Assembly: GCA_043801965.1 (NCBI GenBank)
Contig: JAZDLN010000033.1
Span: 5,113 to 69,112 of the forward strand
DNA length: 64,000 bases
Source: Candidatus Falkowbacteria bacterium
GTDB taxonomy: Bacteria > Patescibacteriota > Patescibacteriia > Patescibacteriales > UBA12075
Reading direction: 5' to 3'
In this document: positions 1 to 64,000 of the stretch, piece by piece
How the letters are laid out: each line of letters begins with the position of its first letter
How positions within the stretch are numbered: the first letter of the stretch is position 1
Position numbers and translations under genes: made by a program
The notes under the pieces: generated by a model
Told to the model about the DNA's origin: nothing
Databases searched by the model: none
What the model saw: only the letters and a program-made list of their open reading frames with translations

Positions 1-302
1 TGGAAAAAAATACGCTTTCCGAGGCTTATTATATCGGGGAGTTCAGCGGTGATACCAAGGGGGAGTATACCTTTGACACGGAAGTAAGCGATTACCCGAG
101 CGTGGCCGACCAGATTACGATATTGGAAGCGAGTGAATTCGTTACCGGCTTGACCGTCAAAAGCGCGCGGCAGGAGATGTCAAAAAAGGAGACTCCGGCC
201 AAAAAAAATGAAGCCGAAAACACCGGAAGCGCGACCGATAAAGAAATGAAAGTGAATTTCTCGTTAATGATAAAGGTAAAGCCGGATATTTTCTATAAAT
301 AG
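1..302 (+). CDS. 3' end of a CDS open to the left window edge; possibly PilN-like pilus alignment protein
   Basis: Own translation of frame 3 from nt 3 runs without a stop (EKNTLSEAYYIGEFSGD...VNFSLMIKVKPDIFYK) to TAG at 300-302. The track ORF 102..302 is only its tail. It sits directly upstream of the PilO-like gene and pilB/T/C. No diagnostic motif was seen. Confidence 0.4.
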   Translation, partial: EKNTLSEAYYIGEFSGDTKGEYTFDTEVSDYPSVADQITILEASEFVTGLTVKSARQEMSKKETPAKKNEAENTGSATDKEMKVNFSLMIKVKPDIFYK

Positions 303-305
303 CCT

Positions 306-968
306 ATGCCTGAAGCCAAAAAAAATCCGACCCCCGCGGAGAAGGCGGCAGTCGGGAAAGAGCAAATTACCAGACTCAATCTTTTTTTCCTGGATTATTT
401 CAGATTGATCACCCTGGCGGCGATGCTGTTGTTTTTCGCGATCGGCTTTTTTTATCTGCTTAAACCGAAATATGACACGATACGCCTGAACATAGCCGAG
501 TCTTACGAGAATAAGCAGGCGGAATACGAACAGCTTGAGAACTACCACCGGAACCTGATCCAATACGCCAATACTTACAAAAACATAAGCCAGGCCGATA
601 AAGACCGGATCAACGCGATGGTGCCGGACGGCGATTCGTATAAGGAGCTTTATTATCTCATGAACGATATCGTGTCCCGGCATTACATGATCCTTAAGGG
701 CCTGGAAATTAAACCGGAAGACGCGCCCGTGGCCGTCGATAAGGAGGTCGCGGGAAAAACCAATAAAGAAGCGAACGCGGCCAGACGGGGAAAGATAGAG
801 GTTTCCATGGATATCATCGGCGTTAATTATGACGGACTCAAAAAATTATTAGCCGCCATTGAAAATAACCTGAGACTCATGGACGTAAATAAGATAGATT
901 TCGATCCGGGCGCCAGAACCGTTAATCTGGAAGTCGCGTTGTATTACCTCAAACCGGCCGGTAATTAA
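306..968 (+). CDS. PilO-like type IV pilus inner-membrane alignment protein
   Basis: 220 aa. It has a basic N-terminus, one TM helix (LITLAAMLLFFAIGFFYLL), then a coiled-coil-like stretch (QAEYEQLENYHRNLIQYANTY) and an alpha/beta C-terminus, the typical PilO layout. Context is upstream of pilB. Confidence 0.5.
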   Translation: MPEAKKNPTPAEKAAVGKEQITRLNLFFLDYFRLITLAAMLLFFAIGFFYLLKPKYDTIRLNIAESYENKQAEYEQLENYHRNLIQYANTYKNISQADKDRINAMVPDGDSYKELYYLMNDIVSRHYMILKGLEIKPEDAPVAVDKEVAGKTNKEANAARRGKIEVSMDIIGVNYDGLKKLLAAIENNLRLMDVNKIDFDPGARTVNLEVALYYLKPAGN

Positions 969-985
969 TTAGCCTAGTATTTAAT

Positions 986-1291
986 ATGAATAATGACATC
1001 GAATCAAAACCCAGGCGAACGCATATTTATGTCATCGGGGGGATGATTATAATTTTGGTATTAGCGGCCATATTCAGGCTGGTTTTATTTCCCTCCGCCT
1101 TAAATAAAGGGAAGCCCATATCCCCCCTGGGGCTCGATAATATTAACGTTCAGTCAAAAAGCATCAAGAAAAAAACCTTTAATGCCGATATCGTCCAGCT
1201 GGAAAAATATCATGATTTGCGGGAATCCGGGCTTTATGTAAGAACCATCGAAGAAATAAAATTCGGCAGAGAGGACATATTCTCGGAATAG
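986..1291 (+). CDS. small single-pass membrane protein, unknown function (pilus locus)
   Basis: 101 aa with one TM helix (IYVIGGMIIILVLAAIFRLVLF). Tightly packed between the PilO-like gene and pilB. Confidence 0.4.
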   Translation: MNNDIESKPRRTHIYVIGGMIIILVLAAIFRLVLFPSALNKGKPISPLGLDNINVQSKSIKKKTFNADIVQLEKYHDLRESGLYVRTIEEIKFGREDIFSE

Positions 1292-1330
1292 GATATAATT
1301 CTAAATTTTATCGGTAAAGGCGCCCAAAGT

Positions 1331-3073
1331 ATGATCAATCAAGACAAGCTATTAAAAGATCTCCAGGACAGGGGAATGATAAAATACGACCAGCTGAACC
1401 TGATACTTGAAGAGGCCAAAGAAAGCAAAAGGGGGGTGGAGGAAATTTTGGAAAAAATAGTGAATATCGAGGACTTGACCCAGGCTAAGTCCAGGTTTTA
1501 TAATCTGGCCTATCAGAACATTACCGAATTGATCATCAATAACAAGGTTTTGAACATCATTCCAAGCGAAGTCGCGCAAAATTATAAGATCATCTGCTTC
1601 GGAGAGAAAGACAAGAAGATAAAAGTCGGCATAATCGACCCGGATAATTTTAAAGCCATCGAGGCGGTTGATTTTTTGGCGAAAGAGAACGATCTTCAGG
1701 CGGAATTTTTTTTGATATCGAAAAACAGCTTCGAGGCGGCTTTTAAACAATATAAATCACTGACCAAAGAACTGGACAGCGCCCTAAAGACCCGCGCTAA
1801 AGCCGAAGAGGACCAGCTGATAGCCATAGAAGAAAGAAACAAGCCGCAAACAGGGGAAGAGGTAACGAAGAGCGCGCCGGTGGCGAAGATAGTATCAGTG
1901 ATCATCCGGCACGCGGTTGAGGGCAAATCATCGGATATCCATATCGAGCCTTTAAGAAACGAAACCCGGGTGCGTTACCGCATAGACGGCGTCCTGCACA
2001 CCTCCCTCGTCCTTCCCAAGGCTATCCATAACGCTTTGGTGGCCCGCATCAAGGTATTGTCTAATTTAAAATTAGACGAGACCAGGATCCCCCAGGACGG
2101 CCGTATTCGGATGATAGTCAATGAAAGGGAAATAGATTTCCGCGTTTCCATACTCCCCTTGGTGGGATTCGAAAAAGTGGTGATGAGGATATTGGATACG
2201 ACCAAGGGCGCTCCCAAGCTCGAGGGTCTCGGCTTTCAGGGGCGGCAGCTTCAGCTTCTCCAGAAAAACATAAAAAAAACCGAAGGCATACTTCTGATCA
2301 CCGGCCCTACCGGGAGCGGAAAATCGACCACCTTGTTTTCGCTTTTGGATATGCTTAACAAAGAAGGCATTAATATCTCAACCCTGGAAGATCCGGTGGA
2401 ATATAAGATGGAAGGCGTGAACCAGTCGCAGATCGCTCCCCAGCTGGGATATAATTTCGCGAGCGGACTACGGTCTTTTTTGCGCCAGGATCCGGATATT
2501 ATCATGGTGGGCGAGATCCGCGACGAAGAAACCGCCGAATTGTCGGTGCATGCCGCCCTAACCGGCCATTACGTCCTTTCCACCCTGCACACGGTTGATT
2601 GCTCCGGAGTGATAACCCGCCTCGTCGATATGGGTATCGAACCGTTCCTGATCGGCTCTACTTTAAATACGGTCATAGCCCAAAGGCTCGCCCGGAAGAT
2701 CTGCGAGTTTTGCCGGGAGGAAACGAAAATACCGCCGGATTATCTCGCAACCATTAAAACCGAATTTACCCAGATCGGAGACGAGTATCTCAAAGGGCTC
2801 ATAAAGGATTTCGATATAAATAAACTTAAATTCTTCAAAGGGAAGGGGTGCCCGCGTTGCGCCAATACGGGCTATTCCGGGCGCGTCGCTATCGCCGAGG
2901 TGCTTGACGTCAATAAGCAGATAAAAGACATGATAATAAGCGGTAAAAAATATATCGACGTGGATACTATCAGGCAAACGCAGCCGTTCGTAACGGTCAG
3001 ACAGGATGGTTTTTTAAAGGTCGTACAGGGAAAGACAACCATTGAAGAAGTGCTCCGGGTAATGTCTGATTAG
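1331..3073 (+). CDS. pilB: type IV pilus assembly (extension) ATPase PilB/GspE family
   Basis: 580 aa. Walker A GPTGSGKST, Asp box EDPVEY, Walker B DPDIIMVGEIRD, His box GHYVLSTLHT, tetracysteine CEFC...CPRC, and a T2SSE_N-like N-terminus. Confidence 0.95.
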   Translation: MINQDKLLKDLQDRGMIKYDQLNLILEEAKESKRGVEEILEKIVNIEDLTQAKSRFYNLAYQNITELIINNKVLNIIPSEVAQNYKIICFGEKDKKIKVGIIDPDNFKAIEAVDFLAKENDLQAEFFLISKNSFEAAFKQYKSLTKELDSALKTRAKAEEDQLIAIEERNKPQTGEEVTKSAPVAKIVSVIIRHAVEGKSSDIHIEPLRNETRVRYRIDGVLHTSLVLPKAIHNALVARIKVLSNLKLDETRIPQDGRIRMIVNEREIDFRVSILPLVGFEKVVMRILDTTKGAPKLEGLGFQGRQLQLLQKNIKKTEGILLITGPTGSGKSTTLFSLLDMLNKEGINISTLEDPVEYKMEGVNQSQIAPQLGYNFASGLRSFLRQDPDIIMVGEIRDEETAELSVHAALTGHYVLSTLHTVDCSGVITRLVDMGIEPFLIGSTLNTVIAQRLARKICEFCREETKIPPDYLATIKTEFTQIGDEYLKGLIKDFDINKLKFFKGKGCPRCANTGYSGRVAIAEVLDVNKQIKDMIISGKKYIDVDTIRQTQPFVTVRQDGFLKVVQGKTTIEEVLRVMSD

Positions 3074-3148
3074 GTTTTAGCTTATAGCTTTTAGCTTTTA
3101 GGGGGCTATGTTTCCTAAAACCTAAAAGCTAACACCTAAAAGCTATAC
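3074..3148. repeat. intergenic hairpin with tandem-heptamer arms (agctttt / aaaagct)
   Basis: Left arm is ttttagcttatagcttttagcttttagggg (3075-3104). Right arm is cctaaaacctaaaagctaacacctaaaagctata (3114-3147), an imperfect reverse complement. It fills the whole pilB to pilT-like spacer. Confidence 0.75.
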
Positions 3149-3150
3149 AC

Positions 3151-4185
3151 ATGGAAGTAGCATCGATTTTTATCGGTAAAATTTTAGCCGAGGCCGCTAA
3201 TCGTGGAGCCATGAGCCTTCATATATCGATCGGCAGCCAGCCCCGCGTCCGGGTCGATAATGAACTCATGATCCTGGAAAGCGAAAACATCATCGATCAG
3301 GAGATCATGAACGGCATCATCAATTTCGTCTTGAGCGAAGAGGATGTCGCCAGGCTTAACGCGGACAGGGAAATAGTCACCGTCAAGGAATTTTCCGGCA
3401 ATTTGCGTTTTCGGATCAATGCTTTTTACCAGAAGGATCTGCCGTCCTTGTCTTTCCACTTTATCCCCGGCGCGATCTTAAACCTGAAGGAATTGGGACT
3501 ACCGGAAACGGTCAGCTCTTTAACCGAACTCGAATCCGGCTTATTCATAATATCGGGGCCTTTCGGGTCCGGTAAGACCACCACCGCCGCGGCATTTCTT
3601 GAGGAGATCAATAAAAACAGCAATAAATACGTGATTACCCTGGAGAATCCGATAGAATATCTTTTCGTGAACAAAGGGAGCGTTATCGACCAGCGCCAGA
3701 TCGGCCGGGACGTCCATACGATAATAGACGGCCTGGATTACTGCATGAACGAAGACGTGGACGTCCTGTACGTGGCTGAGATCAAAAAAGATTTTAACGC
3801 CGCGATCCCGTTGATCTTAAGCCTCGCCGCCGGCAATTCCTTGGTTCTGTTCGAGATAAACGCCGACAATTCGATCAGCGCCATCGAAAAGATACTGACG
3901 GCCGCCGCCGGCACGTCATCCCGGGAAGCGGCCCGATACAACCTGGCCGACGTGCTTGCCGGCGTGGTTGTCCAGAAATTATTGCCCCAGAGGGGCGGCG
4001 GCTTGGTTCTCGCCACCGAGGTTTTACTGGTAAATTCGGCCGTCCGTTCGCTGATCCGGGAAGGCAAGCTTTTCCAGATCGAAAGCATCATCCAGAATTC
4101 AAGAAGAGAGGGGATGGCCAGCATGAGCAAATCGGTCGAAGACCTTGCCCAATCCGGAAAGATAAACAGGGAAAATATCTACTAA
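3151..4185 (+). CDS. PilT-like hexameric ATPase with degenerate Asp-box and His-box
   Basis: 344 aa. Walker A GPFGSGKTT, Walker B-like DVDVLYVAEI and the PilT signature AVRSLIREGK are present. The Asp box reads ENPIEY (D to N). The His-box region reads AAGNSLVLFEINA where PilT has TGHLVFGTLHT. Confidence 0.8.
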   Translation: MEVASIFIGKILAEAANRGAMSLHISIGSQPRVRVDNELMILESENIIDQEIMNGIINFVLSEEDVARLNADREIVTVKEFSGNLRFRINAFYQKDLPSLSFHFIPGAILNLKELGLPETVSSLTELESGLFIISGPFGSGKTTTAAAFLEEINKNSNKYVITLENPIEYLFVNKGSVIDQRQIGRDVHTIIDGLDYCMNEDVDVLYVAEIKKDFNAAIPLILSLAAGNSLVLFEINADNSISAIEKILTAAAGTSSREAARYNLADVLAGVVVQKLLPQRGGGLVLATEVLLVNSAVRSLIREGKLFQIESIIQNSRREGMASMSKSVEDLAQSGKINRENIY

Positions 4186-4215
4186 CGCGTTTTAAAAAGC
4201 CTAACAACGGTAATT

Positions 4216-5421
4216 ATGTCTAGATTTAAATACCAAGCCACTAATCCCCAAAACCGAAAGATAAGCGGCCTGGTCGAGGCCAGGAACGAGAATGAAGCCA
4301 CCGAGATCCTTAAAGACAAGAATTACGAGATAATTTCGATCGAGGAAAAGCGGTCCAATTTCGGCGGGGGGATAAACAACTTTTTTACCAAGATCGCCGC
4401 CAAGGATCTGGTGGTATTCTCAAGGCAATTCGCGGTGCTTATTTCGGCCAACGTCGCCTTGGTGCAATCTTTAAAGCTTTTAGTCGAGCAGACCAGCAAT
4501 GAAAAGATGAAAATGGCCATATCGGAAATCGCCGATGAGGTGGACGGAGGCACTAAATTGTCAGATTCCCTGGGCCAGCGTTCTCATATCTTCTCGAATT
4601 TTTTCGTTAACGTGGTAAGGTCGGGCGAATCCTCCGGCAAGCTTGACGAGGTTCTTAATTATCTGGCCGACGAGCTCGAAAAAGATTACGACATGACGAG
4701 CAAGATCAAGGGAGCCATGATCTATCCCGCCTTCGTATTTTGCGGTCTGGGCGGCGTGGGAGCGGTCATGATGATATTCGTGGTGCCGAAGCTGACGGCC
4801 ATGATGGCCGAAACGGGCGGAGTTTTGCCGCTGCCGACCCGGATCTTAATGGGTTTTTCCGACGCTATGGTGAATTATTGGTATGTTTTCCTGGCCTTGC
4901 TGATCGGATCGGTGCTCGGATATAAGCAACTGGTAAGACTGCCGGCCGGTCGGAAGATAGTCGATACTCTTTTGCTGCGCGCGCCGATCTTCGGAAAATT
5001 ATTCCAGAGGATTTATCTCGTGCGGTTCACCCGCTCGTTCCAGACCCTGATCGTCGGCGGCGTGGCCATCGGCAAAGCCCTTGATATAACGTCGGAGGTG
5101 GTAAGTAACGCCGTTTATAAAGAACTCATCAGTGAAACCAAGAAAGAGGTGGAGGACGGCAATTCCATATCAAGCGTTTTTGTCCACAGCGACCAGGTCC
5201 CCTCGATGGTGTCGCAAATGCTTAAGATCGGGGAGAAAACCGGAAGACTGGACATGGTCCTGGAACGGATCACGGATTTTTATACCCGGGAAGTTAACAA
5301 TATCATCGCCAACCTCATGACCCTGATGGAGCCTATAATAATGGTCACGATGGGCGTCGGGGTCGGAATAATGGTAGCGGCCATCATCATGCCGATGTAC
5401 CAGATGGCAACAAATATGTAA
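4216..5421 (+). CDS. pilC: type IV pilus platform protein PilC/GspF family
   Basis: 401 aa polytopic membrane protein with a duplicated T2SSF-type domain. It directly follows pilB and the pilT-like gene. Confidence 0.9.
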   Translation: MSRFKYQATNPQNRKISGLVEARNENEATEILKDKNYEIISIEEKRSNFGGGINNFFTKIAAKDLVVFSRQFAVLISANVALVQSLKLLVEQTSNEKMKMAISEIADEVDGGTKLSDSLGQRSHIFSNFFVNVVRSGESSGKLDEVLNYLADELEKDYDMTSKIKGAMIYPAFVFCGLGGVGAVMMIFVVPKLTAMMAETGGVLPLPTRILMGFSDAMVNYWYVFLALLIGSVLGYKQLVRLPAGRKIVDTLLLRAPIFGKLFQRIYLVRFTRSFQTLIVGGVAIGKALDITSEVVSNAVYKELISETKKEVEDGNSISSVFVHSDQVPSMVSQMLKIGEKTGRLDMVLERITDFYTREVNNIIANLMTLMEPIIMVTMGVGVGIMVAAIIMPMYQMATNM

Positions 5422-5433
5422 CTTTGTTTGATT

Positions 5434-5444
5434 TGTGGTATAAT
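5434..5444 (+). promoter_or_regulatory. putative extended -10 promoter element (tgtggTATAAT)
   Basis: TGn-TATAAT at 5436-5444. The same tggtataat string recurs at 8591, 9269 and 31527 upstream of other genes. Confidence 0.4.
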
Positions 5445-5480
5445 AATTTTAGGACGCCAGTTTATTTGTATTATAATTTC

Positions 5481-5590
5481 ATTACAAATACACAAATCAG
5501 AACACAAATTCACAAATATGTCCGTTTTTTATGAATTTATTCAGTAAAGTTGTATTTGTGCATTTGTGATAAAATTTGTGTATTTGTAAT
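5481..5590. repeat. 'empty' copy of the ATTACAAAT...ATTTGTAAT inverted-repeat element (cacaaat k-mer arms)
   Basis: Left arm is attacaaatacacaaatcagaacacaaattcacaaatatg (5481-5520). Right arm is tgtatttgtgcatttgtgataaaatttgtgtatttgtaat (5551-5590). Its termini match the copies at 25287-25768 and 26056-26153. Confidence 0.8.
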
Positions 5591-5599
5591 CATAATATT

Positions 5600-6526
5600 A
5601 TGGATAATAATTTAAAAAAATTACAACTCAAGTTAAAGGCGGCCGCGTTCATGCTGCTCGCGGTCGTGATCGGCGGTTTTCTCGTTTTAAGCCTTTTTTA
5701 CCGGGAGAAAGCGGCGTTGGCCCTGCAGGGTAATTACGACAAGGACGCGTCCACCCAGAATCAGCTGACATTGACCGAGTGGAATTACCTGGATGAGGAT
5801 TTTTTGAAAAAAGAAGGGGATACCTGGGCCGGACCGGGAGCGCTCAACATGGGAGATCACGCCATTACCGGACTTAACACGAACTTGTCCGGTCCCGCCG
5901 CGACGGACGCGGCCAATGTCGCTTACGTCAACCAGGCGATCGCGGCCGGTCCGACTTCCGGCGGAGGGGAAATATACACGGTCTGGGGCAATAATACCTG
6001 CGGCGGCGGCTCGACCCTGCTTTACGGCGGTATCGCTTTAAGCGCGCCTTATAATACCCCGGGAGGCGGCAGTAATCCGGTCTGCATGGAAGGCGGCGAT
6101 CCGGGGGCGGGTTTTACGGCGATCTATGCCGACAAGATGTACCCGGTCGTAACCGGCGCTGACGCCAACCTGCCCACGAGCTCGATCGATCCGGGAAGCA
6201 CTATCGCCGGCGACCGGATCATCCGTTGCGCGGTCTGCCATTATCCGGCCGGAACCTGCTATACGAATTACGGCTCCTGGGACTGCAACGGCGGCAACGG
6301 CGGATTTTCGCCCGTTTACGACGGCTACGTGCTGGGCAGTTACAGTACGAGCGCCGGGACCTACGTGAATTCGACTAAAAGGGCCTGCGTCAACCGGGTA
6401 TTTAGCGGGGCGGCGGCCGGAGGGAATATGGGGGCGATGTGGTTCGGCACGCGCATCGATAATAATTACGGTCTCGCGAGCTACACCACCGGCGCTTTCG
6501 TGAAGTGTTCGGTCTGCTGTAATTGA
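5600..6526 (+). CDS. membrane-anchored Cys-rich protein: tail-fibre-like N-terminal motif plus collagen-IV NC1 (C4)-like double subdomain (paralogue 1)
   Basis: The track ORF starts at GTG 5576 inside the repeat arm; ATG 5600 (MDNNLKKLQ) is more likely. It has one TM helix and the motif GDTWAG...LNMGDHAITGL...DAANVAYVN. Two homologous Cys halves end in IIRCAVCHYPA and FVKCSVCCN*. Confidence 0.6.
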   Translation: MDNNLKKLQLKLKAAAFMLLAVVIGGFLVLSLFYREKAALALQGNYDKDASTQNQLTLTEWNYLDEDFLKKEGDTWAGPGALNMGDHAITGLNTNLSGPAATDAANVAYVNQAIAAGPTSGGGEIYTVWGNNTCGGGSTLLYGGIALSAPYNTPGGGSNPVCMEGGDPGAGFTAIYADKMYPVVTGADANLPTSSIDPGSTIAGDRIIRCAVCHYPAGTCYTNYGSWDCNGGNGGFSPVYDGYVLGSYSTSAGTYVNSTKRACVNRVFSGAAAGGNMGAMWFGTRIDNNYGLASYTTGAFVKCSVCCN

Positions 6527-6541
6527 TTTCGAGTGAATATT

Positions 6542-6580
6542 ATCGCGTAAGCCCGGAAATAATTTCCGTGTTAGCGCGAT
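6542..6580 (+). other. nested hairpin between the two paralogues
   Basis: Outer stem atcgcg (6542-6547) pairs with cgcgat (6575-6580). Inner stem cggaaat (6554-6560) pairs with atttccg (6562-6568). No clear T-run follows. Confidence 0.5.
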
Positions 6581-6613
6581 TAATTACCGCTTCCTGGGTT
6601 TTAAATCTATTTT

Positions 6614-7468
6614 ATGCCTAAAAATAAAGTGAATTCAATATTCTTGGTTTGGTTGATGATTTTTATAATGTCCGGTATTTTAACGCTGGGCGTAGTGGCG
6701 CTTAGGCCGGTTTTGGCCGTATTCGGCGATTACGACCGCGCCGAGGCTTCATTATCGATCGACGACTGGAATTTCCTTAATGATGATTTTGTTCTAAGGG
6801 ACGGGGATACGATGGCCGGGGACCTGAACATGAACAATGTCGGAATAAGCAACCTGGCCGTTATACCGGCGGACGAGACCAGCGCGGCCAGTGCCGGTTA
6901 CGTTAATTCAAGGATAAACTCTTCGGCGGGCGGAACCACTTACATAAATTGGGGCCGGGGGGATTGCGCGGCCGGCGACACCGTCCTCTACGGCGGTTTC
7001 GGTTTCGGCGCGACCTATAGCGTCATGTCGGGCGGGGACAACGATATCTGCGTCCAGCTGCCGGCCGACGCGGAATTCGCGCATACCGGAGCAATAGCCG
7101 ATAGGATGTATCCGTCGATGTCCGGAGGATCTCCCTGGATGCCGGCCGGATATGATCCGGCCAGATCTTTCGTCAGGTGCGCGGTCTGCTACCGGAACCA
7201 GAGCGCCTGCTATACCGGTTACGGGACGCATAACTGCAATAAGGGAAATTTTACCGATAAGGCTTACGACGGTTATGTCGCTGCCGGCATAAACGAGAGC
7301 CATACGCTTTCGCGGGAAAGGAACTGCGTGAACCGCAATTTCGACAACACCGGCGGAGCCGCCACTACCTGGGGGGCGGCCTGGTACGGTTCCCGGATAG
7401 AAAATAATTTCGGACAGGCCGGCTACGACAATCTTGTTTTTATCAGGTGCGCCGTCTGCTGCAACTAG
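6614..7468 (+). CDS. membrane-anchored Cys-rich protein, NC1 (C4)-like double subdomain (paralogue 2)
   Basis: 284 aa with the same architecture as 5600..6526. Motif GDTMAGDLNMNNVGISNL...SAASAGYVN. The halves end in FVRCAVCYRN and FIRCAVCCN*. Ten Cys sit at aligned positions. Confidence 0.6.
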   Translation: MPKNKVNSIFLVWLMIFIMSGILTLGVVALRPVLAVFGDYDRAEASLSIDDWNFLNDDFVLRDGDTMAGDLNMNNVGISNLAVIPADETSAASAGYVNSRINSSAGGTTYINWGRGDCAAGDTVLYGGFGFGATYSVMSGGDNDICVQLPADAEFAHTGAIADRMYPSMSGGSPWMPAGYDPARSFVRCAVCYRNQSACYTGYGTHNCNKGNFTDKAYDGYVAAGINESHTLSRERNCVNRNFDNTGGAATTWGAAWYGSRIENNFGQAGYDNLVFIRCAVCCN

Positions 7469-7526
7469 TTTTTACGTCATAGCGCTCGTTCGCGTTTACG
7501 GTAATCCAATGTTACTACAACTAGCG

Positions 7527-7577
7527 ATCGTTCCGCGGATTTAACGCGGATTTAAACGCCGATAGGACGCGGAACGA
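7527..7577. repeat. 10-bp stem hairpin enclosing a perfect tandem 11-mer (cgcggatttaa x2)
   Basis: Stem tcgttccgcg (7528-7537) pairs with cgcggaacga (7568-7577). The tandem cgcggatttaa copies lie at 7534-7544 and 7545-7555. The reverse complement of this k-mer recurs at 14549-14570. Confidence 0.7.
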
Positions 7578-7591
7578 CTATAAATGTTCGT

Positions 7592-8533
7592 ATGAACAAA
7601 AAAGCCATAATCATAATAGTATTATTAGCAATCGCGGCGGTAGCGGGCGGGTACTTTTTGGCGAGATCAAGAAGCGGCGGCGGTTTTTGGGGTCCGGGCG
7701 AGGAGCCTAAAGATATTGCCGGACTGGAGCGATCCGTTTTCGAGGGCGAGCTCGCCGGCATAAGCGGCGCGGCCATAAACTTAAAAGTCGCCAAAGAAAC
7801 AGGCGCTATACCCCTGCCGGACAAGGATGAGGAATTTGAAATATTTAAAATAGCGGTCGGCAAAAACGCGGAGATCGTCAAGCAGACGGACGCGGTAAAA
7901 TCCAAAGAACGGTTTATCGCGGAGCAGGATAAATTTAAAGTAGAATTCTCGGTAATGACCAAAGAAGGAAAAAGCACGGCCTGGCTCGAGGCGCCCGACT
8001 GGCAGGTATCCGAAAATATCGCTTTAAACGGCCTTAAAAACGGCGATAAATTAAGAGTTTACGCCTACCGGGACAAGGATAATGATTTTCACGCGCGTAA
8101 AATCATCGCCTTAAGGGCGGAAAATCCCGTAGAGGAATCCGGCGGCGGGCAAACGCCCGGCGCGCGCGTAGAGATCTCGGGCGTTATCGAAGAAGCGCGA
8201 AGCGGCGCGATCAGGATAAAAGAGATCGGACCGACCGGCCCCACGGGCCAAAGCCTGGAAATCGCGATCACCGGAGAAACCAAGATCATAAAAAAAACCG
8301 CGAAAACCGCCGCGCAGTTTAAAAAAGAACAGGCGGAATTCAGCGCGAAAATAGCCGCCGGAGGGGCGAGGGGAGAAGAGGTGTCTAACCTGGAGGCGCC
8401 CGACTGGTACGTTATAGCGGAAGCCGGTGTTAATAATCTTACCATAGGCCAGGAGGTAAATATCTACGGCGTAAAGGATAATAATAAAAACAATCAAATA
8501 TTAGCTGAAAAAATAGAATTTACGGCAAAATAA
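7592..8533 (+). CDS. secreted/anchored protein with an internal domain duplication
   Basis: 313 aa with an N-terminal hydrophobic signal/anchor (IIIIVLLAIAAVAGGYFLA). There are two repeats of roughly 85 aa, each with LEAPDW(Q/Y)V...(G)(D/Q)(K/E)(L/V)(R/N)(V/I)Y(A/G)...(I/E). OB-fold-like (DUF5666-type) is a guess. Confidence 0.45.
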   Translation: MNKKAIIIIVLLAIAAVAGGYFLARSRSGGGFWGPGEEPKDIAGLERSVFEGELAGISGAAINLKVAKETGAIPLPDKDEEFEIFKIAVGKNAEIVKQTDAVKSKERFIAEQDKFKVEFSVMTKEGKSTAWLEAPDWQVSENIALNGLKNGDKLRVYAYRDKDNDFHARKIIALRAENPVEESGGGQTPGARVEISGVIEEARSGAIRIKEIGPTGPTGQSLEIAITGETKIIKKTAKTAAQFKKEQAEFSAKIAAGGARGEEVSNLEAPDWYVIAEAGVNNLTIGQEVNIYGVKDNNKNNQILAEKIEFTAK

Positions 8534-8570
8534 AAGCAATTACTATTATTAATTCAGCCACTGATATTTT

Positions 8571-8599
8571 TTGTCATTTGTGGAAAAATATGGTATAAT
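8571..8599 (+). promoter_or_regulatory. putative sigma70-type promoter of the major pilin gene
   Basis: TTGTCA (8571-8576), a 17-nt spacer, then TATAAT (8594-8599) with TG at 8591-8592. The pilA SD is ggaggtg at 8719-8725. Confidence 0.55.
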
Positions 8600-8729
8600 T
8601 GTGGATAAGTGCGTAATAGATTATATGGGTGCGTCGATCCCATTATCAACAAATATTATAAACCCGTACTCGTTAATTTAATTTCTAGAATTAAGTTTGC
8701 GAGCGCGAACAATAGATCGGAGGTGAAAT

Positions 8730-9212
8730 ATGAGAAATAACAAAGGTTTTACATTAATCGAATTATTGGTCGTAATCGCGATCATCGGCTTACTCTCATC
8801 TTTAGCGGTGGTGTCTTTGAATAATGCCCGGCAGAAAGCCCGGGACGCCCGCATAAAGAGCGACCTTAAGCAGGTCAGTACCGCCCTGGAGTTAGCTTAC
8901 AGCGAAGACGAAGAATACCCGGTGGCTGATGGTGCTTGCGGTGGTGGAACAGGCCGGATAATGGTACCGAATCTTATAGGCACCGCAGATCCCATGTGTT
9001 GCGGCAATGGCAACCCGATTATATCTTTAACGGGTGAAAGCGTGTTGCAGGCTCTGCCTTGCCACCCGGTTTCCGGTTCAAGCTATTATTTTGAAGGTAC
9101 GGCCGCCGGCGACAGCTACTGCATTGCCGGAGAGTTGTATAACGGTGATTTTTTTGCCTGCTCTAACGGCTCCTGCTTCGATAACGGAGCTAATAACTGC
9201 ACGGAACTATAA
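8730..9212 (+). CDS. pilA: type IVa major pilin (prepilin with class III signal)
   Basis: MRNNKG/FTLIELLVVIAIIGLL has G-1, F+1 and E+5. The NARQKARDA helix continues from it. The C-terminal head contains 8 Cys. Confidence 0.9.
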   Translation: MRNNKGFTLIELLVVIAIIGLLSSLAVVSLNNARQKARDARIKSDLKQVSTALELAYSEDEEYPVADGACGGGTGRIMVPNLIGTADPMCCGNGNPIISLTGESVLQALPCHPVSGSSYYFEGTAAGDSYCIAGELYNGDFFACSNGSCFDNGANNCTEL

Positions 9213-9234
9213 TCCGAGATCATATAAGAATAAT

Positions 9235-9269
9235 AATACCTTGCGGCTTTACCGCGGGGTATTATTTTT
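9235..9269 (+). terminator. rho-independent terminator after pilA
   Basis: aatacc..gcgg (9235-9246) pairs with ccgc..ggtatt (9252-9263), followed by a T-run at 9265-9269. Confidence 0.6.
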
Positions 9270-9277
9270 GGTATAAT
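9269..9277 (+). promoter_or_regulatory. putative extended -10 element (tggTATAAT)
   Basis: TGn-TATAAT at 9269-9277, about 85 nt upstream of ATG 9362. Confidence 0.4.
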
Positions 9278-9361
9278 ATATGTAGTTGTCATGTAAATAA
9301 TTTTTTGTTATTCATGATAATAATGTAAAAATGTAAAATTGTTTAAATATATTATAAAAAC

Positions 9362-9844
9362 ATGGAAATAAAAAGACAAATGGACCCGAAAAAGAAGAAA
9401 ATCATCCAAGTCGCCGCCGGCGTCCTGGTTTTTCTCTTGGTGGCCGTTTTTACGGGTTTTATAGTGAATTACGCGCAAAAGAGCGCCCGCGATACGCAGA
9501 GATTGTCCGATATAGCGGGTTTGCGGTTCGATCTCGAACTCTTTTATCATAAATACGATAAATTCCCCCTGGCGGTTCTAAAGGCGAAAAAAGAGGATAA
9601 AGTAGACTGTTCGGATAATCTGTGCCTGGAATACGTTCCGACCGATCCTTTAAGCGGCGCGGCCTACGTTTATACGCCCTGCGCCGATCCGGAGAACGTT
9701 AATTGCGGCGAGAATATCGGCCGCCCCCTAAGCTATATGCTGATCTATGCCTTGGAGACCGACAGCATCGGTCTTTTTCCGGGCAACCACTTTGCCTCCC
9801 CCAAGGGCGTTTGCGCCGATCCGAGCTGTTTATCGGTCAGATAA
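9362..9844 (+). CDS. pilin-like protein with a non-cleavable-looking N-terminal anchor
   Basis: 160 aa. It has a TM helix, then YAQKSARDTQRLSDI (pilin alpha1-C-like) and a GspG/pilin-type motif YVPTDPLSGAAYVY, with 6 Cys. The G/F-T-L-x-E prepilin cleavage motif is absent. Confidence 0.55.
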   Translation: MEIKRQMDPKKKKIIQVAAGVLVFLLVAVFTGFIVNYAQKSARDTQRLSDIAGLRFDLELFYHKYDKFPLAVLKAKKEDKVDCSDNLCLEYVPTDPLSGAAYVYTPCADPENVNCGENIGRPLSYMLIYALETDSIGLFPGNHFASPKGVCADPSCLSVR

Positions 9845-9911
9845 ATAAGTGAAATAGGTAAAATACGATAAATAAAAAAGCCGTTTTTTATTTTACTTAT
9901 TTCACTTATTT
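9843..9911. repeat. 22-bp stem intergenic hairpin (aaataagtgaaata arms)
   Basis: aaataagtgaaataggtaaaat (9843-9864) pairs with attttacttatttcacttattt (9890-9911), 21 of 22 complementary. The loop is 25 nt. A terminator role for the 9362 gene is possible. Confidence 0.75.
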
Positions 9912-9926
9912 TGTTTTCTTTAGCTT

Positions 9927-12272
9927 ATGAAAGCGCGTTTAAATAAAATTTTAGACTTATTCTCCGAAACGCTTATTCTGGGCGTCGTTTTCCTGGTGCC
10001 GATATTTTTTTCGCCGCCTTTTTTCATCACGGCCAATACTTTTGAATTAAACAAGATCGTATTGTTTAAAATCCTGACCCTGTGCCTCCTGGCCGTTACC
10101 GCGCTTAAGGCCGCCACGGACCGAAATTTTCGGGTTTCAGGCAAAAAACGGCTTTTCTCCTTTTCTTGGAATTGGCTGGTTATCGGTGGTTTTTTCCTGG
10201 CTTTGGCCTTAGCCACGGTTTTTTCGATCGACCCGCAAAAAAGTTTTTTCGGTTCTTACGATCGCCAGCAGGGACTCTCCGCGCAGATTTATTATCTGCT
10301 GTTTTTCGTAGCCCTGGTGCTTAACGTTTTTTCTTTTAAACAGATAAAACGGATATTGTCGGCCATAGTCTTATCATCCGCGGTGGTCTGCGGCTACGGC
10401 TTATCCCAGCAATTAGGATATGATTTCATGTCCTGGAGCGAATCCATCGAAGAGACCAACCGGGTAACCTCGACTTTCGGCCAGCCGAATTTTTTGGGAA
10501 TTTTTCTTCTCTTGGCCATGCCGGCAACTGTCCTGGCCGCCGTTTACGCCCGGAAGAGGGTAATCGGTTTTTTGTGCGCGGGAGTTTTGGGCCTGGAGTT
10601 ATTGAATCTGCTTTATATCTATAGCTTAAGTATCTGGTTGAGTTTATTTTCAAGCATGGCCGCGACCGGATTTTTTTATGTTTTCGTTAATCGGAAAAAT
10701 ATCTTTTCCGTTTTGAGGGGCCGTTTTAAGAAAGCGATCTTACCGGCCGCGGTCCTGATACTCTTGGCGGCGGGGGTTTTTTACGGCCTGCATGATTCCT
10801 GGTTTTTAAGCACCAAGATAAAGCAGGTTTTAAGCCTTGAGGGCAGTGCCGGCACCCGGCTGATCTATTGGCGGGCGGCCTGGGACGCTAGTAAGCAAAA
10901 GCCGTTTTTGGGCTTTGGTCCGGAGACGCAGGCAGACGTACTGACCGGTTATTACGATAAGGATTGGGGGATTTACGCCTATGTCAACGTCCGGCCGGAT
11001 CGGGCCCATAATATTATCTTAGACACCCTCTTAACCGGCGGCTGGTTGGGATTGGCCGGATTTTCAGTCCTGCTTTTTTCGTTGTATCGCTTTTTATACC
11101 GGGGCATCCGATCGGGCCGGAACGGATCGTTCTTCTATCTGCTGTTTTTGGCCATTACTTCTTATCTTGTATCGCTTTTTTTGAATTTTTCCTTTGTCAC
11201 CGCCGGCATATATTTTTGGCTGTATTTCAGCTTGATATTCCTGTCCGCAACGAATTTGCCGGAAGCGGAAGAAGTAAGGGAAGAATCGGAAGAAAGGCCG
11301 AGAAATAAGACGGTAGCTATTTTTAAAGCAGCCGTGTCGGCCGGAGTCGTGCTCTTGTGCATATTTATGGTTAACCGCCAGATAAAAGTCGTGGTGGCGG
11401 ATCATTATTATTTCGGTCTGGATATGGCCGCCCGGAATAACGATTATTTTACGGCATTAACGCTATATGATTATATAGACGAGCTGGAAACATCGACTTA
11501 TTTCGGCGAGAAATCCGCCGCTCTCGTAAGCGGCCTGATCATGGGCTCGAAAGAGGCGGGCTTAAGGAGGGGAGGAGATGACGCGATCAGGAAGATATTA
11601 CCGGAAATAAAGTCGGAAAGCTATACCGCCGGTCTTCTTAAGGCGAAATTATCCGCCGGTTTAGCCGCTCCTTACCAGGCGGAATTCTATGAACGGTCAG
11701 AGGCCGAGTACCGACGCGCTATAAACCATAGTCCCCGCACGCCCGGCAATTATACCGAACTGGCCGGTCTTTACCGTATCTGGGGGAAGAACGAGGAAGC
11801 GATCGTGAATTATAATATCGCTTTAAGCCTTTTGCCGGATATCTCCGATCCGCGCCTAGATTATCTGCATCAGGAAGCGATCGGCCGGGAGATATGGCGC
11901 GATCACGGCGGTATGGGCGATATACTTATGGCCGAAGCCGATTACGCCGGTGCTCTCGACCACTATCTTTCGGCCGGTTATTTTTACAGGAAAGAACCCA
12001 TGGTTTATTATAAAATTTTACAGGCTTATTACCGCTTGGGCGATCTGGACAGCGCTTTAACCTACGGCAGGCGCGGCTATAAGGAATATCCGGGGAATTA
12101 CCTTTGGCCGCATACGCTCGGCCAGCTTTATTATGAGACCGGAGATTTTTTAAACGCCCAGCGTTTTACGGAAGAAGCGCGCCGGATGGCGCCCAACGAT
12201 TGGGCGGTTAACGAACTTATCGGGAAAATAAACGGGAAATTGAATGCCAACCGGACAATATCCGACAATTAG
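9927..12272 (+). CDS. O-antigen ligase-like (Wzy_C) polytopic membrane protein with C-terminal TPR repeats; candidate pilin O-oligosaccharyltransferase
   Basis: 781 aa with about 12 TM helices. It carries the Wzy_C-type motif PDRAHNIILDTLLTGGWLGLAGF. The C-terminal ~300 aa are TPR-like (YRRAINHSPRTPGNYTELAGLY..., GDLDSALTYGRRGYKEYPGNY). Confidence 0.7.
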   Translation: MKARLNKILDLFSETLILGVVFLVPIFFSPPFFITANTFELNKIVLFKILTLCLLAVTALKAATDRNFRVSGKKRLFSFSWNWLVIGGFFLALALATVFSIDPQKSFFGSYDRQQGLSAQIYYLLFFVALVLNVFSFKQIKRILSAIVLSSAVVCGYGLSQQLGYDFMSWSESIEETNRVTSTFGQPNFLGIFLLLAMPATVLAAVYARKRVIGFLCAGVLGLELLNLLYIYSLSIWLSLFSSMAATGFFYVFVNRKNIFSVLRGRFKKAILPAAVLILLAAGVFYGLHDSWFLSTKIKQVLSLEGSAGTRLIYWRAAWDASKQKPFLGFGPETQADVLTGYYDKDWGIYAYVNVRPDRAHNIILDTLLTGGWLGLAGFSVLLFSLYRFLYRGIRSGRNGSFFYLLFLAITSYLVSLFLNFSFVTAGIYFWLYFSLIFLSATNLPEAEEVREESEERPRNKTVAIFKAAVSAGVVLLCIFMVNRQIKVVVADHYYFGLDMAARNNDYFTALTLYDYIDELETSTYFGEKSAALVSGLIMGSKEAGLRRGGDDAIRKILPEIKSESYTAGLLKAKLSAGLAAPYQAEFYERSEAEYRRAINHSPRTPGNYTELAGLYRIWGKNEEAIVNYNIALSLLPDISDPRLDYLHQEAIGREIWRDHGGMGDILMAEADYAGALDHYLSAGYFYRKEPMVYYKILQAYYRLGDLDSALTYGRRGYKEYPGNYLWPHTLGQLYYETGDFLNAQRFTEEARRMAPNDWAVNELIGKINGKLNANRTISDN

Positions 12273-13017
12273 GGGAATTCTTAAGAAAAGTTCTATTCTG
12301 GTTAAGATAGTAAAGAAAATCAGGATTTTTCGGCATTTTCGTTGGTCCGACTGGAAAGACGGCTTTAAGATCAGATTATTCTGGCAGGTTGAGCCGTACA
12401 CGACGGTCGGTTACGACCGGTTAAACAACGCTTTTAAGCTGGCGGTCCGCGTCGAAAAGGAAAAGATCCCCGGCGACCTCGTGGAATGCGGCACGTGGAA
12501 GGGCGGATGCGCCGCCGCCATGGCTTACGCGGCCGGAAGGGGGAAGGATAGGAAGGTCTGGCTTTTTGATTCGTTCGAAGGCTTGCCCGAGCCCGGGGAA
12601 GCGGACGGCCCCCTGGCCAAGGAGTTTGCGGCCGACCGGAATACCGGTAAGCTAAAACCGATCAACGAATGCGTGGCGTCCGTCAGGGACGCGGAAGAGA
12701 TATTTTTCGACAAGCTTAAAATAAGCAGGGATAGCGTAAAGATCGTTAAGGGCTGGCTGCAGGATACGCTGCCGGCGGCGTCCGCGCATATCGGACCGAT
12801 CGCGATTCTCCGCCTGGACGTCGATTGGCACGAATCAACGAAGATCTGCCTTGAGTATCTTTACGACAAAGTGGCGCCGGGCGGATACGTGATATTCGAC
12901 GATTACGGGCATTGGCCCGGCTGCCGCCTGGCCGTCGATGAATTTTTCGAAAAGCGCGGGCTAAAGCCGGATTTGAAGGTTATCGATTATACGGGCCGGT
13001 ACATGAAAAAAAATTGA
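12244..13017 (+). CDS. TylF/macrocin-O-methyltransferase family class I SAM methyltransferase
   Basis: GDLVECGTWKGGCAAAMAYA and LRLDVDWHESTKICLEYLYDKVAPGGYVIFDDYGHW match TylF-family hallmarks. It overlaps the upstream gene by 29 nt. Confidence 0.8.
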   Translation: MPTGQYPTIRGILKKSSILVKIVKKIRIFRHFRWSDWKDGFKIRLFWQVEPYTTVGYDRLNNAFKLAVRVEKEKIPGDLVECGTWKGGCAAAMAYAAGRGKDRKVWLFDSFEGLPEPGEADGPLAKEFAADRNTGKLKPINECVASVRDAEEIFFDKLKISRDSVKIVKGWLQDTLPAASAHIGPIAILRLDVDWHESTKICLEYLYDKVAPGGYVIFDDYGHWPGCRLAVDEFFEKRGLKPDLKVIDYTGRYMKKN

Positions 13018-13045
13018 TCCGCTCCCGGGATAATGAAGAGAATAT

Positions 13046-13795
13046 ATGCCTATAAAAAATACGCGATCCGACTGGAACGAATTCGCCCGCTTGAACGCTC
13101 AATGGGCGGTTTTGACCGATCCGGAAAGGAAATATCGGCCCTGGAAAGAAGAAGATTTTTTTTCGACCGGAGAGGCCAGAGTCGGGGAGATAATGAACAT
13201 GATCGCGGCCGAGGGCCTAAAACTTAATTCCGGCCGGGCGCTTGATTTCGGCTGCGGCGTCGGCCGTCTGACCCGGGCCCTTTCTCCGTATTTCCGGTCG
13301 GTTAAGGGCGTCGATATTTCCCCGGAGATGATAAAACGCGCCGAAAAAAATCTGGCCGATCTAGCTAATATCGAATTAGCGGTTATCGGACCGGAATGGC
13401 GCGCCGAAGACAGAGATGATAATTTCGATCTGATATTATCCGATCTGACCTTACAGCACCTGCCCGATCTTCGGGCCGTGCGCTATTATCTGAATTTATT
13501 CGCCCGGATCCTAGGGCCGGGCGGAGCGTTGTTTTTCCAGCTGCCGTCAGTGCCGGGATATTCTTTGTTTAAAACCGCCATGCTGGAATCGCGGGGCGGG
13601 CTGTATTATTTTTTGACGGCGCTCGGATTTTCCCGAAGATTTTGTTTTAAAAAATTGCGCTTGTCGCCCCGGATGCGCATGAATTGGCTGTCCGCCGCCG
13701 CGGTCCGGGGCTCATTGCCGGATAATATCGTTTTATCGCGCGTTTACGGTGAAAACAGCATTAATACGGCTTATTTAGCCGTTCGTCGACGATAG
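13046..13795 (+). CDS. class I SAM-dependent methyltransferase
   Basis: Motif I is ALDFGCGVGRLT. The post-I/II region reads FDLILSDLTLQHL and GPGGALFFQ. Confidence 0.7.
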   Translation: MPIKNTRSDWNEFARLNAQWAVLTDPERKYRPWKEEDFFSTGEARVGEIMNMIAAEGLKLNSGRALDFGCGVGRLTRALSPYFRSVKGVDISPEMIKRAEKNLADLANIELAVIGPEWRAEDRDDNFDLILSDLTLQHLPDLRAVRYYLNLFARILGPGGALFFQLPSVPGYSLFKTAMLESRGGLYYFLTALGFSRRFCFKKLRLSPRMRMNWLSAAAVRGSLPDNIVLSRVYGENSINTAYLAVRRR

Positions 13796-13796
13796 T

Positions 13797-14528
13797 ATGC
13801 TTAAAAATATTTTAAAAAAGATAAAACCGTTGATCGTCGGGGATTATTCGCCCGATGTCGCTTTCCGCTACCTGCCGGTCAGGGATATTCTAAAAAAAGA
13901 AGGCTTGATGGAGGCGCGGATACTGGAGGTCGGCTCCGGCGACCTCGGCATAACCCCCTATATCCGGCGGGAGGTCGTCGGTTTGGATATTGCCTTCGAC
14001 CGCCCCGGCCCTTATCTTAAGGCCCTGGAATACGCCGGTTCCGGGTTTCCTTTTCCGAACGATAGTTTTGATCTGGTTTTAAGCGTGGACAGCCTCGAAC
14101 ATGTCCCGGCCGATCAACGCCCGAAGATGATAAGCGAAATGATCAGGGCGGCCGGGAAGGCCGTCGTGGTCGTGGCGCCCTGCGGTCCGTCCGCGGCCGC
14201 GTCTGACCGGGAATTGGCCCGATACTTTAAATCTATCCACGGAAAGAGCGATAAATTTTTCGATGACCATATCTATAACGGCCTGCCGGAAAAAGACGCT
14301 GTCGTAAAAATGCTCGAAGATGGCGCCGCGCGGATAAACAAGAAGATAACGATACAAACCCGCCCCCTTTTAAATATCCGCCTCAGGAGATTTTACATGA
14401 AACGCGCGATTGATCCCGGTATATTGCCCAGTATAATATATTATAGCTTTTTGTTGCTTTTGCCTTTAAAAAATCGGCTGAATTTCGGACGATGCTACCG
14501 AGAGTTATTTTATGTAAAAATATTATAA
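13797..14528 (+). CDS. class I SAM-dependent methyltransferase
   Basis: ILEVGSGDLG, FDLVLSVDSLEHV and GKAVVVVAP. Confidence 0.65.
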   Translation: MLKNILKKIKPLIVGDYSPDVAFRYLPVRDILKKEGLMEARILEVGSGDLGITPYIRREVVGLDIAFDRPGPYLKALEYAGSGFPFPNDSFDLVLSVDSLEHVPADQRPKMISEMIRAAGKAVVVVAPCGPSAAASDRELARYFKSIHGKSDKFFDDHIYNGLPEKDAVVKMLEDGAARINKKITIQTRPLLNIRLRRFYMKRAIDPGILPSIIYYSFLLLLPLKNRLNFGRCYRELFYVKIL

Positions 14529-14548
14529 CCATTTTTTTGTTATCAGCG

Positions 14549-14615
14549 TAAATCCGCGCAGTAATCCGCGCCTGCCAGCGGGCAGGCAATATCCGCGGAA
14601 GACAATGGATTTCGG
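14549..14615. repeat. modular hairpin: (t)aaatccgcg k-mer arm plus GC core hairpin gcctgccagcgggcaggc plus degenerate complementary arm
   Basis: taaatccgcg lies at 14549-14558 and taatccgcg at 14562-14570. The core 7-bp stem is at 14570-14587. The right side is atatccgcgga...ggatttcgg (to 14615). Confidence 0.65.
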
Positions 14616-14669
14616 TAAATCATGAAATAATCACGGAAGGAAAAAAAATATTATTTTATATTGATATAT

Positions 14670-15320
14670 ATGTGCAACGCTAATTGCGTCATATTCGGCG
14701 TAAAAAATTTAAATGAATCCGAGATAGGCGGGAAAAAGGTGATCGAGGTCGGAGCTTTGGACGTAAACGGCAGCCTCAGGCCCATAGTGGAAAAATTAAA
14801 CCCCGCGGAATATATCGGAGTGGACATAGAGCGCGGCTCGGGCGTCGACCGGATCTGCCGGGCGGAAGACCTGGTCAAAGAATTCGGACCGGAAAGTTTT
14901 GACGCGGTTATTACCAACGAGCTTTTGGAACACGTCAAAGACTGGCGGGCCGCCATAGCCAATATAAAAAATATCTGCCGCCCCGGCGGGGTTATTCTTA
15001 TTACCACCCGGTCCGGCGGCTTTCCTTATCACGCTTATCCGCACGATTATTGGCGTTATGAGCCGGAAGACATGAAAAAAATTTTTGCTGACTGCGAGAT
15101 CATCGCCCTGGAAAGGGATCCTGAGGCGCCGGGGGTATTTGTTAAAATCAGGAAACCGGATGATTTCGTCGCCAACAGTCTTGACGATATCGACCTCTAC
15201 TCGATGGTGTCCGGCCGGAGAAAAAAAACAGTCGAACCGGGAGATTTTTATCGCCCGCGTTATTGTCAGACGATAATAAAAGAAAAATTTAAAAATATTT
15301 TAAAGTATTTGCTTAAATAA
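14670..15320 (+). CDS. class I SAM-dependent methyltransferase
   Basis: The track ORF starts at TTG 14661; an in-frame ATG lies at 14670. Motifs VIEVGALDVNGS, FDAVITNELLEHV and PGGVILITT. Confidence 0.65.
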   Translation: MCNANCVIFGVKNLNESEIGGKKVIEVGALDVNGSLRPIVEKLNPAEYIGVDIERGSGVDRICRAEDLVKEFGPESFDAVITNELLEHVKDWRAAIANIKNICRPGGVILITTRSGGFPYHAYPHDYWRYEPEDMKKIFADCEIIALERDPEAPGVFVKIRKPDDFVANSLDDIDLYSMVSGRRKKTVEPGDFYRPRYCQTIIKEKFKNILKYLLK

Positions 15321-16762
15321 TGCTCTTCAACTCCATACAATTTTTGATATTTTTCGGCGCCGTGTACGGTTTATACCTCTTGGTCCATAAATTTTTTTCG
15401 CACAAAGCGGAAAACCGGCTCTTACTGGCCGCCAGCTACGTATTTTACGCGGCCTGGGATTGGCGTTTTTTATCCTTGATTTTTACGTCCGCGTTGATTA
15501 ATTTTTATTGTGGAGGGAAAATTTTTTCCGGGCAGGACGAGCGGATAAAAAAGCGGTATTTAATTTATGCCGTATCCGCCAACCTGCTGATTCTGGGTTT
15601 TTTCAAATATTTCGATTTTTTCGCGGCCAATCTATCGGCGCCGCTCTCCGCGCTCGGTCTTGATCCGGGCATCGGCGCGCTCGGCATTATCCTGCCGCTC
15701 GGTATTTCGTTCTATACTTTTCAGGCCATGACCTACGCGGTCGATATTTATCGCGGAGAAATAAAACCAACCGGCAATTTTTTCGATTTCGCGCTTTTTG
15801 TCTCTTTCTTTCCTTTGGTCCTCGCCGGCCCCATCGAGCGGGCCAAGAACCTGTTGCCGCAGATTACCGCCCAGAGAACTTTAAGCCGGGATAAGTTTTA
15901 CGAGGGATGTTTTTTGATATTTTGGGGACTCGTCCAAAAGACGGTGATCGCCGACAATCTCGGCGCCAGACTGGTCGATCCGGTTTTTAACGGCGGCGGC
16001 GCAACGGGTATCCATGTGCTGATCGCGGTTTACGCATTTGCCATCCAGATCTATTGCGATTTCGCCGGTTATTCCAATATCGCCCGGGGGCTGGCTAAAT
16101 GCCTGGGCATAGAACTTACGGTAAATTTTAACCTGCCTTATTTCGCCGCCAATCCGAAGGACTTCTGGCGCCGTTGGCACATAAGTCTCTCGTCCTGGTT
16201 TAAGGATTACGTTTATATACCCCTGGGAGGGAACAGGCGCTCCCGGGCGCGGACAACAGTCAATCTTCTTATTACTATGGTGCTATGCGGTTTTTGGCAC
16301 GGCGCGGCCTGGACTTTTTTAGTTTGGGGGGCTTTTCACGGGATATTACTGGCGGTTTACAGGCTTTTTTCTTCTATTTCCGGAAAATTACCGGCTTTAG
16401 GCAATCTCTTGGCGTCAAAGTTTTTTTACGCCGTCCGGGTGTTTTTGTTCTTTAACGTTATTTGCCTGGGCTGGGTTATTTTCCGCGCGTCCTCCCTTAA
16501 AGAGGCCTGGGAACTGGGAAGAAAATTATTTATCGGTTGGGATTTATTCCTGACCCCGCATCTGGCGATCAGTCTTTATTATTTCGCGTTCTTTTCGGCC
16601 TGTCTTTTTGTCGTTGAATTTTTCCAGTACCGCTGCCATGATCTTTTGTATTTTTACCGCGCGCGTCCGGCCGTCAGGATAATATTTTATCTTGTCTGTT
16701 TTTATTTGATTATTATATATGGATGGAGTGAAACCCAAGAATTCATTTATTTCCAGTTTTAA
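15320..16762 (+). CDS. MBOAT family membrane-bound O-acyltransferase (AlgI/DltB/PatA-like)
   Basis: 480 aa polytopic protein. It has the MBOAT signature DFWRRWHISLSSWFKDYVYIPLGGNR and a second His in GFWHGAAW. Its start overlaps the previous stop (taATG). Confidence 0.9.
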   Translation: MLFNSIQFLIFFGAVYGLYLLVHKFFSHKAENRLLLAASYVFYAAWDWRFLSLIFTSALINFYCGGKIFSGQDERIKKRYLIYAVSANLLILGFFKYFDFFAANLSAPLSALGLDPGIGALGIILPLGISFYTFQAMTYAVDIYRGEIKPTGNFFDFALFVSFFPLVLAGPIERAKNLLPQITAQRTLSRDKFYEGCFLIFWGLVQKTVIADNLGARLVDPVFNGGGATGIHVLIAVYAFAIQIYCDFAGYSNIARGLAKCLGIELTVNFNLPYFAANPKDFWRRWHISLSSWFKDYVYIPLGGNRRSRARTTVNLLITMVLCGFWHGAAWTFLVWGAFHGILLAVYRLFSSISGKLPALGNLLASKFFYAVRVFLFFNVICLGWVIFRASSLKEAWELGRKLFIGWDLFLTPHLAISLYYFAFFSACLFVVEFFQYRCHDLLYFYRARPAVRIIFYLVCFYLIIIYGWSETQEFIYFQF

Positions 16763-17756
16763 AGGCCTGCCCCTGGTTCTGGCCGCCAGCCTGGTTTTGT
16801 TTTTTATGAGCGGATCCGCATTGGCTCGGACGGATTTTATCTGGCATTTTTTTTACTTAAATAGCCGCCCCGCCACCGACCACTTCCTGCGCAAAGCGGC
16901 CGAATTGCGCCTGATAAGCCGCGAAAAATCCGGACAGCGCGTTTTTCTGGTCGGTTCCAGCGTCGCTTATGAAGGCTATGACGAAGCTTACCTTAATTTC
17001 CGCTCGTCCGGAACAGAGTTTTATAATTTCGGATCCGGAGGGGTCACCCCCATAGAATTATTTCTCCTGAGAAATGAATATATCGCGAAGCGGCCCGATA
17101 CGGTCGTATTCCCGGTTTACATCGGGGATTTTTACGGTAAAGCGAATTACGCGAGCCTGAAATATTTTTTTAAATTCGAGATCCTGTCCCGGATAATATC
17201 GATCGTCGGGTGGAGGGACCTGTGCGATCACCGGGGGGAGATGATCGATTCGATGATCGGCCGGATCTTGCCTTTTTACCGTTATAATAAATCGATCATC
17301 CGCTCGATCGAGGCCGCCGTGAGAGACCGCGTCCTGGAGATTCGCCGCGACGCCCCGGAGGTCGCGAAAAAAACCGGGCAGATGTCAGCCGATTTTTTCG
17401 AGGAACTCGCGGCCCTCGAACCGAAATTTAAAACGACGGAGCACGCGGCACTGCGCAAAAAATTGTTTCTGGAGTTCGCGCGCGATCTTAAAATTTCCGG
17501 CGTGAACCTGGTCCTCGTAAGCGCGCCCATGAATTCCCGCCTGGCCGAGATCAGCGCCCCGGGGCTGGAGGAGGAAATGGACGATTGGCTGCGAACCGCG
17601 GCCGCGGAATACGGTTTTAGGTATATCGGAAAATCGGAATTACCGGCTTTTATTGATGGCGAATTCGTCGATTTTACCCACTTGAACGAAAAGGGGAGAG
17701 AGAAGAATTCCGCTTTTTTACTTGATTATCTGGATAAGGCGGGATATTTTGAATAA
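16719..17756 (+). CDS. membrane-anchored SGNH/DltD/AlgJ-like partner of the MBOAT enzyme
   Basis: 345 aa with an N-terminal TM. It has a Ser block FLVGSSVAYEG and a C-terminal DxxH block FVDFTHLNEKG. It sits immediately downstream of the MBOAT gene and overlaps it. Confidence 0.5.
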   Translation: MDGVKPKNSFISSFKGLPLVLAASLVLFFMSGSALARTDFIWHFFYLNSRPATDHFLRKAAELRLISREKSGQRVFLVGSSVAYEGYDEAYLNFRSSGTEFYNFGSGGVTPIELFLLRNEYIAKRPDTVVFPVYIGDFYGKANYASLKYFFKFEILSRIISIVGWRDLCDHRGEMIDSMIGRILPFYRYNKSIIRSIEAAVRDRVLEIRRDAPEVAKKTGQMSADFFEELAALEPKFKTTEHAALRKKLFLEFARDLKISGVNLVLVSAPMNSRLAEISAPGLEEEMDDWLRTAAAEYGFRYIGKSELPAFIDGEFVDFTHLNEKGREKNSAFLLDYLDKAGYFE

Positions 17757-17771
17757 ACTTGTATTTTATAT

Positions 17772-18620
17772 ATGAATAAATGCGTTGTTTGCGGAGTGCA
17801 AAATAATAATAAAGCGATTTTCCGGGAAGACGGCATCGATATATTGCGCTGCCTGAATTGCGGCCATGTTTATTCTTCTTGCGACGCCCCGGAGGACGGT
17901 GCCGGTTATTTCGGCGCCGATATCGGCCTCCAGGATCATTTCTGGTGGCGCGAAGCGCATGAACGGATGTACCGGGATTTCGGCCGCCGTTTTCTCACGG
18001 GCAGAAGCGGGCGTTTACTCGACGTCGGCTGCGGCCTCGGGTATTTCGTGAAATTCGTTACCGAGCGGCCGGGATGGAAAGCGTATGGTTCCGAAATATC
18101 CGTTCCAGCGGCGGATTTCGCGCGAAAAGAATTGGGACTGGCCAATATAATCGCCGGAGAAGTCCAAAGCGCCGGGTTTGAAAAAAAATCATTCGACATA
18201 ATCACGCTTTGGGACGTGATCGAGCACGTTCCCGATCCCCATCCTCTTCTTAAATTTCTTAATTCGATCCTGAAAGACGACGGCGTTTTATTCATGCATA
18301 CGCCGAACATAAAAATCCAATTGCCGAAAGCCCGGATAAAAAAATGGCTTAGAGGCGAGACGCCGGGAGCGCATTATCTTGAAGCCAAAGATCATGTCAA
18401 TATTTATTCCGCCGGGACACTAAGCGCGATTTTGACCGCGAACGGCTATAAGGATATAAAATTCATCCATCTTCATCCGATCCAGAGTATCTCCGGAAGC
18501 CGGAGCGGTTTTTTAAGGGTCATAAAGAACGGTTGGTTTTACGCGGCGAAGCTGATCGGGTTTTTTACGGGAAATAGGGTTAATATGGATAATTTGTTCG
18601 TGGCGGCAAGAAAGTTTTAG
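17772..18620 (+). CDS. class I SAM methyltransferase with N-terminal zinc ribbon
   Basis: CVVCG...CLNCG, then LLDVGCGLGYF, FDIITLWDVIEHV and DDGVLFMHTP. Confidence 0.75.
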   Translation: MNKCVVCGVQNNNKAIFREDGIDILRCLNCGHVYSSCDAPEDGAGYFGADIGLQDHFWWREAHERMYRDFGRRFLTGRSGRLLDVGCGLGYFVKFVTERPGWKAYGSEISVPAADFARKELGLANIIAGEVQSAGFEKKSFDIITLWDVIEHVPDPHPLLKFLNSILKDDGVLFMHTPNIKIQLPKARIKKWLRGETPGAHYLEAKDHVNIYSAGTLSAILTANGYKDIKFIHLHPIQSISGSRSGFLRVIKNGWFYAAKLIGFFTGNRVNMDNLFVAARKF

Positions 18621-18686
18621 TATCTTGTATTTAGTATTTAGTATTTAGCAGGTCGGCAAAATACTAAATACAAGATACTAAATACT
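18619..18686. repeat. intergenic hairpin with tandem-heptamer arms (tatttag / ctaaata)
   Basis: agtatcttgtatttagtat (18619-18637) is the exact reverse complement of atactaaatacaagatact (18661-18679). The additional tatttag repeats allow register-shifted pairing. Confidence 0.8.
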
Positions 18687-18697
18687 GAGAAAAAAAT

Positions 18698-19486
18698 ATG
18701 TCATATATTATTTTAATTTTGATTTTTATTTTCGGTACCATGATCGGTTCTTTTTTAAATTGCCTGATTTGGCGCCTCCATAAGAAAGAAACGATTTTAG
18801 GCCGGTCTTATTGTCCTCATTGCCGGCAAAAGATCGCCTGGTACGACAATATCCCGATTTTAAGTTTTATGGTATTGCGCGGCCGCTGTCGTCATTGCCG
18901 CCAATCTATTTCCTGGCAATACCCAGTCGTTGAATTGATAACCGGCATTTTGTTCGTCATGTCTTTTAATGTAAATTTTCAATTTTCAGCTTACAGTCAA
19001 TATTCAATATCGGACGTTTTGTCTTTGATAAAATTTTGGTTTATATTGAGCGTCATGATCATAGTGTTCATTTATGATTTAAGATGGTATTTGATCCTGG
19101 ACATCGTAACTTTACCGGCTTGCGCTTTTGTTTTTTTGATCAATTTAGCGCTGGGAATGAACTGGCAGAATTTGCTTATTTCTGGTATAATAGGAGGTGG
19201 CTTCTTCCTTCTCCAATTTGCGGTTTCCAGGGGGCGCTGGATCGGCGGCGGAGATATCCGTTTGGGTCTTTTGATGGGGCTTTCGCTCGGCTGGCCGGGA
19301 ATCATAACCTCCCTGACCCTAGCCTACTTTATCGGCGCTTTTATCGGTCTGGGACTTATCGCGGCTGGAAAGAAGAAACTCGGTTCAAAGGTGCCGATGG
19401 GCGTGTTTTTGTCCGTCGCGGCCATAATCACTCTGTTTTGGGGAGAGGGAATAGTGGAATGGTATCTGGAAACGTTTTTATTTTAA
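18698..19486 (+). CDS. pilD: prepilin peptidase / N-methyltransferase (A24 family)
   Basis: 262 aa. It has the N-terminal CPHCRQ...CRHCRQ zinc motif and WYDNIPILSF. The catalytic Asp regions are IYDLRWYLILD and GGGDIRLGLLMG. Confidence 0.9.
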   Translation: MSYIILILIFIFGTMIGSFLNCLIWRLHKKETILGRSYCPHCRQKIAWYDNIPILSFMVLRGRCRHCRQSISWQYPVVELITGILFVMSFNVNFQFSAYSQYSISDVLSLIKFWFILSVMIIVFIYDLRWYLILDIVTLPACAFVFLINLALGMNWQNLLISGIIGGGFFLLQFAVSRGRWIGGGDIRLGLLMGLSLGWPGIITSLTLAYFIGAFIGLGLIAAGKKKLGSKVPMGVFLSVAAIITLFWGEGIVEWYLETFLF

Positions 19487-19487
19487 A

Positions 19488-19554
19488 AGTATATGGTATT
19501 TAGCGGCCGGTCACTGCTGTTTTGCTAAATACTTAATACTAAATACTTGATACT
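19488..19554. repeat. intergenic hairpin, same tatttag/ctaaata k-mer family
   Basis: gtatttagc (19496-19504) pairs with gctaaatac (19524-19532). The right arm continues as ttaatactaaatacttgatact. The loop is ggccggtcactgctgtttt. Confidence 0.65.
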
Positions 19555-19559
19555 ACTTG

Positions 19560-20150
19560 ATGAAAATCCATAAAAATTCTAAATTTTTCAATTGCGGCGG
19601 TTACACCCTGGTCGAACTTCTGGTTACAGCTTCGATCATGGCTTTGATGTCCGCCATGGCGGTGGCGAATTATAAAGATTACGGCCATTCCCGGAAATTG
19701 CAGATGGCCGCGCAGGTTCTGGCGAGCGATATCCGGATGGCGGCAAGCTATTCCTTGTCCCAAAAAAAATTCACCACCCTTCCGCCGCGGGGAGGATGGG
19801 GGATATATGCCCGCCGGCAAAATCCGAATAATATTTTCTATATTCTGTTCGCGGATTCGGTCGTCCCCGCGGATCACCGTTACGACGGCGCTGAATTTTT
19901 CCGCCAAATTGACCTTGGGGACGGAGTATTGATAGACAATATAATATTTTACAATGGCCTGGGAGCGGGCTCAAACGTGAATTCCGCCACGATAACGTTC
20001 GAACCGCCCCATCCGGTCGTCTGGATCTGCGATCAGTCCGGAGCGTGCAACGCCGCTAATCGCGGCAGCGAACTCGAAATCGTTTTATCCTTGGGTTCCG
20101 ACACCAGAACCGTAAAAGTTAACGCCTCGGGCATGGTTGATATAAATTAG
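19560..20150 (+). CDS. minor pilin / pseudopilin (FimT/GspH-like)
   Basis: Class III signal ...FFNCGG/YTLVELLVTASIMALM with E+5. ATG 19560 lies one codon after the track's TTG 19557. Confidence 0.75.
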   Translation: MKIHKNSKFFNCGGYTLVELLVTASIMALMSAMAVANYKDYGHSRKLQMAAQVLASDIRMAASYSLSQKKFTTLPPRGGWGIYARRQNPNNIFYILFADSVVPADHRYDGAEFFRQIDLGDGVLIDNIIFYNGLGAGSNVNSATITFEPPHPVVWICDQSGACNAANRGSELEIVLSLGSDTRTVKVNASGMVDIN

Positions 20151-20189
20151 GGCGGAGGCGGAAGACGGCCCTGTGTCAAAAATATAAAT

Positions 20190-20744
20190 ATGCTAGCGAA
20201 TGATTTGATTAAAAACAAAAGCGGCATGAGCATCGCCGAAGCGGTCATGGCGATCTTTGTCATAACGATCGGCCTTTTGGGCGTGTCTTCCCTGGCGATC
20301 CAGAATATCCAGATCAAGGGCGTAAACCGCAATTATCTGATCGCTTCGATGCTGGCCCAGGAAGGGATAGAATTGACCCGCAACATCCGCGATCAGAACT
20401 GGCTTAATATCCAAAACGACCCCACTGACCCTTCTTTGGCCTGGGACGACTGGATAACGGACGGTTCGGTCCCGCCCAATATGACGACCTTCGCGATCGA
20501 CCATACCAACACTTCCGCCAACCCGCCGGATCAGACCGTCAATAGTATCGCCGACGCCGGCGCCTTGCTTTACGTTAATGATACCAACCATTTTTATACC
20601 TATAATCCGGCCGGAGCGACCGCGAGCATTTTTCGCCGTCTGGTCTCGGTCCTTGATTATGGCGACTATTTGATCGTAACCGTCAATGTGGCGTGGCCCA
20701 AGGGGGACTACGTGGTGGAAACGTACCTCTATAATTGGAGATAA
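20190..20744 (+). CDS. minor pilin (PilV-like)
   Basis: ...KNKSG/MSIAEAVMAIFVITIGLLGV has G-1 and E+5. 184 aa. Confidence 0.7.
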   Translation: MLANDLIKNKSGMSIAEAVMAIFVITIGLLGVSSLAIQNIQIKGVNRNYLIASMLAQEGIELTRNIRDQNWLNIQNDPTDPSLAWDDWITDGSVPPNMTTFAIDHTNTSANPPDQTVNSIADAGALLYVNDTNHFYTYNPAGATASIFRRLVSVLDYGDYLIVTVNVAWPKGDYVVETYLYNWR

Positions 20745-20771
20745 ATTTAAGATCATAGCTTGACTGATATT

Positions 20772-21350
20772 ATGCTTAAAATCATAAATCTTAAAAATCA
20801 AGGAGGTTTGACCCTTATCGAGATCGTCGTGGCGACCGCTTTGTTTTCCATGGTGTCTTACGCCGCCGTGGCCACTTTTCAGGGCGTCATGAAAAGCCAG
20901 CGTTCCACGGTAATCTCCCAGAACGTGCAGGAATCCATGCGGTACGCCCTGGAGATCATGGGCAAGGAGATGCGGATGGCGCAAAAAAGAATATCGGGCG
21001 ATTGTATACTGTCCAACAATAACCGCATTTATGACACGAATGACGTTTCCGGCGTCGGCGATTCTTTGAGCTTCATCAACAGCCGGAAGGCCTGCGTCAC
21101 CTATTCCCTGGTCGGAGGACGATTAAGGATAAATCGTTTCGGCGAACCGTCTTCGTATTATATAACTCCGGATGACATCGTGATAAACGATCTGTCTTTC
21201 CGGGTGGTGGACGAGGGAGCGAACACAGTGCCGCCATCGGTCCATCCCCGCGTGACCATTACCCTGGAAGCGTCCATGGCCGGCGGCGCCGGCGTGCCCG
21301 CGGAGAATGTCCGGCTGGAGACCACTATTTCGGCCAGAAGCTACCAGTAG
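20772..21350 (+). CDS. minor pilin (PilW-like)
   Basis: MLKIINLKNQGG/LTLIEIVVATALFSMV. The track starts at TTG 20760; an in-frame ATG lies at 20772. Confidence 0.7.
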   Translation: MLKIINLKNQGGLTLIEIVVATALFSMVSYAAVATFQGVMKSQRSTVISQNVQESMRYALEIMGKEMRMAQKRISGDCILSNNNRIYDTNDVSGVGDSLSFINSRKACVTYSLVGGRLRINRFGEPSSYYITPDDIVINDLSFRVVDEGANTVPPSVHPRVTITLEASMAGGAGVPAENVRLETTISARSYQ

Positions 21351-21353
21351 TTT

Positions 21354-21440
21354 CAGTATTTAGTATCTAGTATTAAGTATTAAGCCTACGATTATCATGC
21401 CTGCGGCCGCTTGATACTTAATACTATATACTATAGTATT
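21354..21440. repeat. intergenic hairpin, tatttag/tattaag k-mer arms
   Basis: agtattaagtat (21369-21380) is the exact reverse complement of atacttaatact (21414-21425). The flanking taagc/gcttg extends the stem. The loop is ctacgattatcatgcctgcggcc. Confidence 0.7.
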
Positions 21441-21466
21441 GCGCATTATTGCGGGGAATTTAGGCT

Positions 21467-22693
21467 ATGAATAAATCCATAATAAATAAAATTCGCGCGG
21501 ATAAACGGGGGGCGACCGGCCTGATGCTGGCGCTTGTGATATTGACGGCGATTTTGTCGATCACTCTGGCGGCCAACGAGATCGTCAGGCACGGCGTATC
21601 GTTTTCCTGGCACCAGCTGCATTCCACCAAGGCTTATTACGCCTCCGAAGCCGGGATCGAGCAGATCCTTTTCGGCATCCGCAAGGAATACTTAAGATTC
21701 GACCAATGCGCCGGCACCGGCGACTGCGTGCAGTTTTCCGGCGCTGACATCGCCACTATCCCATCGACCGACAATATCGATTGCGACAATACCTGCCCGA
21801 ACGCCGGTGCCGTTAAAACCCTGTCCAACGGCGCTTCTTTTTACCTGGCTTACGCGAGCTCCACCTCGGCATATATAGCCACGAACACCGTCGTCTCTTT
21901 CGGAAGCTTTGACAGCTCCAACGACATAAATCGAGCGGTGCAGATAGTCTATTTAAAGCATTTCTGCGTCGGTCCGGAATGCGCCGCCACCGCCGACCGG
22001 TCCTGCCTTGATATCCGCACCAAGGCCTTGGCTGAAGGGCAACCGGTGCCTGATGATGGATATTACTGGATAAATCCTTTGGGTACTTTGGAATTCGAAG
22101 TTTATTGCGATATGTCCGGCGGCGGTTGGATAGAATTGGCCCCTTATAACGGCGTCCACGGCCACGGCCTTTATATGTGCAGTTATGACGCCGCGCAAAG
22201 CGCCACGGAATGCGGACTGCCCCTCGGCCCCGCTTCGCCGCACCCGGAAACCACCTGGGTGTATAATTCCAATACTACCATCGGCCAGACGATCGCGCCG
22301 GGACACGATACCAACGACTGCCAGAATAATTTTACCTGGCAATACGAATCCGGACCGGGAAATATCCTTACGGATGAAGCCGTGTACCAGATATCGCAGA
22401 TTATAACCGAAAAAAATTTCGATATTCATTCCGTTTCCTGCGACGACGATAATCGGGCGGCTGACCAAGGGCATTGGAACGGCTTCTTTGATCGCGGCGG
22501 CGCTGGCCCTTATTATAGCGATTGCTCGAGCGGAAACATGGCTTATTGCGACAGCATTGTCGGAAATATCTTCGATACCTGGCCCTTGCCGATCGACGTC
22601 TGCTGTTCAATAAACGAAGGCGGAGGCGGCAACAACGACCCCGGGGGAGGGGTTTTTATGGGATTCAGCCGGCCGGATCTGAGAGTGAGGTAA
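21467..22693 (+). CDS. PilX-like minor pilin with a large Cys-rich C-terminal region containing a fibrinogen-related-domain-like motif
   Basis: 408 aa. The PilX_N-like start is RGATGLMLALVILTAILSITLA. Residues ~179-222 read SCLDIRTKALAEGQPVPDDGYYWINPLGTLEFEVYCDMSGGGWIEL (nt 22004-22135). Confidence 0.6.
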   Translation: MNKSIINKIRADKRGATGLMLALVILTAILSITLAANEIVRHGVSFSWHQLHSTKAYYASEAGIEQILFGIRKEYLRFDQCAGTGDCVQFSGADIATIPSTDNIDCDNTCPNAGAVKTLSNGASFYLAYASSTSAYIATNTVVSFGSFDSSNDINRAVQIVYLKHFCVGPECAATADRSCLDIRTKALAEGQPVPDDGYYWINPLGTLEFEVYCDMSGGGWIELAPYNGVHGHGLYMCSYDAAQSATECGLPLGPASPHPETTWVYNSNTTIGQTIAPGHDTNDCQNNFTWQYESGPGNILTDEAVYQISQIITEKNFDIHSVSCDDDNRAADQGHWNGFFDRGGAGPYYSDCSSGNMAYCDSIVGNIFDTWPLPIDVCCSINEGGGGNNDPGGGVFMGFSRPDLRVR

Positions 22694-22697
22694 TATG

Positions 22698-25768
<3,071 letters not shown>

Positions 25769-25771
25769 GAT

Positions 25772-26056
25772 ATGCTTAATAAAAAAGACATACAACATAT
25801 AGCCGATCTGGCTCGCTTGGATTTAACTGAAGAAGAATTAGAAAAATACGGGGGACAGCTTACCCGGATCTTGGGATATATCGATCAATTGCAAGAAGTA
25901 AATACCGACGGGGTTGAGCCGGCCGCGGCCGCGACGGGCGAAAACGTCTGGCGGGAAGACGAAGTCACGGAATGGGACGAGAGAGAAGTAAAAGAAGCTT
26001 TAGGAGAGGCGCCGGAGCTGGAAGCAGGGCAGGTTAAGGTAAAAAGAGTTTTGTGA
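25772..26056 (+). CDS. gatC: Asp/Glu-tRNA(Asn/Gln) amidotransferase subunit C
   Basis: 94 aa. IQHIADLARLDLTEEELEKYGGQLTRILGYIDQLQEV is typical GatC. It lies immediately upstream of gatA. Confidence 0.9.
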   Translation: MLNKKDIQHIADLARLDLTEEELEKYGGQLTRILGYIDQLQEVNTDGVEPAAAATGENVWREDEVTEWDEREVKEALGEAPELEAGQVKVKRVL

Positions 26057-26153
26057 TTACAAATTCACAAATTAAATCACAAATGCACGAATATTTATAA
26101 AACATGTTGATCGGGTATTTGTGAATTCGTGATAAGATTTGTGTATTTGTAAT
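26056..26153. repeat. 'empty' copy of the ATTACAAAT...ATTTGTAAT element between gatC and gatA
   Basis: The left arm is attacaaattcacaaattaaatcacaaatgcacgaatattt (from 26056). The right arm is tatttgtgaattcgtgataagatttgtgtatttgtaat (26116-26153). The terminal AAT overlaps the gatA ATG (26152). Confidence 0.8.
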
Positions 26154-27612
26154 GAAATCAATGAAGTTAAATGAACTAACAATCAAAGAAGCCGGCGAAA
26201 AACTGCAAAGCAAAGAGATCACTTCGGTCGAATTGACGCGGGCCTGTTTGGCGCGGATAAAAGCGGTTGACGATAAAGTGAAAGCCTGCCTGGCGGTCTG
26301 TGAAGAAGAGGCGATCATATCGGCCGAAGAAGCCGATCGGCGGATCGCGCGGGGGGAATCAGGCGCTCTTTTAGGGATTCCGTATCTGGCCAAAGACAAT
26401 ATTATGACCCGGGGCGTTAAAACCACGGCCGCTTCGAAAATTCTGGCCGATTATACGGCGCCTTTTGACGCTACTGTAATAGAAAAACTTAAAAAAGCCG
26501 GGGCCGTTCTCCTGGGAAAGACCAATCTTGACGAATTCGCCCATGGCGCGTCGACGGAGAATAGCGCCTTCGGTCCGACTCATAACCCCTGGGACCTTGA
26601 CCGTGTGCCGGGGGGTTCTTCCGGCGGTTCGGCGGCGGCGGTAGCGGCGGACATGTGCCTTTTCGCTTTAGGCACCGATACGGGCGGGTCAATTCGCCAT
26701 CCGGCCGCTTTTTGCGGCGTGGCCGGTTTAAAGCCTTCTTACGGACGCGTCTCCCGGTTCGGTCTGATCGCCATGACCTCATCGACCGACGTACCGGGAC
26801 CTCTCGCTAAAACCGCGGAAGACGCGGAATTGGTTTTCAAGGTGATCGCCGGCCGGGATAAAAAAGATCCCACCACGGTTGATCCGGGGAAAGCGCGGGC
26901 AAAATCAATATCATCGCTTTCGGGCTTAAAGATCGGATTGCCTAAGGAATATTTTATCGAGGGTCTTGAGAAAGACGTAAAAGACGTTATCGAGGGAGCT
27001 AAAAAGAGATTCGCCGAATTGGGAGCGGAATTGGTCGAGGTCGGATTGCCGCACACAAAATACGCCGTGCCCGTTTATTATATAATCACGCCCTCGGAAG
27101 TAAGCTCTAATTTGGCCAGATTCGACGGCATCCGGTATGGATTTTCCGTTTCCGAAGCTACGGACCTGCGGGGGATATACGCGCAAAGCCGGGGCAGGGG
27201 GTTCGGACCGGAAGCGAAAAGGCGGGTTATGCTCGGCACTTACGCCTTGTCGGCCGGTTATTTCGACGCTTACTACCTTAAGGCGCAAAAGGTGCGGACC
27301 AAGATCAGGGAGGAGCTTGACCTGGCCCTTGATACCGTCGATTGCCTTTTAACTCCGGCCACGCCCCACGTCGCCTTTAAGATCGGCGCGCAATCGGATG
27401 ATCCTTTGAAGATGTACCTGGAAGATATTTTTATGGCCGGACCTTCGCTCGCCGGATTACCGGCTTTAGCGCTGCCGGCCGGGCAAGCGCGGGGATTGCC
27501 GGTAGGTCTGCAGTTGATCGGCCGGCGGTTCGACGAGGAATCCATTCTTGATATCGGACGGATTTATGAAGAAGCGGCGGGACGGACGATAGAGAAAGAA
27601 TTGGATCTATAG
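26152..27612 (+). CDS. gatA: Glu-tRNA(Gln) amidotransferase subunit A
   Basis: 486 aa with the amidase signature GGSSGGSAAAVAA and GTDTGGSIRHPAAFCG. An alternative ATG lies at 26161. Confidence 0.95.
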   Translation: MKSMKLNELTIKEAGEKLQSKEITSVELTRACLARIKAVDDKVKACLAVCEEEAIISAEEADRRIARGESGALLGIPYLAKDNIMTRGVKTTAASKILADYTAPFDATVIEKLKKAGAVLLGKTNLDEFAHGASTENSAFGPTHNPWDLDRVPGGSSGGSAAAVAADMCLFALGTDTGGSIRHPAAFCGVAGLKPSYGRVSRFGLIAMTSSTDVPGPLAKTAEDAELVFKVIAGRDKKDPTTVDPGKARAKSISSLSGLKIGLPKEYFIEGLEKDVKDVIEGAKKRFAELGAELVEVGLPHTKYAVPVYYIITPSEVSSNLARFDGIRYGFSVSEATDLRGIYAQSRGRGFGPEAKRRVMLGTYALSAGYFDAYYLKAQKVRTKIREELDLALDTVDCLLTPATPHVAFKIGAQSDDPLKMYLEDIFMAGPSLAGLPALALPAGQARGLPVGLQLIGRRFDEESILDIGRIYEEAAGRTIEKELDL

Positions 27613-27728
27613 CAAGGCTTAATAAAAAGTTAAAAATCAAAATGCAAAACAAAGCGCAGGGAGTTAAATATAGATTTTTCAAAAAATTATATAATAAATG
27701 ATTAATTAATAATTTTCACGTAAAAACT

Positions 27729-28511
27729 ATGTGGTTCCATAAAAAGAAGGATCAAAAAAAAGAAAACCGCAAATTTATCGCGGCCGTGGTTATTTTAATC
27801 CTGCTGATGGCGGTCTTATACGCCGCGCTGGTTTTAAACGGCCGGCAAGCGGCGCCAAGTAGTCAGTTGCCCGATGTTCCGGCGATTCCGGATGATGCCG
27901 CTATTATAACCGAGGCTAACCGGCAGGCGATTAAAGACGCCGAGCGGGCGGAATTCTTTAAAATCAGACCGATTGATTCGACCGATCATATTCAGGGAGA
28001 AGAGGGCGCGCCAGTGGAGATAATCGTTTACAGCGACTTTGAATGCGAATTCTGCGCCAATTTCAGCGATACGCTAAAGAAAGCCGAAGAAGAGTACGGC
28101 GAAAAGCTGGTGGTCGCTTACCGGCATTATCCTTTAAGGCTTAACCCTAATTCGGAAGCGGCCGCTATCGCCTCGGAGTGCGCGGCCGAACAGGGGAAGT
28201 TCTGGGAAATGCACGACAAGCTTTTTATGGATAATAAGAACAACAACATGGGTCCGGATCAATTCAAACAGGACGCGGCCGCGATTCAGCTCGACCGGGT
28301 CAAGTTCAACCAATGCCTTGATATGGAAAAATACAAGGATAAGATCTGGGCGCAATTCGCCGAAGGCAAGGATGCCGGAGTCGCGGGCACACCCAATAGT
28401 TTCATAAACGGAGAACCTGTTCCTGGCGACGTGCCGTTCGAAGATTTTACGGATAGCGCCGGGGTCGGAAGAAAGGGAATGAAATCGATAATCGAAAGAC
28501 ATTTGCTTTAG
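27729..28511 (+). CDS. membrane-anchored DsbA-like thiol:disulfide oxidoreductase
   Basis: 260 aa with an N-terminal TM. It has a thioredoxin-fold CxxC (YSDFECEFCANF) and the FINGEPVPG cis-Pro region. Confidence 0.8.
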   Translation: MWFHKKKDQKKENRKFIAAVVILILLMAVLYAALVLNGRQAAPSSQLPDVPAIPDDAAIITEANRQAIKDAERAEFFKIRPIDSTDHIQGEEGAPVEIIVYSDFECEFCANFSDTLKKAEEEYGEKLVVAYRHYPLRLNPNSEAAAIASECAAEQGKFWEMHDKLFMDNKNNNMGPDQFKQDAAAIQLDRVKFNQCLDMEKYKDKIWAQFAEGKDAGVAGTPNSFINGEPVPGDVPFEDFTDSAGVGRKGMKSIIERHLL

Positions 28512-28543
28512 TATAAGGTATCAAGTGTAAAGTATAAAGGGCA

Positions 28544-28571
28544 TTGCTTTTTTGCTCTGTTATTGTATAAT
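28544..28571 (+). promoter_or_regulatory. putative promoter upstream of the tRNA-like / GIY-YIG / tRNA-Ser region
   Basis: TTGCTT (28544-28549), a 16-nt spacer, then TATAAT (28566-28571) with TG at 28564-28565. Confidence 0.4.
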
Positions 28572-28619
28572 ACAAGATATTGACTGAAAGGAAGGTATTT
28601 ACCTAAAATACCACAAAAG

Positions 28620-28740
28620 GGAGAGTTCACCTAGCGGCCTATGGTACCTGCTTGGAAAGCAGGCGGGTTAACGCCCACGAGAGTTCGCCGGGCCATCCGA
28701 CCCGGCGCCCAGTCGGATGACTGGGCGAATCCCACTCGTT
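28620..28740 (+). pseudogene. decayed tRNA-Ser(GGA)-like sequence with a ~38-nt GC-rich hairpin in the T-loop
   Basis: The acceptor 5' half (ggagagt), D arm (acc/ggt), anticodon arm (cctgc ttGGAaa gcagg) and long variable arm all fold. After ttcg the T-loop is interrupted by ccgggccatccgacccggcgcccagtcggatgactggg (28688-28725), then cgaat. The 3' acceptor is only partly complementary and no CCA is present. Confidence 0.55.
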
Positions 28741-28745
28741 TGCTT

Positions 28746-29006
28746 ATGCATTATGTTTATATATTACTTTTAAGGGACGAGTTGTTATATAAAGGAAGCA
28801 CGGGCAATCTTAGAAGAAGATTAAAGGAGCATGAATCAGGAAAGGTGGAATCAACAAAGAATAAAAAGCCTATTCAGTTGATTCATTACGAATGTTATAA
28901 ATTAAAAAGTGATGCCAAAAGAAGAGAAAAATATTTAAAAACCACTGAAGGTAGATATTTTTTGAAGCAACAAATAAAAGATTTTTTAAAAACAATTAAC
29001 ATGTAA
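28746..29006 (+). CDS. small GIY-YIG nuclease family protein (YhbQ/Slx1-like mini form)
   Basis: 86 aa. MHYVYILLLRDELLYKGSTGNLRRRLKEHESGK...REKYLK matches GIY-YIG motifs. The track ORF from 28641 merely reads through the tRNA-like sequence. Confidence 0.8.
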   Translation: MHYVYILLLRDELLYKGSTGNLRRRLKEHESGKVESTKNKKPIQLIHYECYKLKSDAKRREKYLKTTEGRYFLKQQIKDFLKTINM

Positions 29007-29018
29007 GCAAAGACTTAC

Positions 29019-29106
29019 GGAAGGGTCGCCTAGTGGCCGATGGCGCGCGCTTGGAAAGCGCGTATACCGCAAGGTATCGAGGGTTCGAATCCCTCTCCTT
29101 CCGCCA
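29019..29106 (+). tRNA. tRNA-Ser (anticodon GGA), CCA encoded
   Basis: Hand-folded. The acceptor is ggaaggg/tccttcc and the D arm gcc/ggc. The anticodon stem is cgcgc/gcgcg with loop ttGGAaa. The long variable arm is ataccgcaaggtat and the T arm gaggg ttcgaat ccctc, with discriminator g plus cca. Confidence 0.9.
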
Positions 29107-29116
29107 ATTTAGTAGG

Positions 29117-29165
29117 GTGAGAATTTTACCCCGCATATCTCGAAGGGATTGTGCGGGGCTCTCAC
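29117..29165 (+). other. nested hairpin immediately 3' of tRNA-Ser
   Basis: gtgag (29117-29121) pairs with ctcac (29161-29165). ccccgca (29129-29135) pairs with tgcgggg (29152-29158). Function unknown. Confidence 0.5.
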
Positions 29166-29180
29166 TCTCCGCTCGCGCGT

Positions 29181-29206
29181 AAAATACCCATTTTTGGGTA
29201 TTTTTT
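29181..29206 (+). terminator. rho-independent terminator
   Basis: aataccca (29183-29190) pairs with tgggtatt (29195-29202) around a 4-nt loop, followed by a T-run. Confidence 0.8.
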
Positions 29207-29300
29207 ATTGACAATTTTTAAAAAGTATGCTATTTTTTATATAATCTTGCATAAAAACAATCGATCTTTATATTTAAATTTTAAAAAACAGGAGGGAATA

Positions 29301-29915
29301 ATGGAATTAGCGACGATTTTCAGCGTCATAGCCGCGCTCCTGCACGGTACGTCTTATTTCCTCTATAACCTGCAGGCTAAATCGGGAAAATCCACGCCCA
29401 ATATCGCCAGCTGGGGCATCTGGGTGTTTTTAGCGGCATTAAACGCGTTTTCATTCCGGGAAATGAGCGGCCAGACGGTATTGGCCCTGCAGTTTTTTAC
29501 CGGTTCGGTCGCCTGCGCGCTGACGTTCCTGTATGTTTTAAGTATCGGAAAATTCTCCCGGCCCAAACCCAGGGAAGTGGCAGCGCTGGCGCTCGGACTT
29601 CTTTCTGTCGCGGTGTGGTGGATATTCAGGAGCGCCTCCGGAGCGAATATGATCGTTCTTCTCGCTCTCGTCATTTCATTTATTCCGACCTGGGAAGGAG
29701 TGTGGAGCGATCCGTTCAAGGAAACCCCTTTAACCTGGGTGCTTTGGACCGCGGCTTATGGCTTTACGATAGTGGCTATCATCATCATGCGCGGCCAATT
29801 ACTAAGCTTTTTCACTCCGGCCGCGTGCCTCATAATGCACGGCGCCGTCGCGATATTGTCGACCGAAAAAAGAAAAAAACGGTTTCGGCTTAAGCCGGGG
29901 CCCGCGGAGGCTTAA
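29301..29915 (+). CDS. polytopic membrane protein, unknown function
   Basis: ATG 29301 is preceded by ggaggg; the track start 29151 reads through the terminator/promoter region. About 6-7 TM helices. Confidence 0.5.
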   Translation: MELATIFSVIAALLHGTSYFLYNLQAKSGKSTPNIASWGIWVFLAALNAFSFREMSGQTVLALQFFTGSVACALTFLYVLSIGKFSRPKPREVAALALGLLSVAVWWIFRSASGANMIVLLALVISFIPTWEGVWSDPFKETPLTWVLWTAAYGFTIVAIIIMRGQLLSFFTPAACLIMHGAVAILSTEKRKKRFRLKPGPAEA

Positions 29916-30427
29916 TGGATAAAATCAGCCGAAATAAGCGGAGAATAGTCGTAATCCCCCGGGAAGAAGCCGTTTTTTGGATGGACGGGGACGGTAACTG
30001 GCAAAACGAGCACGGCCGGTTCGAAAAGCTCCGGGTCATCGAGTATTTCCACGCTTCCATCAGGCATGATTTCTGCGGCTTTTACGTCGAGCAGGAGAAC
30101 GGGGATATCCTGGAAAGGGTTTACTTCCCCTACGAAGATACGGCTCTATTCGTTTTTATGGCCGCGGACGGGATACTAACGCTGAACACCGGGGAAAAAA
30201 TCAGCCTCGATCCGGCCAACCTGTTCACGGAGAACGATAATCTGTATATCCGCGTTAACGGCTTAAAGGCGAAGTTCGCGAAGCGCGGCCTGGAGGAAAT
30301 ATCGAAGCTCATCGATTATGAGCGGATGACTATCCGTCTGAACGGACGGGAATATTATTTCGGACCGCCGAAGAAACGCGGCTGGTCCGGAGTATTCAAA
30401 GATCTTTGGAAAAAAATCTGGCAATAA
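29915..30427 (+). CDS. hypothetical protein (DUF1285-like?)
   Basis: 170 aa. FWMDGDGNWQNEHGRFEKLRVIEYFHASI resembles the DUF1285 N-terminal motif (from memory; weak). Its start overlaps the upstream stop (taATG). Confidence 0.35.
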   Translation: MDKISRNKRRIVVIPREEAVFWMDGDGNWQNEHGRFEKLRVIEYFHASIRHDFCGFYVEQENGDILERVYFPYEDTALFVFMAADGILTLNTGEKISLDPANLFTENDNLYIRVNGLKAKFAKRGLEEISKLIDYERMTIRLNGREYYFGPPKKRGWSGVFKDLWKKIWQ

Positions 30428-30450
30428 CCGTTTAGGCGGTTATTTTTTTT
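30424..30450 (+). terminator. rho-independent terminator
   Basis: ataaccg (30424-30430) pairs with cggttat (30437-30443), followed by T8. Confidence 0.8.
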
Positions 30451-30468
30451 ATGAAAAAAATCTTTATT

Positions 30469-30497
30469 TTGACAAACTTCGTAAAGACTGATAAAAT
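30469..30497 (+). promoter_or_regulatory. putative sigma70-type promoter of fic
   Basis: TTGACA (30469-30474), a 17-nt spacer, then TAAAAT (30492-30497) with TG at 30489-30490. Confidence 0.55.
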
Positions 30498-30526
30498 TAA
30501 GTATATAAAAATTATCCCTAATAAAA

Positions 30527-31462
30527 ATGCCAAAAATATATAAAAAATTCATTCAAAATAAGCCATATTTTTATCTTAGCGAACATGTAAGGATTAATGG
30601 AAAAAATAAAAAAATTCAGGTTTATTTGGGTAAAAATATCCCTAAAGACCTGGCCCCGTCTTTTGCCGGGCTGGCCCGGAAGGAAAAAGGCCTAAGCCGG
30701 AAACATATCGGCGATATGTTCATTTTAGACAAGATATTCGACAAGGAAAATATTTCCCGGATCGAAGATCTGAGAATAGAAATGAAATACAGAATGCTTG
30801 GTTTGTCTGAAGCGAAAAAGGAGCGGTTATGGACCCGGTACGCGGTTCAGTTCATTTTTGAATCGAACGCCATAGAGGGAAGCAGGCTGAGCCGGGACGA
30901 GATCGATTCGATAATAAGGAATAAATACGTCAAAAAGACAATTGCACGCCGGGAAATCAGGGAGGTAAAGAATTCAATCGCGGTTTTTAACTCGGTCAGG
31001 GAGGGGCGGATAAAGCTGAATCAGCGCCAGATAATCTATCTGCACCAGGCGCTGGTCAAAGGTTCGGACGTAAAGACCGGTTATAAGAAGGTCGATATTG
31101 TCGTCAACAACAAACCGACCGTCCCGGCCGGCCGGGTCAGGCCGGAGATGGGCAATCTTCTGGGTTGGTGGAAAACCGGCAAAAAGAGCGGCCGGCACCC
31201 TTTGGAGATGGCCGCCGATTTCCATCAGAGATTCGAAAATATCCATCCTTTCGAAGACGGCAACGGACGGATCGGACGTCTGCTTTTCGATCTTATTCTT
31301 TTCCGATACGGTTATCCGCCGATCCTGTTCTTATACCGGAATCGGCAGGCGTATTTTAACGCTTTAAGCCAAGCGGACGAGGGGAGGCGTGATAAATTAT
31401 ACCGGCACGTGATCAAGGTTTATCTAGCCAGTATCAACTGGCTTTTGCGTGAGATGGATTAA
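30527..31462 (+). CDS. fic: Fic family protein (AMPylase-type Fido domain), class II with internal inhibitory motif
   Basis: The Fic motif is [14 protein letters not shown]. The N-terminal SxxxEG inhibitory motif is in [11 protein letters not shown]. Confidence 0.85.
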
Positions 31463-31505
31463 TATTTCGGAAACCGGATTTTCTGCCGGAGCGTTTTTGA
31501 AGCTC

Positions 31506-31535
31506 TTGAAATAACTCGACTGATTGTGGTATAAT
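31506..31535 (+). promoter_or_regulatory. putative promoter of the plus-strand glycosyltransferase operon
   Basis: TTGAAA (31506-31511), an 18-nt spacer, then TATAAT (31530-31535) with TG at 31527-31528. Confidence 0.5.
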
Positions 31536-31564
31536 AATTAAGATTTTAAAGCTCTTACCCCTTA

Positions 31565-31628
31565 ACACCCCTCCCCGTCCCTCCCCTAATTAGGGGAGGG
31601 TGCCGAGCTTGCGAGGCGGGAGGGGTGT
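31565..31628 (+). promoter_or_regulatory. structured leader: nested C-rich/G-rich (anti-SD-like/SD-like) hairpin
   Basis: The outer stem is acacccctccc (31565-31575) with gggaggggtgt (31618-31628). The inner stem is ccctcccc (31579-31586) with ggggaggg (31593-31600) around taatta. It lies between the putative promoter and the SD/ATG of the gene at 31657. Confidence 0.5.
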
Positions 31629-31656
31629 GTGTTTAGGCGAGGGGATTTACTAATTT

Positions 31657-32814
31657 ATGAAAATTTTACTCGCCACCGGGATTTATCCGCCGGATATCGG
31701 CGGTCCGGCCACCTACGTTAAAACCCTTAAAGAAGAACTGCCTAAACGCGGCATCGCGTTTAAAGTTTTAACTTACGGCGAAACCGAGCCCGGAGATGAA
31801 AAAGAGGGGATTTACCGGATAAGCCGGAAGCAGAACGTGATATTTAGGTATTTTGCGTATTTTCGGCAAATGCTTGAACTTCTCGGCCAAACGGACCTGG
31901 TTTACGCGCAGGATCCGGTCAGCGTCGGCTTGCCGGTTGTTCTCGCTTGTCTTTTTAAAAGAAAAAAATATATTTTAAAGATCGTCGGGGATTACGCCTG
32001 GGAGCAGGGCCGGCAGAGGGCCGGGGTAAAAGACGATCTGGACGAGTTTCAGAATCGGCAATATGGATGGAGGGTGGAGCTGTGGCGGTTTATAGAGGGA
32101 TTTGTGGCGAAAAACGCCGCTTTTATAATAACCCCGAGCGAATACCTGAAAAATATCGTACAAAAATGGGGGATACATGAAAGTAAAATCAAAGTCATAT
32201 ATAACGCGGTCAAAGAAGTTAAAACGGCGGCGTCCAGAGATGAATTAAGGCGTAAATTTCAATTAGACGGCTACGTCATGCTTTCAGCAGGGCGGCTCGT
32301 TCCCTGGAAAGGGTTTGAATTATTGATGGATCTAATGCCGGAATTTTTAAAAATAGCCACGGATTTTAAATTAGTGGTCATAGGCGAAGGGCCTGATAAA
32401 GAAAAATTGGCCGCCAAAATCAAAAAGCTGGATTTAGAAAAAAGCGTCATTATGACGGGCGCGGTGCCGCAAAATACGCTTTGGGAATATATGGCGGCGG
32501 CGGATATATTTGTTTTGAACACCGGCTACGAAGGCCTGCCGCATATCACGATCGAGGCGATGCAATCGGGGCTCCCCGTAATTACGACCAGAAGCGGCGG
32601 TAATCCGGAAGTGATCAAAGACGGCGACACTGGCGTTTTGGCTGATTATAATGATCGGGCCGGGATAAAAAAAGCGATTTTAAAATTATACGAGGAACGT
32701 AGTTACGCGCAAAAACTGTCTCTGCGGGCAAAAGAAGATATTAGGGACAGGTTCGGGCGGGAGAGGATGATTGCCGGGGTTTTGGAGATTTTTAAATCGG
32801 GGATAAAAGTCTAG
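31657..32814 (+). CDS. glycosyltransferase family 4 (GT-B)
   Basis: 385 aa. MKILLATGIYPPDIGGPATY, with the C-terminal GYEGLPHITIEAMQSGLPVITT (E-x7-E region). Confidence 0.85.
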   Translation: MKILLATGIYPPDIGGPATYVKTLKEELPKRGIAFKVLTYGETEPGDEKEGIYRISRKQNVIFRYFAYFRQMLELLGQTDLVYAQDPVSVGLPVVLACLFKRKKYILKIVGDYAWEQGRQRAGVKDDLDEFQNRQYGWRVELWRFIEGFVAKNAAFIITPSEYLKNIVQKWGIHESKIKVIYNAVKEVKTAASRDELRRKFQLDGYVMLSAGRLVPWKGFELLMDLMPEFLKIATDFKLVVIGEGPDKEKLAAKIKKLDLEKSVIMTGAVPQNTLWEYMAAADIFVLNTGYEGLPHITIEAMQSGLPVITTRSGGNPEVIKDGDTGVLADYNDRAGIKKAILKLYEERSYAQKLSLRAKEDIRDRFGRERMIAGVLEIFKSGIKV

Positions 32815-32987
32815 AATCCGCTATTATATAATTTTACAATGATTATTGTAAGAAATTACAATAAAATAATTTTTACTTGGAAAATGATCCGGACGGCAAT
32901 ATAATAAACATAAATTTAAAATTAACCTAAACTCCCCACGGTTTCTGCCGCAGAGATAATTTACAACCTTTGGGTTAAGAGAAAATT

Positions 32988-33014
32988 CAGTTATTCGAAA
33001 AATTTGAATAACTG
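32988..33014 (+). other. perfect 9-bp stem hairpin in a 267-nt spacer
   Basis: cagttattc (32988-32996) pairs with gaataactg (33006-33014). Confidence 0.5.
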
Positions 33015-33081
33015 CTGATGACAGGAAAAACCACCAGAGGCAGATACGCCTCAGGCGGAGATTGTCGATTTATATTGTTTT

Positions 33082-34290
33082 ATGAAACTACTTATCTGTA
33101 CGCAAAAAGTAGATATAAACGATGACGTTCTGGGGTTTTTTCATTCCTGGATTAGAGAATTCGCGAAGCATTATGAAAAAGTGACGGTTATTTGTTTGTA
33201 TAAAGGCGAGTATGATCTGCCGGAAAACGTTAAGGTTTTGAGTTTGGGGAAAGAGAGGAAGAAAAATTTTCAATCCCGTATAGGACCCGTGGTCCCGACG
33301 GGACTTTACGGGTTTTCAATTTTTCCGCCCGAGGCGGATCCGCCTTTGGCGGACAATTTTCAATCAATAATCAATTTTCAATTTTTTAATAAAATTGCCT
33401 ATATTTTAAAATTTTATAAATATATTTTTTCCGAGAAGGGTAATTATGACAAAGTTTTTGTGCATATGAATTCGGAATACGCGGTTTTGGGCGGAGGGTT
33501 GTGGAGATTGTGGAATAAAAAAATCGGTCTTTGGTACGTACATAAGGCGATTCCGTGGCAGCTTCGAATCGCGGAAAAATTCGTGGATGTTATCTTTACG
33601 GCGTCGAAAGAGAGTTGTAATTTAAAATCTAATAAAATCAGGGTGATAGGACATGGTATAGATTTGGAGAAATTCCAAATAACAAACCCCAAATTCCAAA
33701 CCTTGCCTACTGGCAGGCAGGTAAATTCGAAATTTGTTATTGTCTATGTCGGCCGCATTTCAAGAATTAAGAACCAGGAATTATTGATTCGAGCTATAGA
33801 TATTCTTCGCAATGACGATTTGTCAGTGAAACTTATTGGTGGGACGGTTTACGACCAAGATAAAGATTATCTGGATAAGCTGAAAAAATTAGTAAAAGAG
33901 AAAAAATTAGACGATGTGATTGAATTTGTCGGGGCGGTGCCGAATAAGGATATCGGCGGATATTACGGCGAAGCGGATCTGGCGCTTAATTTATGCCCGA
34001 CCGGCGGAGTCGATAAGGCGGTTTTAGAGGCGATGGCCGCGGGCGTGCCGGTAATAGTTTTCAATAAGACTTTCGCGGATGTTTTGGGGGACTATAAAGA
34101 GGAGATGATTTTGCGCGCAGAGAACGCGGAAGAGCTGGCCGGGAAGATTAAAAATATTATGGGGTGGGGAGTGGAGAAGAGAGAAAGCGCAGGCAAGGAT
34201 TTGAGGGGGGTAGTAAAAGAGAACTACGGACTGGAAAGTTTAATCGGGAAAATAAAAAACTTATTGAAAATGATATTGCTTTTGATATAG
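33082..34290 (+). CDS. GT-B glycosyltransferase carrying two in-frame repeat/hairpin insertions
   Basis: 402 aa. The N-terminus MKLLICTQKVDINDDVLGFFHSWIREFAKH and the C-terminus GGVDKAVLEAMAAGVPVIVF are GT-B-like. Low-complexity segments at aa ~61-103 and ~197-219 are encoded by hairpin repeats. Confidence 0.8.
   Translation: MKLLICTQKVDINDDVLGFFHSWIREFAKHYEKVTVICLYKGEYDLPENVKVLSLGKERKKNFQSRIGPVVPTGLYGFSIFPPEADPPLADNFQSIINFQFFNKIAYILKFYKYIFSEKGNYDKVFVHMNSEYAVLGGGLWRLWNKKIGLWYVHKAIPWQLRIAEKFVDVIFTASKESCNLKSNKIRVIGHGIDLEKFQITNPKFQTLPTGRQVNSKFVIVYVGRISRIKNQELLIRAIDILRNDDLSVKLIGGTVYDQDKDYLDKLKKLVKEKKLDDVIEFVGAVPNKDIGGYYGEADLALNLCPTGGVDKAVLEAMAAGVPVIVFNKTFADVLGDYKEEMILRAENAEELAGKIKNIMGWGVEKRESAGKDLRGVVKENYGLESLIGKIKNLLKMILLLI
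33262..33390 (+). repeat. in-frame intragenic repeat element: four direct ttttcaat copies plus three GC-rich mini-hairpins
   Basis: ttttcaat occurs at 33267, 33313, 33357 and 33375. The hairpins are cccgt-g-gtccc-gac-gggac-ttt-acggg (33286-33312), ccgcc/ggcgg (33325-33337) and tccgcc/ggcgga (33339-33353). It encodes ...NFQSRIGPVVPTGLYGFSIFPPEADPPLADNFQSIINFQFF. Boundaries are approximate. Confidence 0.65.
33670..33741 (+). repeat. in-frame intragenic modular hairpin (aaattccaaa x2 arm plus core tgcctactggcaggc plus complementary arm)
   Basis: aaattccaaa occurs at 33670 and 33691. aataacaaa (33678-33686) pairs with tttgttatt (33733-33741). The core resembles gcctgccagcgggcaggc at 14570. It encodes KFQITNPKFQTLPTGRQVNSKFV. 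Confidence 0.65.
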
Positions 34291-34337
34291 TCAAATCAGG
34301 CAAGGGTAATTTGATTATTTTAAAGACCCCCCAGAAA

Positions 34338-34529
34338 ATGATTACACCTTTAGAGAATAAAATACTTAATGTTATAATTAAAGACGAATCCGTTTACCGG
34401 AAACAGATAGCGGATAAGCTGGAACTGAGCGAAGATACGGTCAAAGAGTATCTGTCTAAATTAATAAAGAAGGGTAGGTTGAGAAGGGTCGGACCGGTCC
34501 GGGGCGGGTATTGGGAAATTACAAAATAA
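34338..34529 (+). CDS. small winged-helix DNA-binding protein
   Basis: 63 aa from ATG 34338. ENKILNVIIKDESVYRKQIADKLELSEDTVKEYLSKLIKKGRLRRVG is wHTH-like. The track's upstream extension overlaps the GT gene in another frame. Confidence 0.5.
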   Translation: MITPLENKILNVIIKDESVYRKQIADKLELSEDTVKEYLSKLIKKGRLRRVGPVRGGYWEITK

Positions 34530-34539
34530 GTGAAGAGCT

Positions 34540-35706
34540 ATGAAGATGAAATATATTATAAGTGCTCACATTCCGACCGAAAAAGCTTATGGCCATGAAG
34601 ACGTTAAGATGTGTGAAATCATGAGTAAGGCGGGCATAAACGTCGAATTGATATCTCCCAGATCAGCGAATTCTGTTAAGAACAATATATTCGAGTTTTA
34701 CGGTTTAGAAGAAAATTTTTCAGTTAAATATCTTACAACGTTTAATTATTTTAGCATATTCAGGAATTTCGAACGTTTTGGCTTTTATGTTAATTGGTTT
34801 TGCTTTTTTTTGCGGTTGGTTTTTTTAAAAACAGACGCGGACGCGGTGATTTTTACCCGGATGCCGGAGATCGCTTGGCTGTACAAAAAAAAGAAACACA
34901 AAGTTATATACGAATGCCATGAATGGTTCGGACGAAGCGAAAAATTGGCATTATACTTGCTTCGGAACTGCGATCACATTATTACAACGAACAGATTCAT
35001 AAAGCAAAAATTTGCGGATGCGGGTTTTGCCGGAAAAAAAATTTTAGTAGCGACTAACGGCGTAGATCTGGAAAAATTCCGTTTTGAATTATTTAAAGAA
35101 GAGGCTGCAGATGAATTGAATTTAGATACGAAATTAAATAGTTTGTTTAAATCCAAAACAATTTTACTTTATGCCGGCAGTTTTAAAACCATGAATGTTG
35201 ACAAGGGTATCAATGAAATCCTGCGGGCCATGAAAATCTTAGATAATAATAATTTATTTTTCTTGGCAATTGGGGGAAACGAACCGGATTTAAAATATTA
35301 CCGGGATATGGCTGAAAAGCTGGGGGTGGAAAAACAATGTTCGTTTATCGGCAGACGGAATCAGACGGAGCTGGCGCTATGGCAAAAAGCGGCCGATATC
35401 CTTTTAGCCCCCTTTCCGGATAAGGCTCACTATCGTTATTTTATGACGCCGTTAAAGTTATTTGAATATATGGCCGCTAAGCGACCGATTGTCGCCTCGG
35501 ATTTACCAAGTATCAGGGAAATTATGAACGACAAGAATTGTCTGTTTTGCCACCCGGGCGACGCAGAGGACTTGGCCGCTAAAATTAAAAAATTGCTGCA
35601 AGACAAAGATTTTGGCAAAAAATTAGCGGAACAAGCCTTTGAAGACGTAAAAAATTACAGCTGGGAGCGGCGCGTAGAAAAAATTTTGAATTTTATCATA
35701 GCATAA
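34540..35706 (+). CDS. glycosyltransferase family 4 (GT-B)
   Basis: 388 aa. GGNEPDLKYYRDMAEKLGV..., LKLFEYMAAKRPIVASDLPSIREI. Confidence 0.8.
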   Translation: MKMKYIISAHIPTEKAYGHEDVKMCEIMSKAGINVELISPRSANSVKNNIFEFYGLEENFSVKYLTTFNYFSIFRNFERFGFYVNWFCFFLRLVFLKTDADAVIFTRMPEIAWLYKKKKHKVIYECHEWFGRSEKLALYLLRNCDHIITTNRFIKQKFADAGFAGKKILVATNGVDLEKFRFELFKEEAADELNLDTKLNSLFKSKTILLYAGSFKTMNVDKGINEILRAMKILDNNNLFFLAIGGNEPDLKYYRDMAEKLGVEKQCSFIGRRNQTELALWQKAADILLAPFPDKAHYRYFMTPLKLFEYMAAKRPIVASDLPSIREIMNDKNCLFCHPGDAEDLAAKIKKLLQDKDFGKKLAEQAFEDVKNYSWERRVEKILNFIIA

Positions 35707-35710
35707 CAAT

Positions 35711-36661
35711 ATGAAAAAATTATCCATAATCCTGCCTGTATATAACGAGGAGGGGAATCTGGTAAAATTATTTTCAGAATTATCAGCCGTAGCGGAAAAG
35801 ATTTTATCCGAATACGAAATCATAGCGGTAAATGACGGCTCTAAAGACGGCAGTCTCAAGGTTCTGGCGGATTTGGCCCGGAAAAACCAGCATATTAAAG
35901 TAGTAGATTTCACGAAAAATTTCGGTCAAACCGCTGCAATCTCGGCTGGTATTGATCTGGCGGAAGGGGATATACTGGTCCTCATTGACAGCGACCTTGA
36001 AAACGACCCGAACGATATGCCAGTTTTGATACGGATGATAGAAGAAGGCTATGACGTGGTTTCGGGTTGGCGGAAAGGTCGCTGGCGGGGCAATCTTTTT
36101 ACCCGGAAATTGCCTTCGGTTACCGCCAACCAGATAATTTCGTCGCTTTCCGGAGTGAAATTGCACGATTACGGCTGTACCCTTAAAGCTTACCGGGCTT
36201 CGCTTGTAAAGAATATCAGATTTTATGGGGAGATGCACCGTTTTATCCCGATTTTCATTTCCTGGAACGGCGGCAAAGTTGGAGAAATCGCAGTTAATTA
36301 TCGCGCACGCGAGTACGGACGGAGCAAGTACGGGTTATTCCGCACTTTCTCGGTAATCCTTGATCTTCTACTGATAAAATTCCTGGAAAAATATATGACT
36401 CGGCCGATTCATTTTTTTGGCGGACTCGGATTCGTTTCTTTTTTTCTGGGTCTACTGAGTGCGGCCGCGGCCGTCATCTTGAAGGTAACCGGTCTACGGT
36501 CTTTCGTGGCCACTCCTTTGCCGGTTTTTTCTGCCCTGCTTTTGATCGTTGGGATTCAGTTAATCGCGCTTGGAGTAGTTTCGGAAATCTTAATGCGCAC
36601 TTATTATGAATCACAGAATAAGCCGGCATATAGTATTAAAGGGAGAATAAATTTATCTTAA
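35711..36661 (+). CDS. GT2 polyprenol-phosphate glycosyltransferase (GtrB/ArnC/DPM1-like) with C-terminal TM pair
   Basis: LSIILPVYNEEGNL, VNDGSKDGS and IDSDLENDP, with two C-terminal TM helices. Confidence 0.85.
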   Translation: MKKLSIILPVYNEEGNLVKLFSELSAVAEKILSEYEIIAVNDGSKDGSLKVLADLARKNQHIKVVDFTKNFGQTAAISAGIDLAEGDILVLIDSDLENDPNDMPVLIRMIEEGYDVVSGWRKGRWRGNLFTRKLPSVTANQIISSLSGVKLHDYGCTLKAYRASLVKNIRFYGEMHRFIPIFISWNGGKVGEIAVNYRAREYGRSKYGLFRTFSVILDLLLIKFLEKYMTRPIHFFGGLGFVSFFLGLLSAAAAVILKVTGLRSFVATPLPVFSALLLIVGIQLIALGVVSEILMRTYYESQNKPAYSIKGRINLS

Positions 36662-36693
36662 GATTAAATCGTTATCAAATAAAACTATGTTTT

Positions 36694-37377
36694 ATGATTT
36701 CAAATGATTTTTTCGTCATAATGCCCGCTCATAACGAAGAAAGGCGTATTAGTGAAGCCTTACAGCAGGTGTCTGTTTACGCGAATAATATTATTGTTGT
36801 GAATGACGGCTCTACCGACAATACATCTGAAATAGTAAGGAATATCAATCCTGAAATTATCATATTAGGCCATAAAATAAATTTGGGTAAGGGTGCAGCC
36901 ATGAAAACCGGCGGCGAGGAAGCGATAAAGAGGGGCGCGAAAGCATTGATCTTTATAGATGCCGACGGCCAGCATTCAGCCGAAGATATGGTTAAATTGG
37001 CTGATAAGCTAATGGACGAAAAATTAGATATCGTGTTCGGAGAGCGAAAGTTCAATAGCCACATGCCTTTAATCAGGAAGCTTGGAAATCTTTTATTGAC
37101 CCGCTTGATTAGGTTATTTACCGACGTTAATTTGAGTGATACCCAGTGTGGACTCAGGACCATGACTGTCGATGCCTATAAAAAAATTATTTGGAAAGAA
37201 AAAAATTATTCCGTTGAGACGGAAATGATAATAAATACCGGGAAATGCAAATTAAAATACGGCCGAATTGGAATCCAAACAATATATAAAGACAGCCGTA
37301 AGGGGATAAGTGTTTTTGATGGTTTTATTATATTAATAAATCTGTTTAAATGGAAATTGAGGTCATCTTTTAAGTAA
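36694..37377 (+). CDS. GT2 family glycosyltransferase
   Basis: FVIMPAHNEERRI, VNDGSTDNT and IDADGQH. Confidence 0.8.
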   Translation: MISNDFFVIMPAHNEERRISEALQQVSVYANNIIVVNDGSTDNTSEIVRNINPEIIILGHKINLGKGAAMKTGGEEAIKRGAKALIFIDADGQHSAEDMVKLADKLMDEKLDIVFGERKFNSHMPLIRKLGNLLLTRLIRLFTDVNLSDTQCGLRTMTVDAYKKIIWKEKNYSVETEMIINTGKCKLKYGRIGIQTIYKDSRKGISVFDGFIILINLFKWKLRSSFK

Positions 37378-37381
37378 AGCT

Positions 37382-39091
37382 ATGCTAACAAAAATCGGGC
37401 AATTTTTAAAAAGAAACGCATTGCTTATTTTTATTGTAGTAATGGGGATCACATACAGATCGTATGGAATATATTTTGATTTTCCGGCCGGAATAAACGC
37501 GATTTGGGATGAAACATACGGTATGGCCTACTTGATCGATTTGTTTCATTATAAAAATATTTTTTTAGCTAAAGGCTCATACCCTATTTTCCTGCCGATT
37601 ATTTACGCGCCCGTGTTGGCACTTAGACTTCTTTATTTAATGTTAATTAATGATTTGAATTCAGTTAAAGATTTATATGATTTTTTGATCGTAAACGGAA
37701 TGGGACACGTATACATAGTCGGTCGGTGGTTTGCGATTTTTTTTGGAGCGGTAACTATCCTGCTGGTTTATAAGACGGCCAAATTTATTTTTAAAAATCG
37801 AGTCAGCGGCTACTTAGCCGCTGCCGCTTATGCTGTCAGCCCGGCTTTAGTGGCGATGGCGCATTGGGGAAAGGTGCATACGGCCATGGTTTTTTTTATC
37901 TTACTTTCCCAGTACTTCGCCTTAATATACGAAGAGAATAAAAAAATAAAATTTTTTTATTTATCCGTTTTGGCATCGGCCTTATCAATCGGCGTGCACC
38001 AACTTGGGGTTACATCGATCATATTTCCTCTTGCCGCGTTAGCGTTTAATTGGCGAAAATTGAATATTAAAATCATAGGCAAGTCGTTTATGATAGCACT
38101 GTTTGCCATATTGTTTTTTTATTTGCCCAACATAAAAGGATTAGAGAATATGTTTGTTCGAGACACTGGCAGGATTGCTGATAATGGTTTTTTGGGGATG
38201 TACCCAACTCATGGTTTTGAACGCTTTACTTATATATGGCACGATTCCTTTTCCGTAGAATCTATTTTTGTTATTTTATTTATTGTAATTATGCTATTTC
38301 AAGGCCGAATGCTTTGGAAAAATATGCTTACGCGTTATATCTTGATCGGTTTGGCGTTCAATTATTTTTTGATGTCTACTGTTTTTGCCGCCCCCTCTGT
38401 TATTCGAATGATGTTGACTTTTCTTACTTTGGTAATAATTTTATCCGCAGGCTATTTCGCCTCATTTATTTATCGTCTTAGTATAAACAAAAAAATTATA
38501 CTGTTTATTTTTTTCATAATGCTTTTACCCGATATTTATTTTTCTTATAAATGGAATAGAATGCTCGACGCGTATACCAGAAATGAGACGGTCGAGTGGC
38601 TTAAGGAGAATCTAAAATCGGATGAAAACGTCTATTCTTTCGATCTTTATATTGATGCGCCTTTTTCATATGAAGCGGCTAAATGGCAGATAGAGAAAAA
38701 CGGTCTGACAGATTCAAAAAAAGTAAACTATATCCTTGCGCACAAAGAAGAGTACCGGGAAAAAGGAGTTAATTTAATGTACGATATGGGATTTAAAAGG
38801 CTTGAAGAGTTAGCTGGAGAGAACACAAAGTATTTGGTTTTTGCATATTGGGAATCCGGGGAGAGAGAGAAAAGATACGATATTCCGACAAAAGAAGGTA
38901 TTAATAAAGTAATCGGCGAAGTGGAAAAGCATCATGAATTAAGGTTGGCTAAAACGTTTTATCCTACCGATAATAAGTCCTTGATTCAAAGCGGTGTTGA
39001 TGATTATCTGAATAATCCTATAAATCTTTTACCTTTAATTTATTTAGATAAATGCGGGCCCACGGTTGAGGTGTATGAGGTTATTAATTAG
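37382..39091 (+). CDS. GT-C fold glycosyltransferase (ArnT/PMT-like, polyprenol-P-sugar dependent)
   Basis: 569 aa with about 11 TM helices. The first loop has an acidic motif (AIWDETYG) and the C-terminal domain is soluble. It follows two GT2 polyprenol-P-sugar synthase-like genes. Confidence 0.65.
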   Translation: MLTKIGQFLKRNALLIFIVVMGITYRSYGIYFDFPAGINAIWDETYGMAYLIDLFHYKNIFLAKGSYPIFLPIIYAPVLALRLLYLMLINDLNSVKDLYDFLIVNGMGHVYIVGRWFAIFFGAVTILLVYKTAKFIFKNRVSGYLAAAAYAVSPALVAMAHWGKVHTAMVFFILLSQYFALIYEENKKIKFFYLSVLASALSIGVHQLGVTSIIFPLAALAFNWRKLNIKIIGKSFMIALFAILFFYLPNIKGLENMFVRDTGRIADNGFLGMYPTHGFERFTYIWHDSFSVESIFVILFIVIMLFQGRMLWKNMLTRYILIGLAFNYFLMSTVFAAPSVIRMMLTFLTLVIILSAGYFASFIYRLSINKKIILFIFFIMLLPDIYFSYKWNRMLDAYTRNETVEWLKENLKSDENVYSFDLYIDAPFSYEAAKWQIEKNGLTDSKKVNYILAHKEEYREKGVNLMYDMGFKRLEELAGENTKYLVFAYWESGEREKRYDIPTKEGINKVIGEVEKHHELRLAKTFYPTDNKSLIQSGVDDYLNNPINLLPLIYLDKCGPTVEVYEVIN

Positions 39092-39102
39092 TAATATAAA
39101 TT

Positions 39103-40980
39103 ATGTGCGGAATCGCCGGCTTTTTCGGCCAGGGAGATAAAAACGATCTCGAAAGAATGACTCGGACTATGAATTACCGTGGCCCGAATGATGAAGGTTT
39201 TTTTATGGGCGACAATGTCGGTTTAGGGCAAAGACGGTTATCGATTATTGATCTTAGTCCGGGCGGGCATCAACCTTTGGCTAACGAGGATGAGTCGCTT
39301 TGGATTATTCTGAACGGTGAGATCTATAATTATCTGGAATTGAAAAAAAGTCTTTCTGACAGTCATCGGTTCAGGGGAAATTCCGATACGGAGATAATTC
39401 TCCATCTTTACGAGGAGGTCGGTTTGAAAGTTTTTGAAAAATTGAACGGGATGTTCGCGCTTGCCATTTATGACAGCCGGGAAAGCAGAGTAATCTTGGC
39501 CCGCGACCGATTGGGCAAGAAACCGCTTTACTGGGGCATATTCGACAACACTCTGATTTTCGGTTCGGAACCTAAGGCTTTGCTGGGGCATTCGGCCTGC
39601 AAAAAAGAATTGGACCTGGAATCTTTGAATAAATATCTGCAGTTCGGTTATATCCCTACTCCGTATTCGATTTATAAGAATATCCGCAAACTGGAACCGG
39701 CCAGTTACCTGGTTTATAGCGGCAAAAACGTCGAGAAAAATATTTTTTGGGAAATCAGCTTCGGGGCGGAGGGCACGGAGCGCGTGAAACACGACGAACA
39801 GGATGTAATAGCTGAACTGGATAATAGGCTAGACAGCGCAGTAAGGGATAGGCTCATGAGCGATGTTCCCCTGGGGATATTCTTAAGCGGTGGGATCGAT
39901 TCGAGTACGATAGCCTACTACGCCCAAAAAAATTCTGATCAAAAGATTAAAACTTTTTCTATCGGATTCAAGGAAGCCAGCTTTGATGAATCGCAGTATG
40001 CCCGGCGGGCCGCGGAGCATTTAGGTACGGATCATTACGAAAAGATCCTCGGGGCCGATGATTGTCTTGGTCTGATTTTGCGGATTGCCGGACTTTTGGA
40101 CGAGCCTATGGCCGATCCTTCGATCATTCCGACTTTTTTGTTATCGGAATTCACGCGCGAACGCGTAACAGTGGCTTTGGGCGGCGACGGCGGGGACGAA
40201 CTTTTCTGCGGCTATGATACGTTCGTCGCGCACCGGTTCGCAGAAATTTACAGCCGGATACCGCTAGTATTTAGAAAAGCGCTAATCGAGCCGTTAGTCA
40301 AAAGCCTGCCGACCTCATTTTCCAATCTCAGTCTGGATTTCAAGGCTAAGAGTTTTATTAAAGGTTTTTACGGCGAAGCTAAATATCGCGACGCGCGCTG
40401 GATGGGCGCTTTCAATCGCGCCGAGCGCTCCCTTTTACTAAATCCGGATATTTTGGCCGGTCTGGAAACGGTTAACGAGTTTGCTGATATTGATCATTAT
40501 CTTGTCGGTAAAGAGGATGATTATTATAACAGCTTGATCAAGCTTTATCTCCGGATGTACATGATGGACCAGGTGTTAGTTAAGGTGGACCGGGCCAGCA
40601 TGTACAACGGTCTGGAGGTGCGCGCGCCGTTTTTGGATTACCAGTTGGTCGATTACGTCAATTCTTTGCCGCTTAATTTAAAGCTGCGCGGCTTTAAAAC
40701 CAAGTATATACTAAAAAAACTAATGGAAGACAAATTGCCGCGCGCGATTGTTTACCGTAAAAAGAAGGGCTTCGGCCTACCGGTCGCCGCCTGGATATCC
40801 GGCCCGCTTAAATCATTGGTTCTCAATCTGTTTAGCGAAGAGAAGATCAAGAATCAGGGGCTATTCAACTATAAATACGTCAATAAAATATTAAACAATC
40901 ATTTTTCACGAAAGTGCGATAATCGATTGAAGATTTGGAATTTGATGGTATTCCAGCTTTGGTATGAAAAATGGCTGTGA
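39103..40980 (+). CDS. asparagine synthase (glutamine-hydrolysing)-like amidotransferase
   Basis: 625 aa. It has the N-terminal nucleophile MCGIAGF and the PP-loop FLSGGIDSST. Confidence 0.9.
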   Translation: MCGIAGFFGQGDKNDLERMTRTMNYRGPNDEGFFMGDNVGLGQRRLSIIDLSPGGHQPLANEDESLWIILNGEIYNYLELKKSLSDSHRFRGNSDTEIILHLYEEVGLKVFEKLNGMFALAIYDSRESRVILARDRLGKKPLYWGIFDNTLIFGSEPKALLGHSACKKELDLESLNKYLQFGYIPTPYSIYKNIRKLEPASYLVYSGKNVEKNIFWEISFGAEGTERVKHDEQDVIAELDNRLDSAVRDRLMSDVPLGIFLSGGIDSSTIAYYAQKNSDQKIKTFSIGFKEASFDESQYARRAAEHLGTDHYEKILGADDCLGLILRIAGLLDEPMADPSIIPTFLLSEFTRERVTVALGGDGGDELFCGYDTFVAHRFAEIYSRIPLVFRKALIEPLVKSLPTSFSNLSLDFKAKSFIKGFYGEAKYRDARWMGAFNRAERSLLLNPDILAGLETVNEFADIDHYLVGKEDDYYNSLIKLYLRMYMMDQVLVKVDRASMYNGLEVRAPFLDYQLVDYVNSLPLNLKLRGFKTKYILKKLMEDKLPRAIVYRKKKGFGLPVAAWISGPLKSLVLNLFSEEKIKNQGLFNYKYVNKILNNHFSRKCDNRLKIWNLMVFQLWYEKWL

Positions 40981-41012
40981 TTGCGGTTTGTGCCGCTGTT
41001 AAATAATTTTTT

Positions 41013-42440
41013 ATGAAAATACTTTTAATTTATCCTCCCTCGATCAATAAAATACAGACTCCCGTTCCGGAAGCTGTAAACAGTGTTGTCGGTTTTTATC
41101 CTCCCTTGGGCTTGCTTTGTGTTGCCGGTTATGTCCGGGCTCATAGCGATTTCGGGGTAAAAGTATTGGATGCCCAAGTCGAACGGTTGGATTATGACGG
41201 TATTGCGGAGATTTTAGCGAAAGAACGTCCTGATGTTGTCGGAATCCAGACAATGACGCACACTCTCGTGGACGCCTTAAAAACCGCCGAGGTTACAAAA
41301 AGGATAGATTCAAAATGCCATGTATGTCTGGGCGGTAACCATGTGGAAATATACCCCTTAGAAACTATACAATTGCCAAATGTTGATTCGGCAGTGATTG
41401 GGGAGGGGGAAATTAAATTTCTTAAACTTTGCCAGGCGCTTGCAGCCGATAAGAGTCTTGAGGGGATTCCGGGCGTGATAGCCAGGAATAACGGAAAGAT
41501 TATAAATAATGGTCCGGGGATCCATATCGATAATATTGATGATTTGAATTTTCCAGCCCGCGATTTAGTCCCCTTTAAAAAGTACCAAGGCATAATGGAT
41601 GCTGGAAAAATCATTACCACGCTTATCTCAAGTCGTGGTTGCCCCAATCAATGTGCGTTTTGTTCCGAGGTCGGAACCAGATTCCGGTGGCGTAACGCGA
41701 AAAGTATAGCGGACGAGATCGAAGAATGCCAATCTTTGGGTATTAATGTTTTTTTCTTCTTTGATGATACCTTTAACGCTTACCCGAAACACGCGGTTGA
41801 CGTATGTCAGGAAATCATAAACCGGAAATTAAAAATAGAATTTGATGTGCGGGCAAGAGTAAATAATATAAATGAAGAGTTGTTAATGGCGTTGAAAGCT
41901 GCCGGATGCCGGCGGATTCAATTTGGAGTTGAATCCGGATGCCAGAAGGTTTTACGGGAGCTAAAGAAAAATATTACGCTTGAACAGGTGTCTCAGGCTT
42001 TCGCTATGGCTAAAAAATACCGGTTCGTCACTTACGCTGATTTTATGATCGGTAATCCTGGAGAGGGGCGGGAAGAACTGATGCAGACTTTTGCATTCGC
42101 CAAAGAAATTGACCCGGATTATGTTCAATATTCGGTCTTTACCCCGTACCCAAACACCGCGCTTTATCGGCGGGGCATCAAAGAGGGTTTATTCGGTGAT
42201 TTTTGGCTGGAATACGCTAAGAATCCGACTAACAATTTTATGCCACGGTTATGGGAGGAATATTTTACCAAAGAAGAATTGAATTATTGGATTTCTTTCG
42301 CTTATAAAGATTTTTATCTGCGGCCCAAGTATATTTTAAAGAGTTTGTTTAAAATAGAGTCTTTCCGTGATTTATTAAATAAGATCAATGCTGCCATTAA
42401 GCTTATTTTTATTAAAGGCTTAAAAAATAGCAAAAAATAA
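41013..42440 (+). CDS. B12-binding-domain radical SAM enzyme (class B)
   Basis: 475 aa. It has an N-terminal Rossmann-like B12-binding region and the CxxxCxxC motif SSRGCPNQCAFCSE. Confidence 0.85.
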   Translation: MKILLIYPPSINKIQTPVPEAVNSVVGFYPPLGLLCVAGYVRAHSDFGVKVLDAQVERLDYDGIAEILAKERPDVVGIQTMTHTLVDALKTAEVTKRIDSKCHVCLGGNHVEIYPLETIQLPNVDSAVIGEGEIKFLKLCQALAADKSLEGIPGVIARNNGKIINNGPGIHIDNIDDLNFPARDLVPFKKYQGIMDAGKIITTLISSRGCPNQCAFCSEVGTRFRWRNAKSIADEIEECQSLGINVFFFFDDTFNAYPKHAVDVCQEIINRKLKIEFDVRARVNNINEELLMALKAAGCRRIQFGVESGCQKVLRELKKNITLEQVSQAFAMAKKYRFVTYADFMIGNPGEGREELMQTFAFAKEIDPDYVQYSVFTPYPNTALYRRGIKEGLFGDFWLEYAKNPTNNFMPRLWEEYFTKEELNYWISFAYKDFYLRPKYILKSLFKIESFRDLLNKINAAIKLIFIKGLKNSKK

Positions 42441-42466
42441 TTAGAGCCTTGGTTAGCTACAAAAAT

Positions 42467-43048
42467 ATGTATAATGATTTGAAAAAATTAAACCTTGGTT
42501 CCGGAGAGGATAAAAAAGAAGGATATGTAAATATGGACTGGAATGAATTAACAAAACCGGACATTAAACATGACCTGAGTGAACCGCCTTATCCTTTTAC
42601 TGACGGCTATTTCGATATGATCGAGGCCAACCATATCCTTGAGCACCTAGATAATCCGTTCGTGATTATGAAAGAACTACACCGTCTTTTGAAGCCGGGC
42701 GGTCGGCTGATTGTCCGCGTGCCACATTTCAGCCGTGGCATGACCCACGCTGAACATAAACACGGTTTTGATGTTACTTTCCCGTTGTATTTTGAGAAAA
42801 AAACCGCGGAGTCTGGGTTTTCCGGATATTTTGGTGTTAATTATAAACTGGTTAAACTGGAACTGCATTGGATGAAGTTTTTTAAGGCGCTCGAAGGAAT
42901 GGGTTATGGAAAACTGACTATGAGCATATTACGTTTTCTAAATATTATAATTTCTTCATTGGCCAACCTAAGCCCTAATTTTTGCAGCCGTATTTGGTGT
43001 TTCTGGGTGGGAGGATTTGAGGAGGTCGAATTCATTTTTACTAAGTAA
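42467..43048 (+). CDS. class I SAM methyltransferase (Methyltransf_11-like)
   Basis: LNLGSGEDKKEGYVNMD, FDMIEANHILEHL and PGGRLIVRVP. The track starts at TTG 42449; an in-frame ATG lies at 42467. Confidence 0.65.
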   Translation: MYNDLKKLNLGSGEDKKEGYVNMDWNELTKPDIKHDLSEPPYPFTDGYFDMIEANHILEHLDNPFVIMKELHRLLKPGGRLIVRVPHFSRGMTHAEHKHGFDVTFPLYFEKKTAESGFSGYFGVNYKLVKLELHWMKFFKALEGMGYGKLTMSILRFLNIIISSLANLSPNFCSRIWCFWVGGFEEVEFIFTK

Positions 43049-43069
43049 TACTCCCGCTTGACAACCCTC

Positions 43070-43098
43070 TTGACTTTTTTTGGGGGGGGTAATATACT
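43070..43098 (+). promoter_or_regulatory. possible promoter whose 17-nt spacer consists largely of a T6-G8 homopolymer pair
   Basis: TTGACT (43070-43075), then the spacer ttttttggggggggtaa, then TATACT (43093-43098). The caveat is that a terminator-like hairpin follows only ~7 nt later. Confidence 0.3.
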
Positions 43099-43104
43099 TA
43101 TGTG

Positions 43105-43124
43105 AAGCCACGAAGGCTTTTTTT
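43105..43124 (+). terminator. short rho-independent terminator-like hairpin plus T7
   Basis: aagcc (43105-43109) pairs with ggctt (43115-43119), followed by a T-run to 43124. It is probably the terminator of the 31657-43048 operon. Confidence 0.5.
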
Positions 43125-43187
43125 GTTCTTTTAATTCATAACAAAAGGAGGTGTGTGGGTTAGGAATATTTTACGGTATGGAGTTTT

Positions 43188-44075
43188 GTGGTTTTCAACA
43201 AAGTATGCAAAGAAATGGAGGTAAGAGTGAGGGGAATTCGTATTTTGGCGGCAGCATTTTTAGCATTAGTTTTTATTTTTGCCGGCAACGTATCGGCCGA
43301 TGACGTTATCGTAGTGCAAAAATTTTACGCCGGTTCAGGCGATGGCAGGGTGTATAGAGTATATGAGTCATCATGGCAAGCCGCTCACGATGCCAGCTCT
43401 GGCAACGGCTGTCCTTATAATGAGAGTAATTCCGCATCGCCATTTTCATACAATGCCGCTTCTGGGTACTATGTGGGAAGATCGTTTTATCCGTTTGATA
43501 CGTATATTATCCCCGACGATGCCTCAATTGTGTCCTCATCAATTTATGTTTTTGTACCTGGTATAAACAATGACAAAAACGATTCGGTGGATGTCGTGCA
43601 GTCAACGTCGGCCAGCACATCTTCTTTGTCTAACTCGGATTATACCCAAACCGGAATAGTAAGCGGCGGCTCCTTAGCTATGACCGCAATGACAGCGGGG
43701 CAATATAACGAGTGGGCGCTTAATGAAACCGGCTTGGGCTGGATAAATAAAACCGGATATAGCAAACTGGCCATGCGCTGTGAAAGCGACCGCACCAATA
43801 CAGCGCCGACCTTCGGCACCCAGCCTGGCATAACCGTTTATTGGTCGGAGCAGAACGGAACGGACCAGGATCCGTATCTTCTAGTTACTTACGTTTGCGA
43901 TGAGAATGACGTGCCGGAAAGCGATGACATTATTTCTGTTACCAGCGCTTATCAAGCGGATTACAATGGCGATAGTTACATTGATTCGCAGGATATAATC
44001 GATTTAAAGAACGATCAAAACAAGGCCCTTGATATATGGATAAAATACATCTGGAATCCTGCGGCCGGTTTTTAG
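43188..44075 (+). CDS. secreted protein, unknown function, with a C-terminal dockerin/EF-hand-like Ca-binding segment
   Basis: The signal-peptide-like start is (M)EVRVRGIRILAAAFLALVFIFAGNVSA/DD. The C-terminus reads DYNGDSYIDSQDIIDLKND. The start is GTG 43188 or ATG 43215. Confidence 0.5.
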   Translation: MVFNKVCKEMEVRVRGIRILAAAFLALVFIFAGNVSADDVIVVQKFYAGSGDGRVYRVYESSWQAAHDASSGNGCPYNESNSASPFSYNAASGYYVGRSFYPFDTYIIPDDASIVSSSIYVFVPGINNDKNDSVDVVQSTSASTSSLSNSDYTQTGIVSGGSLAMTAMTAGQYNEWALNETGLGWINKTGYSKLAMRCESDRTNTAPTFGTQPGITVYWSEQNGTDQDPYLLVTYVCDENDVPESDDIISVTSAYQADYNGDSYIDSQDIIDLKNDQNKALDIWIKYIWNPAAGF

Positions 44076-44109
44076 CCCTCAAAATATAGTTCCAAAACAA
44101 TTCTACACG

Positions 44110-44133
44110 ACCGGACTTTTTAGTCCGGTTTTT
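44110..44133 (+). terminator. rho-independent terminator
   Basis: accggact (44110-44117) pairs with agtccggt (44122-44129), followed by a T-run. Confidence 0.8.
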
Positions 44134-44178
44134 AGTTAGAATAGTGCTTTTTTTTACATAATATTATATAATAAAAGC

Positions 44179-45951
44179 ATGATAGATAAATTTATTTACA
44201 AGATAAAAGCAAATTGGCACATCGTTATATTGGCGGCTATTTTCGGATTTTTAATCGTTTTTCCAACGATTTACACCATCCATTCGATCGGTTGGGAAAA
44301 TTTTAGAGGAATTTACCCGGTATTCAATAAAGACGAGGTTCACTATTTGGCTATGACCAAAGAGGTTGCGGACGGATACTCTGGTTTAGGCAACACATTT
44401 ATCGCGGAATATAAAGTAAGTCCTGGCATCCAATCATCTTTGGCCGAAATCATTTTGGCTAGTTGTTCGAAATTATTTCACGTTTCCGTTTCTTTGCTTT
44501 TCGTTATCAATGATTTTTTATCGCCATTTATCGGATTTATCCTGCTTTATATTTTTTTTCGCCGTACAGTCGGCCACGACAGGTTGGCTGTTTTTTTTAC
44601 GGCCCTGTTTTACCTTTTTTTTCTTTATACTTTCGGCCGCCCAATCAATCCGCAATTCAGCTTTATATTCCTGGCTATCGGCCTCATATTAATCGGGGAA
44701 ATTTTTAACGAAAATACGGCGCCCCCACGAAGGATCAAATATGCTCTGGGTTTGGGCGGAATTATTGGAATCCTGGTTTATATTTATCCGTATTTTTGGA
44801 CAGCGCTAGTAGTTTTATTTGTCGTTAATCTGCTTTTAGGCTGGTTTTTATTTCGCAGGATAAACAAATTGAAACCAGCCCTTTTTATGTTGCCGGTTTT
44901 TGCTATTCTGTCCGTTCCGTATATCATAAATAGCTTAAAAGCCGCCACTCACCCGTTTTACGCGGAAACGATCTTGCGTTTCGGTCTCCTTGATACCCAT
45001 TGGCCGGCCTGCTACGTAAATGCCGCCGTCGCTATCTTTACCCTGTTCATTTTATTTCTTTCAAAAAGATGTTTGCGCCGAAGCGATCTGTTTTTCGCCG
45101 CGTCTTTTCCGTTAAGCGCTCTGATTCTCAATTGGCAAAACGTCATCTCTGGGAAATACTTGCAGTTTTCCAGTCATTATTATCAGGTTACGATCCTGTC
45201 CGTCGTGATTTGTTTAGCGATAATATTGAGCCGGATTATCCCGAAAATGAAAAAGAGGGAAGAGAGGCGTGATTATAAAATATTCGTAATTTTAGGATTA
45301 ACGATTTTGCTTTTTGTTTTTATTGCTTATAGACAAAGAGGGGAGATCGTTAAAGGTTTTTACAATCCTTTTCCGGCCGGGCAGGTTGCGGAACTCCAGG
45401 AATTAGCGACGGTTTTCGACTGGCTTAATGAAAATACGGCGCCGGATTCGGTGGTAATGACCAACGATGACGATTTGGCTGGCTATCTGTCCGTTTATAC
45501 ATTGAATAATAATTATAACTTCGGTTATGCCGGTTATTATCTTATATCCGATGACGAAATCGAAGACCGGTGGATCCGACAGAATATTTTCAAGGATAAC
45601 GCCGTTGACAGTGAATACATATTTAATAACAACCGGGGTATCTGGCTTAATAAATTTATCGATAATTACCAGAACAGGACGGTCAGGGAAAAAATATTTA
45701 CTAAATTGACGGGCAAAAACGCAAAAAGCATAGAATATGTTCCTGGTTTTTATATCGACCGGGTGGAGAAAAAATATGAAGAAGTAAAAAAGCAAGAATT
45801 GCTGTCGGCGTTGAAAAAATATAAACTGGATTATATTATTCTGGATAAAGGTAATGGCAAATATGCGGCTATTGACGGGGAGCTGTCAAAATATGACGAG
45901 GTGGACAGAATTGCGGAGATCGGCGAGAGAGTTATTTATCAGATCAAATAA
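44179..45951 (+). CDS. large polytopic membrane protein with C-terminal soluble domain (possible GT-C-like glycosyltransferase or polymerase)
   Basis: 590 aa with about 11 TM helices followed by ~190 soluble residues. No diagnostic motif was recognised. Confidence 0.35.
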   Translation: MIDKFIYKIKANWHIVILAAIFGFLIVFPTIYTIHSIGWENFRGIYPVFNKDEVHYLAMTKEVADGYSGLGNTFIAEYKVSPGIQSSLAEIILASCSKLFHVSVSLLFVINDFLSPFIGFILLYIFFRRTVGHDRLAVFFTALFYLFFLYTFGRPINPQFSFIFLAIGLILIGEIFNENTAPPRRIKYALGLGGIIGILVYIYPYFWTALVVLFVVNLLLGWFLFRRINKLKPALFMLPVFAILSVPYIINSLKAATHPFYAETILRFGLLDTHWPACYVNAAVAIFTLFILFLSKRCLRRSDLFFAASFPLSALILNWQNVISGKYLQFSSHYYQVTILSVVICLAIILSRIIPKMKKREERRDYKIFVILGLTILLFVFIAYRQRGEIVKGFYNPFPAGQVAELQELATVFDWLNENTAPDSVVMTNDDDLAGYLSVYTLNNNYNFGYAGYYLISDDEIEDRWIRQNIFKDNAVDSEYIFNNNRGIWLNKFIDNYQNRTVREKIFTKLTGKNAKSIEYVPGFYIDRVEKKYEEVKKQELLSALKKYKLDYIILDKGNGKYAAIDGELSKYDEVDRIAEIGERVIYQIK

Positions 45952-45956
45952 CCAAT

Positions 45957-45998
45957 AAAAAACAACCATCGCGAAAAGTTGATTATGGTTGTTTTTTT
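45957..45998. terminator. bidirectional terminator between convergent genes
   Basis: aaaaaacaaccat (45957-45969) pairs with atggttgtttttt (45985-45997). A-run and T-run flanks serve both strands. Confidence 0.75.
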
Positions 45999-46014
45999 AT
46001 AATGTTGTTTCGGT

Positions 46015-47022
46015 TTAATTTTTTGGGGCGTGACTCAGTCTTTTTAAAATAAATTTCAATATTTTCATCTTGTCCAGTTCTTCATTGTTACTTAAAGGAG
46101 ATTGTCGGAATATTTTCCAGGTATTGCCATATCTTAAGTTCGCGTGACAAACCTCAAGCCAGCGGCCGGAGATTATTTTAATAAATGATTTTATTTCATA
46201 AACTTCGTTTTTACGGTTAGCATCGTCGAGTCTTATTAACCACTTTTCTTTTCTGGTGAGGTAATCTTCCAGGGTATATTCCGGGGGTTTAGATAAAACA
46301 CAGTGCAGAAACAATTCTTTTTCGCTCGGTTCCAGACCGAGTTTTTTCAGTTCTCTAACCCGGATTTGGTTAGCGTTTTTTCCCTGCGTGTCGGCGTGCT
46401 TGTTGCTGATATTGTCCCTAGTTATCCGGTAGAGAAGTAGAATCTCATTAAGGTTGGCGAATACTGTTATGGGCGAGATTCTGGTCCAAAACTCATAGTC
46501 TTCTGCATGAATAAAATCAGGGTTGAAACACAGCTTATGCTCCCTGAACAAGGAAGCACGGAAAATTACGCTTGGATGAGCCATCTGCGTATTAAAAAGA
46601 AAACCGGCCTTGATGTCGTCAGATTTTGTATAATATCTGTTTACGCCGGTCGATTCGCCGAAAGTTTTGACCCAGGTGCCGCAAACGCCGATCTTTGGGT
46701 TTTTATCCATGAAGGCGACTTGTTTTTCGAGGCGTTTGGGCAGACTTATATCGTCAGCGTCCATGCGTGCGATATATTCGCCCTGGGCCAGACTTATGCC
46801 TTTATTGAGAGTAGCGATCAGACGCAGGTTGGTTTCGTTTATTACCAGTCTTATTCTTTTGTCTTTATATGACTCTATTATTTCGCGGCTCAAGTCGGTC
46901 GATCCGTCGTCAATTATCAGAAGTTCAAAGTCTTTGAAGGTTTGTCCAAGAATACTATCTATAGCTTCATTTAGATATTTGGCCGCATTGTAAACCGGCA
47001 TCAGTACCGTGACTTTGGGCAT
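46015..47022 (-). CDS. GT2 family glycosyltransferase
   Basis: VTVLMPVYNAAKYL, IIDDGSTD and RMDADDIS. Confidence 0.85.
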   Translation of the reverse strand: MPKVTVLMPVYNAAKYLNEAIDSILGQTFKDFELLIIDDGSTDLSREIIESYKDKRIRLVINETNLRLIATLNKGISLAQGEYIARMDADDISLPKRLEKQVAFMDKNPKIGVCGTWVKTFGESTGVNRYYTKSDDIKAGFLFNTQMAHPSVIFRASLFREHKLCFNPDFIHAEDYEFWTRISPITVFANLNEILLLYRITRDNISNKHADTQGKNANQIRVRELKKLGLEPSEKELFLHCVLSKPPEYTLEDYLTRKEKWLIRLDDANRKNEVYEIKSFIKIISGRWLEVCHANLRYGNTWKIFRQSPLSNNEELDKMKILKFILKRLSHAPKN

Positions 47023-47026
47023 AAAA

Positions 47027-48496
47027 TTATATTTTTATCTTTCGTTTTAAATAAGTGAGGGCGCGCTTGGGTTCGCGGGCGGCTAGTCTTACCTGGTCCC
47101 TTAAAACCACGATTTTTTTTCTGAATTTTATAATAGTAAATCTTCGGTTCTGCTTCTCCTGTTCCGCGAACACCCGTACGATCAGGCGGTCCCAGGTTTC
47201 TTTAGTGATGCCGCCGAAGATGTTGCCCTGGTTGTAATGATGAAAATAATTAGACCAGTCGGTGTTGCGGTTTACGAGTCCCTTGGATTCGGCCAGGTTC
47301 CAGATATCAGTACCGGGGTAGGGGGTCAGGATACTCCAGATAGTATGGTCCGGGTTTATTTCCTGCATTGCTTTAAGGCTTAAAAGGATATCTTCTTCGG
47401 TTTCCTCCGGGAAACCAGCCATAAAATATAGAGTCGTTTCAACCCCGGCCCGGCGGGCCGCGTTGACCGCGTTTTTAACTTTATCGGTGCTGAGGTTTTT
47501 TTTGATCATCTTCTGGATTTTGGGGCTGCCGCTTTCGAGGCCGAGATAAATATGCCGGCAACCCGCCTTTTTCATTTTTTTGAGCAGGGGATAATCGAGG
47601 GTATCGCCGCGGGTATCGCAGTGCCAGCTGATTTTAAAATCAAGGGCCGATACTAAACCGCAGAATTCTTCCACGTATTTTTTATTGAGAGTGAAAGTGT
47701 CATCGTGGAAGGAAAAATTTGAAATTCCCAATTTATCGTGTCGGTCCTTTATTTCCGCGACAACGTTGGCGGCCGAACGGAAGCGCACCGCACGGGTCCA
47801 GAGAAGTTTCGAAGCGCAATAATTGCACTCGAAGGGGCAGCCGCGCGAACTAATTATGCCCTTGCAGGAACTAAGTTGTTTCTCGAGGTTATGCACAAGA
47901 TGAAAGGCGGGAAAGGGGAGGGCGTCGAGGTTTTTTATGAACGGCCGGGCCGGGTTGTCTGTTATTTTATCGTCCTTTTTGTAGCTTATGCCGGCAATGC
48001 TGTCGAGCAGCTTGTTCTGTTTTAATGCGCCGGCCAGTTCAACGATCGTTTCTTCAGCCTCGCCCCGGACAACGATATCAAATCCGCCCTTGGCGATCGG
48101 TTCTTCCGGTAGCAGGGTCGGATGCACTCCGCCGGCGATTAGGGTAACGCCCGGCAGAGCTTTTTTGAGTTTCTTCGCCAGTATGTATCCGGCGGTCGAA
48201 TTGGCGGTCATTAAAGAAATACCGATTAACTCAGGTTTGAATTCAAGGCCCGTTTTTACGATATCGTCAAATACGTAATGTTCCGGATTAAGGTTCCTGT
48301 GGTAAGATTCTTCATCGACGGTTATTTTTTCCTCACCGCCGGTTATTTTCTTGAAAAAAGTTTCCCCGTTTAATATTAAAATTTGGTCGCCGGTTTTTTC
48401 GAGAACGGCGCCGATATAAGCCAGACCAAGATAAACCCGGCTGCTCGATATATTCTGAAAACCGTACCAGGGGGGTTGTATTAAGAGTATTTTCAT
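47027..48496 (-). CDS. B12-binding-domain radical SAM enzyme (class B)
   Basis: 489 aa with the motif SSRGCPFECNYCAS. Confidence 0.85.
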   Translation of the reverse strand: MKILLIQPPWYGFQNISSSRVYLGLAYIGAVLEKTGDQILILNGETFFKKITGGEEKITVDEESYHRNLNPEHYVFDDIVKTGLEFKPELIGISLMTANSTAGYILAKKLKKALPGVTLIAGGVHPTLLPEEPIAKGGFDIVVRGEAEETIVELAGALKQNKLLDSIAGISYKKDDKITDNPARPFIKNLDALPFPAFHLVHNLEKQLSSCKGIISSRGCPFECNYCASKLLWTRAVRFRSAANVVAEIKDRHDKLGISNFSFHDDTFTLNKKYVEEFCGLVSALDFKISWHCDTRGDTLDYPLLKKMKKAGCRHIYLGLESGSPKIQKMIKKNLSTDKVKNAVNAARRAGVETTLYFMAGFPEETEEDILLSLKAMQEINPDHTIWSILTPYPGTDIWNLAESKGLVNRNTDWSNYFHHYNQGNIFGGITKETWDRLIVRVFAEQEKQNRRFTIIKFRKKIVVLRDQVRLAAREPKRALTYLKRKIKI

Positions 48497-48498
48497 TT

Positions 48499-49365
48499 TT
48501 ATAGCTTAACCCAATTATCCAAAACTAATTCCGTATTGTTATACTGGCCTATCGCAAACCATTTTTTTGGCGCAATAATAATTTTTTGCGGATTCGAGTT
48601 GAGCCATGCTCCCCACCAGCTAAACGAACTGTTCGCAATAATATTATGTTTGCAACGGCTCATCAGGATAAGATCGACATAATTTTTAGAGGCATCATGA
48701 TCGATATATTCGCAGTTTTTTACTTTTAAATTATCCTTGACCCATTGAATATCATCGGAAAATATAAAAAAACGAGGATTATGAATAATTTTTGTTATAT
48801 GGTTTATCGCCTGATGATAATAGTCAAGCGAACAAGTGCCGTATTTTTGGTTGGTTTTTTGGTTCTGCACGTAATCTCCCCGCCTGATATGCAAAGAAAC
48901 GGAATTATGTTCCGCGATTTCTTTTTCGATACGCGCGTCGTCGGGACCCAGGGGCTCTTTTAACGTAAATTCCCACAATAGAATATCGCGAATATCCTTA
49001 AAATAATTTTCGTTTTGCCAGTATCCGTCCAGGTACGCTTTATTGCCAAGAGCAAGCACGTCCGGTATAAATCGGGAGTGCGGTTTTTCGAATACAAACC
49101 TTTTGTATTTTGACGGGATAAACCTGTTTAATCGGCGCATTATCGATTGATAGGTATTGTTTTTTATAAAAAGACCCAGATCGCGTTCCGTGGCAATTGC
49201 TTCTTTTATATTAAAATAATGCAAACTGTAATTATGCAGTTTGTATGTCTCGTAAGCGGAAATATCGAGAAGTAATTTTGTGTTGCGGATTTGGGCTAAA
49301 CGGCGGCCGGCCGCGTATTGGAATAGCTGGTTCCCCAGGCCGCCTAAAATTTTCACTATAATCAT
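48499..49365 (-). CDS. GT11 alpha-1,2-fucosyltransferase-like
   Basis: GGLGNQLFQYAAGR, HIRRGDY and SFSWWGAWL are the GT11 (FutC/WbsJ-type) motifs. Confidence 0.8.
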   Translation of the reverse strand: MIIVKILGGLGNQLFQYAAGRRLAQIRNTKLLLDISAYETYKLHNYSLHYFNIKEAIATERDLGLFIKNNTYQSIMRRLNRFIPSKYKRFVFEKPHSRFIPDVLALGNKAYLDGYWQNENYFKDIRDILLWEFTLKEPLGPDDARIEKEIAEHNSVSLHIRRGDYVQNQKTNQKYGTCSLDYYHQAINHITKIIHNPRFFIFSDDIQWVKDNLKVKNCEYIDHDASKNYVDLILMSRCKHNIIANSSFSWWGAWLNSNPQKIIIAPKKWFAIGQYNNTELVLDNWVKL

Positions 49366-51134
49366 TTTTTTTGAATTAAATAAGGCCCCATTACCAAATA
49401 TTTTAATCCCGAATCTTCAAAAGTATGCATCGCGTCTTTGGGCCCCTCAACGTTGGGTTCCCCGTGCAAATTAAAAGAAGTGTTAAGAATACCACCGATG
49501 CCTGTCAGTTTCCTGAATTCTTCTATTATTTCATGATAGGCCGGACTTAATTCCTTATTGACGAGCTGCGGCCGGCTGGTTTTATCGTAAGGATGAAGAG
49601 CGGCGATAAGTTCTTTGCTCGCTTTTTCCGCGGTATCATAAGTGATGACCATGTAACGGCCGTTGGTTCGTTTGGGGTTATAAATATATTCATCGGCGTA
49701 TTCTTCGGCGATCGAGGTCGCGAAAGGCATCCAGAAATCCCGATTTTTTATCATCTCGTTAATGATCCGAATGTTTTCATAACTGGCTGGATTGGAGAGG
49801 ATAGACCGGTTGCCAAGCGCTCTGGCTCCAAATTCCATTTTACCGTCGAATCTGGCAACCACTTCGTTTTTGGCCAGTAATTCAGCGATCAGTTTATTAA
49901 GTTTTTCTGGCTTGGAAATGGTATGTTTTATAAAATAACCGTTTTGATCAAGGAAGTTTTTTATTTCCCGTTCGCCGTATTCCGTGCCCAGATAATAGGT
50001 TTTGACCGGTTCAATTTTGCAGTTGTAATTGTTATTACGGCAGAATTTTTGATAGCCGTAAAGACATCCGCCCAAAACAAGTGATTCGTCTCCGGCGCTT
50101 GGTGTTACCGAAAATTGTTCGACCTCCGGCATTTCGGCGATTTTTTGATTCATTTTGACGTTCATGAATACCCCGCCGGCGACAGCGATTTTTTTTATGC
50201 CGGTTTTAACAACCCAGCGCTTGACCCATTCATAGGTTATGTCTTCGGTAAATTTTTGGATAGCGCCCGCGATATTATCAAATCTTTCATAAGTCAGGTT
50301 GTCCCTTAAATAATATTTTATTAGTTGCATCGGAATTTTTTTGCACTCGAATTCGTCTTTGTTGTTCAGGTCAAGTATATTTTTAAAAATCGGCAGAAGG
50401 GTTTCGGCGTATTTTTCCTTGGCGTATGGTGCCATCCCCATTACCTTAAATTCATGTTCGTCCGGTTTCATGCCCATAAAAGCCGTCACCTCCCGATACA
50501 AATAGCCGAGTGAATGAATACGGTTAATTTTAGAAATGGTTTTAATTTCGTTTTTTTCGAATATGTTCACGGTGGCGCATAAGCCGTCTCCCTCGCCGTC
50601 AAGCGTAAAAACCAGGGTTTTTTCTTTTGGATCTTCCAAGAAGAGAGGAGTGGAGTATGCGTGGCACAGATGATGGTCCAAGTGAACTATATTATTTTTT
50701 TCCACCTCAAGAAATTTGCTGAAATATTCTTCCATCTCAAATTTGTCATTGTTGTCAATATTTTCCGTGCTTGAAATTAATTGCTCTTTAGCGCGTTTAT
50801 AAAAATAGCCTGGAAATAATTTAAATTTAAGAATATTTTTCAGGGAAATGTCCTTTTCAGTTTTGGAGTAAGCGGTATTGTATGCAGATGATTTGAATCC
50901 GCGTTTTTTAAGATATTGATAACCAAGTGGTAATTCCTGGGTCATTACATAATAATCTATTTCTGAAGTAAATTTGTCTTTTATGTATCGTAAAGACAAC
51001 TCGGGAAATCCGGTTGAATTTTTTATCCGGTTGAACCTTTCTTCACTGACGGCGAAGGTTATTTTTCCGTCTTGCATTAAAGCCACTGAAGCGTTGTGAC
51101 CGTAATGAATTGAAATTATGTTGGAGTTTTTCAT
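49362..51134 (-). CDS. NodU/CmcH family carbamoyltransferase
   Basis: 590 aa. HYGHNASVALMQDGKITFAVSEERFNRIKN at the N-terminus, with a C-terminal YrdC/Kae1-like region. Confidence 0.85.
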   Translation of the reverse strand: MKNSNIISIHYGHNASVALMQDGKITFAVSEERFNRIKNSTGFPELSLRYIKDKFTSEIDYYVMTQELPLGYQYLKKRGFKSSAYNTAYSKTEKDISLKNILKFKLFPGYFYKRAKEQLISSTENIDNNDKFEMEEYFSKFLEVEKNNIVHLDHHLCHAYSTPLFLEDPKEKTLVFTLDGEGDGLCATVNIFEKNEIKTISKINRIHSLGYLYREVTAFMGMKPDEHEFKVMGMAPYAKEKYAETLLPIFKNILDLNNKDEFECKKIPMQLIKYYLRDNLTYERFDNIAGAIQKFTEDITYEWVKRWVVKTGIKKIAVAGGVFMNVKMNQKIAEMPEVEQFSVTPSAGDESLVLGGCLYGYQKFCRNNNYNCKIEPVKTYYLGTEYGEREIKNFLDQNGYFIKHTISKPEKLNKLIAELLAKNEVVARFDGKMEFGARALGNRSILSNPASYENIRIINEMIKNRDFWMPFATSIAEEYADEYIYNPKRTNGRYMVITYDTAEKASKELIAALHPYDKTSRPQLVNKELSPAYHEIIEEFRKLTGIGGILNTSFNLHGEPNVEGPKDAMHTFEDSGLKYLVMGPYLIQKK

Positions 51135-51147
51135 TTTTTTAAGTTAT

Positions 51148-52638
51148 TTAACGTTTTATAAAGTTTTTTAAGAATAAATATATATTATTAGGCAAGATTC
51201 GTTTTAGAAATTTGATTAATAATATTTTTAGAACGGACGGACTTTTCAGTAAATATCTAATAATAAACGGAATCATCGGTAACTGAGCGATAAATCCCCG
51301 GATGGTAAAAATTTTATTAAGCGAAATATAGTTTAAAAGCGTTTCCTTATAGCTAAAAAGCAGTTTTTGCGTATTTTCCAGAGTGAATAAAGGGGTCGGT
51401 TGATCAATTAACCAGAAGTCATCATTGATTGTGCCGCCCGCCTTAGCTATTTCGTAAATCTCGGTTCCGGGATACACGGTCAGAATAGCTATGTCTTCGG
51501 GGTAATAAACATATTTTATTTTTTGCAGCTTTTGCACAAAGCGGCCTGTTTCTCTGATGGTTTTCAAGGTTTCTCCCGGTAAGCCGACGATTAAAAAAGC
51601 CAGAACGCCGATTTTAGAATTAGCGAACAGCTTAAAGGCGTTTATGGCATCTTCTTGTGTAATGCCTTTGTGGCATTTTTTCAGTATTTCGTTATTTCCG
51701 CTTTCTAGACCCAGTAATACTTTTGTAAAATTCGCCTTCTCGAGTTTTTTGACCAGTTCCGCGCTAAGCGGCTTCATGCGCCCGCTGCAGGTAAAATTAA
51801 ATTTTATTTTTCTTTTGATAATCTCGTCGCAAAAATCGATTACTCGTTGATTTTCGACAAAAAATGTGTCGTCATGTATCCAGATTGATTTTATATTGGG
51901 AAATTTTTGCCCGATATATTCTATTTCCGCGATAATATTCGCTATTGATCTTTTTCTGACCTGCCTTTGTGAGATTTTATCAAGACAGCAGAAGCTGCAA
52001 TTAAAAGGGCACCCGCGAGTTGTGATTAATGAAGCTGTAACGTTTTTTTGTGTTATAAAGGCTTCGTGCCTAGGGAACGGAAGCTCATCCAGGTTTTCTA
52101 TTAGTTTTCTGTCAGAAGTTTTTATTATTTTATGTTCATCCGCAAAGGCGATTCCCGCTACAGTGTTTAATATTGGTTTTTCTTTATTTAATTCATCAAT
52201 TAATTCTGACGCGGTAATTTCGCCCTCGCCCAAAACCGCGATAATGTACGGATATTTTTTTAGAATTTTTTCGAACAGCACGGTCGTATGTATGCCGCCG
52301 ATCAGAATTTTTATTTCGGGATAATTTTGGTGGATATATTCGATAATTTTAAAGCTGCTTAGCCGGTTCGGGGTTAGAATCTGCAGTCCCACAAAGTCAG
52401 GTTTATGCGATTTTATCGCCCCAAGAGTTTTTTCGAAACAAAACGAGTAATTGTGATTATTGAGAAACAGACTTTTTACCTCATGGCTGGATTTTTCCAG
52501 ATAAGAATGTAAATAAGCAAGTCCAAGCGGGTAATGCGATCCTTCGTCAGAGGTTTTCGCGCCCTCTTTTTTGTTAAAGCCGGCGGTTACCAAAGAAACA
52601 TCCTCAAAGCTAGTACTAATTAGTAATATTTTACTCAT
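51148..52638 (-). CDS. B12-binding-domain radical SAM enzyme (class B)
   Basis: 496 aa with the motif TTRGCPFNCSFCC. Confidence 0.85.
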   Translation of the reverse strand: MSKILLISTSFEDVSLVTAGFNKKEGAKTSDEGSHYPLGLAYLHSYLEKSSHEVKSLFLNNHNYSFCFEKTLGAIKSHKPDFVGLQILTPNRLSSFKIIEYIHQNYPEIKILIGGIHTTVLFEKILKKYPYIIAVLGEGEITASELIDELNKEKPILNTVAGIAFADEHKIIKTSDRKLIENLDELPFPRHEAFITQKNVTASLITTRGCPFNCSFCCLDKISQRQVRKRSIANIIAEIEYIGQKFPNIKSIWIHDDTFFVENQRVIDFCDEIIKRKIKFNFTCSGRMKPLSAELVKKLEKANFTKVLLGLESGNNEILKKCHKGITQEDAINAFKLFANSKIGVLAFLIVGLPGETLKTIRETGRFVQKLQKIKYVYYPEDIAILTVYPGTEIYEIAKAGGTINDDFWLIDQPTPLFTLENTQKLLFSYKETLLNYISLNKIFTIRGFIAQLPMIPFIIRYLLKSPSVLKILLIKFLKRILPNNIYLFLKNFIKR

Positions 52639-53801
52639 AACTTTTTTGTTTCAATAAGATTTTTTATTTGGAGAGCGCGATGCTTATAAAGGTGGCGTCC
52701 CATTACGGCTAAGTAGGCCTTATTTTTCCAGCGCTCTACATCAATGTTTCCTTTCAGGAAATTATTTACTATAACGGCAAAATGCTCGGCATTTTTCGCC
52801 TGCAACATTTCATCTTCGCGAAAGATTTCTCTAAGGCCCGGGTTTTGGTCGGCGATACAAAAAGCGCGGCAAGCCGGAGCTTTAAAATATCTTTCCGTAA
52901 CTTCAGCCATCATCCAGCCGGCCGGAGAAGTAACCAGCGGTATTAAACCGGCACTGGAATAAAGCTGACGCTCTTCATCTGTGTTGATTTTTCCTTCGTA
53001 GTGCTTGTAGGGCCATTGGCCGTAACCGAATGTATGCAGTATGTTTTCGAAGGGGCGCAAGTAAAGATCGAAAGCCTGTGCTTTCTCCGGCCAGTAGCCG
53101 CCTACATAAGCCATTTTTATATGACTGAATTTTTCAGGATTGGGTTCCGGATAATAATAATATGGATCTGCGGCTAATTTTATAAACTCGAATTTAAGAC
53201 CATCTTCCTGCCAGCCTTTATACCATTCCCAAGCCGCCTGGCCAGCAAAACTGCACACTAAATTCGGTTCCGTTTTAAATAATTTACTACAAGTTTTTTC
53301 GTAGCCACCGTAAAAAAGGGGATCGCCAAAATTATTAAGAGGATTTTGTCTTGAGAATTCTTCGTGTTTTCGGGGATGGATATTAACAATGGCGAAAGAA
53401 TCACAATTTTTTAATATTTTTATTTCTTTATTTCCCCAGTAAGTATAATTATAGATATTTGTGCATACTATAGGATCTTTATATTGTTTTATCTCGCTAA
53501 CAAGATTTCTTTCCCAGATCAGCTTGGCCGGACCGCAGGCCTCGGTCCATCCCCGGGCATAACCCAGGGTTAGTAGGGTGGAAGCTCTTAATATTTCCTG
53601 ATTAAAGTTGTCGCGAATGACTATTAAAAGCACTCTGCCTTTTTCTAGACCTGGTTTAGCGGGAAACCATTCTTGGGTTATATTTGGCCTGGTTTTTTTG
53701 ATTTTATATTTTATACTGTCAGGAACGGTTTTTTTTATTGATGAAATTAACGATTTAAGCATATTTAGTATAATTCGGCATCTCCGGGAAATATTTCCCA
53801 T
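52635..53801 (-). CDS. CgeB/DUF3880-like GT-B-type protein (putative glycosyltransferase)
   Basis: The C-terminal half (MAYVGGYWPEK...ERYFKAPACRAFCIADQNPGLREIF) resembles the CgeB/Glyco_trans_1_2 family (from memory). The start is probably the internal ATG at 53762, which would remove the overlap. Confidence 0.4.
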   Translation of the reverse strand: MGNISRRCRIILNMLKSLISSIKKTVPDSIKYKIKKTRPNITQEWFPAKPGLEKGRVLLIVIRDNFNQEILRASTLLTLGYARGWTEACGPAKLIWERNLVSEIKQYKDPIVCTNIYNYTYWGNKEIKILKNCDSFAIVNIHPRKHEEFSRQNPLNNFGDPLFYGGYEKTCSKLFKTEPNLVCSFAGQAAWEWYKGWQEDGLKFEFIKLAADPYYYYPEPNPEKFSHIKMAYVGGYWPEKAQAFDLYLRPFENILHTFGYGQWPYKHYEGKINTDEERQLYSSAGLIPLVTSPAGWMMAEVTERYFKAPACRAFCIADQNPGLREIFREDEMLQAKNAEHFAVIVNNFLKGNIDVERWKNKAYLAVMGRHLYKHRALQIKNLIETKKL

Positions 53802-54631
53802 TCCTTGATATTATAAAGATAATCGAATTTATTGTCCAATATTTTAAGAGAGAAATAGCGCGGCTGTTCATGGGTCGTAAAACCCGCTTGGATTAAATAT
53901 TTAAATAAATTGGTATGGGGCAGGGCCCAGGTATAAATAACGCTCAGGCCGCAGGAAAACAGCGTTTCAATACCCTTAATGGGCAATTCGCCCCCGACAT
54001 CATAGAAATCGACGATATCACCTACCGAATTACCAGAAATAGGATCCCGGAAGATTTTGATAACGGCGGTTTTTCCGTCGTCTTCCTTCGGAAATTCATA
54101 TTCATAATCCGGGTGTTTTCTGTAGCGCCAATTCAGATAATCTTCACTTTTAACAAATGAGATAAATTTTTTTTTCGTGTCATTCGAATCTTTCAGGGGT
54201 TTGTAATTTTTTTTCTCCAGGACAAGGTTGTCAATTTTGGCGATCGGCTTTAGGTTTAGTTTTGAATTACATGCGCGCATACCCTTTTCATTGGGTAAGA
54301 CCATTAAAATTTGCAGGTCATTAAAGGAAGAAAAAGCGGTTTCTGCCATTTTTTCGAATACCCCCTGGCCGCGGAAATTAGGAGTAACCAGTAAGTCGAT
54401 CAGCTGTCCTGCGATTATGTTGTTACTGAGAGTTTTTTTCTGCAAACCGAACATCCCGATAATTTTATTCTGTGTTTCAGCCACAACTAACGCCGTGGGT
54501 AGATATGAATGGAAAAATTGCCATTGAAAATAATTTTCGTCTTTTTTGCGGGCATACTGGGAATTCATCAGGGGTATCAACCGGTCTATGTCCGATTCGG
54601 CGGCCTGTCTGTATATAATATTATCAGTCAT
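53765..54631 (-). CDS. GNAT family N-acetyltransferase
   Basis: LLVTPNFRGQGVFEKMAE is the acetyl-CoA binding R/Q-x-x-G-x-G/A motif. 288 aa. Confidence 0.7.
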   Translation of the reverse strand: MTDNIIYRQAAESDIDRLIPLMNSQYARKKDENYFQWQFFHSYLPTALVVAETQNKIIGMFGLQKKTLSNNIIAGQLIDLLVTPNFRGQGVFEKMAETAFSSFNDLQILMVLPNEKGMRACNSKLNLKPIAKIDNLVLEKKNYKPLKDSNDTKKKFISFVKSEDYLNWRYRKHPDYEYEFPKEDDGKTAVIKIFRDPISGNSVGDIVDFYDVGGELPIKGIETLFSCGLSVIYTWALPHTNLFKYLIQAGFTTHEQPRYFSLKILDNKFDYLYNIKEWEIFPGDAELY

Positions 54632-54634
54632 ACG

Positions 54635-55585
54635 CTAGTAGGGATAAATCGATTCATAATATTTTATAGTCTGGATAATGCCATTGTTTAAGGATGTAAA
54701 TTTAAAATCCGGGAAAACTTTTTTGAATTTAGTATCGTCCATAACTTTTTTCAGAGCACCGTCTGGTTTATTGCTGTCGTATATTATTTGTCCGCCGTAA
54801 TTGAAATGTTTAGTAATTATGCCGATTAACTCTTTTATGCTCAGTCCGAAATTTTGGGCGATATTGACCGGTTCGGATAACCCGACCATATTGGGGTTAT
54901 TGAGGATTTCCGCCAGGATGCGACCAAAGTCCTTGGCGTAAAGCCATTCCCTGATCGCCGCTCCGGTGCCCCAGATATCGATTGAACATTGTCCGGTTTT
55001 TTCCGCCTTGACGAACTTCGAGACCAGAGCGTTCAGTGCGTGCGCTTTGTCGGGATCGGTCGAATCGAAGGGGCCATACATATTGGGTACGATTAGATTA
55101 ATCGATCGCAAGCCGTATTGCATATTATAGCAGTCCGCTACGGCCAACATTGCTCTTCGGGCGCTGCCATAGGAAAGTACCGTGCGGTGAGTCTGGCCGC
55201 TCCAGAGCTCATCCTCCTTATAAGTTTCCGCGTGTGCAGGGTAAGCGCAGTTGGCAATAGGATTTATGATCGTGGTATCCGGACAGTTTTTAGCAGCCGC
55301 CTCATAAATAGACAAGACAATCTTAAGGTTGTCGGTAATAACGTCAGCCGCTTGTTGAGTCACGTAATTAAGGCTGCCGACATGGGCGGCGCAATTTATT
55401 ATATAGTCCGGTTTTTCTTTTTGGAATAATTTTTCGCATTGCTCCAGCGATCTTAGGTCGTATCCGTTAGAGCGGGCAGCGATACTGAATTGGATTTTAT
55501 TTTCCCGGAAGGCTTCGGAAACATTCCGGCCGACAAAACCGGTCGCTCCAAGAAGTAATATTTTTTTCATATTTTTACCAGCCAT
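54635..55585 (-). CDS. extended-SDR NAD(P)-dependent epimerase/reductase, GDP-L-fucose synthase (Fcl)-like
   Basis: GATGFVGRN, NMYGPFDSTDPDKAHALNAL, WGTGAAIREWLY and DSNKPDGALKKVMD parallel E. coli Fcl. The catalytic Y-x-x-x-K reads YGSAR (Lys to Arg). The start may be the internal ATG at 55570. Confidence 0.65.
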   Translation of the reverse strand: MAGKNMKKILLLGATGFVGRNVSEAFRENKIQFSIAARSNGYDLRSLEQCEKLFQKEKPDYIINCAAHVGSLNYVTQQAADVITDNLKIVLSIYEAAAKNCPDTTIINPIANCAYPAHAETYKEDELWSGQTHRTVLSYGSARRAMLAVADCYNMQYGLRSINLIVPNMYGPFDSTDPDKAHALNALVSKFVKAEKTGQCSIDIWGTGAAIREWLYAKDFGRILAEILNNPNMVGLSEPVNIAQNFGLSIKELIGIITKHFNYGGQIIYDSNKPDGALKKVMDDTKFKKVFPDFKFTSLNNGIIQTIKYYESIYPY

Positions 55586-56678
55586 TTTTTATGGCGTTAA
55601 TTATATAATCAATATTTTCATCCGACAGGGTTTCGTGAATGGGAATATGGATCTGGGTTTTATCGAACCTCCTTTGTTCAATTAAACTTTGATCCCAGCC
55701 GCCAAATATAGAATTATGATCAATACCGAGATGGACGACCGAGGCGGGTACGCCCTTTTTTTGTAGCGCTGAAATGAAATCAACGCGATTTTCCACGTGC
55801 ATGCCGAAGAGCCAGTGAGCACTGGCGCGGTCGTTTTCTGAGTTAAATAATTTTAGTCCGGATACGGTTTTCAGTTTATCGCGGTATATTTCCGCTATCC
55901 GCCTTCTTTTTTCTAGGCGCTCCTCAAAATTTTCCAGATTAGCCAAGCCCAAGGCGGCCGCGTAATCGTTAAGATGGTATTTGTAGCCAAGTTCTTTTAT
56001 ATCATATTCCCGTTCGCCGAGAAGGGAGGGGATAGCGTTAACACGGTCAATGCCGAACCATCTTTTTGTTTTTGCCCCCTTGGCCTTTGTTTTGTTTAAA
56101 CAGCAAATAGCCCCGCCATCGCCGGTGGTCAGATGCTTGATCGCCTGGAAAGAGAAGCAAGTAAAATCAGAAATCGTGCCGATGGGACGATTTTTATAAA
56201 CAGCGCCCAGGGCGTGGGCCGCGTCTTCAATGACTGATAGTTTATATTTTTTGGCGATTTTTAGAATTTCATCCATATCGCAAGGGTAGCCGCCCCAATG
56301 CACCGCCATAATCGCCCTTGTTTTTTCCGTTATTTTTTTTTCTATATCTGCCGGATTGATATTGCCGGTTTCATACTGTATGTCGGCAAAAATCGGAACC
56401 GCCCCCTCCATTAAGACGGCTAAACCGGAAGCGACGAAAGTCTGTGCCGGTAGTATAACCTCGTCCCCTGGCTTTATGCCAGATAGGATCACGGCCAGGT
56501 GCAAGGCGCTCGTACCACTGTTGACCACTACCGGGTTAGACAGTTTCAGTTTTTCGTTAAGTTTGTCTTCAAACTCTTTGACAATTTTACCCTCGCTTAA
56601 AAACGTGGAAGCAAGGACTGCGCCAATATTATCGGCGGCATCAGGGTGGATATAGGTATTGAAAAATGGTATGGTCAT
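55575..56678 (-). CDS. DegT/DnrJ/EryC1/StrS family PLP-dependent sugar aminotransferase
   Basis: 367 aa. The PLP Lys context is FSFQAIKHLTTGDGG, and DAAHALGA is present. Confidence 0.9.
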   Translation of the reverse strand: MTIPFFNTYIHPDAADNIGAVLASTFLSEGKIVKEFEDKLNEKLKLSNPVVVNSGTSALHLAVILSGIKPGDEVILPAQTFVASGLAVLMEGAVPIFADIQYETGNINPADIEKKITEKTRAIMAVHWGGYPCDMDEILKIAKKYKLSVIEDAAHALGAVYKNRPIGTISDFTCFSFQAIKHLTTGDGGAICCLNKTKAKGAKTKRWFGIDRVNAIPSLLGEREYDIKELGYKYHLNDYAAALGLANLENFEERLEKRRRIAEIYRDKLKTVSGLKLFNSENDRASAHWLFGMHVENRVDFISALQKKGVPASVVHLGIDHNSIFGGWDQSLIEQRRFDKTQIHIPIHETLSDENIDYIINAIKNGW

Positions 56679-58339
56679 ATCGATGCTCTTTTAAATATTT
56701 TTTGAGCAAATTTTTTAACAGGTATGATCAGCTGACTGTCCCGTCGGATAAGATTTTTTTTCAGAAGAAAGCCGTAAAAGCGCCGGACATAGGGATTCAG
56801 TTTCATTTTTATAAAACTATAATCGTCGTAAAAAGCCTTTGATTGCCCAACTTTCAGTTGGGCATAGCATTTTTTACAAAAGACAGTCGTATATTTCCCC
56901 AAAGATTTCATGAATTTTTTGTAATTATCCGCGTGTCCGCAGGCCGGACATTCTATTTGTAACACATAAAAATTAGCATTATTATATTTTTCTTCCAGTT
57001 TTTTCGATTCAATTAGTTTTCCATCCAGAATGTATTTTAGGTTATTGCGGTAGCTTCCGACTTCTTCCATGATTTTATTAAATTTTTCATCCGGGATTCT
57101 CGACATATTGATTGCCGGGAAATTATCTCGGATATGTTCAAGCTTATCTTTTATCAGTCCCCGTTTAAGCGCATAACGGTAATCGGGAGAATCGGGGACT
57201 GCTTTTATGAATCCCAGGCTGACGTTATAATATCGATGCGATTTCCACCACTCAATTGATTCATTGGCAGTATCGATGGTTTCTTCCGGATCGCCGAGGA
57301 TGATATTGCCCGAACAGAGGACGCCGACTTCCCGCGCCAGGCGGAAGGCGTTTTCGATTTCCGTTTTCGTGGTCATCTTTTTCATGCTTGTAAGTATCGG
57401 ATCGCTCATGCTTTCCACTCCGAATGCCATATAGCTCAAATTAGATTCCTTAAGCTTTAATAGCATTTCTTTTGTAATATTGTTTACCCTGAATTGAGCG
57501 TCCCATTTGATACTATAAGGCTTTATCCGGTCGGCGAATTCGTACAGTCTTTTAAGATCGGCCGAGAAAAGCTCATCGGAAAAGCTCAGATAATTCGTTT
57601 GGTAAGTATTTATCAGGTAATCAATTTCTTTAAAAATATTATCTAGCGAGCGTTGGCGATATATTTTTCCCAAGGGGTGATAGCAAAAGGTGCAGGAAAA
57701 GGGGCAGGAACGGGAGCCGATAATAGGGGAGTAGCGCACATTGTCGTAATTTTCCAGGACAGGGCTTTGTCCGGAATATTGCATTAGCTTGATCCACTCA
57801 TCATAACCCAAGCTTTCATAATCAGGAAACGTCAACTCATCCAAACTTTTTATAGCGGGCCGTTCTGGCGTTTTTATGATACGACCGCCTTTTTTGTAAA
57901 CGATCCCTTTGATGGCGCTATGATCGGTTTTTTTATTAAGCGACCGCGCCAGTTCTGCGGCCGTTATTTCCCCTTCGCCGATGACGCCAAAATCAATATT
58001 AAGGTGGTTTATAGCCAATTCGGGGTCGGCGGTTATTATCGGCCCTCCGGCTACGGTTGTTATTTCCGCTTTAATCTTTTTAACGGTTCTGAAAACATCG
58101 TTAACCAACTGCCAATGGCCGGTCATGCCGCCGGACATTACGACCCCGATATTATTATCCGCAATTTCTTTTTTTAATATTTCTTTCGTACTTAAGTTTT
58201 CATTATAATGGGACAGATTCAGACAGCGAACAGAAAAGCCGGCCCGCTTGAGATGCGATGATATATAAGCCAGCCCGAAAGGAAAGGAATAGAATTCTCC
58301 CGGTTTGGAAAATCTTGGAACGACTATTAAAAAATTCAT
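56675..58339 (-). CDS. B12-binding-domain radical SAM enzyme (class B) with C-terminal Zn-ribbon
   Basis: 554 aa. It has the motif GSRSCPFSCTFCYH and a C-terminal CPACGH...CKKC. Confidence 0.85.
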   Translation of the reverse strand: MNFLIVVPRFSKPGEFYSFPFGLAYISSHLKRAGFSVRCLNLSHYNENLSTKEILKKEIADNNIGVVMSGGMTGHWQLVNDVFRTVKKIKAEITTVAGGPIITADPELAINHLNIDFGVIGEGEITAAELARSLNKKTDHSAIKGIVYKKGGRIIKTPERPAIKSLDELTFPDYESLGYDEWIKLMQYSGQSPVLENYDNVRYSPIIGSRSCPFSCTFCYHPLGKIYRQRSLDNIFKEIDYLINTYQTNYLSFSDELFSADLKRLYEFADRIKPYSIKWDAQFRVNNITKEMLLKLKESNLSYMAFGVESMSDPILTSMKKMTTKTEIENAFRLAREVGVLCSGNIILGDPEETIDTANESIEWWKSHRYYNVSLGFIKAVPDSPDYRYALKRGLIKDKLEHIRDNFPAINMSRIPDEKFNKIMEEVGSYRNNLKYILDGKLIESKKLEEKYNNANFYVLQIECPACGHADNYKKFMKSLGKYTTVFCKKCYAQLKVGQSKAFYDDYSFIKMKLNPYVRRFYGFLLKKNLIRRDSQLIIPVKKFAQKIFKRASI

Positions 58340-58358
58340 GGATAATTAAAATTATGCG

Positions 58359-59150
58359 TTAGTTTTTAGGAAAAATATCGTAAGATGTGGCCGCTTCATA
58401 GTTGAGCGGAGTTTTCGAACATACCATTATACGTGATCCGTGCTCTTTTTCGTTTCCCCTCGCGTAGAACAGTATATTTTTCCAGTTTATTTTTCCTGTT
58501 TTTTGCAGATTCAAGATATCGGTCATAAAGTCATGATTTTTCCAGCGCTCTACCATAACCACCTGCTTATTAGCGGAGTTGAAGAGATTGGCCAGGGCGG
58601 TTAAATGGGTGTCGCCTTTGTGTATGTGCATGATTACCGCCATGGTATAAGCGATATCGGCAGACGGGAAAGACGAATCGGTAGTGGCATCACCCACGAA
58701 TATGTTAGCCCTTAGATCGGGGAAAAGTTCATGTAGAAAAGCGATCTGTTCCGGCGAACGATCAAAGCCGCTAAGCCGTATATCGGGGGCAATTACGCTG
58801 ATATTTTTCAGATGCAAGCCGCTGCCGCAGCCCATTTCCAAAACAGAATCGGGTTTCAACTGAAGAATCGTTTCATAAAGAAGGCACCAGAGCGGGTGAA
58901 GCGGTTTTATATTCGTATCCGCCTGTATTAGCCCAGCATCGTTAAAAACGTAATCTTTGGATTTTAACGTTATTGTAAATAATTTTCCGGTTTCCTTTAT
59001 TTCACCCCGGAAATGCAGATTGTAAAGAGACCAGTCGAACATATCCCAACCATCTTTGCCCGTATCCCGGTTAATAATTTTTTTCAGGCTTTTTAGAAGA
59101 TGATACTTAAAAATGTAGAAGTTGGGATAATTTTCTTTGGGCCGGCTCAA
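58359..59150 (-). CDS. class I SAM methyltransferase
   Basis: VLEMGCGSGLH and DIAYTMAVIMH. Confidence 0.65.
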   Translation of the reverse strand: MSRPKENYPNFYIFKYHLLKSLKKIINRDTGKDGWDMFDWSLYNLHFRGEIKETGKLFTITLKSKDYVFNDAGLIQADTNIKPLHPLWCLLYETILQLKPDSVLEMGCGSGLHLKNISVIAPDIRLSGFDRSPEQIAFLHELFPDLRANIFVGDATTDSSFPSADIAYTMAVIMHIHKGDTHLTALANLFNSANKQVVMVERWKNHDFMTDILNLQKTGKINWKNILFYARGNEKEHGSRIMVCSKTPLNYEAATSYDIFPKN

Positions 59151-59180
59151 AAAACTTATTATTTTTTTTGTACATAATTT

Positions 59181-60446
59181 TTATTTGATTTTTTTGTTAA
59201 ACATAAATATATAAAGAAGAAAAACGCTTTCGCATAACTGTACGCCGATAAAGGTATAAGCCATGCCATATAAACCGAAAAGGGGGAGCAGAATAACAAA
59301 CAAGATAATTTTCGAAATATTAGTTATCAATGAAAGAAAATAGAGTAATTTTTGATAACCCTGGGACATCAGCGCAGTATTAAACAGCCCCAAGGGTACC
59401 AACGCTAATGTAATTGCCATTATTCTGGTTAAAGAGACTGATTCAAGATATTGGGGAAATAATATTTTATAGATCCAGGGAGAAACAAAAAAATAAAAAA
59501 TTGATATAGCCGATGTAAGTCCGGTTAGCTTGGCTATTTTAAGCGGTAGTGTTTTTTTAAGGTTGGTGAAGCTGTTTTCGGAAAATTTCGGAAAAGCCAG
59601 GGAGGCTAGGTTTTTCAGGACGAAAGATTTTAACTGGTCCAGCGGAACGAGCGCAAAGGTGTAAATGGCGAGCTCCCCCGCTCCGACGTAATGGAAAATT
59701 ATAATTTTGTCTATGTTTTCCGTTATAGTTGAAAACACTCCCATAAAACTCAAGTGTTTGCCATAGGTTATATTTTCAGGGTCGTAGTTTTGATTCGGTC
59801 GGTATTTTTTGATTGTATATCGCAGAATAAAATAATTGAACGAGATACGACTTGCGAAATACACGAAAATTATCGCCAGTATATTGTCGGTCAGGTAAAT
59901 AGTCGCTATCGTAACGGACGCTACGAATAATTGGGAGATTATTGATATTATTGTAGCGACTCCAAATTTTTTCCGTCCGGACAAAAATGAAGCATATAGA
60001 GCAAAAGCCGTATAAAAGGGGATAAAGGCCGCAATAATCAACAGGCTAATGGCGATTGCGTTGTTATGGTTAAAAAAATAATAGATTGCCATCGAAACGC
60101 CGATTAAACTGCCGATCGCACCCCACTTTATTTTGGTTTTGATCGCAGGCAGTAAAATTCCCTCGTTGCCCTTGGCCACGGCCATGGTTACGGCCGTATG
60201 CATACCGGCCAGGCAGGGGATGGCCAGTATGCCGATAAAAGATAATATAAATTTGTAAAGACCGAAAGTTTCTGGCGGCAAAAAATTCGCAAAAGCGATT
60301 GACGTTAGCCCAGAAGCTAGGATGGAGGCAAACTGTCCGATTGTCAGCCAAAAATTTCCTTTTGCCAGATAGACCATGTCTGTGTGCGTCCATTTTTCCG
60401 TCCACCTGAGAAATCCTATAGTTTTATTTTTAGTTTTTGTCAGCAT
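59181..60446 (-). CDS. wzx: Wzx-type polysaccharide flippase (MOP superfamily)
   Basis: 421 aa with about 12 TM helices. The polysaccharide-biosynthesis-protein-type N-terminus is KGNFWLTIGQFASILASGLTSIAFANFLPPETFGLYKF. Confidence 0.75.
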   Translation of the reverse strand: MLTKTKNKTIGFLRWTEKWTHTDMVYLAKGNFWLTIGQFASILASGLTSIAFANFLPPETFGLYKFILSFIGILAIPCLAGMHTAVTMAVAKGNEGILLPAIKTKIKWGAIGSLIGVSMAIYYFFNHNNAIAISLLIIAAFIPFYTAFALYASFLSGRKKFGVATIISIISQLFVASVTIATIYLTDNILAIIFVYFASRISFNYFILRYTIKKYRPNQNYDPENITYGKHLSFMGVFSTITENIDKIIIFHYVGAGELAIYTFALVPLDQLKSFVLKNLASLAFPKFSENSFTNLKKTLPLKIAKLTGLTSAISIFYFFVSPWIYKILFPQYLESVSLTRIMAITLALVPLGLFNTALMSQGYQKLLYFLSLITNISKIILFVILLPLFGLYGMAYTFIGVQLCESVFLLYIFMFNKKIK

Positions 60447-60449
60447 GTA

Positions 60450-60725
60450 TTACCAGCGGTTGATTTTTTCAACTACCGCCTTTTTTATTTTCAGATAGGA
60501 ATTTGTCGCCTTTTTCTCTACTTCCGGCGAAACTAAACGCAGGATCTCTTTGCCGAGGATCCGGTATTGTCCACCCACCTTATTGGCCTTAATAAGCCCT
60601 TTTTTAAGCAACCGCTTAATCGTGCTGTTGCTTATTTTCAGGAGTTCCTGGGTCTCTTCGGTAGTATAAACGGCATTGGATTTTATTTCTTGAGTCATAT
60701 AAATAAGTATATCACATAGTATCAA
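60450..60725 (-). CDS. excisionase/MerR-type helix-turn-helix DNA-binding protein
   Basis: YTTEETQELLKISNSTIKRLLKKGLIKANKVGGQYRI is HTH_17-like. The track start is TTG 60725; an in-frame ATG (MTQEIK) lies at 60698. Confidence 0.7.
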   Translation of the reverse strand: MILCDILIYMTQEIKSNAVYTTEETQELLKISNSTIKRLLKKGLIKANKVGGQYRILGKEILRLVSPEVEKKATNSYLKIKKAVVEKINRW

Positions 60726-60764
60726 AAGGGGTCAACAAGTATCAAGATGTTTATGTTTTGATAT
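60718..60764. promoter_or_regulatory. candidate operator: AGTATCAA direct repeat (20-nt spacing) plus inverted TTGATAT
   Basis: agtatcaa occurs at 60718-60725 and 60738-60745, and ttgatat at 60758-60764. It sits in the only real spacer of the minus-strand cluster, just upstream of the HTH gene. Confidence 0.35.
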
Positions 60765-60784
60765 GTTTTTTATTGTACATTGTT

Positions 60785-61774
60785 TTACACCCACCTTTTT
60801 AGCCGGTTAGAAATTTTTTCGACAAAAGTTCCGGATAGCATTGATTCGGGAAATAGAGTAACGGCCCTTTTGCTATTTTCCGTGAAAAGCGGCATTTTTT
60901 CAATTAAGTCACAAAGCATGGGAAACAAATTATATTTATCGAGTATAAGATTTTTCGCCTTTTTTATTTCTGCAACTGATCGTTCGTAAAGTCCGCCTTC
61001 GATCGTGCGGTCGATAATTTTTATCGCTTCCGCTGGTTTCGATATGTTTATCGGGGCCAGAGAGCCCTTTGAGAAATAATGGAAAATGTTCGGGCAGCCA
61101 TAATATATCGGATAAGCGCCCGCAAGAAAACAATCAGAAAGTTTTTCTGTCCAATAATCATTTTGGGCGCTATTTTCAAGGACAATGTGGTATTTGTAGG
61201 GTGCAATAACATCCCATTTATCTGCAAAGGTGTTAAGATTTCGGCCGTAGATATCGATTTTACCCACAAAATGCTTTTTTAATATTTTTATAAATTTAAT
61301 TCTTTGTTTAAGCCCACGCGTATAAGCCTTATCAGATGATATCGCAGAAATTAATTTCGTTTTTTCGATGTTGTCCGCCGCTTTAAGGTCATCGTAACTT
61401 TTTTGCGTATAATTTTGATTTTTGTCTCCGGGTTCGTATTTCCAGCCCACCATCCAAGGTAGAGCCTGTTGGCTATTGATCGTATTGGAACGATTAAGGT
61501 AATGCGATGTTATTATTGTGTTAAATTGATTAACAAACGTTCGTTTATACTTCTTTTTACCGGGTGGCTCAGACGTTATCAGAATGGTATTTTTTGGTGG
61601 GCAATCAGCCGTTTCAATTTTTCTAAGACCGTCAATAATTACCCAATAATCACATTGTCCAATGGCGTCATCATTGATGAAAAAACGGCAGTTCCCCCAG
61701 ACACCTTTCGATTCAGGGGTTTGCCGAATTAAGGGCCAATGAGGAAAGTTGGTCGTGATTTTAATACGTAACAT
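60785..61774 (-). CDS. GT10 alpha-1,3/4-fucosyltransferase-like
   Basis: YKYHIVLENSAQNDYWTEKLSDCFLAGAYPIYYGCPN matches the GT10 C-terminal motif (FENS...DY(V/W)TEK...P(I/V)Y.G). Confidence 0.75.
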   Translation of the reverse strand: MLRIKITTNFPHWPLIRQTPESKGVWGNCRFFINDDAIGQCDYWVIIDGLRKIETADCPPKNTILITSEPPGKKKYKRTFVNQFNTIITSHYLNRSNTINSQQALPWMVGWKYEPGDKNQNYTQKSYDDLKAADNIEKTKLISAISSDKAYTRGLKQRIKFIKILKKHFVGKIDIYGRNLNTFADKWDVIAPYKYHIVLENSAQNDYWTEKLSDCFLAGAYPIYYGCPNIFHYFSKGSLAPINISKPAEAIKIIDRTIEGGLYERSVAEIKKAKNLILDKYNLFPMLCDLIEKMPLFTENSKRAVTLFPESMLSGTFVEKISNRLKRWV

Positions 61775-62577
61775 TATGTTGCAGATTTAAGATATCGTTT
61801 TAACGGAGACATCCGAAATCGGAGAGTCCGTATTATGTTATTTTTTGAATAAAATCTGGTATCGATTTCCCTGTTTACCGTGCGGTCTAAATCGCCATCG
61901 ACAAATGGATGTTTGGTAATTGTGGTAGAGACGTTAAAAACGTGGTTTTTAATTTTTTTATGCATATTGCGATCGGTTACGAAAAGCGCATCACTGCCCA
62001 CCCGGACAGATTTAATATAGCCGTACGGTTTTAAGATATTCGTAATCCCTTTTTCCTGCTTTCTGGTTTTTATTTCGATAAGCAGCGCGCGCGGTTTGAC
62101 TTTGTTGAAATCCATACCTAGAAGCGCCTCAGTTTCGTGACCCTCGATATCGAGAGACATGATGTCGACGGATTTTACATCGTGTTCGTCAAACAGGCTT
62201 TGGAGTGTTTTTTGTTTAACGGTCATTTCCTTGAAGTCTGACTTTTTTTTGTCGTGATTTTTGAGCTCCTGTTCGTTTAGCGGATTGAGCGTTGATAAGC
62301 TGCACATGGTATCGGCGTATAGGGTTACTTTGTTTTTATTTTTATCGGACGCCGCGCAATGGCATACGATACTATTGGGCCGATTTTTTTTTATAAGTTC
62401 GACGTAGTCGTCGTGCGGCTCGACTAACAGGCCGCGCCAGCCCATTTTTTCAAAAATTAAAGTATTGCTGAGGTGCTTACCATCCACACAGCCGACCTCG
62501 ACAAAATAACCGTCTTTTTGATCTTTGAACAATTGGTATAAAATATAATCTTGACCGTATTGGCTATAGAAATGCAT
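61774..62577 (-). CDS. FkbM family methyltransferase
   Basis: GYFVEVGCVDGKHLSNTLIFEKMGWRGLLVEP. Confidence 0.8.
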   Translation of the reverse strand: MHFYSQYGQDYILYQLFKDQKDGYFVEVGCVDGKHLSNTLIFEKMGWRGLLVEPHDDYVELIKKNRPNSIVCHCAASDKNKNKVTLYADTMCSLSTLNPLNEQELKNHDKKKSDFKEMTVKQKTLQSLFDEHDVKSVDIMSLDIEGHETEALLGMDFNKVKPRALLIEIKTRKQEKGITNILKPYGYIKSVRVGSDALFVTDRNMHKKIKNHVFNVSTTITKHPFVDGDLDRTVNREIDTRFYSKNNIIRTLRFRMSPLKRYLKSAT

Positions 62578-62589
62578 AAAAGTCTTTAG

Positions 62590-63366
62590 TTATTTTATAA
62601 AATTTTTTATATCTTCGTTACTGTTTATTATTACATCTCTTATTTTTTCATACTTAGGTGTATCTAAGATAACATCAAGAATCAATTTAGCAATATTTTC
62701 TGGCATGATCAGATGTTTGTCGCCATGTTTTTGTCTGGCGATTTCAAGTAATTTTTCCGGAAAAGCTTTCACTAAGCCTGTTTCCACGAACGAGGGAAAA
62801 ATATTATAAATTTTAATGCCGAATTTGTTCATTTCCGCGCCAATACTTCGGGAAAGCCCCCAGAGCCCGTATTTTGCCGTGACGTAAGGGAGCATGCGCG
62901 GCGGGGGAGTTTCGTCCAATACGGTTGAGGTAATGAAGTTGATAATAAGACCGCCGTTTTTGTTTTTTTTCATTATCGGTATTACCTCTTTGTATAATCT
63001 AAAAGCTCCCAATATCGTTAAATCAATTTCTTTTTGAAAATCGGCTTCATCAAAAAAATCAAATTGTTTTAAATTAAGCTTATTGGCAGCAGCGTTTATG
63101 ATAATGTCCAGCTTTTCGTCACTGGCGATAATATCGGCTATAGCGGACTTTACGCTCTCCGCCTCCAATAAGTTGAAGTAAATATTCTTGTATCCCTTTC
63201 CGGAATTATGGATTCCACGGTTATTTTTAATTCCGCCCGCATAAACCTCAATATTGTTTTCTGAGAGTAGTTTCGATATCGCCGAACCGATTCCGCCGGT
63301 TCCGCCGATTATTAATGCGTTTTTTTTCGGCATATTTTTATAAGACGATAACTTTGGCTTCGCCAT
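62590..63366 (-). CDS. short-chain dehydrogenase/reductase (FabG-like)
   Basis: ALIIGGTGGIGSAI and YVTAKYGLWGL (YxxxK). The start is probably the internal ATG at 63333 (MPKKNALII). Confidence 0.8.
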   Translation of the reverse strand: MAKPKLSSYKNMPKKNALIIGGTGGIGSAISKLLSENNIEVYAGGIKNNRGIHNSGKGYKNIYFNLLEAESVKSAIADIIASDEKLDIIINAAANKLNLKQFDFFDEADFQKEIDLTILGAFRLYKEVIPIMKKNKNGGLIINFITSTVLDETPPPRMLPYVTAKYGLWGLSRSIGAEMNKFGIKIYNIFPSFVETGLVKAFPEKLLEIARQKHGDKHLIMPENIAKLILDVILDTPKYEKIRDVIINSNEDIKNFIK

Positions 63367-63739
63367 CTATGGCAGTATGGCCATTTTTTATTATTTTGGT
63401 TTTCAGGGTTATCATATTAGAATTCTCGTTTTTTTGAATTACCTCGGCTGTGGCAGTTAACTTTTCTTCGTAAAATATGGGTTGGCGGAAATTCATGGTT
63501 TGACTTAAATAAAGAGCATTTTCTCCGGGACAGCGCATGCCGACTAAGGCGGAAAAAAGGCTTCCGGCCAAAAGGCCGTAAACGATATTGTCTTCGAATT
63601 TACTTTGTGCGCCGAAGTCCGCGTCCAGGTGCAGTTTATTAAAATCACCGGAAAGCCGCGCGAAATCACGCCCATCTTGTCGGGTAAATTTCCTTTCGAG
63701 AGAAAAAATATCGCCTATGCTTATATCTTCAAATTTCAT
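63338..63739 (-). CDS. MaoC-like (R)-hydratase/dehydratase, hotdog fold
   Basis: DGRDFARLSGDFNKLHLDADFGAQSKF. 133 aa. Confidence 0.75.
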   Translation of the reverse strand: MKFEDISIGDIFSLERKFTRQDGRDFARLSGDFNKLHLDADFGAQSKFEDNIVYGLLAGSLFSALVGMRCPGENALYLSQTMNFRQPIFYEEKLTATAEVIQKNENSNMITLKTKIIKNGHTAIDGEAKVIVL

Positions 63740-63746
63740 AAGATTA

Positions 63747-63980
63747 TTATTCGAGTTTTACGCTGTGACGCCCCAGGGCCGCTTTTATGTCTTTAAAACT
63801 TCTGACGGACACAACTTCGTCCATGGAGAATTTTATGTTGTAAGCGTTTTCCAGTTCAGAAACCATCATCAGACCATTGAACGAATCCCAGCTTCCGATT
63901 GTTTCGGGGGAGGTATCATCGGTTATATCATTTTCGCTTATTTCGAGAATTTTGGCTATGAGTTTTTTCAGATTTTGCAT
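63747..63980 (-). CDS. acyl carrier protein
   Basis: 77 aa. The phosphopantetheine-attachment-like motif is IGSWDSFNGLMMVSELE. Confidence 0.7.
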   Translation of the reverse strand: MQNLKKLIAKILEISENDITDDTSPETIGSWDSFNGLMMVSELENAYNIKFSMDEVVSVRSFKDIKAALGRHSVKLE

Positions 63981-64000
63981 AATTATTTTTTGATTATTAA

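Follow-up and report, generated by a model that had tools for sequence, protein, structure and literature searches.

Intervening sequences of bacterial rRNA carry terminal inverted repeats that form a 28-bp stem, with an S23p open reading frame (ORF) in the loop, and are excised by RNase III (PMC4990558). They leave at the RNA level through RNase III, without religation (PMC4990558; PMC11270868). A second precedent is the genome of Geobacter metallireducens, in which 53 intergenic sites each pair two tandem arrays of octa-, nona- or heptanucleotides on opposite strands (Aklujkar et al. 2009, PMC2700814, Figs S3-S5, Table S4), the units GTTGCTYN, TCTCCGTS(Y) and MTYCTGA being present in 3-5 copies. 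These pairs, classes 1-3, were labelled predicted global regulator binding sites and left unexplained, and IS110-family elements insert between the class-1 pairs (PMC2700814). The sites were described as motifs only and read as IHF/HU-type, with no ORF link, mobility or RNA structure proposed.

Other repeats offer partial parallels. The Correia/nemis MITEs of Neisseria are palindromic, ~100-150 bp long, with terminal inverted repeats and many intergenic copies; they are transcribed with neighbouring genes, form long hairpins and are cleaved by RNase III, and Correia elements have fixed terminal inverted repeat sequences, duplicate a TA target and lack tandem-repeat arms. Integron attC sites, imperfectly palindromic and 57-141 nt long, vary in sequence but keep their structure, and they bound small promoterless co-directional ORFs. 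Heptamer tandem repeats constitute the STRR of cyanobacteria. In Beggiatoaceae, Cyanobacteria and Bacteroidetes, TAACTGA direct repeats have a patchy distribution that suggests horizontal transfer; they often stop 1 nt short of a start codon, lie in spacers devoid of Shine-Dalgarno motifs, place stops in all frames and are almost always direct, with one inverted case among 170 sets (MacGregor 2015, PMC4679880).

The window considered here is a stretch of 64,000 nucleotides from a Candidatus Falkowbacteria contig (JAZDLN010000033.1). Within 1-32 kb, seven same-strand spacers form hairpins whose arms are tandem repeats and which are much more stable than shuffled controls (ViennaRNA MFE per spacer against 200 dinucleotide shuffles; z from -3.4 to -6.2, Table 1). 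With cut-offs of ≥20 nt for arm length, ≥80% for complementarity and ≤150 nt for the loop, this region holds five inverted repeats, four of them with tandem arms; 30 dinucleotide shuffles of it gave means of 0.13 and 0.00, respectively. Spacers 50 nt or longer number 19 in 1-31 kb; approximately 10 of them have clear inverted tandem arms, and three more have partial or orphan arrays. TRF detects period-7 arrays in both arms at 3070/3114, 18616/18659 and 21355/21421, and also at 19528. The hairpins match no Rfam family.

A preliminary description, drawn from the letters alone, had placed such hairpins in a pilus operon. Its sequences and coordinates are as described, and Pfam confirms its assignments of pilB, pilT-like, methyltransferase, pilD and N-methyl pilin genes. 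Folding better than shuffled controls holds at 3074, 9845, 18621, 19487 and 21351, is weak at 14529 and is absent at 28512, where the orphan heptamer arm noted earlier is indeed present. The hairpins at 5470 and 26056 were missing from that list, and the hairpin-bearing region goes past 21440, also including 5470-5601, 22694-23207 and 25287-26153. Arms were said to be often of period 7, which applies to 18 of 24 distinct tandem-arm hairpins (window plus protein-selected loci) and not to the one at 9843. The stem at 18619-18686 is perfect, as claimed, over 24 nt rather than 19 bp, and the proposed multiplicity of pairing registers is evident, for example, in three registers at 18616-18686.

Table 1. 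Tandem-arm hairpins, arrays and cassettes in the window, with the folding z-score of the spacer or array.
Feature	Position	Strand	Folded spacer	z	Arms and structure
ORF-less hairpin, pilB / pilT-like spacer	3071..3148	+	3074-3150	-4.3	TTAGCTT x4.6, CCTAAAA x4.6; 32 nt, 84%
ORF-less hairpin, CACAAAT/ATTTGTG alphabet	5470..5601	+	5422-5575	-3.4	49 nt, 82%
Array, membership uncertain	7534..7555	+		-0.8	CGCGGATTTAA x2 in loop of local 9-bp stem
Hairpin, period 9/14	9843..9926	+	9845-9926	-5.0	AAATAAGTG/AAATAAGTGAAATA; 23 nt, 96%
Weak degenerate member	14549..14615	+	14529-14660	-1.8	TAAATCCGCG x2, GC core hairpin, decayed partner arm
ORF-less hairpin, methyltransferase gene / pilD	18616..18686	+	18621-18697	-6.2	TTTAGTA x4.7, AAATACT x4; 24 nt, 100%
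Asymmetric hairpin, pilD / minor pilin gene	19488..19555	+	19487-19556	-3.4	GTATTWAG alphabet
ORF-less hairpin, minor pilin gene / 408-aa gene	21355..21440	+	21351-21466	-4.1	GTATTWAG alphabet; 25 nt, 92%
Complete cassette	22694..23207	+			5' arm 22694-22769, ORF 22770-23156, 3' arm 23157-23207
Second cassette	25287..25771	+			CACAAAT arm A, GxxExxY pseudogene 25326-25730, ATTTGTG arm A' 25731-25771
ORF-less hairpin, gatC-gatA spacer	26056..26153	+	26057-26151	-5.4	CACAAAT alphabet; 38 nt, 82%
Orphan 5'-type arm (TRF), partner arm absent	28510..28539	+	28512-28640	+0.2	GTATAAG GTATCAA GTGTAAA GTATAAA; GTATTWAG alphabet; no hairpin

The hairpins fit closely between genes. The first arm triplet at 3071 is the pilB stop codon TAG, a TAG stop codon likewise lies within the first arm unit at 18616, and the hairpin at 26056 occupies the gatC-gatA spacer entirely, from stop codon to start codon. 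At 5470, the 3' arm reaches the probable ATG (5600) of the downstream gene, and a TGGTATAAT extended -10 motif lies upstream in the same spacer. The 7534 array is the reverse complement of that at 14549. The three GTATTWAG hairpins of the window have arms in common and different cores; thus, they are not simple copies of each other.

Two GxxExxY (PD-(D/E)XK) genes of the window lie within arms of this design. In the complete cassette, TGCGAATCTACGAA repeats (5') and TTCGTAGAATTCGCA repeats (3') form a 24-nt inverted repeat (92%) whose arms are separated by 467 nt, around an intact GxxExxY gene (TIGR04256, 1.1e-21), and the whole fits flush between the stop codon of the preceding gene and the ATG of ligA. 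In the second, arm A begins within the last ligA codons, arm A' abuts the gatC ATG, and the pseudogene has an in-frame stop after 25538. Heptamer arrays also occur within the ligA coding sequence (25043-25070). The nuclease core of GxxExxY is intact, with E30, D69, K81, Q93 and Y97 conserved at 99-100% in 235 homologues. [quoted passage not shown] Inverted tandem arms surround 6/6 PF05635 ORFs and 11/11 independent GxxExxY ORFs among the loci collected here. To our knowledge, neither protein has been demonstrated to act as a transposase or a homing enzyme, and PF05635 has no nuclease fold.

In CPR genomes, the arm alphabet tracks the GxxExxY clade, not the host locus. Clade 1 (49-74% amino acid identity), with TGCGAAT/TACGAAT arms, occupies ligA-gatC in L081 and L082, lies beside pheS in L088 and is found near clpB in L089 (Roizmanbacteria). 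Clade 2, with CACAAAT/TACAAAT arms, is represented by L095, L096 and L098 (Komeilibacteria, polA-holA). The ligA-gatC spacer contains clade 1 in certain genomes and clade 2 in others. The GTATTWAG alphabet occurs in at least 120 metagenome contigs; its arrays have an inverted partner in 28 of 105 assessable cases versus 3 in the control, one configuration is common to 25 of those 28, and its long loops carry PF05635 ORFs (L132, L187; E 1e-34 to 1e-36). Each element lineage has its own alphabet, and hence the sites differ; this linkage to ORFs concerns alphabets other than TTAGCTT, AAATAAGTG and TAAATCCGCG. The two ORF families can be flanked by near-alike alphabets, AGGATTT beside PF05635 in L148 and AAGGATT beside GxxExxY in L120, which leaves a strict protein-to-heptamer cognate code unproven.

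Compared with rRNA intervening sequences (Coxiella, Leptospira and Salmonella 23S/16S rRNA; CPR rRNA insertions), the elements share a stem of ~20-30 bp from terminal inverted repeats and a loop that is empty, as in short intervening sequences, or contains a small PF05635 ORF; intervening sequences are likewise regarded as selfish and horizontally spread. However, the hairpins are placed between cistrons that encode proteins instead of within rRNA helices, the window ORF is GxxExxY and not PF05635, and RNase III processing of the hairpins is putative. We know of no report of tandem-heptamer arms with lineage-specific alphabets in rRNA intervening sequences. The G. metallireducens sites are similar in having several alphabets in one genome, A/B starts ~70-115 nt apart and positions between consecutive genes, even in operons (proB-proA, pdhA-pdhB). 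STRR and TAACTGA repeats are also intergenic tandem heptamers, but with one dominant alphabet per genome and no hairpin or ORF link described. Unlike Correia/nemis elements, the hairpins have tandem-heptamer arms, unrelated cores, no target-site duplication found, and ORF-bearing relatives without a known transposase. A reading as integron attC sites was rejected because the genes separated here are core genes (pilB, pilT, ligA, gatC, gatA), the ORF has an arm on either side, and no integrase gene was recognised among those window genes that were examined.

We consider it probable, at approximately 60%, that these hairpins represent a type of small palindromic insertion element and are the MITE-like members, lacking an ORF, of a selfish class of hairpin cassettes; they are possibly deletion derivatives of cassettes resembling intervening sequences. 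Within an operon the elements spread to adjacent spacers, and they also move from one genome to another. Copies lacking an ORF are found in duplicate inside operons, in both orientations: L082 has two hairpins ~96% identical in separate spacers, with 37/37 pairs kept in both, three compensatory double changes and no disruptive ones, and in L047 the same element lies on either side of pilC in opposite orientations. Between the window and L095, the gatC-gatA hairpin is identical at 94 of 95 nt (98.9%), loop included, and GxxExxY at 93.6%, versus 76.5% for ligA, 85% for gatC and 76% for gatA; this island of ~99% identity could reflect strong constraint instead of recent transfer. Presence varies at the orthologous gatC-gatA spacer: that of L096 is 17 nt long and has no hairpin, that of L082 has two extra small ORFs, and that of L081 has GTGATTG-type arms. 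A search for a target-site duplication or defined insertion footprint identified none. The earlier interpretation is partly supported. Among the options it offered, a relic of a hairpin-propagating mobile element has the best support: arms enclose GxxExxY, alphabets travel with ORF clades, and ORF-less copies are duplicated. An RNA-processing element is plausible by analogy with the rRNA intervening sequences that RNase III excises (PMC4990558).

It is conceivable, although unlikely, that host selection maintains the hairpins as RNA elements between cistrons, whose role in processing or stability sets pilus and gat expression ratios, the ORFs being later loop passengers. Stems much more stable than shuffles and exact intercistronic placement in a genome nearly devoid of Shine-Dalgarno motifs would suit such a role, as would the compensatory changes in the two L082 copies and the 99% conservation of the gatC-gatA hairpin against 76-85% in its neighbours. 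Adjacent hairpins of one alphabet can also bracket a gene, in the manner of rRNA processing stems: the 3' arm at 19488 pairs with 18618-18650 across pilD (33 nt, 91%), and the 5' arm at 26056 with 25731-25768 across gatC (38 nt, 89%). However, the loop is conserved and not the stem alone, and relatives' orthologous spacers are empty or have other alphabets or ORFs. Moreover, the same element is found both along and against the direction of transcription, alphabets follow ORF clades through unrelated operons, and the excess of G:U over A:C mismatches on the sense strand, which would indicate selection at the RNA level, is not significant (20:14 in 22 hairpins, p=0.20; 8:3 in the window hairpins).

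It is improbable that the heptamers are DNA binding arrays of a nucleoid-associated or global regulator, inverted through dimer or multimer binding and not RNA folding, as proposed for the class 1-3 sites (PMC2700814). Regular short-period inverted pairs at variable distance and the lack of a strand-specific RNA signal agree with that precedent. Nevertheless, at least five alphabets coexist within 30 kb and would demand an equal number of regulators from a CPR genome of very small size, the 7-bp period is out of DNA helix phase, the arms lie within operons and not at promoters, and neither compensatory changes nor co-inheritance of arms and ORFs is predicted.

We give equally little credence to neutral replication slippage with quasipalindrome correction by template switching, through which short terminator-like palindromes would grow in situ, immobile and functionless. 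It would produce tandem arms with several registers and unequal copy number (~1.5 units in the 5' arm and ~4 in the 3' arm at 19488), the orphan at 28510 and the arrays inside ligA, and concerted changes of two arms are compatible with arm-to-arm templating. It does not account for one alphabet and ORF clade in unrelated loci and phylum-level lineages, for copies at separate sites, in both orientations, that are nearly identical and have identical cores, or for the identity island between diverged genomes.

That the hairpins are ordinary intrinsic terminators or attenuators, the latter also suggested earlier, is very improbable: a TTTTGTTTTCTTT T-run follows 9843-9911 and TTTT follows the inner core 19501-19519, the only part of these hairpins called by a terminator scan, which called no tandem-arm stem, but six of the seven hairpins have no T-tract, as the preliminary description had observed for most, the AT-rich stems of 24-38 bp are far longer than window terminators (e.g., 9232-9266 and 30423-30444), and their positions fall within single functional units (pilB-pilT, gatC-gatA). 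The hairpins are not terminators, with one possible exception, as that at 9843 could also end transcription of the second pilin gene.

The elements are predicted to be co-transcribed with the operon, and their 20-38-bp stem is probably cut by RNase III, as the stems of rRNA intervening sequences are; no rnc gene is present among the window proteins scanned. Cleavage would divide the polycistronic transcript within the spacer, or remove the cassette, and leave the flanking cistrons unharmed. Because a 7-nt period is not divisible by 3, the stop triplet of a unit (TAG in TATTTAG, TAA in CTAAATA) would appear in all three frames within 21 nt. The array might also offer repeated binding sites to a multimeric protein, possibly the one encoded in the loop, and arm complementarity may be maintained by selection or by arm-to-arm templating.

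The preliminary description knew of no family with such a design. This needs amending in that paired tandem sites themselves are known from G. metallireducens. A link between paired tandem arms and GxxExxY/PF05635 cassettes was not found in the searchable literature.

The first half of the window carries a set of palindromic units, located between consecutive genes, which are best explained as selfish elements resembling both the intervening sequences (IVS) of rRNA genes and MITEs. The hairpin sequences of the preliminary description are present as described, and the feature is real and non-random. When every spacer was folded against 200 dinucleotide shuffles, five of the spacers that it had listed fell far below the shuffled controls (z -3.4 to -6.2), and so did two that it had not, the spacer following pilC and that between gatC and gatA. 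Among its other sites, the one at 14549 is weak (14529-14660, z -1.8), and the one at 28511 is an orphan array, whose spacer (28512-28640) folds no better than chance against the same shuffles. The elements measure 68-132 nt, and their inverted arms are 23-49 nt long, are complementary at 82-100% of positions and can pair in several alternative registers. Period-7 arrays are called on the arms by TRF, and the period is 7 in 18 of 24 distinct tandem-arm hairpins from the window and the protein-selected loci. Between 1 and 32 kb, there are five long inverted repeats with a loop of at most 150 nt, four of which have tandem arms (0.13 and 0.00, respectively, in shuffled sequence).

Coordinates of genes, spacers, cassette ORFs and terminators in the studied region, with the folding score of each spacer
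Feature	Position	Strand	z
pilB	1331-3073	+	
Spacer	3074-3150		-4.3
pilT-like	3151-4185	+	
pilC	4216-5421	+	
Spacer	5422-5575		-3.4
Pilins	8730, 9362	+	
Intrinsic terminator	9232-9266		
Spacer	9845-9926		-5.0
Wzy/TPR protein	9927-12272	+	
Methyltransferase	12244-15320	+	
MBOAT	15320-16762	+	
Methyltransferase	17772-18620	+	
Spacer	18621-18697		-6.2
pilD	18698-19486	+	
Spacer	19487-19556		-3.4
Minor pilins	19557-21350	+	
Spacer	21351-21466		-4.1
GxxExxY ORF of first cassette (real start 22770)	22695-23156		
ligA	23208-25307	+	
GxxExxY pseudogene of second cassette	25326-25730		
gatC	25772-26056	+	
Spacer	26057-26151		-5.4
gatA	26152-27612	+	
dsbA-like	27729-28511	+	
Intrinsic terminator	30423-30444		

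The window belongs to a MAG of Candidatus Falkowbacteria (CPR/Patescibacteria), and the GxxExxY protein encoded at 22770-23156 has a 100% identical counterpart in NCBI under that name. Bases 1-45951 are transcribed from the + strand. Tandem-arm hairpins are absent from the second half of the window (32000-64000), which holds glycosyltransferase and methyltransferase genes with very short spacers and a GC content of approx. 40%, compared with approx. 48% in the first half; a Fic/DOC family gene (30527-31462) separates the housekeeping block from the glycosylation block. An 18-nt inverted repeat with arms 437 nt apart (33232-33249, AAGGTTTTGAGTTTGGGG; 33687-33704, CCCCAAATTCCAAACCTT) and an array of CCAAATAACAAACC x2 (33675-33702) are found there, both in the N-terminal region of ORF 33082-34290, which has no domain; the ORF may be mis-called or contain an insertion. 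Arrays in the first half include CGCGGATTTAA x2 at 7534-7555, the reverse complement of TAAATCCGCG x2 located 7 kb downstream at 14549-14580; together, they bracket the pilin/Wzy/methyltransferase block (7592-14528). The C-terminal part of the ligA coding sequence contains a perfect AAAACAG x4 array (25043-25070) and a GGATATC x3.9 array (24848-24874), so that heptamer arrays are not confined to spacers.

Two elements of the window enclose an ORF. The first encodes a GxxExxY protein of the PD-(D/E)XK family (PF13366); in reverse complement, the 76 nt upstream of the ORF (tgcgaatctacgaattatatgcgaatctacaaacatacgaa) correspond to the 51 nt downstream (ttcgcatgttcgtagaattcgcataattcgtagatttgca), and the cassette is flush with the upstream stop codon on one side and with the ligA ATG on the other. 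Arms overlap start codons and give rise to spurious N-terminal extensions, as in ORF 22695. The second encloses a GxxExxY pseudogene with an in-frame stop, with CACAAAT and ATTTGTG arms on either side; its 5' arm starts inside ligA, and the last seven ligA codons are thus arm sequence. The hairpin at 5470-5601 has the same CACAAAT alphabet (the set of k-mer units that make up the arms). The PD-(D/E)XK core (E30, D69, K81, plus Q93 and Y97) is 99-100% conserved in 235 GxxExxY homologues. Around gatC the arms follow the order A, A', A, A', and the gene is bracketed by an inverted repeat of 38 nt (25731-25768 / 26056-26093, 89%); pilD is likewise bracketed by one of 33 nt (18618-18650 / 19523-19555, 91%).

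Comparison with loci from other genomes and metagenomes (designated L) indicates to what the alphabets belong. Homologues of the first GxxExxY gene (clade 1, 49-74% identity), which in the window lies upstream of ligA, are found between ligA and gatC in syntenic Falkowbacteria (L081, L082-L087), adjoining pheS in L088 and near clpB in Roizmanbacteria (L089), and every clade 1 gene located is preceded by TGCGAAT/TACGAAT units and followed by ATTCGCA/ATTCGTA units. The pseudogene also has homologues (clade 2, 58-89% identity), situated between ligA and gatC in L095 and L096 and between polA and holA in L098 (Komeilibacteria), all of which have CACAAAT/TACAAAT and ATTTGTG/ATTTGTA arms. Since the arms are constant per clade across loci, the alphabet belongs to the element lineage and not to the host or the site; the single ligA-gatC spacer hosts different element lineages in different genomes. 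[quoted passage not shown] ORF-bearing versions with the same arms as ORF-less elements exist. The elements are palindromic units with lineage-specific tandem-heptamer arms and an optional GxxExxY or PF05635 ORF, and they occur with their arms in unrelated loci and lineages; the same hairpin design is present in the unrelated MAGs L047, L054, L058 and L015. An exact search with PilB found no entry in the collection searched, and the nearest PilB relatives among GTDB genomes are Parcubacteria-type MAGs with only approx. 50% identity, so that orthologous pilus spacers cannot be aligned at the nucleotide level; the 80 loci of these relatives served as the background set for hairpin scans, and tblastn with the window GxxExxY protein found no match in them.

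The GTATTWAG alphabet, shared by the three pilD-region hairpins and the orphan array at 28510, leads to the second protein family. Arrays of at least three units are found in at least 120 metagenome contigs, and an inverted partner lies within 900 nt in 28 of the 105 assessable arrays, compared with three in the control; 25 of the 28 have the 5'-GTATTWAG...CTWAATAC-3' configuration, as in the window. Cases with a short loop resemble the window hairpins, and those with a long loop enclose PF05635 ORFs (L132, L187). Such an ORF is also found within AGGATTT arms (L148), and further examples are present in L165, L054 and L200; the matches in L132, L187 and L148 have E-values of 1e-34 to 1e-39. The loop ORFs inside the window are GxxExxY and not PF05635. 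A candidate association of GTATTWAG arms with GxxExxY genes was rejected, as neither of the two such genes found among the 120 pattern-selected loci adjoins an array. A tRNA-like remnant (approx. 28618-28745) resembles the adjacent tRNA-Ser(GGA) (29019-29106); it is broken by a GC-rich hairpin (28684-28729), is not called by ARAGORN and is immediately followed by an 86-aa GIY-YIG ORF (28746-29006), listed as 28641-29006, probably with too early a start.

Several observations bear on mobility. The elements occupy stop-to-start spacers and recur in neighbouring ones. L082 contains two hairpins, approx. 96% identical, in different minor-pilin spacers; arms and 25-nt core are common to both. They differ by substitution at eight positions, of which six make up three compensatory pairs and a seventh produces G:U pairing, and neither copy has lost any of the 37 pairs. 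Slid-partner controls, which are the informative ones, yield zero compensatory pairs; shuffling has by construction little power in a two-sequence covariation test (72/500). In L047, one element is found on both sides of pilC in opposite orientations. The hairpin copies of the window have arms in common, but not cores. Between the window and the related genome of L095, ligA, gatC and gatA are 76.5%, 85% and 76% identical, respectively, whereas the gatC-gatA hairpin is identical at 94 of 95 positions, loop included, and the GxxExxY cassette at approx. 94%. At the orthologous gatC-gatA position, L096 has a 17-nt spacer without a hairpin, L082 has two additional small ORFs, and L081 has a hairpin of the GTGATTG alphabet. 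This pattern of duplication, orientation, identity and occupancy agrees better with an insertion element that spreads horizontally than with a conserved regulatory structure of the host, although the island of identity shared with L095 could also reflect strong constraint. As to the proposed insertion, no consistent direct repeat that would represent a target-site duplication was found at the element boundaries, which coincide with stop and start codons, and the proteins of the ORF-bearing versions (GxxExxY, PF05635) are not known transposases.

The different alphabets of L082 and L084 at one spacer were considered as de novo turnover and ruled out as clean evidence of it, because the difference sits at a recombination boundary: around 830-980, an identity of 99.8% over 7.9 kb drops to 89% exactly from the spacer hairpin. 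Hairpins may mark recombination boundaries. In these CPR genomes, the intercistronic spacers serve generally as a landing zone for small genes. DUF5674 and a 108-aa ORF lie between gatC and gatA, and DUF559 lies beside ligA and dsbA, in L081-L087; in L088, direct TGCGAA arms flank a 122-aa ORF. Small DUF559 (Vsr-like) ORFs of L081 have a conserved 3' flank (1662-1700, 7361-7400), cacacccctaaatcccctctYaagaggggacttga. In the window, a C-rich/G-rich hairpin (31555-31650, CCCCTCC.../...GGGGAGG, z -3.0) sits in the leader of the glycosyltransferase gene at 31657, after a TGGTATAAT promoter motif. This hairpin and the DUF559 flanks may represent another cassette type.

At the RNA level, the elements are likely co-transcribed with their operons, because most spacers contain no strong promoter or terminator; extended -10 motifs are found upstream of the hairpin following pilC. 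Selection on the stems in mRNA should favour G:U over A:C among sense-strand transition mismatches. The G:U to A:C ratio is 8:3 for the window and 20:14 over 22 hairpins that lie between co-directional ORFs (p = 0.20), and the excess is thus not significant. With 20 bp or more, the stems could be RNase III substrates and, by analogy, may allow excision from the transcript; no RNase III gene was found among the window proteins scanned, for which a 64-kb window is uninformative. Intrinsic termination was rejected for six of the seven hairpins. The scan, which finds genuine terminators elsewhere in the window, calls no tandem-arm stem, and the earlier remark that most hairpins lack a clean T-run holds, as one occurs only downstream of 9843-9911, where the stem is AT-rich. 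Among Rfam models, only a tRNA reaches threshold in the window, and nothing relevant appears at gathering or permissive thresholds; the best hairpin matches are miRNA precursors (38 bits, where the gathering scores are 83-100). A reading as integron attC sites was rejected on context.

[quoted passage not shown] CPR rRNA genes carry PF05635 ORFs as well as short ORF-less insertions (PMC11270868). As in the IVS, the inverted repeats at the two ends pair into a long stem around the rest of the element, and related elements with the window's alphabet have a PF05635 loop ORF (L132, L187), whereas the window loops have GxxExxY instead. However, IVS reside in helices 9, 25 or 45 of 23S rRNA or in 16S rRNA. 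All the elements lie between protein-coding genes and hence outside the location that defines an IVS, and neither Rfam nor Pfam detects rRNA in the window. Like MITEs, the elements are small, have terminal inverted repeats, lack a transposase and have nearly identical copies at more than one site and in both orientations (L082, L047). The closest architectural precedent is found in Geobacter metallireducens, where 24, 21 and 8 intergenic pairs of opposite-strand tandem repeats (octa-, nona- and heptanucleotides) separate consecutive genes, among them proB from proA and pdhA from pdhB; taken to be sites for global regulators, they have never been accounted for (PMC2700814). Both sets consist of paired arrays of three to five 7-9-nt units on opposite strands within one intergenic region, with several classes per genome; because the unit sequences differ from those of Geobacter classes 1-3, the design is the same, but not the sequence family. 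TAACTGA repeats have a heptamer period, lie flush with start codons and lack Shine-Dalgarno (SD) motifs (PMC4679880); these properties are common to our elements, but TAACTGA repeats are direct and only the elements are inverted. In the literature searched on GxxExxY, PF13366 and PF05635, no link to tandem-heptamer inverted arms in intercistronic spacers was found, and the connection of the elements with these two enigmatic small-protein families is apparently undescribed and was unexpected.

We propose that the elements are selfish insertions, of which the window hairpins would be ORF-less, MITE-like members. By analogy with the rRNA IVS, the co-transcribed long stems would probably be cut by RNase III, which could make an insertion between cistrons tolerable. 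SD motifs precede approx. 7 of the 60 window genes, and approx. 53 have no SD-like motif upstream; translation initiation here must therefore be largely SD-independent, which bears on the tolerance of hairpins that abut start codons. The 7-nt period places any stop triplet of a unit in all three frames within 21 nt, as is evident from TATTTAG and CTAAATA, the tandem arm could act as a site array for a multimeric protein, and arm complementarity might be kept by selection or by arm-to-arm templating. A more far-reaching and rather unlikely possibility is that the heptamers are a recognition code for the loop proteins (pentameric Avd-like PF05635 or the GxxExxY nuclease), that heptamers and proteins together form an undescribed mobile class homing to operon stop-start junctions and rRNA loops, and that a mechanism is shared with rRNA IVS, cyanobacterial STRR, TAACTGA arrays and the Geobacter paired sites. 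Were this so, binding should be alphabet specific, with the GxxExxY protein (22770-23156) preferring TGCGAATCTACGAA repeats over CACAAAT and the PF05635 protein recognizing GTATTAAG.

The rRNA IVS, the STRR and TAACTGA heptamer arrays and the Geobacter paired sites have gone without explanation for decades. The presence of GxxExxY and PF05635 in heptamer-armed loops provides a testable model in which these proteins are the cargo or the agents of a palindromic mobile cassette, whose hairpins would colonise intercistronic spacers and rRNA alike. The model suggests that the rRNA IVS is one niche of a wider element class, and it offers an explanation for the intergenic heptamer arrays of Geobacter, and possibly of cyanobacteria and Beggiatoaceae; as Geobacter can be cultivated, it is testable there. 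For annotation, arms that overlap stop and start codons alter called N-termini and rewrite C-termini, as in ligA. In the tiny, SD-poor genomes of CPR bacteria, operon mRNAs may routinely be cut at selfish hairpins.

Follow-up and report, generated by a model that had tools for sequence, protein, structure and literature searches.

Heptanucleotide arrays and nested hairpin modules as the likely source of two in-frame insertions in a Patescibacteria GT4 glycosyltransferase gene

Within the 64-kb stretch of Candidatus Falkowbacteria DNA analysed here (hereafter the window), a GT4 glycosyltransferase gene encodes two low-complexity peptides that are likely to be recent in-frame DNA insertions, made in two places that tolerate insertions and deletions and in two steps, an array step followed by a module step. 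In the first step, a heptanucleotide tandem array, of the kind seen throughout the family and abundant in Patescibacteria both within genes and outside them, would have grown by replication slippage from a seed of A/T-rich flanking codons (e.g., the conserved K-F codons AAATTY), giving (TTTTCAA)n at site 1 and an array derived from (AAATTCC)n at site 2. In the second step, the modules hp1 (39 nt), hp2 (a pair of 15-nt hairpins, 30 nt in all) and hp3 (about 21 nt), whose anatomy can be read directly from the DNA, would have been precisely inserted into these arrays, having been copied in from elsewhere, either as mobile DNA of a non-autonomous kind or through templated repair, rather than generated locally. 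The arrays would, in our wording, serve as landing pads for the hairpin modules. Selection may then act as a filter, letting a copy persist only if its length is divisible by 3, it introduces no stop codon and it falls in a disordered part of the protein surface; such a filter would account for the two hot spots and also for the strand bias of TTTTCAA, since its complement contains TGA. The repeat and hairpin segments described in an earlier note on this DNA are confirmed as real, and alignment supports reading both as DNA-level, lineage-specific insertions in frame.

The host ORF of 402 aa can be placed in the GT4 family with its GT-B fold on the combined evidence of Pfam (C-terminal domain Glycos_transf_1 at 7e-24), an AlphaFold (AF2) model with a mean pLDDT of 87.3, and structural matches from Foldseek. 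It is adjoined by two GT4, two GT2, a PMT_2 and an AsnB gene, which together form a glycan-synthesis cluster, and translation indicates that the frame is intact despite the inserts. The features of the gene are the following.

33082..34290, + strand: host gene, GT4 (GT-B fold); Pfam PF00534 and PF13692; Foldseek matches HepE, MshA and BshA.
33256..33399, + strand: variable site 1, after LSLGKE; 48 aa against a 7-aa baseline; a heptamer array with two hairpin modules.
33265..33274, + strand: remnant of an array of TTTTCAA units, AATTTTCAAT, to the left of hp1; excision of hp1 brings it into 7-nt register with TTTCAATTTT.
33275..33313, + strand: hp1, a 39-nt GC-rich palindromic module CCCGTATAGGACCCGTGGTCCCGACGGGACTTTACGGGT, its length a multiple of 3; a 41/43-identical reverse copy lies in L042.
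33314..33323, + strand: array remnant TTTCAATTTT, between hp1 and hp2.
33324..33353, + strand: hp2, a 30-nt double mini-hairpin TCCGCC-cga-GGCGGA/TCCGCC-ttt-GGCGGA; its removal, judged by eye, gives TTTTCAATTTTCAATTTTCAAT.
33354..33390, + strand: decayed heptamer array CAATTTTCAATCAATAATCAATTTTCAATTTTTT; encodes the N-terminal extension of helix 93-117.
33664..33747, + strand: variable site 2, in the linker that follows GHGID between the two domains; 28 aa against an 18-22-aa baseline.
33670..33700, + strand: decayed heptamer array AAATTCC AAATAAC AAACCCC AAATTCC AAA; its first 20 nt are identical (20/20) to L042 site 2.
33701..33721, + strand: hp3, an imperfect palindrome of about 21 nt CCTTGCCTACTGGCAGGCAGG, whose edges are less well defined than in hp1 and hp2.
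33722..33741, + strand: array remnant TAAATTCGAAATTTGTTATT, including an arm complementary to AATAACAAA; repeat families D2 and I9.

Site lengths were taken from alignments of 30 and of 84 homologues, a comparison that the earlier note had proposed; the two variable segments span 33256-33399 and 33664-33747. Site 1 measures 7 aa in 40 of the 84 homologues, where LGKE leads directly to the helix, and the 48 aa of the window gene are the longest found; the site 2 linker has 18-22 residues in 65 of the 84. The claim of the earlier note that homologues lack these segments is correct for about half of them. Both segments are missing in the closest homologue (66-75% identical), whose site 1 is instead occupied by an array of unrelated sequence, (GTTATGC)4.7. 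Site 1 lies in the N-domain, in the loop that follows strand 3, and AlphaFold assigns a pLDDT below 50 only to residues 62-90 (site 1) and 203-215 (site 2), the residues encoded by the modules, so that the expected tolerance of the inserts in a surface loop and the inter-domain linker is borne out by a model in which both are disordered.

Re-reading of the DNA upheld both the translations given earlier and the statement that these peptides are encoded by nucleotide-level repeat structures. It is important to consider the opposite possibility, namely that both are loops of the protein that are ancestral or have a function, such as binding to a membrane or a partner, and that the repetitiveness of the DNA is secondary. 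The modelling of the 3' part of the site-1 array as a helix extension would fit such a role. Ancestral segments shared at the protein level had been named beforehand as the finding that would speak against insertion, but the alignments and a set of 1.84 billion protein representatives gave no sign of such conservation: the 48-aa insert peptide had no match among these representatives, and a peptide search with the concatenated module translations in all open frames had none either. Both site peptides are a direct translation of 7-nt repeats, in all three frames, and this together with the unrelated sequence of the closest homologue at site 1 and the low pLDDT of the module-encoded residues makes the ancestral reading extremely improbable and already close to refuted. 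The inserts are probably without function for the enzyme.

At site 1, TTTTCAAT is found at 33267, 33313, 33357 and 33375, which agrees with the four direct copies of ttttcaat previously described. The motif is not enriched in the window as a whole (13 found vs. 9.45 expected), with 4 of the 13 falling inside an interval of 116 nt. Its true unit is 7 nt, TTTTCAA or at site 2 AAATTCC, rather than the 8-10 nt of ttttcaat and aaattccaaa, and a reading as 8-mers was ruled out by TRF and a recount that gave period 7. What had been described as direct repeats are the remains of a heptanucleotide array and not the arms of hairpin elements; they represent a separate and far more general phenomenon, inside which the hairpin modules are nested. 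The hp2 hairpins, including GGCGGATCCGCC, are exact as first described, whereas the first hairpin requires an added bulge and spacer (ACCCGT-g-GTCCC-gac-GGGAC-ttt-ACGGGT). The predicted RNA fold of 33256-33399 has a free energy of −46.6 kcal/mol and a z of −3.97, with 0 of 200 shuffles folding as well, and 33283-33353 is the only dense hairpin cluster in a scan of the 64 kb.

At site 2, the repeats, core and complementary arms that had been described are all present, with AAATTCCAAA at 33670 and 33691, AAATTCGAAA at 33723, the core TGCCTACTGGCAGGCA and the arms AATAACAAA/TTTGTTATT. The similarity claimed between this core and an intergenic core at 14570 proved to be one of style only. The fold of site 2 is not significant (z = −1.5), and excision of hp3 restores the array only moderately.

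The arrays can be placed in a wider setting through a census of 1.38 Mb of Patescibacteria DNA, comprising the window and 84 loci. Period-7 arrays number 148, compared with 31 of period 6, 43 of period 8, 36 of period 9 and with 6-11 in local shuffles, which corresponds to an over-representation of about 15-fold. Open frames of at least 150 codons contain 104 of the 148 (70%), and 31 lie at the two GT sites, although every sampled locus comes from the surroundings of this GT family and the apparent hot-spot effect is inflated for that reason. Within the window, LigA also contains heptamer arrays in frame, and inverted ones occur where genes end. Over-representation of period 7 in many bacteria, tentatively put down to polymerase slippage, is mentioned in PMC4692102 (citing Mrazek 2007), and the arrays described here resemble such heptameric SSRs in that respect. 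They differ in that 70% lie in ORFs, in being read through in all three frames, and in that hairpin modules land in them.

Arrays of 4-10 perfect 7-nt copies are present inside the ORF of many homologues, and this raises the possibility of a contingency locus, in which slippage in 7-nt tracts turns a glycosyltransferase for surface glycans on and off, in the manner of the LOS genes of Haemophilus and Neisseria, and the hairpins are incidental. The location of the gene in a glycan cluster and the fact that 7 is not a multiple of 3 are both compatible with this. A long uninterrupted non-triplet tract is indeed found in some homologues, reaching 9.9 units in L003, but the arrays of the window gene are broken up and their longest perfect tract is 2.1 units. 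Furthermore, all 85 homologue loci (85/85) read as one frame with no out-of-frame length variant among them. Truncated 192-aa members of the P0050 cluster were considered as frameshift alleles at the site-2 array and rejected: both contigs leave the gene after the array, switch to Mur-ligase-like sequence and end 60 nt further on, which indicates an assembly break or chimera. As a practical warning, heptamer arrays break assemblies and create chimeric contigs. With no evidence of phase variation in the homologue loci or the window gene, we regard a contingency locus as very improbable.

Insertion of the modules into the arrays is supported by their removal in silico. Module lengths are all 21, 30, 33 or 39 nt, and in the clean cases excision returns the 7-nt register, with lag-7 matches of 21/21 in L066, 20/21 in L023, 19/21 in L036, 18/21 in L022, 16/21 in L025 and 15/21 for hp2 of the window. 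Under a stricter junction test there are 8 cases, of which 4-5 are convincing. The density of GC mini-hairpins is about 9 times higher at the two sites than in the whole data set.

Relatives of each module occur elsewhere. The 41/43-identical copy of hp1 (E = 1.6e-13) in the L042 homologue is in the − orientation and at site 2, compared with site 1 and the + orientation in the window, and the two genes are only 66-69% identical in nucleotide sequence and 44% in protein. Members of the hp2 family were found in L007, L036, L032, L039, L053, L052 and L008, with hp2-type modules in the linker of a VirD4-like protein, in a GT11 gene and between tRNA genes. In the hp2 alignment, pairing holds in 99.1% of cells and both partners have changed at 6 of 12 pairs, so that the stems are maintained by compensatory changes, although this set was partly gathered by hairpin searching and is biased towards pairing. 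Relatives of hp3 are present at site 1 of L025, at site 1 of L079 (as reverse complement), at site 2 of L023, in L105 and twice in L031, where two identical 21-nt palindromes lie one in intergenic DNA and one in the linker of a GT4 paralogue. Taken as a whole, hp2- and hp3-like modules are found in other GT4 paralogues, where the inter-domain linker is a recurrent location, and in a GT11, a VirD4-like protein and intergenic DNA. These near-identical or covarying copies at other sites, in other orientations and genes and in intergenic DNA argue that the modules were copied in from elsewhere, and the nearly unchanged state of some of them in distant relatives that they act like very small copy-and-paste DNA.

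A purely local origin would dispense with mobile DNA: slippage would produce the arrays, serial intra-strand template switching the palindromes, and likeness to other lineages would be convergent. Array units do differ by lineage (GTTATGC, CTACCGC, AAATCCG, GAAATTW) and the arrays themselves are clearly local, the modules are low-copy, and hp1, like the module of a tRNA-Ser element in the window, has interleaved, overlapping stems such as serial template switches would leave. We nevertheless find this origin unlikely for the modules, since 41/43 identity of a complex 43-mer between genes so diverged cannot be convergence, the modules are GC-rich while the surrounding arrays that would act as template are AT-rich, and the identical palindromes of L031 are at two unrelated loci.

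The same evidence could be taken to mean that the hairpins are functional nucleic-acid structures under selection, serving mRNA stability, translation pausing at domain boundaries, or as nuclease or binding sites. The compensatory changes in the hp2 family, the 95% conservation of hp1 across distant lineages, the recurrence at the linker of several GT4 paralogues and the strong fold of site 1 would be somewhat expected under such selection. This reading is weakened by the absence of the insert from about half of the homologues, which makes it dispensable, by the occurrence of different module types at the same site among lineages and in either orientation, and by the failure of any Rfam family to match, and it seems distinctly unlikely. 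Copying in from elsewhere remains our preferred reading, with its weak points including low copy number, weak hp3 boundaries and the weak site-2 fold; the one other known copy of hp1 is in the same gene family and also fits exchange between GT genes.

The copy number bears on a further expectation of the earlier note, that other copies of the repeat units would be present in the genome. Related modules are present in frame in other genes and in intergenic DNA at other loci, while hp1, hp2 and hp3 have no second copy in the 64-kb window, about 6% of a genome of ~1 Mb. Rfam at a permissive threshold yielded no meaningful match, nor did E. coli genomes or the phage and plasmid collections, and the modules are for this reason considered neither fragments of universal RNAs nor known mobile DNA of those collections. 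A metagenome scan of JGI contigs for hp1 (CCGNGGTCCCGACGGGACNNNNCGGG) returned 8 matches, all in contigs of 64-74% GC and in unrelated coding contexts, which we attribute to chance, and a viral scan for the hp2 doublet gave two matches, both in contigs from outside Patescibacteria with 53-55% GC; a group II intron RT lies next to one of them. A hairpin in the asparagine synthase gene of L057 (TTTCCGCCGGAGGCGGA) was not counted, as comparison with the window AsnB showed no clear insertion.

The earlier note had likened the segments to Rickettsia palindromic elements (RPEs), and this reading is partly supported. RPEs measure about 100-150 bp, have multiple copies per genome and are known only from Rickettsia. 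It is established for RPEs that palindromic repeats are tolerated in frame within ORFs and add a surface peptide while the fold is kept, and the behaviour of the inserts matches: their lengths are multiples of 3, they are in frame at the surface, the ORF is intact and pLDDT falls below 50 only within them. The modules, however, are of 39, 30 and about 21 nt, single-copy in the 64 kb (with the limited coverage of the genome given above) and embedded in heptamer arrays, and their hosts are Patescibacteria. They are not RPE-type elements, being set apart by size, copy number and nesting.

The closest analogue, likened by description, appears to be the cyanobacterial SDR/STRR system (SDR4-6 with STRR heptanucleotide repeats). 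SDRs were reportedly described by Elhai et al. in 2008 as 21-27 nt long, nestable and associated with heptamer repeats, and they are highly repeated within a genome. Like the modules, they are hairpin-forming, tens of nucleotides long and precisely inserted in a short repeated target, which for the modules is indicated by the excision values of 15/21 to 21/21; in both systems the elements are present in some loci and absent from orthologous ones, against a genome background rich in heptanucleotide repeats. The arrays found here are likewise STRR-like, consisting of tandem 7-nt units with period 7 over-represented, although those of the window gene have decayed. Heptamer repeats have been recorded in Calothrix and Nostoc (PMC4692102), and SDR5 inserts between nucleotides 3 and 4 of HIP1 (PMC4390886). 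The differences are of host, as SDRs have been reported only in Nostocaceae (PMC5861425), and of the modules themselves, which are not known to share sequence with SDR4-6, reach 39 nt, appear low-copy and in many cases lie in frame within ORFs.

With respect to REP/REPIN sequences, which occur as doublets and singlets (PMC3116915), hp2 is similar as a doublet of short GC-rich palindromes in inverted arrangement, and singlets are found as well (L008, L057). REPINs are extragenic, with REPs about 71-110 bp apart, exist in hundreds of copies and are linked to RAYT, a Y1 transposase, whereas hp2 is a 30-nt doublet, often intragenic and low-copy; modules lie inside ORFs of GT4, GT11 and VirD4-like genes, and neither a transposase nor a RAYT was found in the 23 window ORFs scanned with Pfam. 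A MITE would be expected to have a target-site duplication. The copies of TTTTCAAT on both sides of hp1 could suggest one, yet they are the host array, and the L042 copy has no matching flanks. In the literature searched, we found no paper linking Patescibacteria or CPR with MITE, REP or heptanucleotide repeats.

A candidate lead on how the modules spread comes from the tRNA-Ser/GIY-YIG element in the window. Hairpins in a "decayed tRNA" (28688-28725) had been grouped with the mini-hairpins of the gene, but those at 28688-28727 belong to a distinct and highly conserved module of this element. The GC-rich palindromic modules might be solo ends or repair scars of a homing element of a class not described before, with a small GIY-YIG nuclease (85 aa, about 28746-29003 in the window) as its driver, an idea that we offer tentatively and consider rather unlikely. 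The full element would split the T-loop of a tRNA-Ser gene, begin with a conserved double hairpin and bring its own replacement 5' part of the tRNA, and the nuclease, or the breaks it makes, would seed hairpin modules into slippage-prone heptamer arrays genome-wide, ORFs included. If true, this would amount to a MITE-like system in which a GIY-YIG enzyme takes the place of a transposase, to a new way of mobilising sub-40-nt DNA and to a general source of loop insertions in Patescibacteria.

Patescibacteria genomes are tiny and streamlined, yet non-triplet arrays and mini-palindromes appear to enter their coding DNA steadily, and this influx creates new disordered loops in enzymes. This would provide a concrete and datable mechanism for many lineage-specific protein insertions in Patescibacteria, and it suggests that copy-and-paste DNA of very small size also occurs outside Rickettsia and Nostocaceae.

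The glycosyltransferase gene carrying the repeats lies in a glycan cluster with the order GT4, the 33082..34290 gene, small wHTH ORF, GT4, GT2, GT2, PMT_2, AsnB, radical-SAM and methyltransferase, and the top structural matches of its product (Foldseek) are HepE, MshA and BshA. Alignment of 30 protein homologues, and then of 84 non-redundant genomic loci, reveals two hypervariable places that are common to the whole GT family:

33082..34290, + strand: GT4 glycosyltransferase, 402 aa (Pfam Glycos_transf_1, 7e-24)
33256-33399: site 1, after LSLGKE; 48 residues here, the longest found; baseline 7 residues in 40/84 loci
33664-33747: site 2, after GHGID; 28 residues here; baseline 18-22 residues in 65/84 loci

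The claim of the earlier note that homologues lack these segments holds for about half of them. That the inserts are lineage-specific is borne out: since the nearest homologue (66-75% identical) has unrelated sequence at both sites and the 48-aa insert peptide has no match among 1.84 billion representative proteins (HMMER), the segments are not ancestral protein features. When mapped on the AlphaFold2 model (mean pLDDT 87.3), values below 50 are confined to residues 62-90 and 203-215, corresponding to the module-encoded parts (nt 33265-33351 and 33688-33726). The site-1 segment folds much better than its shuffles (z = -3.97, 0/200 shuffles as good), while the site-2 fold is not better (z = -1.5).

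Protein sequences of homologues show further apparent insertion sites, namely a 31-aa G/A/P/R-rich stretch after the helix 'AINIL' in protein P0116 (alignment A1, columns 309-339) and 17 aa (LPCEMRSNFSERKIISQ) preceding 'YNLPENV' in protein P0050 (residues 42-58). In the nearest relatives (Falkowbacteria RIFOXY; L001 5888-5968, L006 10001-10081) the first 27 GT codons are duplicated ~113 nt upstream in another frame, the duplicate being 85% identical to the window protein. The 267-nt spacer 5' of the window gene contains an AT-rich palindrome, CAGTTATTCGAAAAATTTGAATAACTG, and a weak GC hairpin, GAGGC-agatac-GCCTC followed by AGGCGGAG (32989-33015, 33037-33052), neither of which has relatives in the loci searched.

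The repeats described previously are present as reported. Segment (i), at site 1, has four TTTTCAAT copies (33267, 33313, 33357, 33375) and the hairpins ACCCGT-g-GTCCC-gac-GGGAC-ttt-ACGGGT and TCCGCC-cga-GGCGGA|TCCGCC-ttt-GGCGGA, and segment (ii), at site 2, has AAATTCCAAA at 33670 and 33691, AAATTCGAAA at 33723 and the core TGCCTACTGGCAGGCA. Window-wide, TTTTCAAT is not enriched (13 observed vs. 9.45 expected), with four copies falling within 116 nt, and 33283-33353 is the sole dense GC mini-hairpin cluster in 64 kb. At the DNA level, the inserts of homologues consist of tandem 7-nt units, of which the low-complexity peptides are the translation:

TTTTCAA: peptide FSIFNFQ
AATTCAA: peptide KFKIQNS
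GTTATGC: L001 site 1
CTACCGC: L004 site 1
AAATCCG: L003 site 1
GAAATTW: L001 site 2

The 'ttttcaat' and 'aaattccaaa' repeats are remnants of heptamer arrays of this kind. At site 2, many of the arrays begin with the conserved K-F codons (AAATTY), which would fit local seeding and slippage and may explain why similar array units recur. TTTTCAA has no stop in any of the three frames and its complement has TGA, which accounts for its strand bias.

Heptamer arrays are a general trait of these Patescibacteria genomes. In the 1.38 Mb comprising the window and the 84 loci, TRF finds 148 period-7 arrays, against 6-11 in local shuffles and 31, 43 and 36 arrays of periods 6, 8 and 9. Their modal copy number is 4.4-4.8; open frames of 150 codons or more contain 104/148, and sites 1 and 2 of the GT genes 31/148. 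That heptamer SSRs are over-represented in bacteria is already established, and polymerase slippage has tentatively been named as the cause (PMC4692102).

The LigA ORF (NAD-dependent DNA ligase, 23208..25307) has in-frame (GGATATC)3.9 inside the HhH domain (24848-24874) and (AAAACAG)4.0 in the HhH-BRCT linker (25043-25070), and therefore the phenomenon is not glycosyltransferase-specific. Gene ends in the window bear inverted heptamer array pairs, e.g., (TTTAGTA)4.7 ... (AAATACT)4, around a short GC-rich core, which may be terminators or MITE-like units:

3070-3150, 18616-18686, 19525-19555, 21355-21435, 28510-28539: inverted array pairs, long AT-rich hairpins

Very long perfect intergenic arrays also occur in L042, a long-read Candidatus Parcubacteria contig: (GAAATTA)14.6 at 961-1062, (AACTCAT)12.4 at 2005-2091 and (GAATTAA)11.3 at 11163-11241.

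The GC-rich palindromic modules of the window gene, hp1 (39 nt), hp2 (a 30-nt double hairpin) and hp3 (~21 nt), are nested in these arrays. Cutting out hp2 (33324-33353) leaves TTTTCAATTTTCAATTTTCAAT, and cutting out hp1 (33275-33313) brings AATTTTCAAT to meet TTTCAATTTT in register. The same behavior is seen at other loci, and every module length is divisible by 3.

Lag-7 matches (7-nt register) after module excision
L066, GT4 paralogue: 30-nt module, 21/21
L023, GT site 2: 21-nt module, 20/21
L036, GT site 2: 30-nt module, 19/21
L022, GT4 paralogue: 39-nt module, 18/21
L025, GT site 1: 21-nt module, 16/21
L002, (TTTTCAA)n at GT site 1: two 33-nt modules one unit apart, 14-15/21

Very probably the two segments arose by insertion at the DNA level and have a two-layer anatomy of array and module.

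The modules are GC-rich and the surrounding arrays AT-rich, and the modules seem to derive from elsewhere. A copy of hp1 in L042 (41/43 identical, E = 1.6e-13) sits at site 2 instead of site 1, in reversed orientation and in another array, with the two GT genes sharing 66-69% DNA and 44% protein identity; at site 2, 20 nt of adjacent decayed array are identical (20/20) between window and L042. Doublets of the hp2 type occur at GT sites (L036, L008, L039, L052), between tRNA genes (L007), in a VirD4/TrwB-like protein, within its linker (L057) and within a GT11 gene (L032), and hp3-type palindromes at site 1 of L025 and L079 (reverse complement), at site 2 of L023 and as two identical copies in L031, of which one is intergenic and the other lies within the inter-domain linker of a further GT4 paralogue. 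Dispersal by rare templated repair or by exchange between GT genes is the rival to set beside these copies; we lean toward mobilization by a dedicated mechanism, with modest confidence. In a covariation set whose members were partly collected by hairpin search, 99.1% of the alignment cells in hp2-family stems are paired and 6/12 pairs changed on both sides (0/500 shuffles reach this), the stems being maintained by compensatory changes. GC mini-hairpins number 328 in the whole data set vs. 123-158 in shuffles and adjacent double hairpins 6 vs. 0; the ~9x higher mini-hairpin density at the two GT sites is a 'hot spot' that is partly a sampling effect, since the sample consists of neighborhoods of one gene family.

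No second copy of hp1, hp2 or hp3 occurs in the 64-kb window, a scan of JGI metagenome contigs for the exact hp1 pattern gave no genuine match, the modules match nothing in Rfam or in the E. coli, phage and plasmid collections, and a peptide search with their translations was likewise without match. No transposase was seen in a scan of 23 neighboring ORFs. The module families are real yet low-copy and diverged. A 44-nt near-perfect palindrome, CTGGGATCGAATCCCAGT...ACTGGGATTCGATCCCAG, with arms resembling a tRNA T-arm, was seen at GT site 1 of L048 (10181-10224), with a 15-nt relative in L039 (3696-3710), and an hp2-type doublet, TCCGCCagaGGCGGATCCGCCcaaGGCGGA, directly 3' of a group II intron reverse-transcriptase ORF on a viral, non-Patescibacteria contig (L095 391-418, 53% GC).

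The hairpins inside the decayed tRNA, previously counted as similar, proved different. They belong to an element whose order, a split tRNA-Ser copy, an 85-aa GIY-YIG ORF and an intact tRNA-Ser (GGA or GCT; 29019-29106 in the window), is kept in every GIY-YIG homologue locus read:

28620-28740: tRNA-Ser(GGA) copy, T-loop GGTTCG^AATCC split; 40-nt module at 28688-28727
L009 900-1348: same element
L053 7700-8233: element also present, as a rearranged copy
L101-L110: same element; Jorgensenbacteria protein, indexed in 48 collection blocks, 24 contigs read
L111: same element, two tandem copies
L112, L114: same element
L115: same element

Across loci the T-loop module is a 36-40-nt double hairpin with complementary loops; five lineages have an identical hairpin 2 (CGCCCAGT-CGGATG-ACTGGGCG), hairpin 1 shows covariation (3/5 pairs changed on both sides), and the element matches no Rfam family. 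Palindromes of hp2 type (L053) and hp3 type (L105) lie at junctions of rearranged element copies, the L105 copy being an insertion polymorphism vs. L101. Since GIY-YIG enzymes include structure-specific nucleases, the GIY-YIG protein is a candidate for a factor that might act on the modules in trans. The T-loop module of the window itself has no sequence in common with hp1, hp2 or hp3.

The earlier observation is confirmed and its interpretation partly supported. In behaving as selfish palindromes that surface loops tolerate in-frame, the modules resemble Rickettsia palindromic elements (RPEs), but their size and copy number set them apart from RPEs. The array/module pair finds its closest analogue in the cyanobacterial heptanucleotide repeats (STRRs) and small dispersed repeats (SDRs); SDR5 insertion is precise, within HIP1 (PMC4390886), and SDRs have been reported from Nostocaceae only (PMC5861425). 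REPINs share the doublet idea with hp2-type modules but are extragenic, larger, abundant and RAYT-linked (PMC3116915). No paper in the literature library searched ties CPR/Patescibacteria to such repeats. The best-supported explanation is that slippage would grow heptamer arrays in two indel-tolerant loops, small copy-pasted GC palindromes would later invade them, and selection would filter the inserts by reading frame, by lack of stop codons and by position.

Phase variation by the arrays is not supported, as the window arrays are interrupted (longest perfect tract 2.1 units) and 85/85 loci are in one frame. Two 192-aa cluster members (P0135, P0141) resembled frameshift alleles but proved otherwise: the independent assemblies encoding them (L096, L100) exit the GT gene directly past the site-2 array into Mur-ligase-like sequence (ITGTNGKSTT), and both contigs stop 60 nt further on. 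Either the array is shared with a second locus or the contigs are assembler chimeras. Patescibacteria assemblies are broken by heptamer arrays.

What the first reader, a model, noticed from the sequence alone, without database searches (positions are those of the whole stretch)
39103..63980. Glycan island with four class-B (B12-binding) radical SAM enzymes plus many SAM methyltransferases, a carbamoyltransferase and an AsnB-like amidotransferase
Seen:

- Four paralogous B12-binding-domain radical SAM genes lie at 41013, 47027, 51148 and 56675. Each has a CxxxCxxC motif after an N-terminal Rossmann-like domain.
- They are interleaved with GT2, GT11, GT10 and CgeB-like transferases.
- Also present are a NodU/CmcH carbamoyltransferase, an AsnB-like amidotransferase, a DegT aminotransferase, a GNAT, a Wzx flippase, and class I and FkbM methyltransferases.
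- Counting the pilus-locus enzymes, the window encodes at least nine SAM methyltransferase-type genes in addition to the four radical SAM genes.

Established: class-B radical SAM enzymes typically methylate unactivated carbon or phosphorus centres (GenK, Fom3, TsrM-type chemistry). Their roles in surface-glycan loci are essentially uncharacterised.

Inference: the product would be an exceptionally decorated surface or pilin glycan that is C- and O-methylated, carbamoylated, amidated and N-acylated. For a presumably small genome this is a very large investment. No corrinoid biosynthesis or uptake gene is visible in the window.
Basis: partly seen in the sequence, partly recalled or inferred. Interest (0 to 1): 0.6.

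Follow-up and report, generated by a model that had tools for sequence, protein, structure and literature searches.

The report
Radical SAM enzymes in glycan locus
A surface-sugar gene island in an ultra-small (Candidatus Falkowbacteria) bacterium carries four different B12-type radical SAM enzymes that are tightly coupled, and in relatives physically fused, to glycosyltransferases, which points to an uncharacterised, recurrent kind of radical chemistry on cell-surface sugars.

Summary
All four genes (41013, 47027, 51148, 56675) encode an N-terminal B12-binding domain, a radical SAM core and CxxxCxxC. They sit among GT2, GT10, GT11 and CgeB-like transferases, AsnB, a carbamoyltransferase, DegT, GNAT, Wzx and methyltransferases.

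They are old paralogs (27-32% identity). Each belongs to its own orthogroup, conserved at about 41-83% identity. Three orthogroups span several phyla; the rSAM3 loci are unnamed metagenome contigs.

None reaches the curated cutoff of any characterised family. The nearest are HpnJ, BchE, ApyD and PhpK by profile, and AprD4, OxsB, MgmA and TsrM by structure.

The new evidence is comparative:
- rSAM2 is fused to its neighbouring GT2 in a relative.
- rSAM3-like proteins occur fused to FkbM, GT2 or GT4.
- The cassettes MT-rSAM4-DegT-epimerase-GNAT-GT-rSAM3-GT11 and GT11-rSAM2-GT2/unk590 recur in other Patescibacteria.
- rSAM1 orthologs usually directly follow a polyprenyl-phosphate-type GT2, often with overlapping stop and start codons.

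So these are glycan- or glycolipid-tailoring radical enzymes, and the island is native rather than chimeric. C-methylation is the likeliest chemistry but is not shown; ring contraction or dehydration remain open. The locus starts at about 31657, not 39103. I found no paper that describes this association.

The parts
31657..37377 (+). Upstream part of the glycan locus: three GT4 genes (31657, 33082, 34540) and two polyprenyl-phosphate-type GT2 genes (35711, ArnC/PgfS-like; 36694, PpgS/AglJ-like)
   Evidence: Pfam; NCBIfam. GT4 orthologs (41-46% identity) lie next to the rSAM2::GT2 fusion in L089.
37382..39091 (+). PMT_2 (GT-C type) membrane glycosyltransferase
   Evidence: Pfam (37.7 bits, cutoff 26.1). 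Orthologs (36-44% identity) recur beside unk590 in 8 related loci.
39103..40980 (+). AsnB-type glutamine amidotransferase
   Evidence: Pfam. NCBIfam asn_synth_AEB 484.7 bits against a cutoff of 267. The AsnB->MT11->unk590 block is conserved in L098, L108 and L110.
41013..42440 (+). rSAM1: B12-binding-domain radical SAM enzyme, 475 aa. It belongs to a large cross-phylum orthogroup that normally follows a GT2 directly.
42449..43048 (+). Class I SAM methyltransferase (MT11)
   Evidence: Pfam; orthologs at 50-66% identity in L098, L108 and L110
43188..44075 (+). Predicted secreted or anchored protein, with no family match. It has one N-terminal hydrophobic segment.
44179..45951 (+). unk590: membrane protein with about 10 TM helices and a C-terminal soluble domain, no family match. 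It is a conserved partner of the locus and a candidate GT-C or polymerase.
   Evidence: Hydropathy; no Pfam or PDB hit; orthologs at 35-43% identity in 13 related loci, convergent on GT2c
46015..47022 (-). GT2c: Leloir-type GT2 (EpsE/TuaG/PglI-like). It is the fusion partner of rSAM2 in a relative.
   Evidence: P0149 residues 513-840 are 41% identical to it
47027..48496 (-). rSAM2: B12-binding-domain radical SAM enzyme, 489 aa
48499..49365 (-). GT11-family glycosyltransferase
   Evidence: Pfam; present in 21 of 35 rSAM3 loci
49362..51134 (-). NodU/CmcH-type carbamoyltransferase
   Evidence: Pfam; 87% identical ortholog in the same position in L095 and L096
51148..52638 (-). rSAM3: B12-binding-domain radical SAM enzyme, 496 aa
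52635..56678 (-). Amino-sugar cassette: DegT aminotransferase, Fcl-like epimerase/reductase, GNAT, and a CgeB-like GT-B transferase
   Evidence: Pfam, NCBIfam; syntenic in L092/L098 at 45-70% identity
56675..58339 (-). rSAM4: B12-binding-domain radical SAM enzyme, 554 aa, with a conserved C-terminal Cys4 beta-domain
58359..60446 (-). Class I methyltransferase (MT25) and Wzx-type flippase
   Evidence: Pfam; MT25 orthologs in 10 related loci
60785..63980 (-). GT10-like transferase and FkbM methyltransferase, followed by SDR, MaoC dehydratase and an acyl carrier protein (probable acyl side-chain supply)
   Evidence: Pfam; ORF

Best explanation
The region is the larger part of a surface-glycan (or glycoconjugate) biosynthesis island of at least 32 kb, native to a Candidatus Falkowbacteria (Patescibacteria) genome.

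It holds four class-B-type radical SAM enzymes from four different, individually conserved orthogroups. I propose that they work as sugar-tailoring enzymes inside the assembly line.

**Proposed mechanism (inferred).** Each enzyme uses its [4Fe-4S]/SAM site to make a 5'-deoxyadenosyl radical. The radical abstracts a hydrogen from an unactivated carbon of a sugar residue. The sugar has just been, or is about to be, placed on a polyprenyl-phosphate-linked intermediate by the adjacent glycosyltransferase. The most likely outcome is transfer of a methyl group from methylcobalamin bound in the N-terminal domain, which is C-methylation. An alternative outcome is a rearrangement, dehydration or ring contraction.

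**Likely pairings.**
- rSAM2 acts with GT2c and GT11.
- rSAM3 acts between a variable upstream glycosyltransferase and GT11.
- rSAM4 acts with the DegT/epimerase/GNAT amino-sugar branch.
- rSAM1 belongs to a pan-phylum family that normally acts on the product of a polyprenyl-phosphate-sugar synthase (a GT2 of the ArnC/AglJ/PpgS type). That product is then used by a GT-C enzyme such as PMT_2.

**Other tailoring.** Class I, FkbM and TylF methyltransferases, the carbamoyltransferase, AsnB, and GNAT with its ACP/MaoC/SDR partners add O- or N-methyl, carbamoyl, amide and acyl groups. Wzx then flips the product outward.

**Shown:** domain content, orthogroups, synteny, fusions, operon packing.

**Inferred:** substrate class (strongly), cobalamin use (moderately), type of chemistry (weakly).
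For: 1. **Domains and motifs:**
2. **Tight operon.** From Wzx (60446) to GT2c (46015) no intergenic gap exceeds 30 nt, and there are five overlaps: three of 4 nt (CgeB-like GT/rSAM3, rSAM4/DegT, CarbT/GT11), one of 11 nt (DegT/epimerase) and one of 37 nt (GNAT/CgeB-like GT). This comes from the coordinates.
3. **Gene fusions.**
   - P0149 (843 aa) is an rSAM2 ortholog (59% identity) fused to a GT2c ortholog (41%).
   - P0361 is an rSAM3 ortholog (55%) fused to an FkbM methyltransferase.
   - P0444 is GT2 fused to a B12-type radical SAM enzyme, and P0446 is GT4 fused to one.
   - P0197 is a B12-type radical SAM enzyme fused to a TylF-type methyltransferase.
4. **Synteny.**
   - L092/L098 (Parcubacteria) carries MT25, rSAM4 (63%), DegT (70%), epimerase (63%), GNAT (45%), GT (67%), rSAM3 (60%), GT11, GT2c, then convergent unk590, MT11 and AsnB.
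   - L095/L096 carries rSAM3 (70%), CarbT (87%), GT11, rSAM2 (83%), GT2c (75%), then convergent unk590 and PMT2.
   - Among 35 rSAM3 loci, GT11 is present in 21, GT2c in 20, unk590 in 13 and rSAM2 in 12.
5. **rSAM1 family.**
   - 562 relatives were found in GTDB genomes; the best 80 come from many phyla.
   - A GT2 similar to the window's GT2a or GT2b lies within 6 kb in up to 66 of those 80 loci.
   - The immediately upstream gene is typically about 285 aa on the same strand and often overlaps by 1 or 4 nt.
   - The sampled partner GT2 scores best against AglJ, Dol-P-hexose transferase, ArnC and PpgS.
   - The downstream neighbour is a class I methyltransferase in 23 of 61 loci, LPG_synthase_TM in 10, and another radical SAM enzyme in 7, six of them with a B12-binding domain.
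6. **rSAM4 orthologs sit in polysaccharide loci** in Omnitrophica (Wzx, Bac_transf, Wzy_C) and Brocadiaceae.
7. **Cobalamin domain.** PF02310 scores are about twice the cutoff. In phmmer alignments the N-terminal domains match the cobalamin binders TokK, OxsB, CysS, TsrM and MgmA, while similarity to AprD4 is confined to the radical SAM core.
[quoted passage not shown] The best profile hit of rSAM2, ApyD, is a C-beta methylase.
Against: - None of the four reaches the curated cutoff of any characterised family; the best scores are 22-33% of the cutoff.
- The top profile hits for rSAM1, rSAM3 and rSAM4 are HpnJ (ring contraction proposed from genetics only), followed by BchE (a cyclase) for rSAM1 and rSAM3 and by PhpK for rSAM4.
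- The best PDB sequence hit for rSAM1 and rSAM2 is AprD4, which is also the best TM-score for the rSAM1 model. AprD4 does not bind cobalamin and dehydrates a sugar diol.
- rSAM4 lacks the His of the GGxH motif that is present in the other three.
- No initiating phosphoglycosyltransferase, clear Wzy polymerase or 4,6-dehydratase was found in the window.
- No corrinoid acquisition gene was found in the window.
- The closest rSAM1 homolog outside near-identical sequences (71% identity, Aminicenantes) sits next to SPASM/PqqD/ABC genes and not next to a GT2.
- In the window rSAM1 has been inserted into an AsnB-MT11 block that exists without it elsewhere. Its local partner is therefore uncertain.
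Confidence: 0.72

Rival explanations
1. The enzymes do tailor glycans but are not methylases. They would catalyse a rearrangement, dehydration or ring contraction of sugars with no net methyl transfer. Examples of such chemistry are AprD4-like 1,2-diol dehydration that yields deoxy-keto sugars (which DegT could then aminate), or HpnJ/Cds/OxsB-like ring contraction that yields carbocyclic or contracted residues.
For: - AprD4 is the best PDB hit for rSAM1 and rSAM2 (E 4e-24 and 1e-29). It also gives the best TM-score for the rSAM1 model (0.72/0.75).
- HpnJ is the top NCBIfam hit for rSAM1, rSAM3 and rSAM4.
- The recurrent GT2 -> rSAM1 (-> Polysacc_deac_1 / LPG_synthase_TM) arrangement parallels HpnI (GT2), HpnK (deacetylase) and HpnJ acting on a lipid-linked glucosamine.
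- rSAM4 overlaps the DegT aminotransferase by 4 nt, and no 4,6-dehydratase is visible to supply a keto sugar.
- OxsB is the best PDB hit for rSAM3.
Against: - All scores lie far below the family cutoffs.
- Similarity to AprD4 is limited to the radical SAM core, whereas the N-terminal domains align to true cobalamin binders.
- Most characterised class-B enzymes are methylases.
- The activities of HpnJ and Cds are inferred from genetics only.
Confidence: 0.3
2. At least rSAM1, and possibly others, modifies a membrane glycolipid head group or a polyprenyl-phosphate monosaccharide donor. This would be a three-component, Arn/Gtr-like pathway that decorates a wall polymer, lipid or protein, and not a Wzx-exported repeat-unit glycan.
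For: - The partner GT2 resembles polyprenyl-phosphate sugar synthases (AglJ, Dol-P-hexose transferase, ArnC, PpgS).
- Neighbours include LPG_synthase_TM, Polysacc_deac_1 (an ArnD analogue), PMT/PMT_2 and YfhO GT-C enzymes.
- In the window, GT2a, GT2b and PMT_2 lie on the same strand just upstream.
Against: - In the window rSAM1 is not adjacent to a GT2. It sits inside an AsnB-MT11-unk590 block that occurs without it elsewhere.
- No GtrA-type or LPG_synthase_TM flippase is present in the window.
- GT2 hits are well below the equivalog cutoffs.
Confidence: 0.35
3. The island is foreign: a mis-binned or chimeric assembly segment, or a very recent horizontal acquisition. In that case it says nothing about Falkowbacteria biology.
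For: - GC falls from about 0.48 (1-32 kb) to about 0.40 (32-64 kb).
- A tRNA-Ser lies at 29019-29106, just upstream.
- rSAM1 has a 71% identical homolog in an Aminicenantes genome.
Against: - Low-GC, tRNA-flanked glycan islands are ordinary.
- The taxon-named homologs closest to rSAM2 and rSAM4, and the loci that share whole cassettes (L090, L092/L098), are labelled Patescibacteria or Parcubacteria. The rSAM3 metagenome loci carry no taxon label.
- All four proteins are recorded on one 72,769-bp NCBI contig labelled Candidatus Falkowbacteria.
- Gene orientation and density are continuous across the GC shift.
Confidence: 0.05
4. The radical SAM enzymes act on a peptide or protein, for example a pilin, a surface protein or a RiPP-like precursor, and not on sugars.
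For: - ApyD (a RiPP methylase) is the top profile hit for rSAM2.
- MgmA (a protein glutamine methylase) is the best PDB hit for rSAM4.
- The Aminicenantes rSAM1 homolog is next to PqqD/SPASM genes.
- A secreted protein of unknown function (43188-44075) lies in the locus.
Against: - The enzymes occur fused to GT2, GT4, FkbM and TylF domains.
- Across the loci examined (80 for rSAM1, 35 for rSAM3, a few each for rSAM2 and rSAM4) the neighbours are glycosyltransferases and sugar-nucleotide enzymes.
- No RRE/PqqD domain or precursor-like gene is present in the window.
Confidence: 0.07

Closest known systems
GenK / GenD1 / Fms7 / MoeK5 (cobalamin-dependent radical SAM C-methyltransferases acting on sugars of aminoglycoside and moenomycin natural products)
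   Same: Same two-domain architecture (B12-binding domain plus radical SAM core). The substrate is a carbohydrate, and they sit in clusters with aminotransferases and glycosyltransferases. These enzymes are listed as Csp3 methylases in the 2026 review.
   Different: - Those act in secondary-metabolite pathways of actinomycetes; these lie in Wzx-type surface-glycan loci of Patescibacteria and other uncultivated anaerobes.
- I made no direct sequence comparison with GenK or GenD1, because they are absent from NCBIfam hits above threshold and from the PDB.
- The window proteins reach no curated family cutoff.
HpnJ (with HpnI GT2 and HpnK deacetylase) of hopanoid biosynthesis, and calditol synthase Cds
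   Same: HpnJ is the best NCBIfam profile for rSAM1, rSAM3 and rSAM4. The logic of a GT2 followed by a radical SAM enzyme acting on a lipid-linked sugar matches the conserved GT2-rSAM1 pair, which is sometimes accompanied by a deacetylase.
   Different: - Scores are 130-192 bits against a cutoff of 577.6.
- The host phyla (Patescibacteria, DPANN) are not known, to my knowledge, to make hopanoids; this was not checked here.
- There is no HpnK (YdjC) in the window.
- HpnJ chemistry is itself inferred from knockouts only.
AprD4 (radical SAM 1,2-diol dehydratase of apramycin biosynthesis, PDB 6FD2)
   Same: It is the best solved-structure sequence hit for rSAM1 and rSAM2 and gives the best TM-score for the rSAM1 model. 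Its substrate is an amino sugar.
   Different: - AprD4 does not bind cobalamin.
- Sequence similarity covers only the radical SAM core.
- The NCBIfam AprD4 score is 111-115 bits against a cutoff of 500.
- No AprD3-like partner reductase is adjacent.
ArnC-ArnD-ArnE/F-ArnT and GtrA/B/C-type three-component glycosylation systems
   Same: GT2a (35711) scores best against ArnC and PgfS over its full length. GT2b scores best against PpgS and AglJ. A PMT_2 GT-C enzyme follows them. Related loci add Polysacc_deac_1 and a flippase-like LPG_synthase_TM.
   Different: To my knowledge no radical SAM enzyme is part of any described Arn- or Gtr-type system; this was not checked here. No flippase of those types is present in the window. 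GT2 scores are below the equivalog cutoffs.

Membership tests
Class B (cobalamin-dependent) radical SAM enzymes | Radical SAM core with a CxxxCxxC [4Fe-4S] motif | tested here: met
   PF04055 scores 64-105 bits in all four proteins. One CxxxCxxC each, at residues 210, 220, 210 and 212. The motif cysteines are invariant in the two families aligned, rSAM1 and rSAM4.
Class B (cobalamin-dependent) radical SAM enzymes | N-terminal Rossmann-type B12-binding domain | tested here: met
   PF02310 scores 59-80 bits against a cutoff of 32.1. AF2 models of rSAM1 and rSAM4 superpose on TsrM, OxsB, TokK, CysS and MgmA with TM 0.52-0.72.
Class B (cobalamin-dependent) radical SAM enzymes | Actual cobalamin binding and cobalamin-dependent turnover | not testable with these tools
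   No universal binding motif exists, and DxHxxG is absent. AprD4 and ArsL show that domain homology is not sufficient.
Class B radical SAM methyltransferases (GenK/Fom3/TsrM-type chemistry) | Membership of a characterised methylase clade | tested here: not met
   PhpK, HpnR, KedN5, the MCR glutamine C-methylase, the tryptophan 2-C-methylase, ApyD and Sden_1168 all score far below their cutoffs. The best case is ApyD, at 211 bits against 750.
HpnJ (TIGR03471) | Score at or above the curated cutoff of 577.6 bits, in a hopanoid gene context | tested here: not met
   Scores are 191.8, 181.9, 166.8 and 130.0 bits. No hpn genes are in the window.
AprD4 family diol dehydratase (NF033070) | Score at or above the curated cutoff of 500 bits | tested here: not met
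   Scores are 110.7, 115.3 and 84.8 bits, and rSAM4 has no hit.
Wzx/Wzy-dependent surface polysaccharide locus | Wzx flippase, several glycosyltransferases and sugar-nucleotide tailoring genes | tested here: met
   Polysacc_synt scores 83.5 bits. The locus also has GT2 x3, GT4 x3, GT10, GT11, Glyco_trans_1_2, DegT, an epimerase and a GNAT.
Wzx/Wzy-dependent surface polysaccharide locus | Initiating phosphoglycosyltransferase and Wzy polymerase | tested here: inconclusive
   No Bac_transf or WecA domain appeared in any ORF scanned. The only Wzy_C protein is at 9927-12272, in the pilus locus. unk590 is an unassigned 10-TM protein. The contig continues 8.7 kb beyond the window.
Three-component polyprenyl-phosphate-sugar glycosylation (ArnC/GtrB GT2 + flippase + GT-C) | Polyprenyl-phosphate sugar synthase GT2 and a GT-C transferase | tested here: inconclusive
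   GT2a against ArnC scores 195.6 bits (cutoff 529). GT2b against PpgS scores 105.6 bits (cutoff 370). PMT_2 is above its Pfam cutoff. No flippase of this type was found.

The most novel reading that the evidence does not exclude
Four uncharacterised orthogroups of cobalamin-type radical SAM enzymes form a widespread glycan-tailoring toolkit. It is found in Patescibacteria and, for three of the orthogroups, also in Planctomycetota/anammox and Omnitrophota; rSAM1 and rSAM4 also have archaeal relatives. These enzymes would install carbon-linked methyl groups, or carbocyclic or deoxygenated residues, on lipid-linked surface sugars. Such modifications have not been described in bacterial surface glycans made by this route. 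In ultra-small symbionts the chemistry would depend on cobalamin scavenged from hosts or neighbours.
Probability: 0.35. Interest if true: 0.8.

Novelty: new variant of a known kind. Interest (0 to 1): 0.58.

Why it matters
[quoted passage not shown] Fusion and synteny evidence now tie several large, conserved groups to glycosyltransferases. This gives a concrete substrate class (lipid-linked or nucleotide sugars) for biochemistry.
- **Possible new sugar chemistry.** If the enzymes C-methylate or rearrange sugars, they add new chemistry to prokaryotic cell surfaces. Reported '+14 Da' sugar modifications may then need re-examination. An example is the heavily methylated S-layer O-glycan of the anammox bacterium Kuenenia, where the methyl positions are unknown.
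- **Biology of ultra-small bacteria.** For Patescibacteria, the finding suggests that surface-glycan diversity matters enough to justify several costly, oxygen-sensitive and probably cobalamin-dependent enzymes. Surface glycans are likely central to host attachment and phage evasion.

Tried and rejected
1. **Retrieving the source contig.** Exact-sequence look-ups for rSAM1 failed twice. The organism label comes instead from the NCBI name attached to the 100% identical cluster entries.
2. **Assigning the four enzymes to characterised clades.** NCBIfam gave many partial hits, none above a cutoff. PDB sequence search and Foldseek on two confident AF2 models returned the generic class-B fold, with AprD4, TsrM, OxsB, CysS and MgmA all at similar scores. 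This does not discriminate between chemistries.
3. **Literature.** Four searches on the link between class-B radical SAM enzymes and polysaccharide, O-antigen or Patescibacteria glycan loci, and one on radical SAM enzymes in the Candidate Phyla Radiation, found nothing relevant. The 2026 class review does not mention glycans. Subscription-only papers were not searchable.
4. **Recent tandem duplication.** Rejected: pairwise identity is 27-32%, and each gene has closer orthologs in other genomes and, for three of the four, in other phyla.
5. **The rSAM1-MT11 pair as the conserved GT2-rSAM-MT operon.** Rejected as stated. MT11 belongs to an AsnB-MT11-unk590 block found without rSAM1 in L098, L108 and L110, so the adjacency may be secondary.
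6. **unk590 and unk295.** No Pfam, NCBIfam or PDB match even at E=1.
7. **Corrinoid genes.** None were found among the scanned ORFs of the window. The rest of the genome could not be examined.

Full report
**1. What is in the sequence**

- Four genes (41013-42440 +, 47027-48496 -, 51148-52638 -, 56675-58339 -) each encode an N-terminal PF02310 B12-binding domain (59-80 bits, cutoff 32.1) and a PF04055 radical SAM core (64-105 bits).
- Each has a single CxxxCxxC at residue 210-220. None has the DxHxxG motif.
- Around them lie AsnB, two class I methyltransferases, a Leloir-type GT2, GT11, a NodU/CmcH carbamoyltransferase, a CgeB-like GT-B, GNAT, an Fcl-like epimerase/reductase, DegT, Wzx, a GT10-like transferase and FkbM.
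- At the end of the region lie SDR, MaoC and an acyl carrier protein at 63747-63980.
- Two genes have no family match. 43188-44075 encodes a protein with a single N-terminal hydrophobic segment. 44179-45951 encodes a membrane protein with about 10 TM helices and a soluble C-terminal domain.

On the minus strand, the run from Wzx (60446) to GT2c (46015) has no gap above 30 nt and five overlaps: three of 4 nt, one of 11 nt and one of 37 nt. It therefore reads as one transcription unit (coordinates).

**2. Corrections to the observation**

- The glycan locus starts earlier, at about 31657. That stretch holds three GT4, an ArnC/PgfS-like GT2 (35711), a PpgS/AglJ-like GT2 (36694) and a PMT_2 GT-C enzyme (37382).
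- The locus runs off the window. The NCBI contig is 72,769 bp.
- GC drops from about 0.48 to about 0.40 near 32 kb, and a tRNA-Ser lies at 29019-29106. This is the usual signature of a glycan island.
- Pfam supports eight SAM methyltransferase genes in the window, or nine if PilD is counted.
- No corrinoid-related domain appeared in any ORF scanned.

**3. The four enzymes are four families, not recent copies**

Pairwise identity among the four is 27-32%. Each has much closer relatives elsewhere.

- **rSAM1** belongs to a very large family of about 470 aa.
  - It sits at a plateau of about 45% identity across Brocadia, other Planctomycetota, Nitrospira, Elusimicrobia, Omnitrophota, Chloroflexota, FCPU426, Saccharibacteria, Nealsonbacteria, Iainarchaeum and Methanosarcinales.
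  - One Aminicenantes homolog is 71% identical.
- **rSAM2** has orthologs at 51-83% identity. Those that carry a taxon name are Patescibacteria, plus one from Sedimentisphaerales.
- **rSAM3** has orthologs at 47-70% identity in 35 metagenome loci. It has 5,688 relatives below E=1e-30 among 1.84 billion representative proteins.
- **rSAM4** orthologs (41-63% identity, about 550 aa) occur in Parcubacteria, Methanoperedens, Planctomycetes, Omnitrophica, Brocadiaceae, Riflebacteria and Dependentiae. They carry an invariant C-terminal Cys4 motif (C464, C467, C488, C491) in a beta-rich domain.

The 100% identical database entries are labelled 'MAG: Candidatus Falkowbacteria bacterium'.

**4. Evidence that they work on glycans**

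*(a) Gene fusions.*
- P0149 (843 aa) is an rSAM2 ortholog (residues 1-483, 59% identity) fused to an ortholog of the very GT2 that follows rSAM2 in the window (residues 513-840, 41% identity).
- Relatives of rSAM3 are fused to an FkbM methyltransferase (P0361, 55% identity), to a GT2 (P0444) or to a GT4 (P0446).
- P0197 is fused to a TylF-type methyltransferase.

*(b) Synteny within Patescibacteria.*
- L092/L098 repeats this order: MT25, rSAM4 (63%), DegT (70%), epimerase (63%), GNAT (45%), CgeB-like GT (67%), rSAM3 (60%), GT11 (52%), GT2c, then convergent unk590, MT11 (66%) and AsnB (67%).
- L095/L096 has rSAM3 (70%), carbamoyltransferase (87%), GT11, rSAM2 (83%), GT2c (75%), then convergent unk590 and PMT2.
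- L090 has DegT, GT11, rSAM2, GT2c, then convergent unk590.
- Across the 35 rSAM3 loci, many of them short, GT11 occurs in 21, GT2c in 20, unk590 in 13, rSAM2 in 12, and MT25 and GT10 in 10 each.

*(c) Context of rSAM4 in other phyla.*
- In Omnitrophica it lies with Wzx, GT2s, FkbM, Bac_transf and Wzy_C.
- In Brocadiaceae it lies with DegT, epimerases, a split transketolase, GT2, an ABC exporter and two further B12-type radical SAM enzymes.

*(d) The rSAM1 family.*
- Among the 80 best loci from GTDB genomes, a GT2 similar to the window's GT2b or GT2a lies within 6 kb in up to 66.
- The immediately upstream gene is usually about 285 aa on the same strand. Its stop often overlaps the rSAM1 start by 1 or 4 nt.
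- The Brocadia partner GT2 scores best against AglJ, Dol-P-hexose transferase, ArnC and PpgS. These are polyprenyl-phosphate sugar synthases.
- The downstream neighbour is a class I methyltransferase in 23 of 61 loci, LPG_synthase_TM in 10, and another radical SAM enzyme in 7, six of them with a B12-binding domain.
- Individual loci add Polysacc_deac_1, PMT and YfhO.

In the window itself, rSAM1 sits between AsnB and MT11. Those two genes are adjacent without it in L098, L108 and L110. It therefore looks like an insertion into a conserved block, with candidate GT2 partners 4-5 kb upstream.

**5. How unusual is four?**

Within loci of at least 10 kb centred on rSAM3 orthologs (17.5 kb at most), 10 of 18 have two class-B radical SAM genes and 2 have three. 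Around rSAM1 orthologs, 12 of 65 have two or three. L005 (Falkowbacteria) has three in a row, and L094 (Brocadiaceae) has three. Four in 25 kb is the highest count I saw, but the phenomenon is recurrent.

**6. What chemistry?**

This could not be settled.

- NCBIfam gives only sub-threshold hits, listed here as score/cutoff in bits:
  - rSAM1: HpnJ 192/578, BchE 184/481.
  - rSAM2: ApyD 211/750, BchE 184, HpnJ 182.
  - rSAM3: HpnJ 167, BchE 147, PhpK 143.
  - rSAM4: HpnJ 130, PhpK 127.
- ApyD is a tyrosine C-beta methylase.
- HpnJ is proposed, from knockouts only, to contract the glucosamine ring of a GT2-made, deacetylated lipid-linked sugar. Cds is its archaeal analogue.
- In the PDB, the best sequence hits are AprD4 (rSAM1, rSAM2), OxsB and CysS (rSAM3), and MgmA (rSAM4). 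MgmA was identified.
- AF2 models of rSAM1 (pLDDT 89) and rSAM4 (pLDDT 88) superpose about equally on TsrM, AprD4, MgmA, OxsB, TokK and CysS. AprD4 gives the best TM-score for rSAM1, at 0.72/0.75.
- AprD4 does not bind cobalamin. However, sequence similarity to AprD4 covers only the radical SAM core, while the N-terminal domains align with true cobalamin binders. This mildly favours cobalamin use.
- The 2026 review states that non-methylating members show no features that distinguish them from alkylating ones. It also states that every group with a characterised member includes C-methyltransferases.

My estimates, given a glycan-tailoring role, are about 0.5 for C-methylation and about 0.3 for rearrangement, dehydration or ring contraction. 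The remainder is other chemistry or mixed across the four enzymes.

**7. Model**

A polyprenyl-phosphate-linked oligosaccharide is built by GT4, GT2, GT10, GT11 and CgeB-like transferases. The sugars include a 4-amino-6-deoxyhexose-type residue made by DegT and the epimerase and N-acylated by GNAT, possibly with an acyl group supplied by ACP, MaoC and SDR.

Tailoring comes from the radical SAM enzymes, which act beside their cognate transferases, and from O/N-methyltransferases, the carbamoyltransferase and AsnB. Wzx then flips the product.

In parallel or in addition, ArnC/PpgS-like GT2s make polyprenyl-phosphate monosaccharides for the GT-C enzymes PMT_2 and perhaps unk590.

The acceptor is unknown. 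One candidate transferase is a Wzy_C/TPR protein (9927-12272), which lies inside the type IV pilus locus and next to TylF, three class I methyltransferases and an MBOAT. A similar protein abuts the triple-rSAM locus in L005/L006. This would point to protein (pilin?) O-glycosylation, but it was not tested. No initiating phosphoglycosyltransferase was found in the window.

**8. Known or new?**

- Class-B radical SAM enzymes that act on sugars are known from natural-product pathways: GenK, GenD1, Fms7 and MoeK5 (listed).
- HpnJ and Cds act on lipid-linked sugars.
- I found no description of such enzymes as conserved, glycosyltransferase-fused components of surface-glycan loci. The searchable library omits most subscription journals.
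- I class this as a new variant of a known kind: known enzyme class, known locus type, uncharacterised conserved families in a new functional setting.
- One lead is the Kuenenia S-layer O-glycan. It carries several methyl groups of unknown position and an unidentified 174-Da 'dimethyl-deoxyhexose'. Brocadiaceae relatives carry these enzymes.

**9. Verdict**

Chimerism is unlikely.

Interest is moderate to high, mainly because the fusion and synteny evidence turns a large set of orphan radical SAM enzymes into a testable biochemical problem.

Noticed in passing
window 9927-18620: Inside the type IV pilus locus lies a 781-aa Wzy_C (O-antigen-ligase/PglL-type) + TPR protein. It is followed by a TylF methyltransferase, three class I methyltransferases, an MBOAT, an unknown 345-aa protein and another methyltransferase, just before PilD and the pilins. 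A similar Wzy_C/TPR protein abuts the triple-rSAM locus in L005/L006. It may be an O-oligosaccharyltransferase that links the glycan island to pilin or surface-protein glycosylation.
   Followed up: partly
window 29019-29106 and 29151-31462: tRNA-Ser(GGA) is followed by two ORFs with no family match and a Fic-domain protein. This lies immediately before the GC drop and the start of the glycan genes, and looks like a genomic-island boundary.
   Followed up: no
window 56675-58339 (protein residues 441-498): The rSAM4 family has an invariant Cys4 motif (C464, C467, C488, C491) in a predicted beta-rich C-terminal domain. This could be a zinc ribbon or a rubredoxin-like metal site. Pfam matched it weakly to a primase zinc ribbon.
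   Followed up: partly
P0369 (relative of rSAM3): A 731-aa rSAM3-like protein carries an intein with an HNH endonuclease, inserted between the B12-binding domain and the radical SAM domain (about residues 202-467).
   Followed up: no
L001/L009 (Aminicenantes contig): The closest rSAM1 homolog outside near-identical sequences (71% identity) lies next to an ABC exporter, DUF354, NTP_transf_5, two radical SAM proteins (one SPASM), PqqD and ScmC, and not next to a GT2. This suggests horizontal transfer between phyla and possibly a different substrate there.
   Followed up: no
window 43188-44075: A 295-aa protein with an N-terminal hydrophobic anchor or signal, a Ser/Asp-rich middle and an Asp-rich C-terminal stretch (DYNGDSYIDSQDIIDLKND) that resembles a calcium-binding, dockerin-like repeat. 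It has no database family. In L098 a 274-aa ORF with no match to any window protein occupies the same position.
   Followed up: no
L089 649-2308 and L094 3426-5203: Split transketolase-like genes (N and C halves) sit next to epimerases in related glycan loci that carry B12-type radical SAM enzymes. This hints at two-carbon branched or extended sugars in those relatives. They are absent from the window.
   Followed up: no
window 62590-63980: SDR, MaoC dehydratase and an acyl carrier protein sit at the edge of the window. They probably supply a hydroxyacyl or enoyl group for N-acylation of the amino sugar. The pathway continues beyond the window end.
   Followed up: partly
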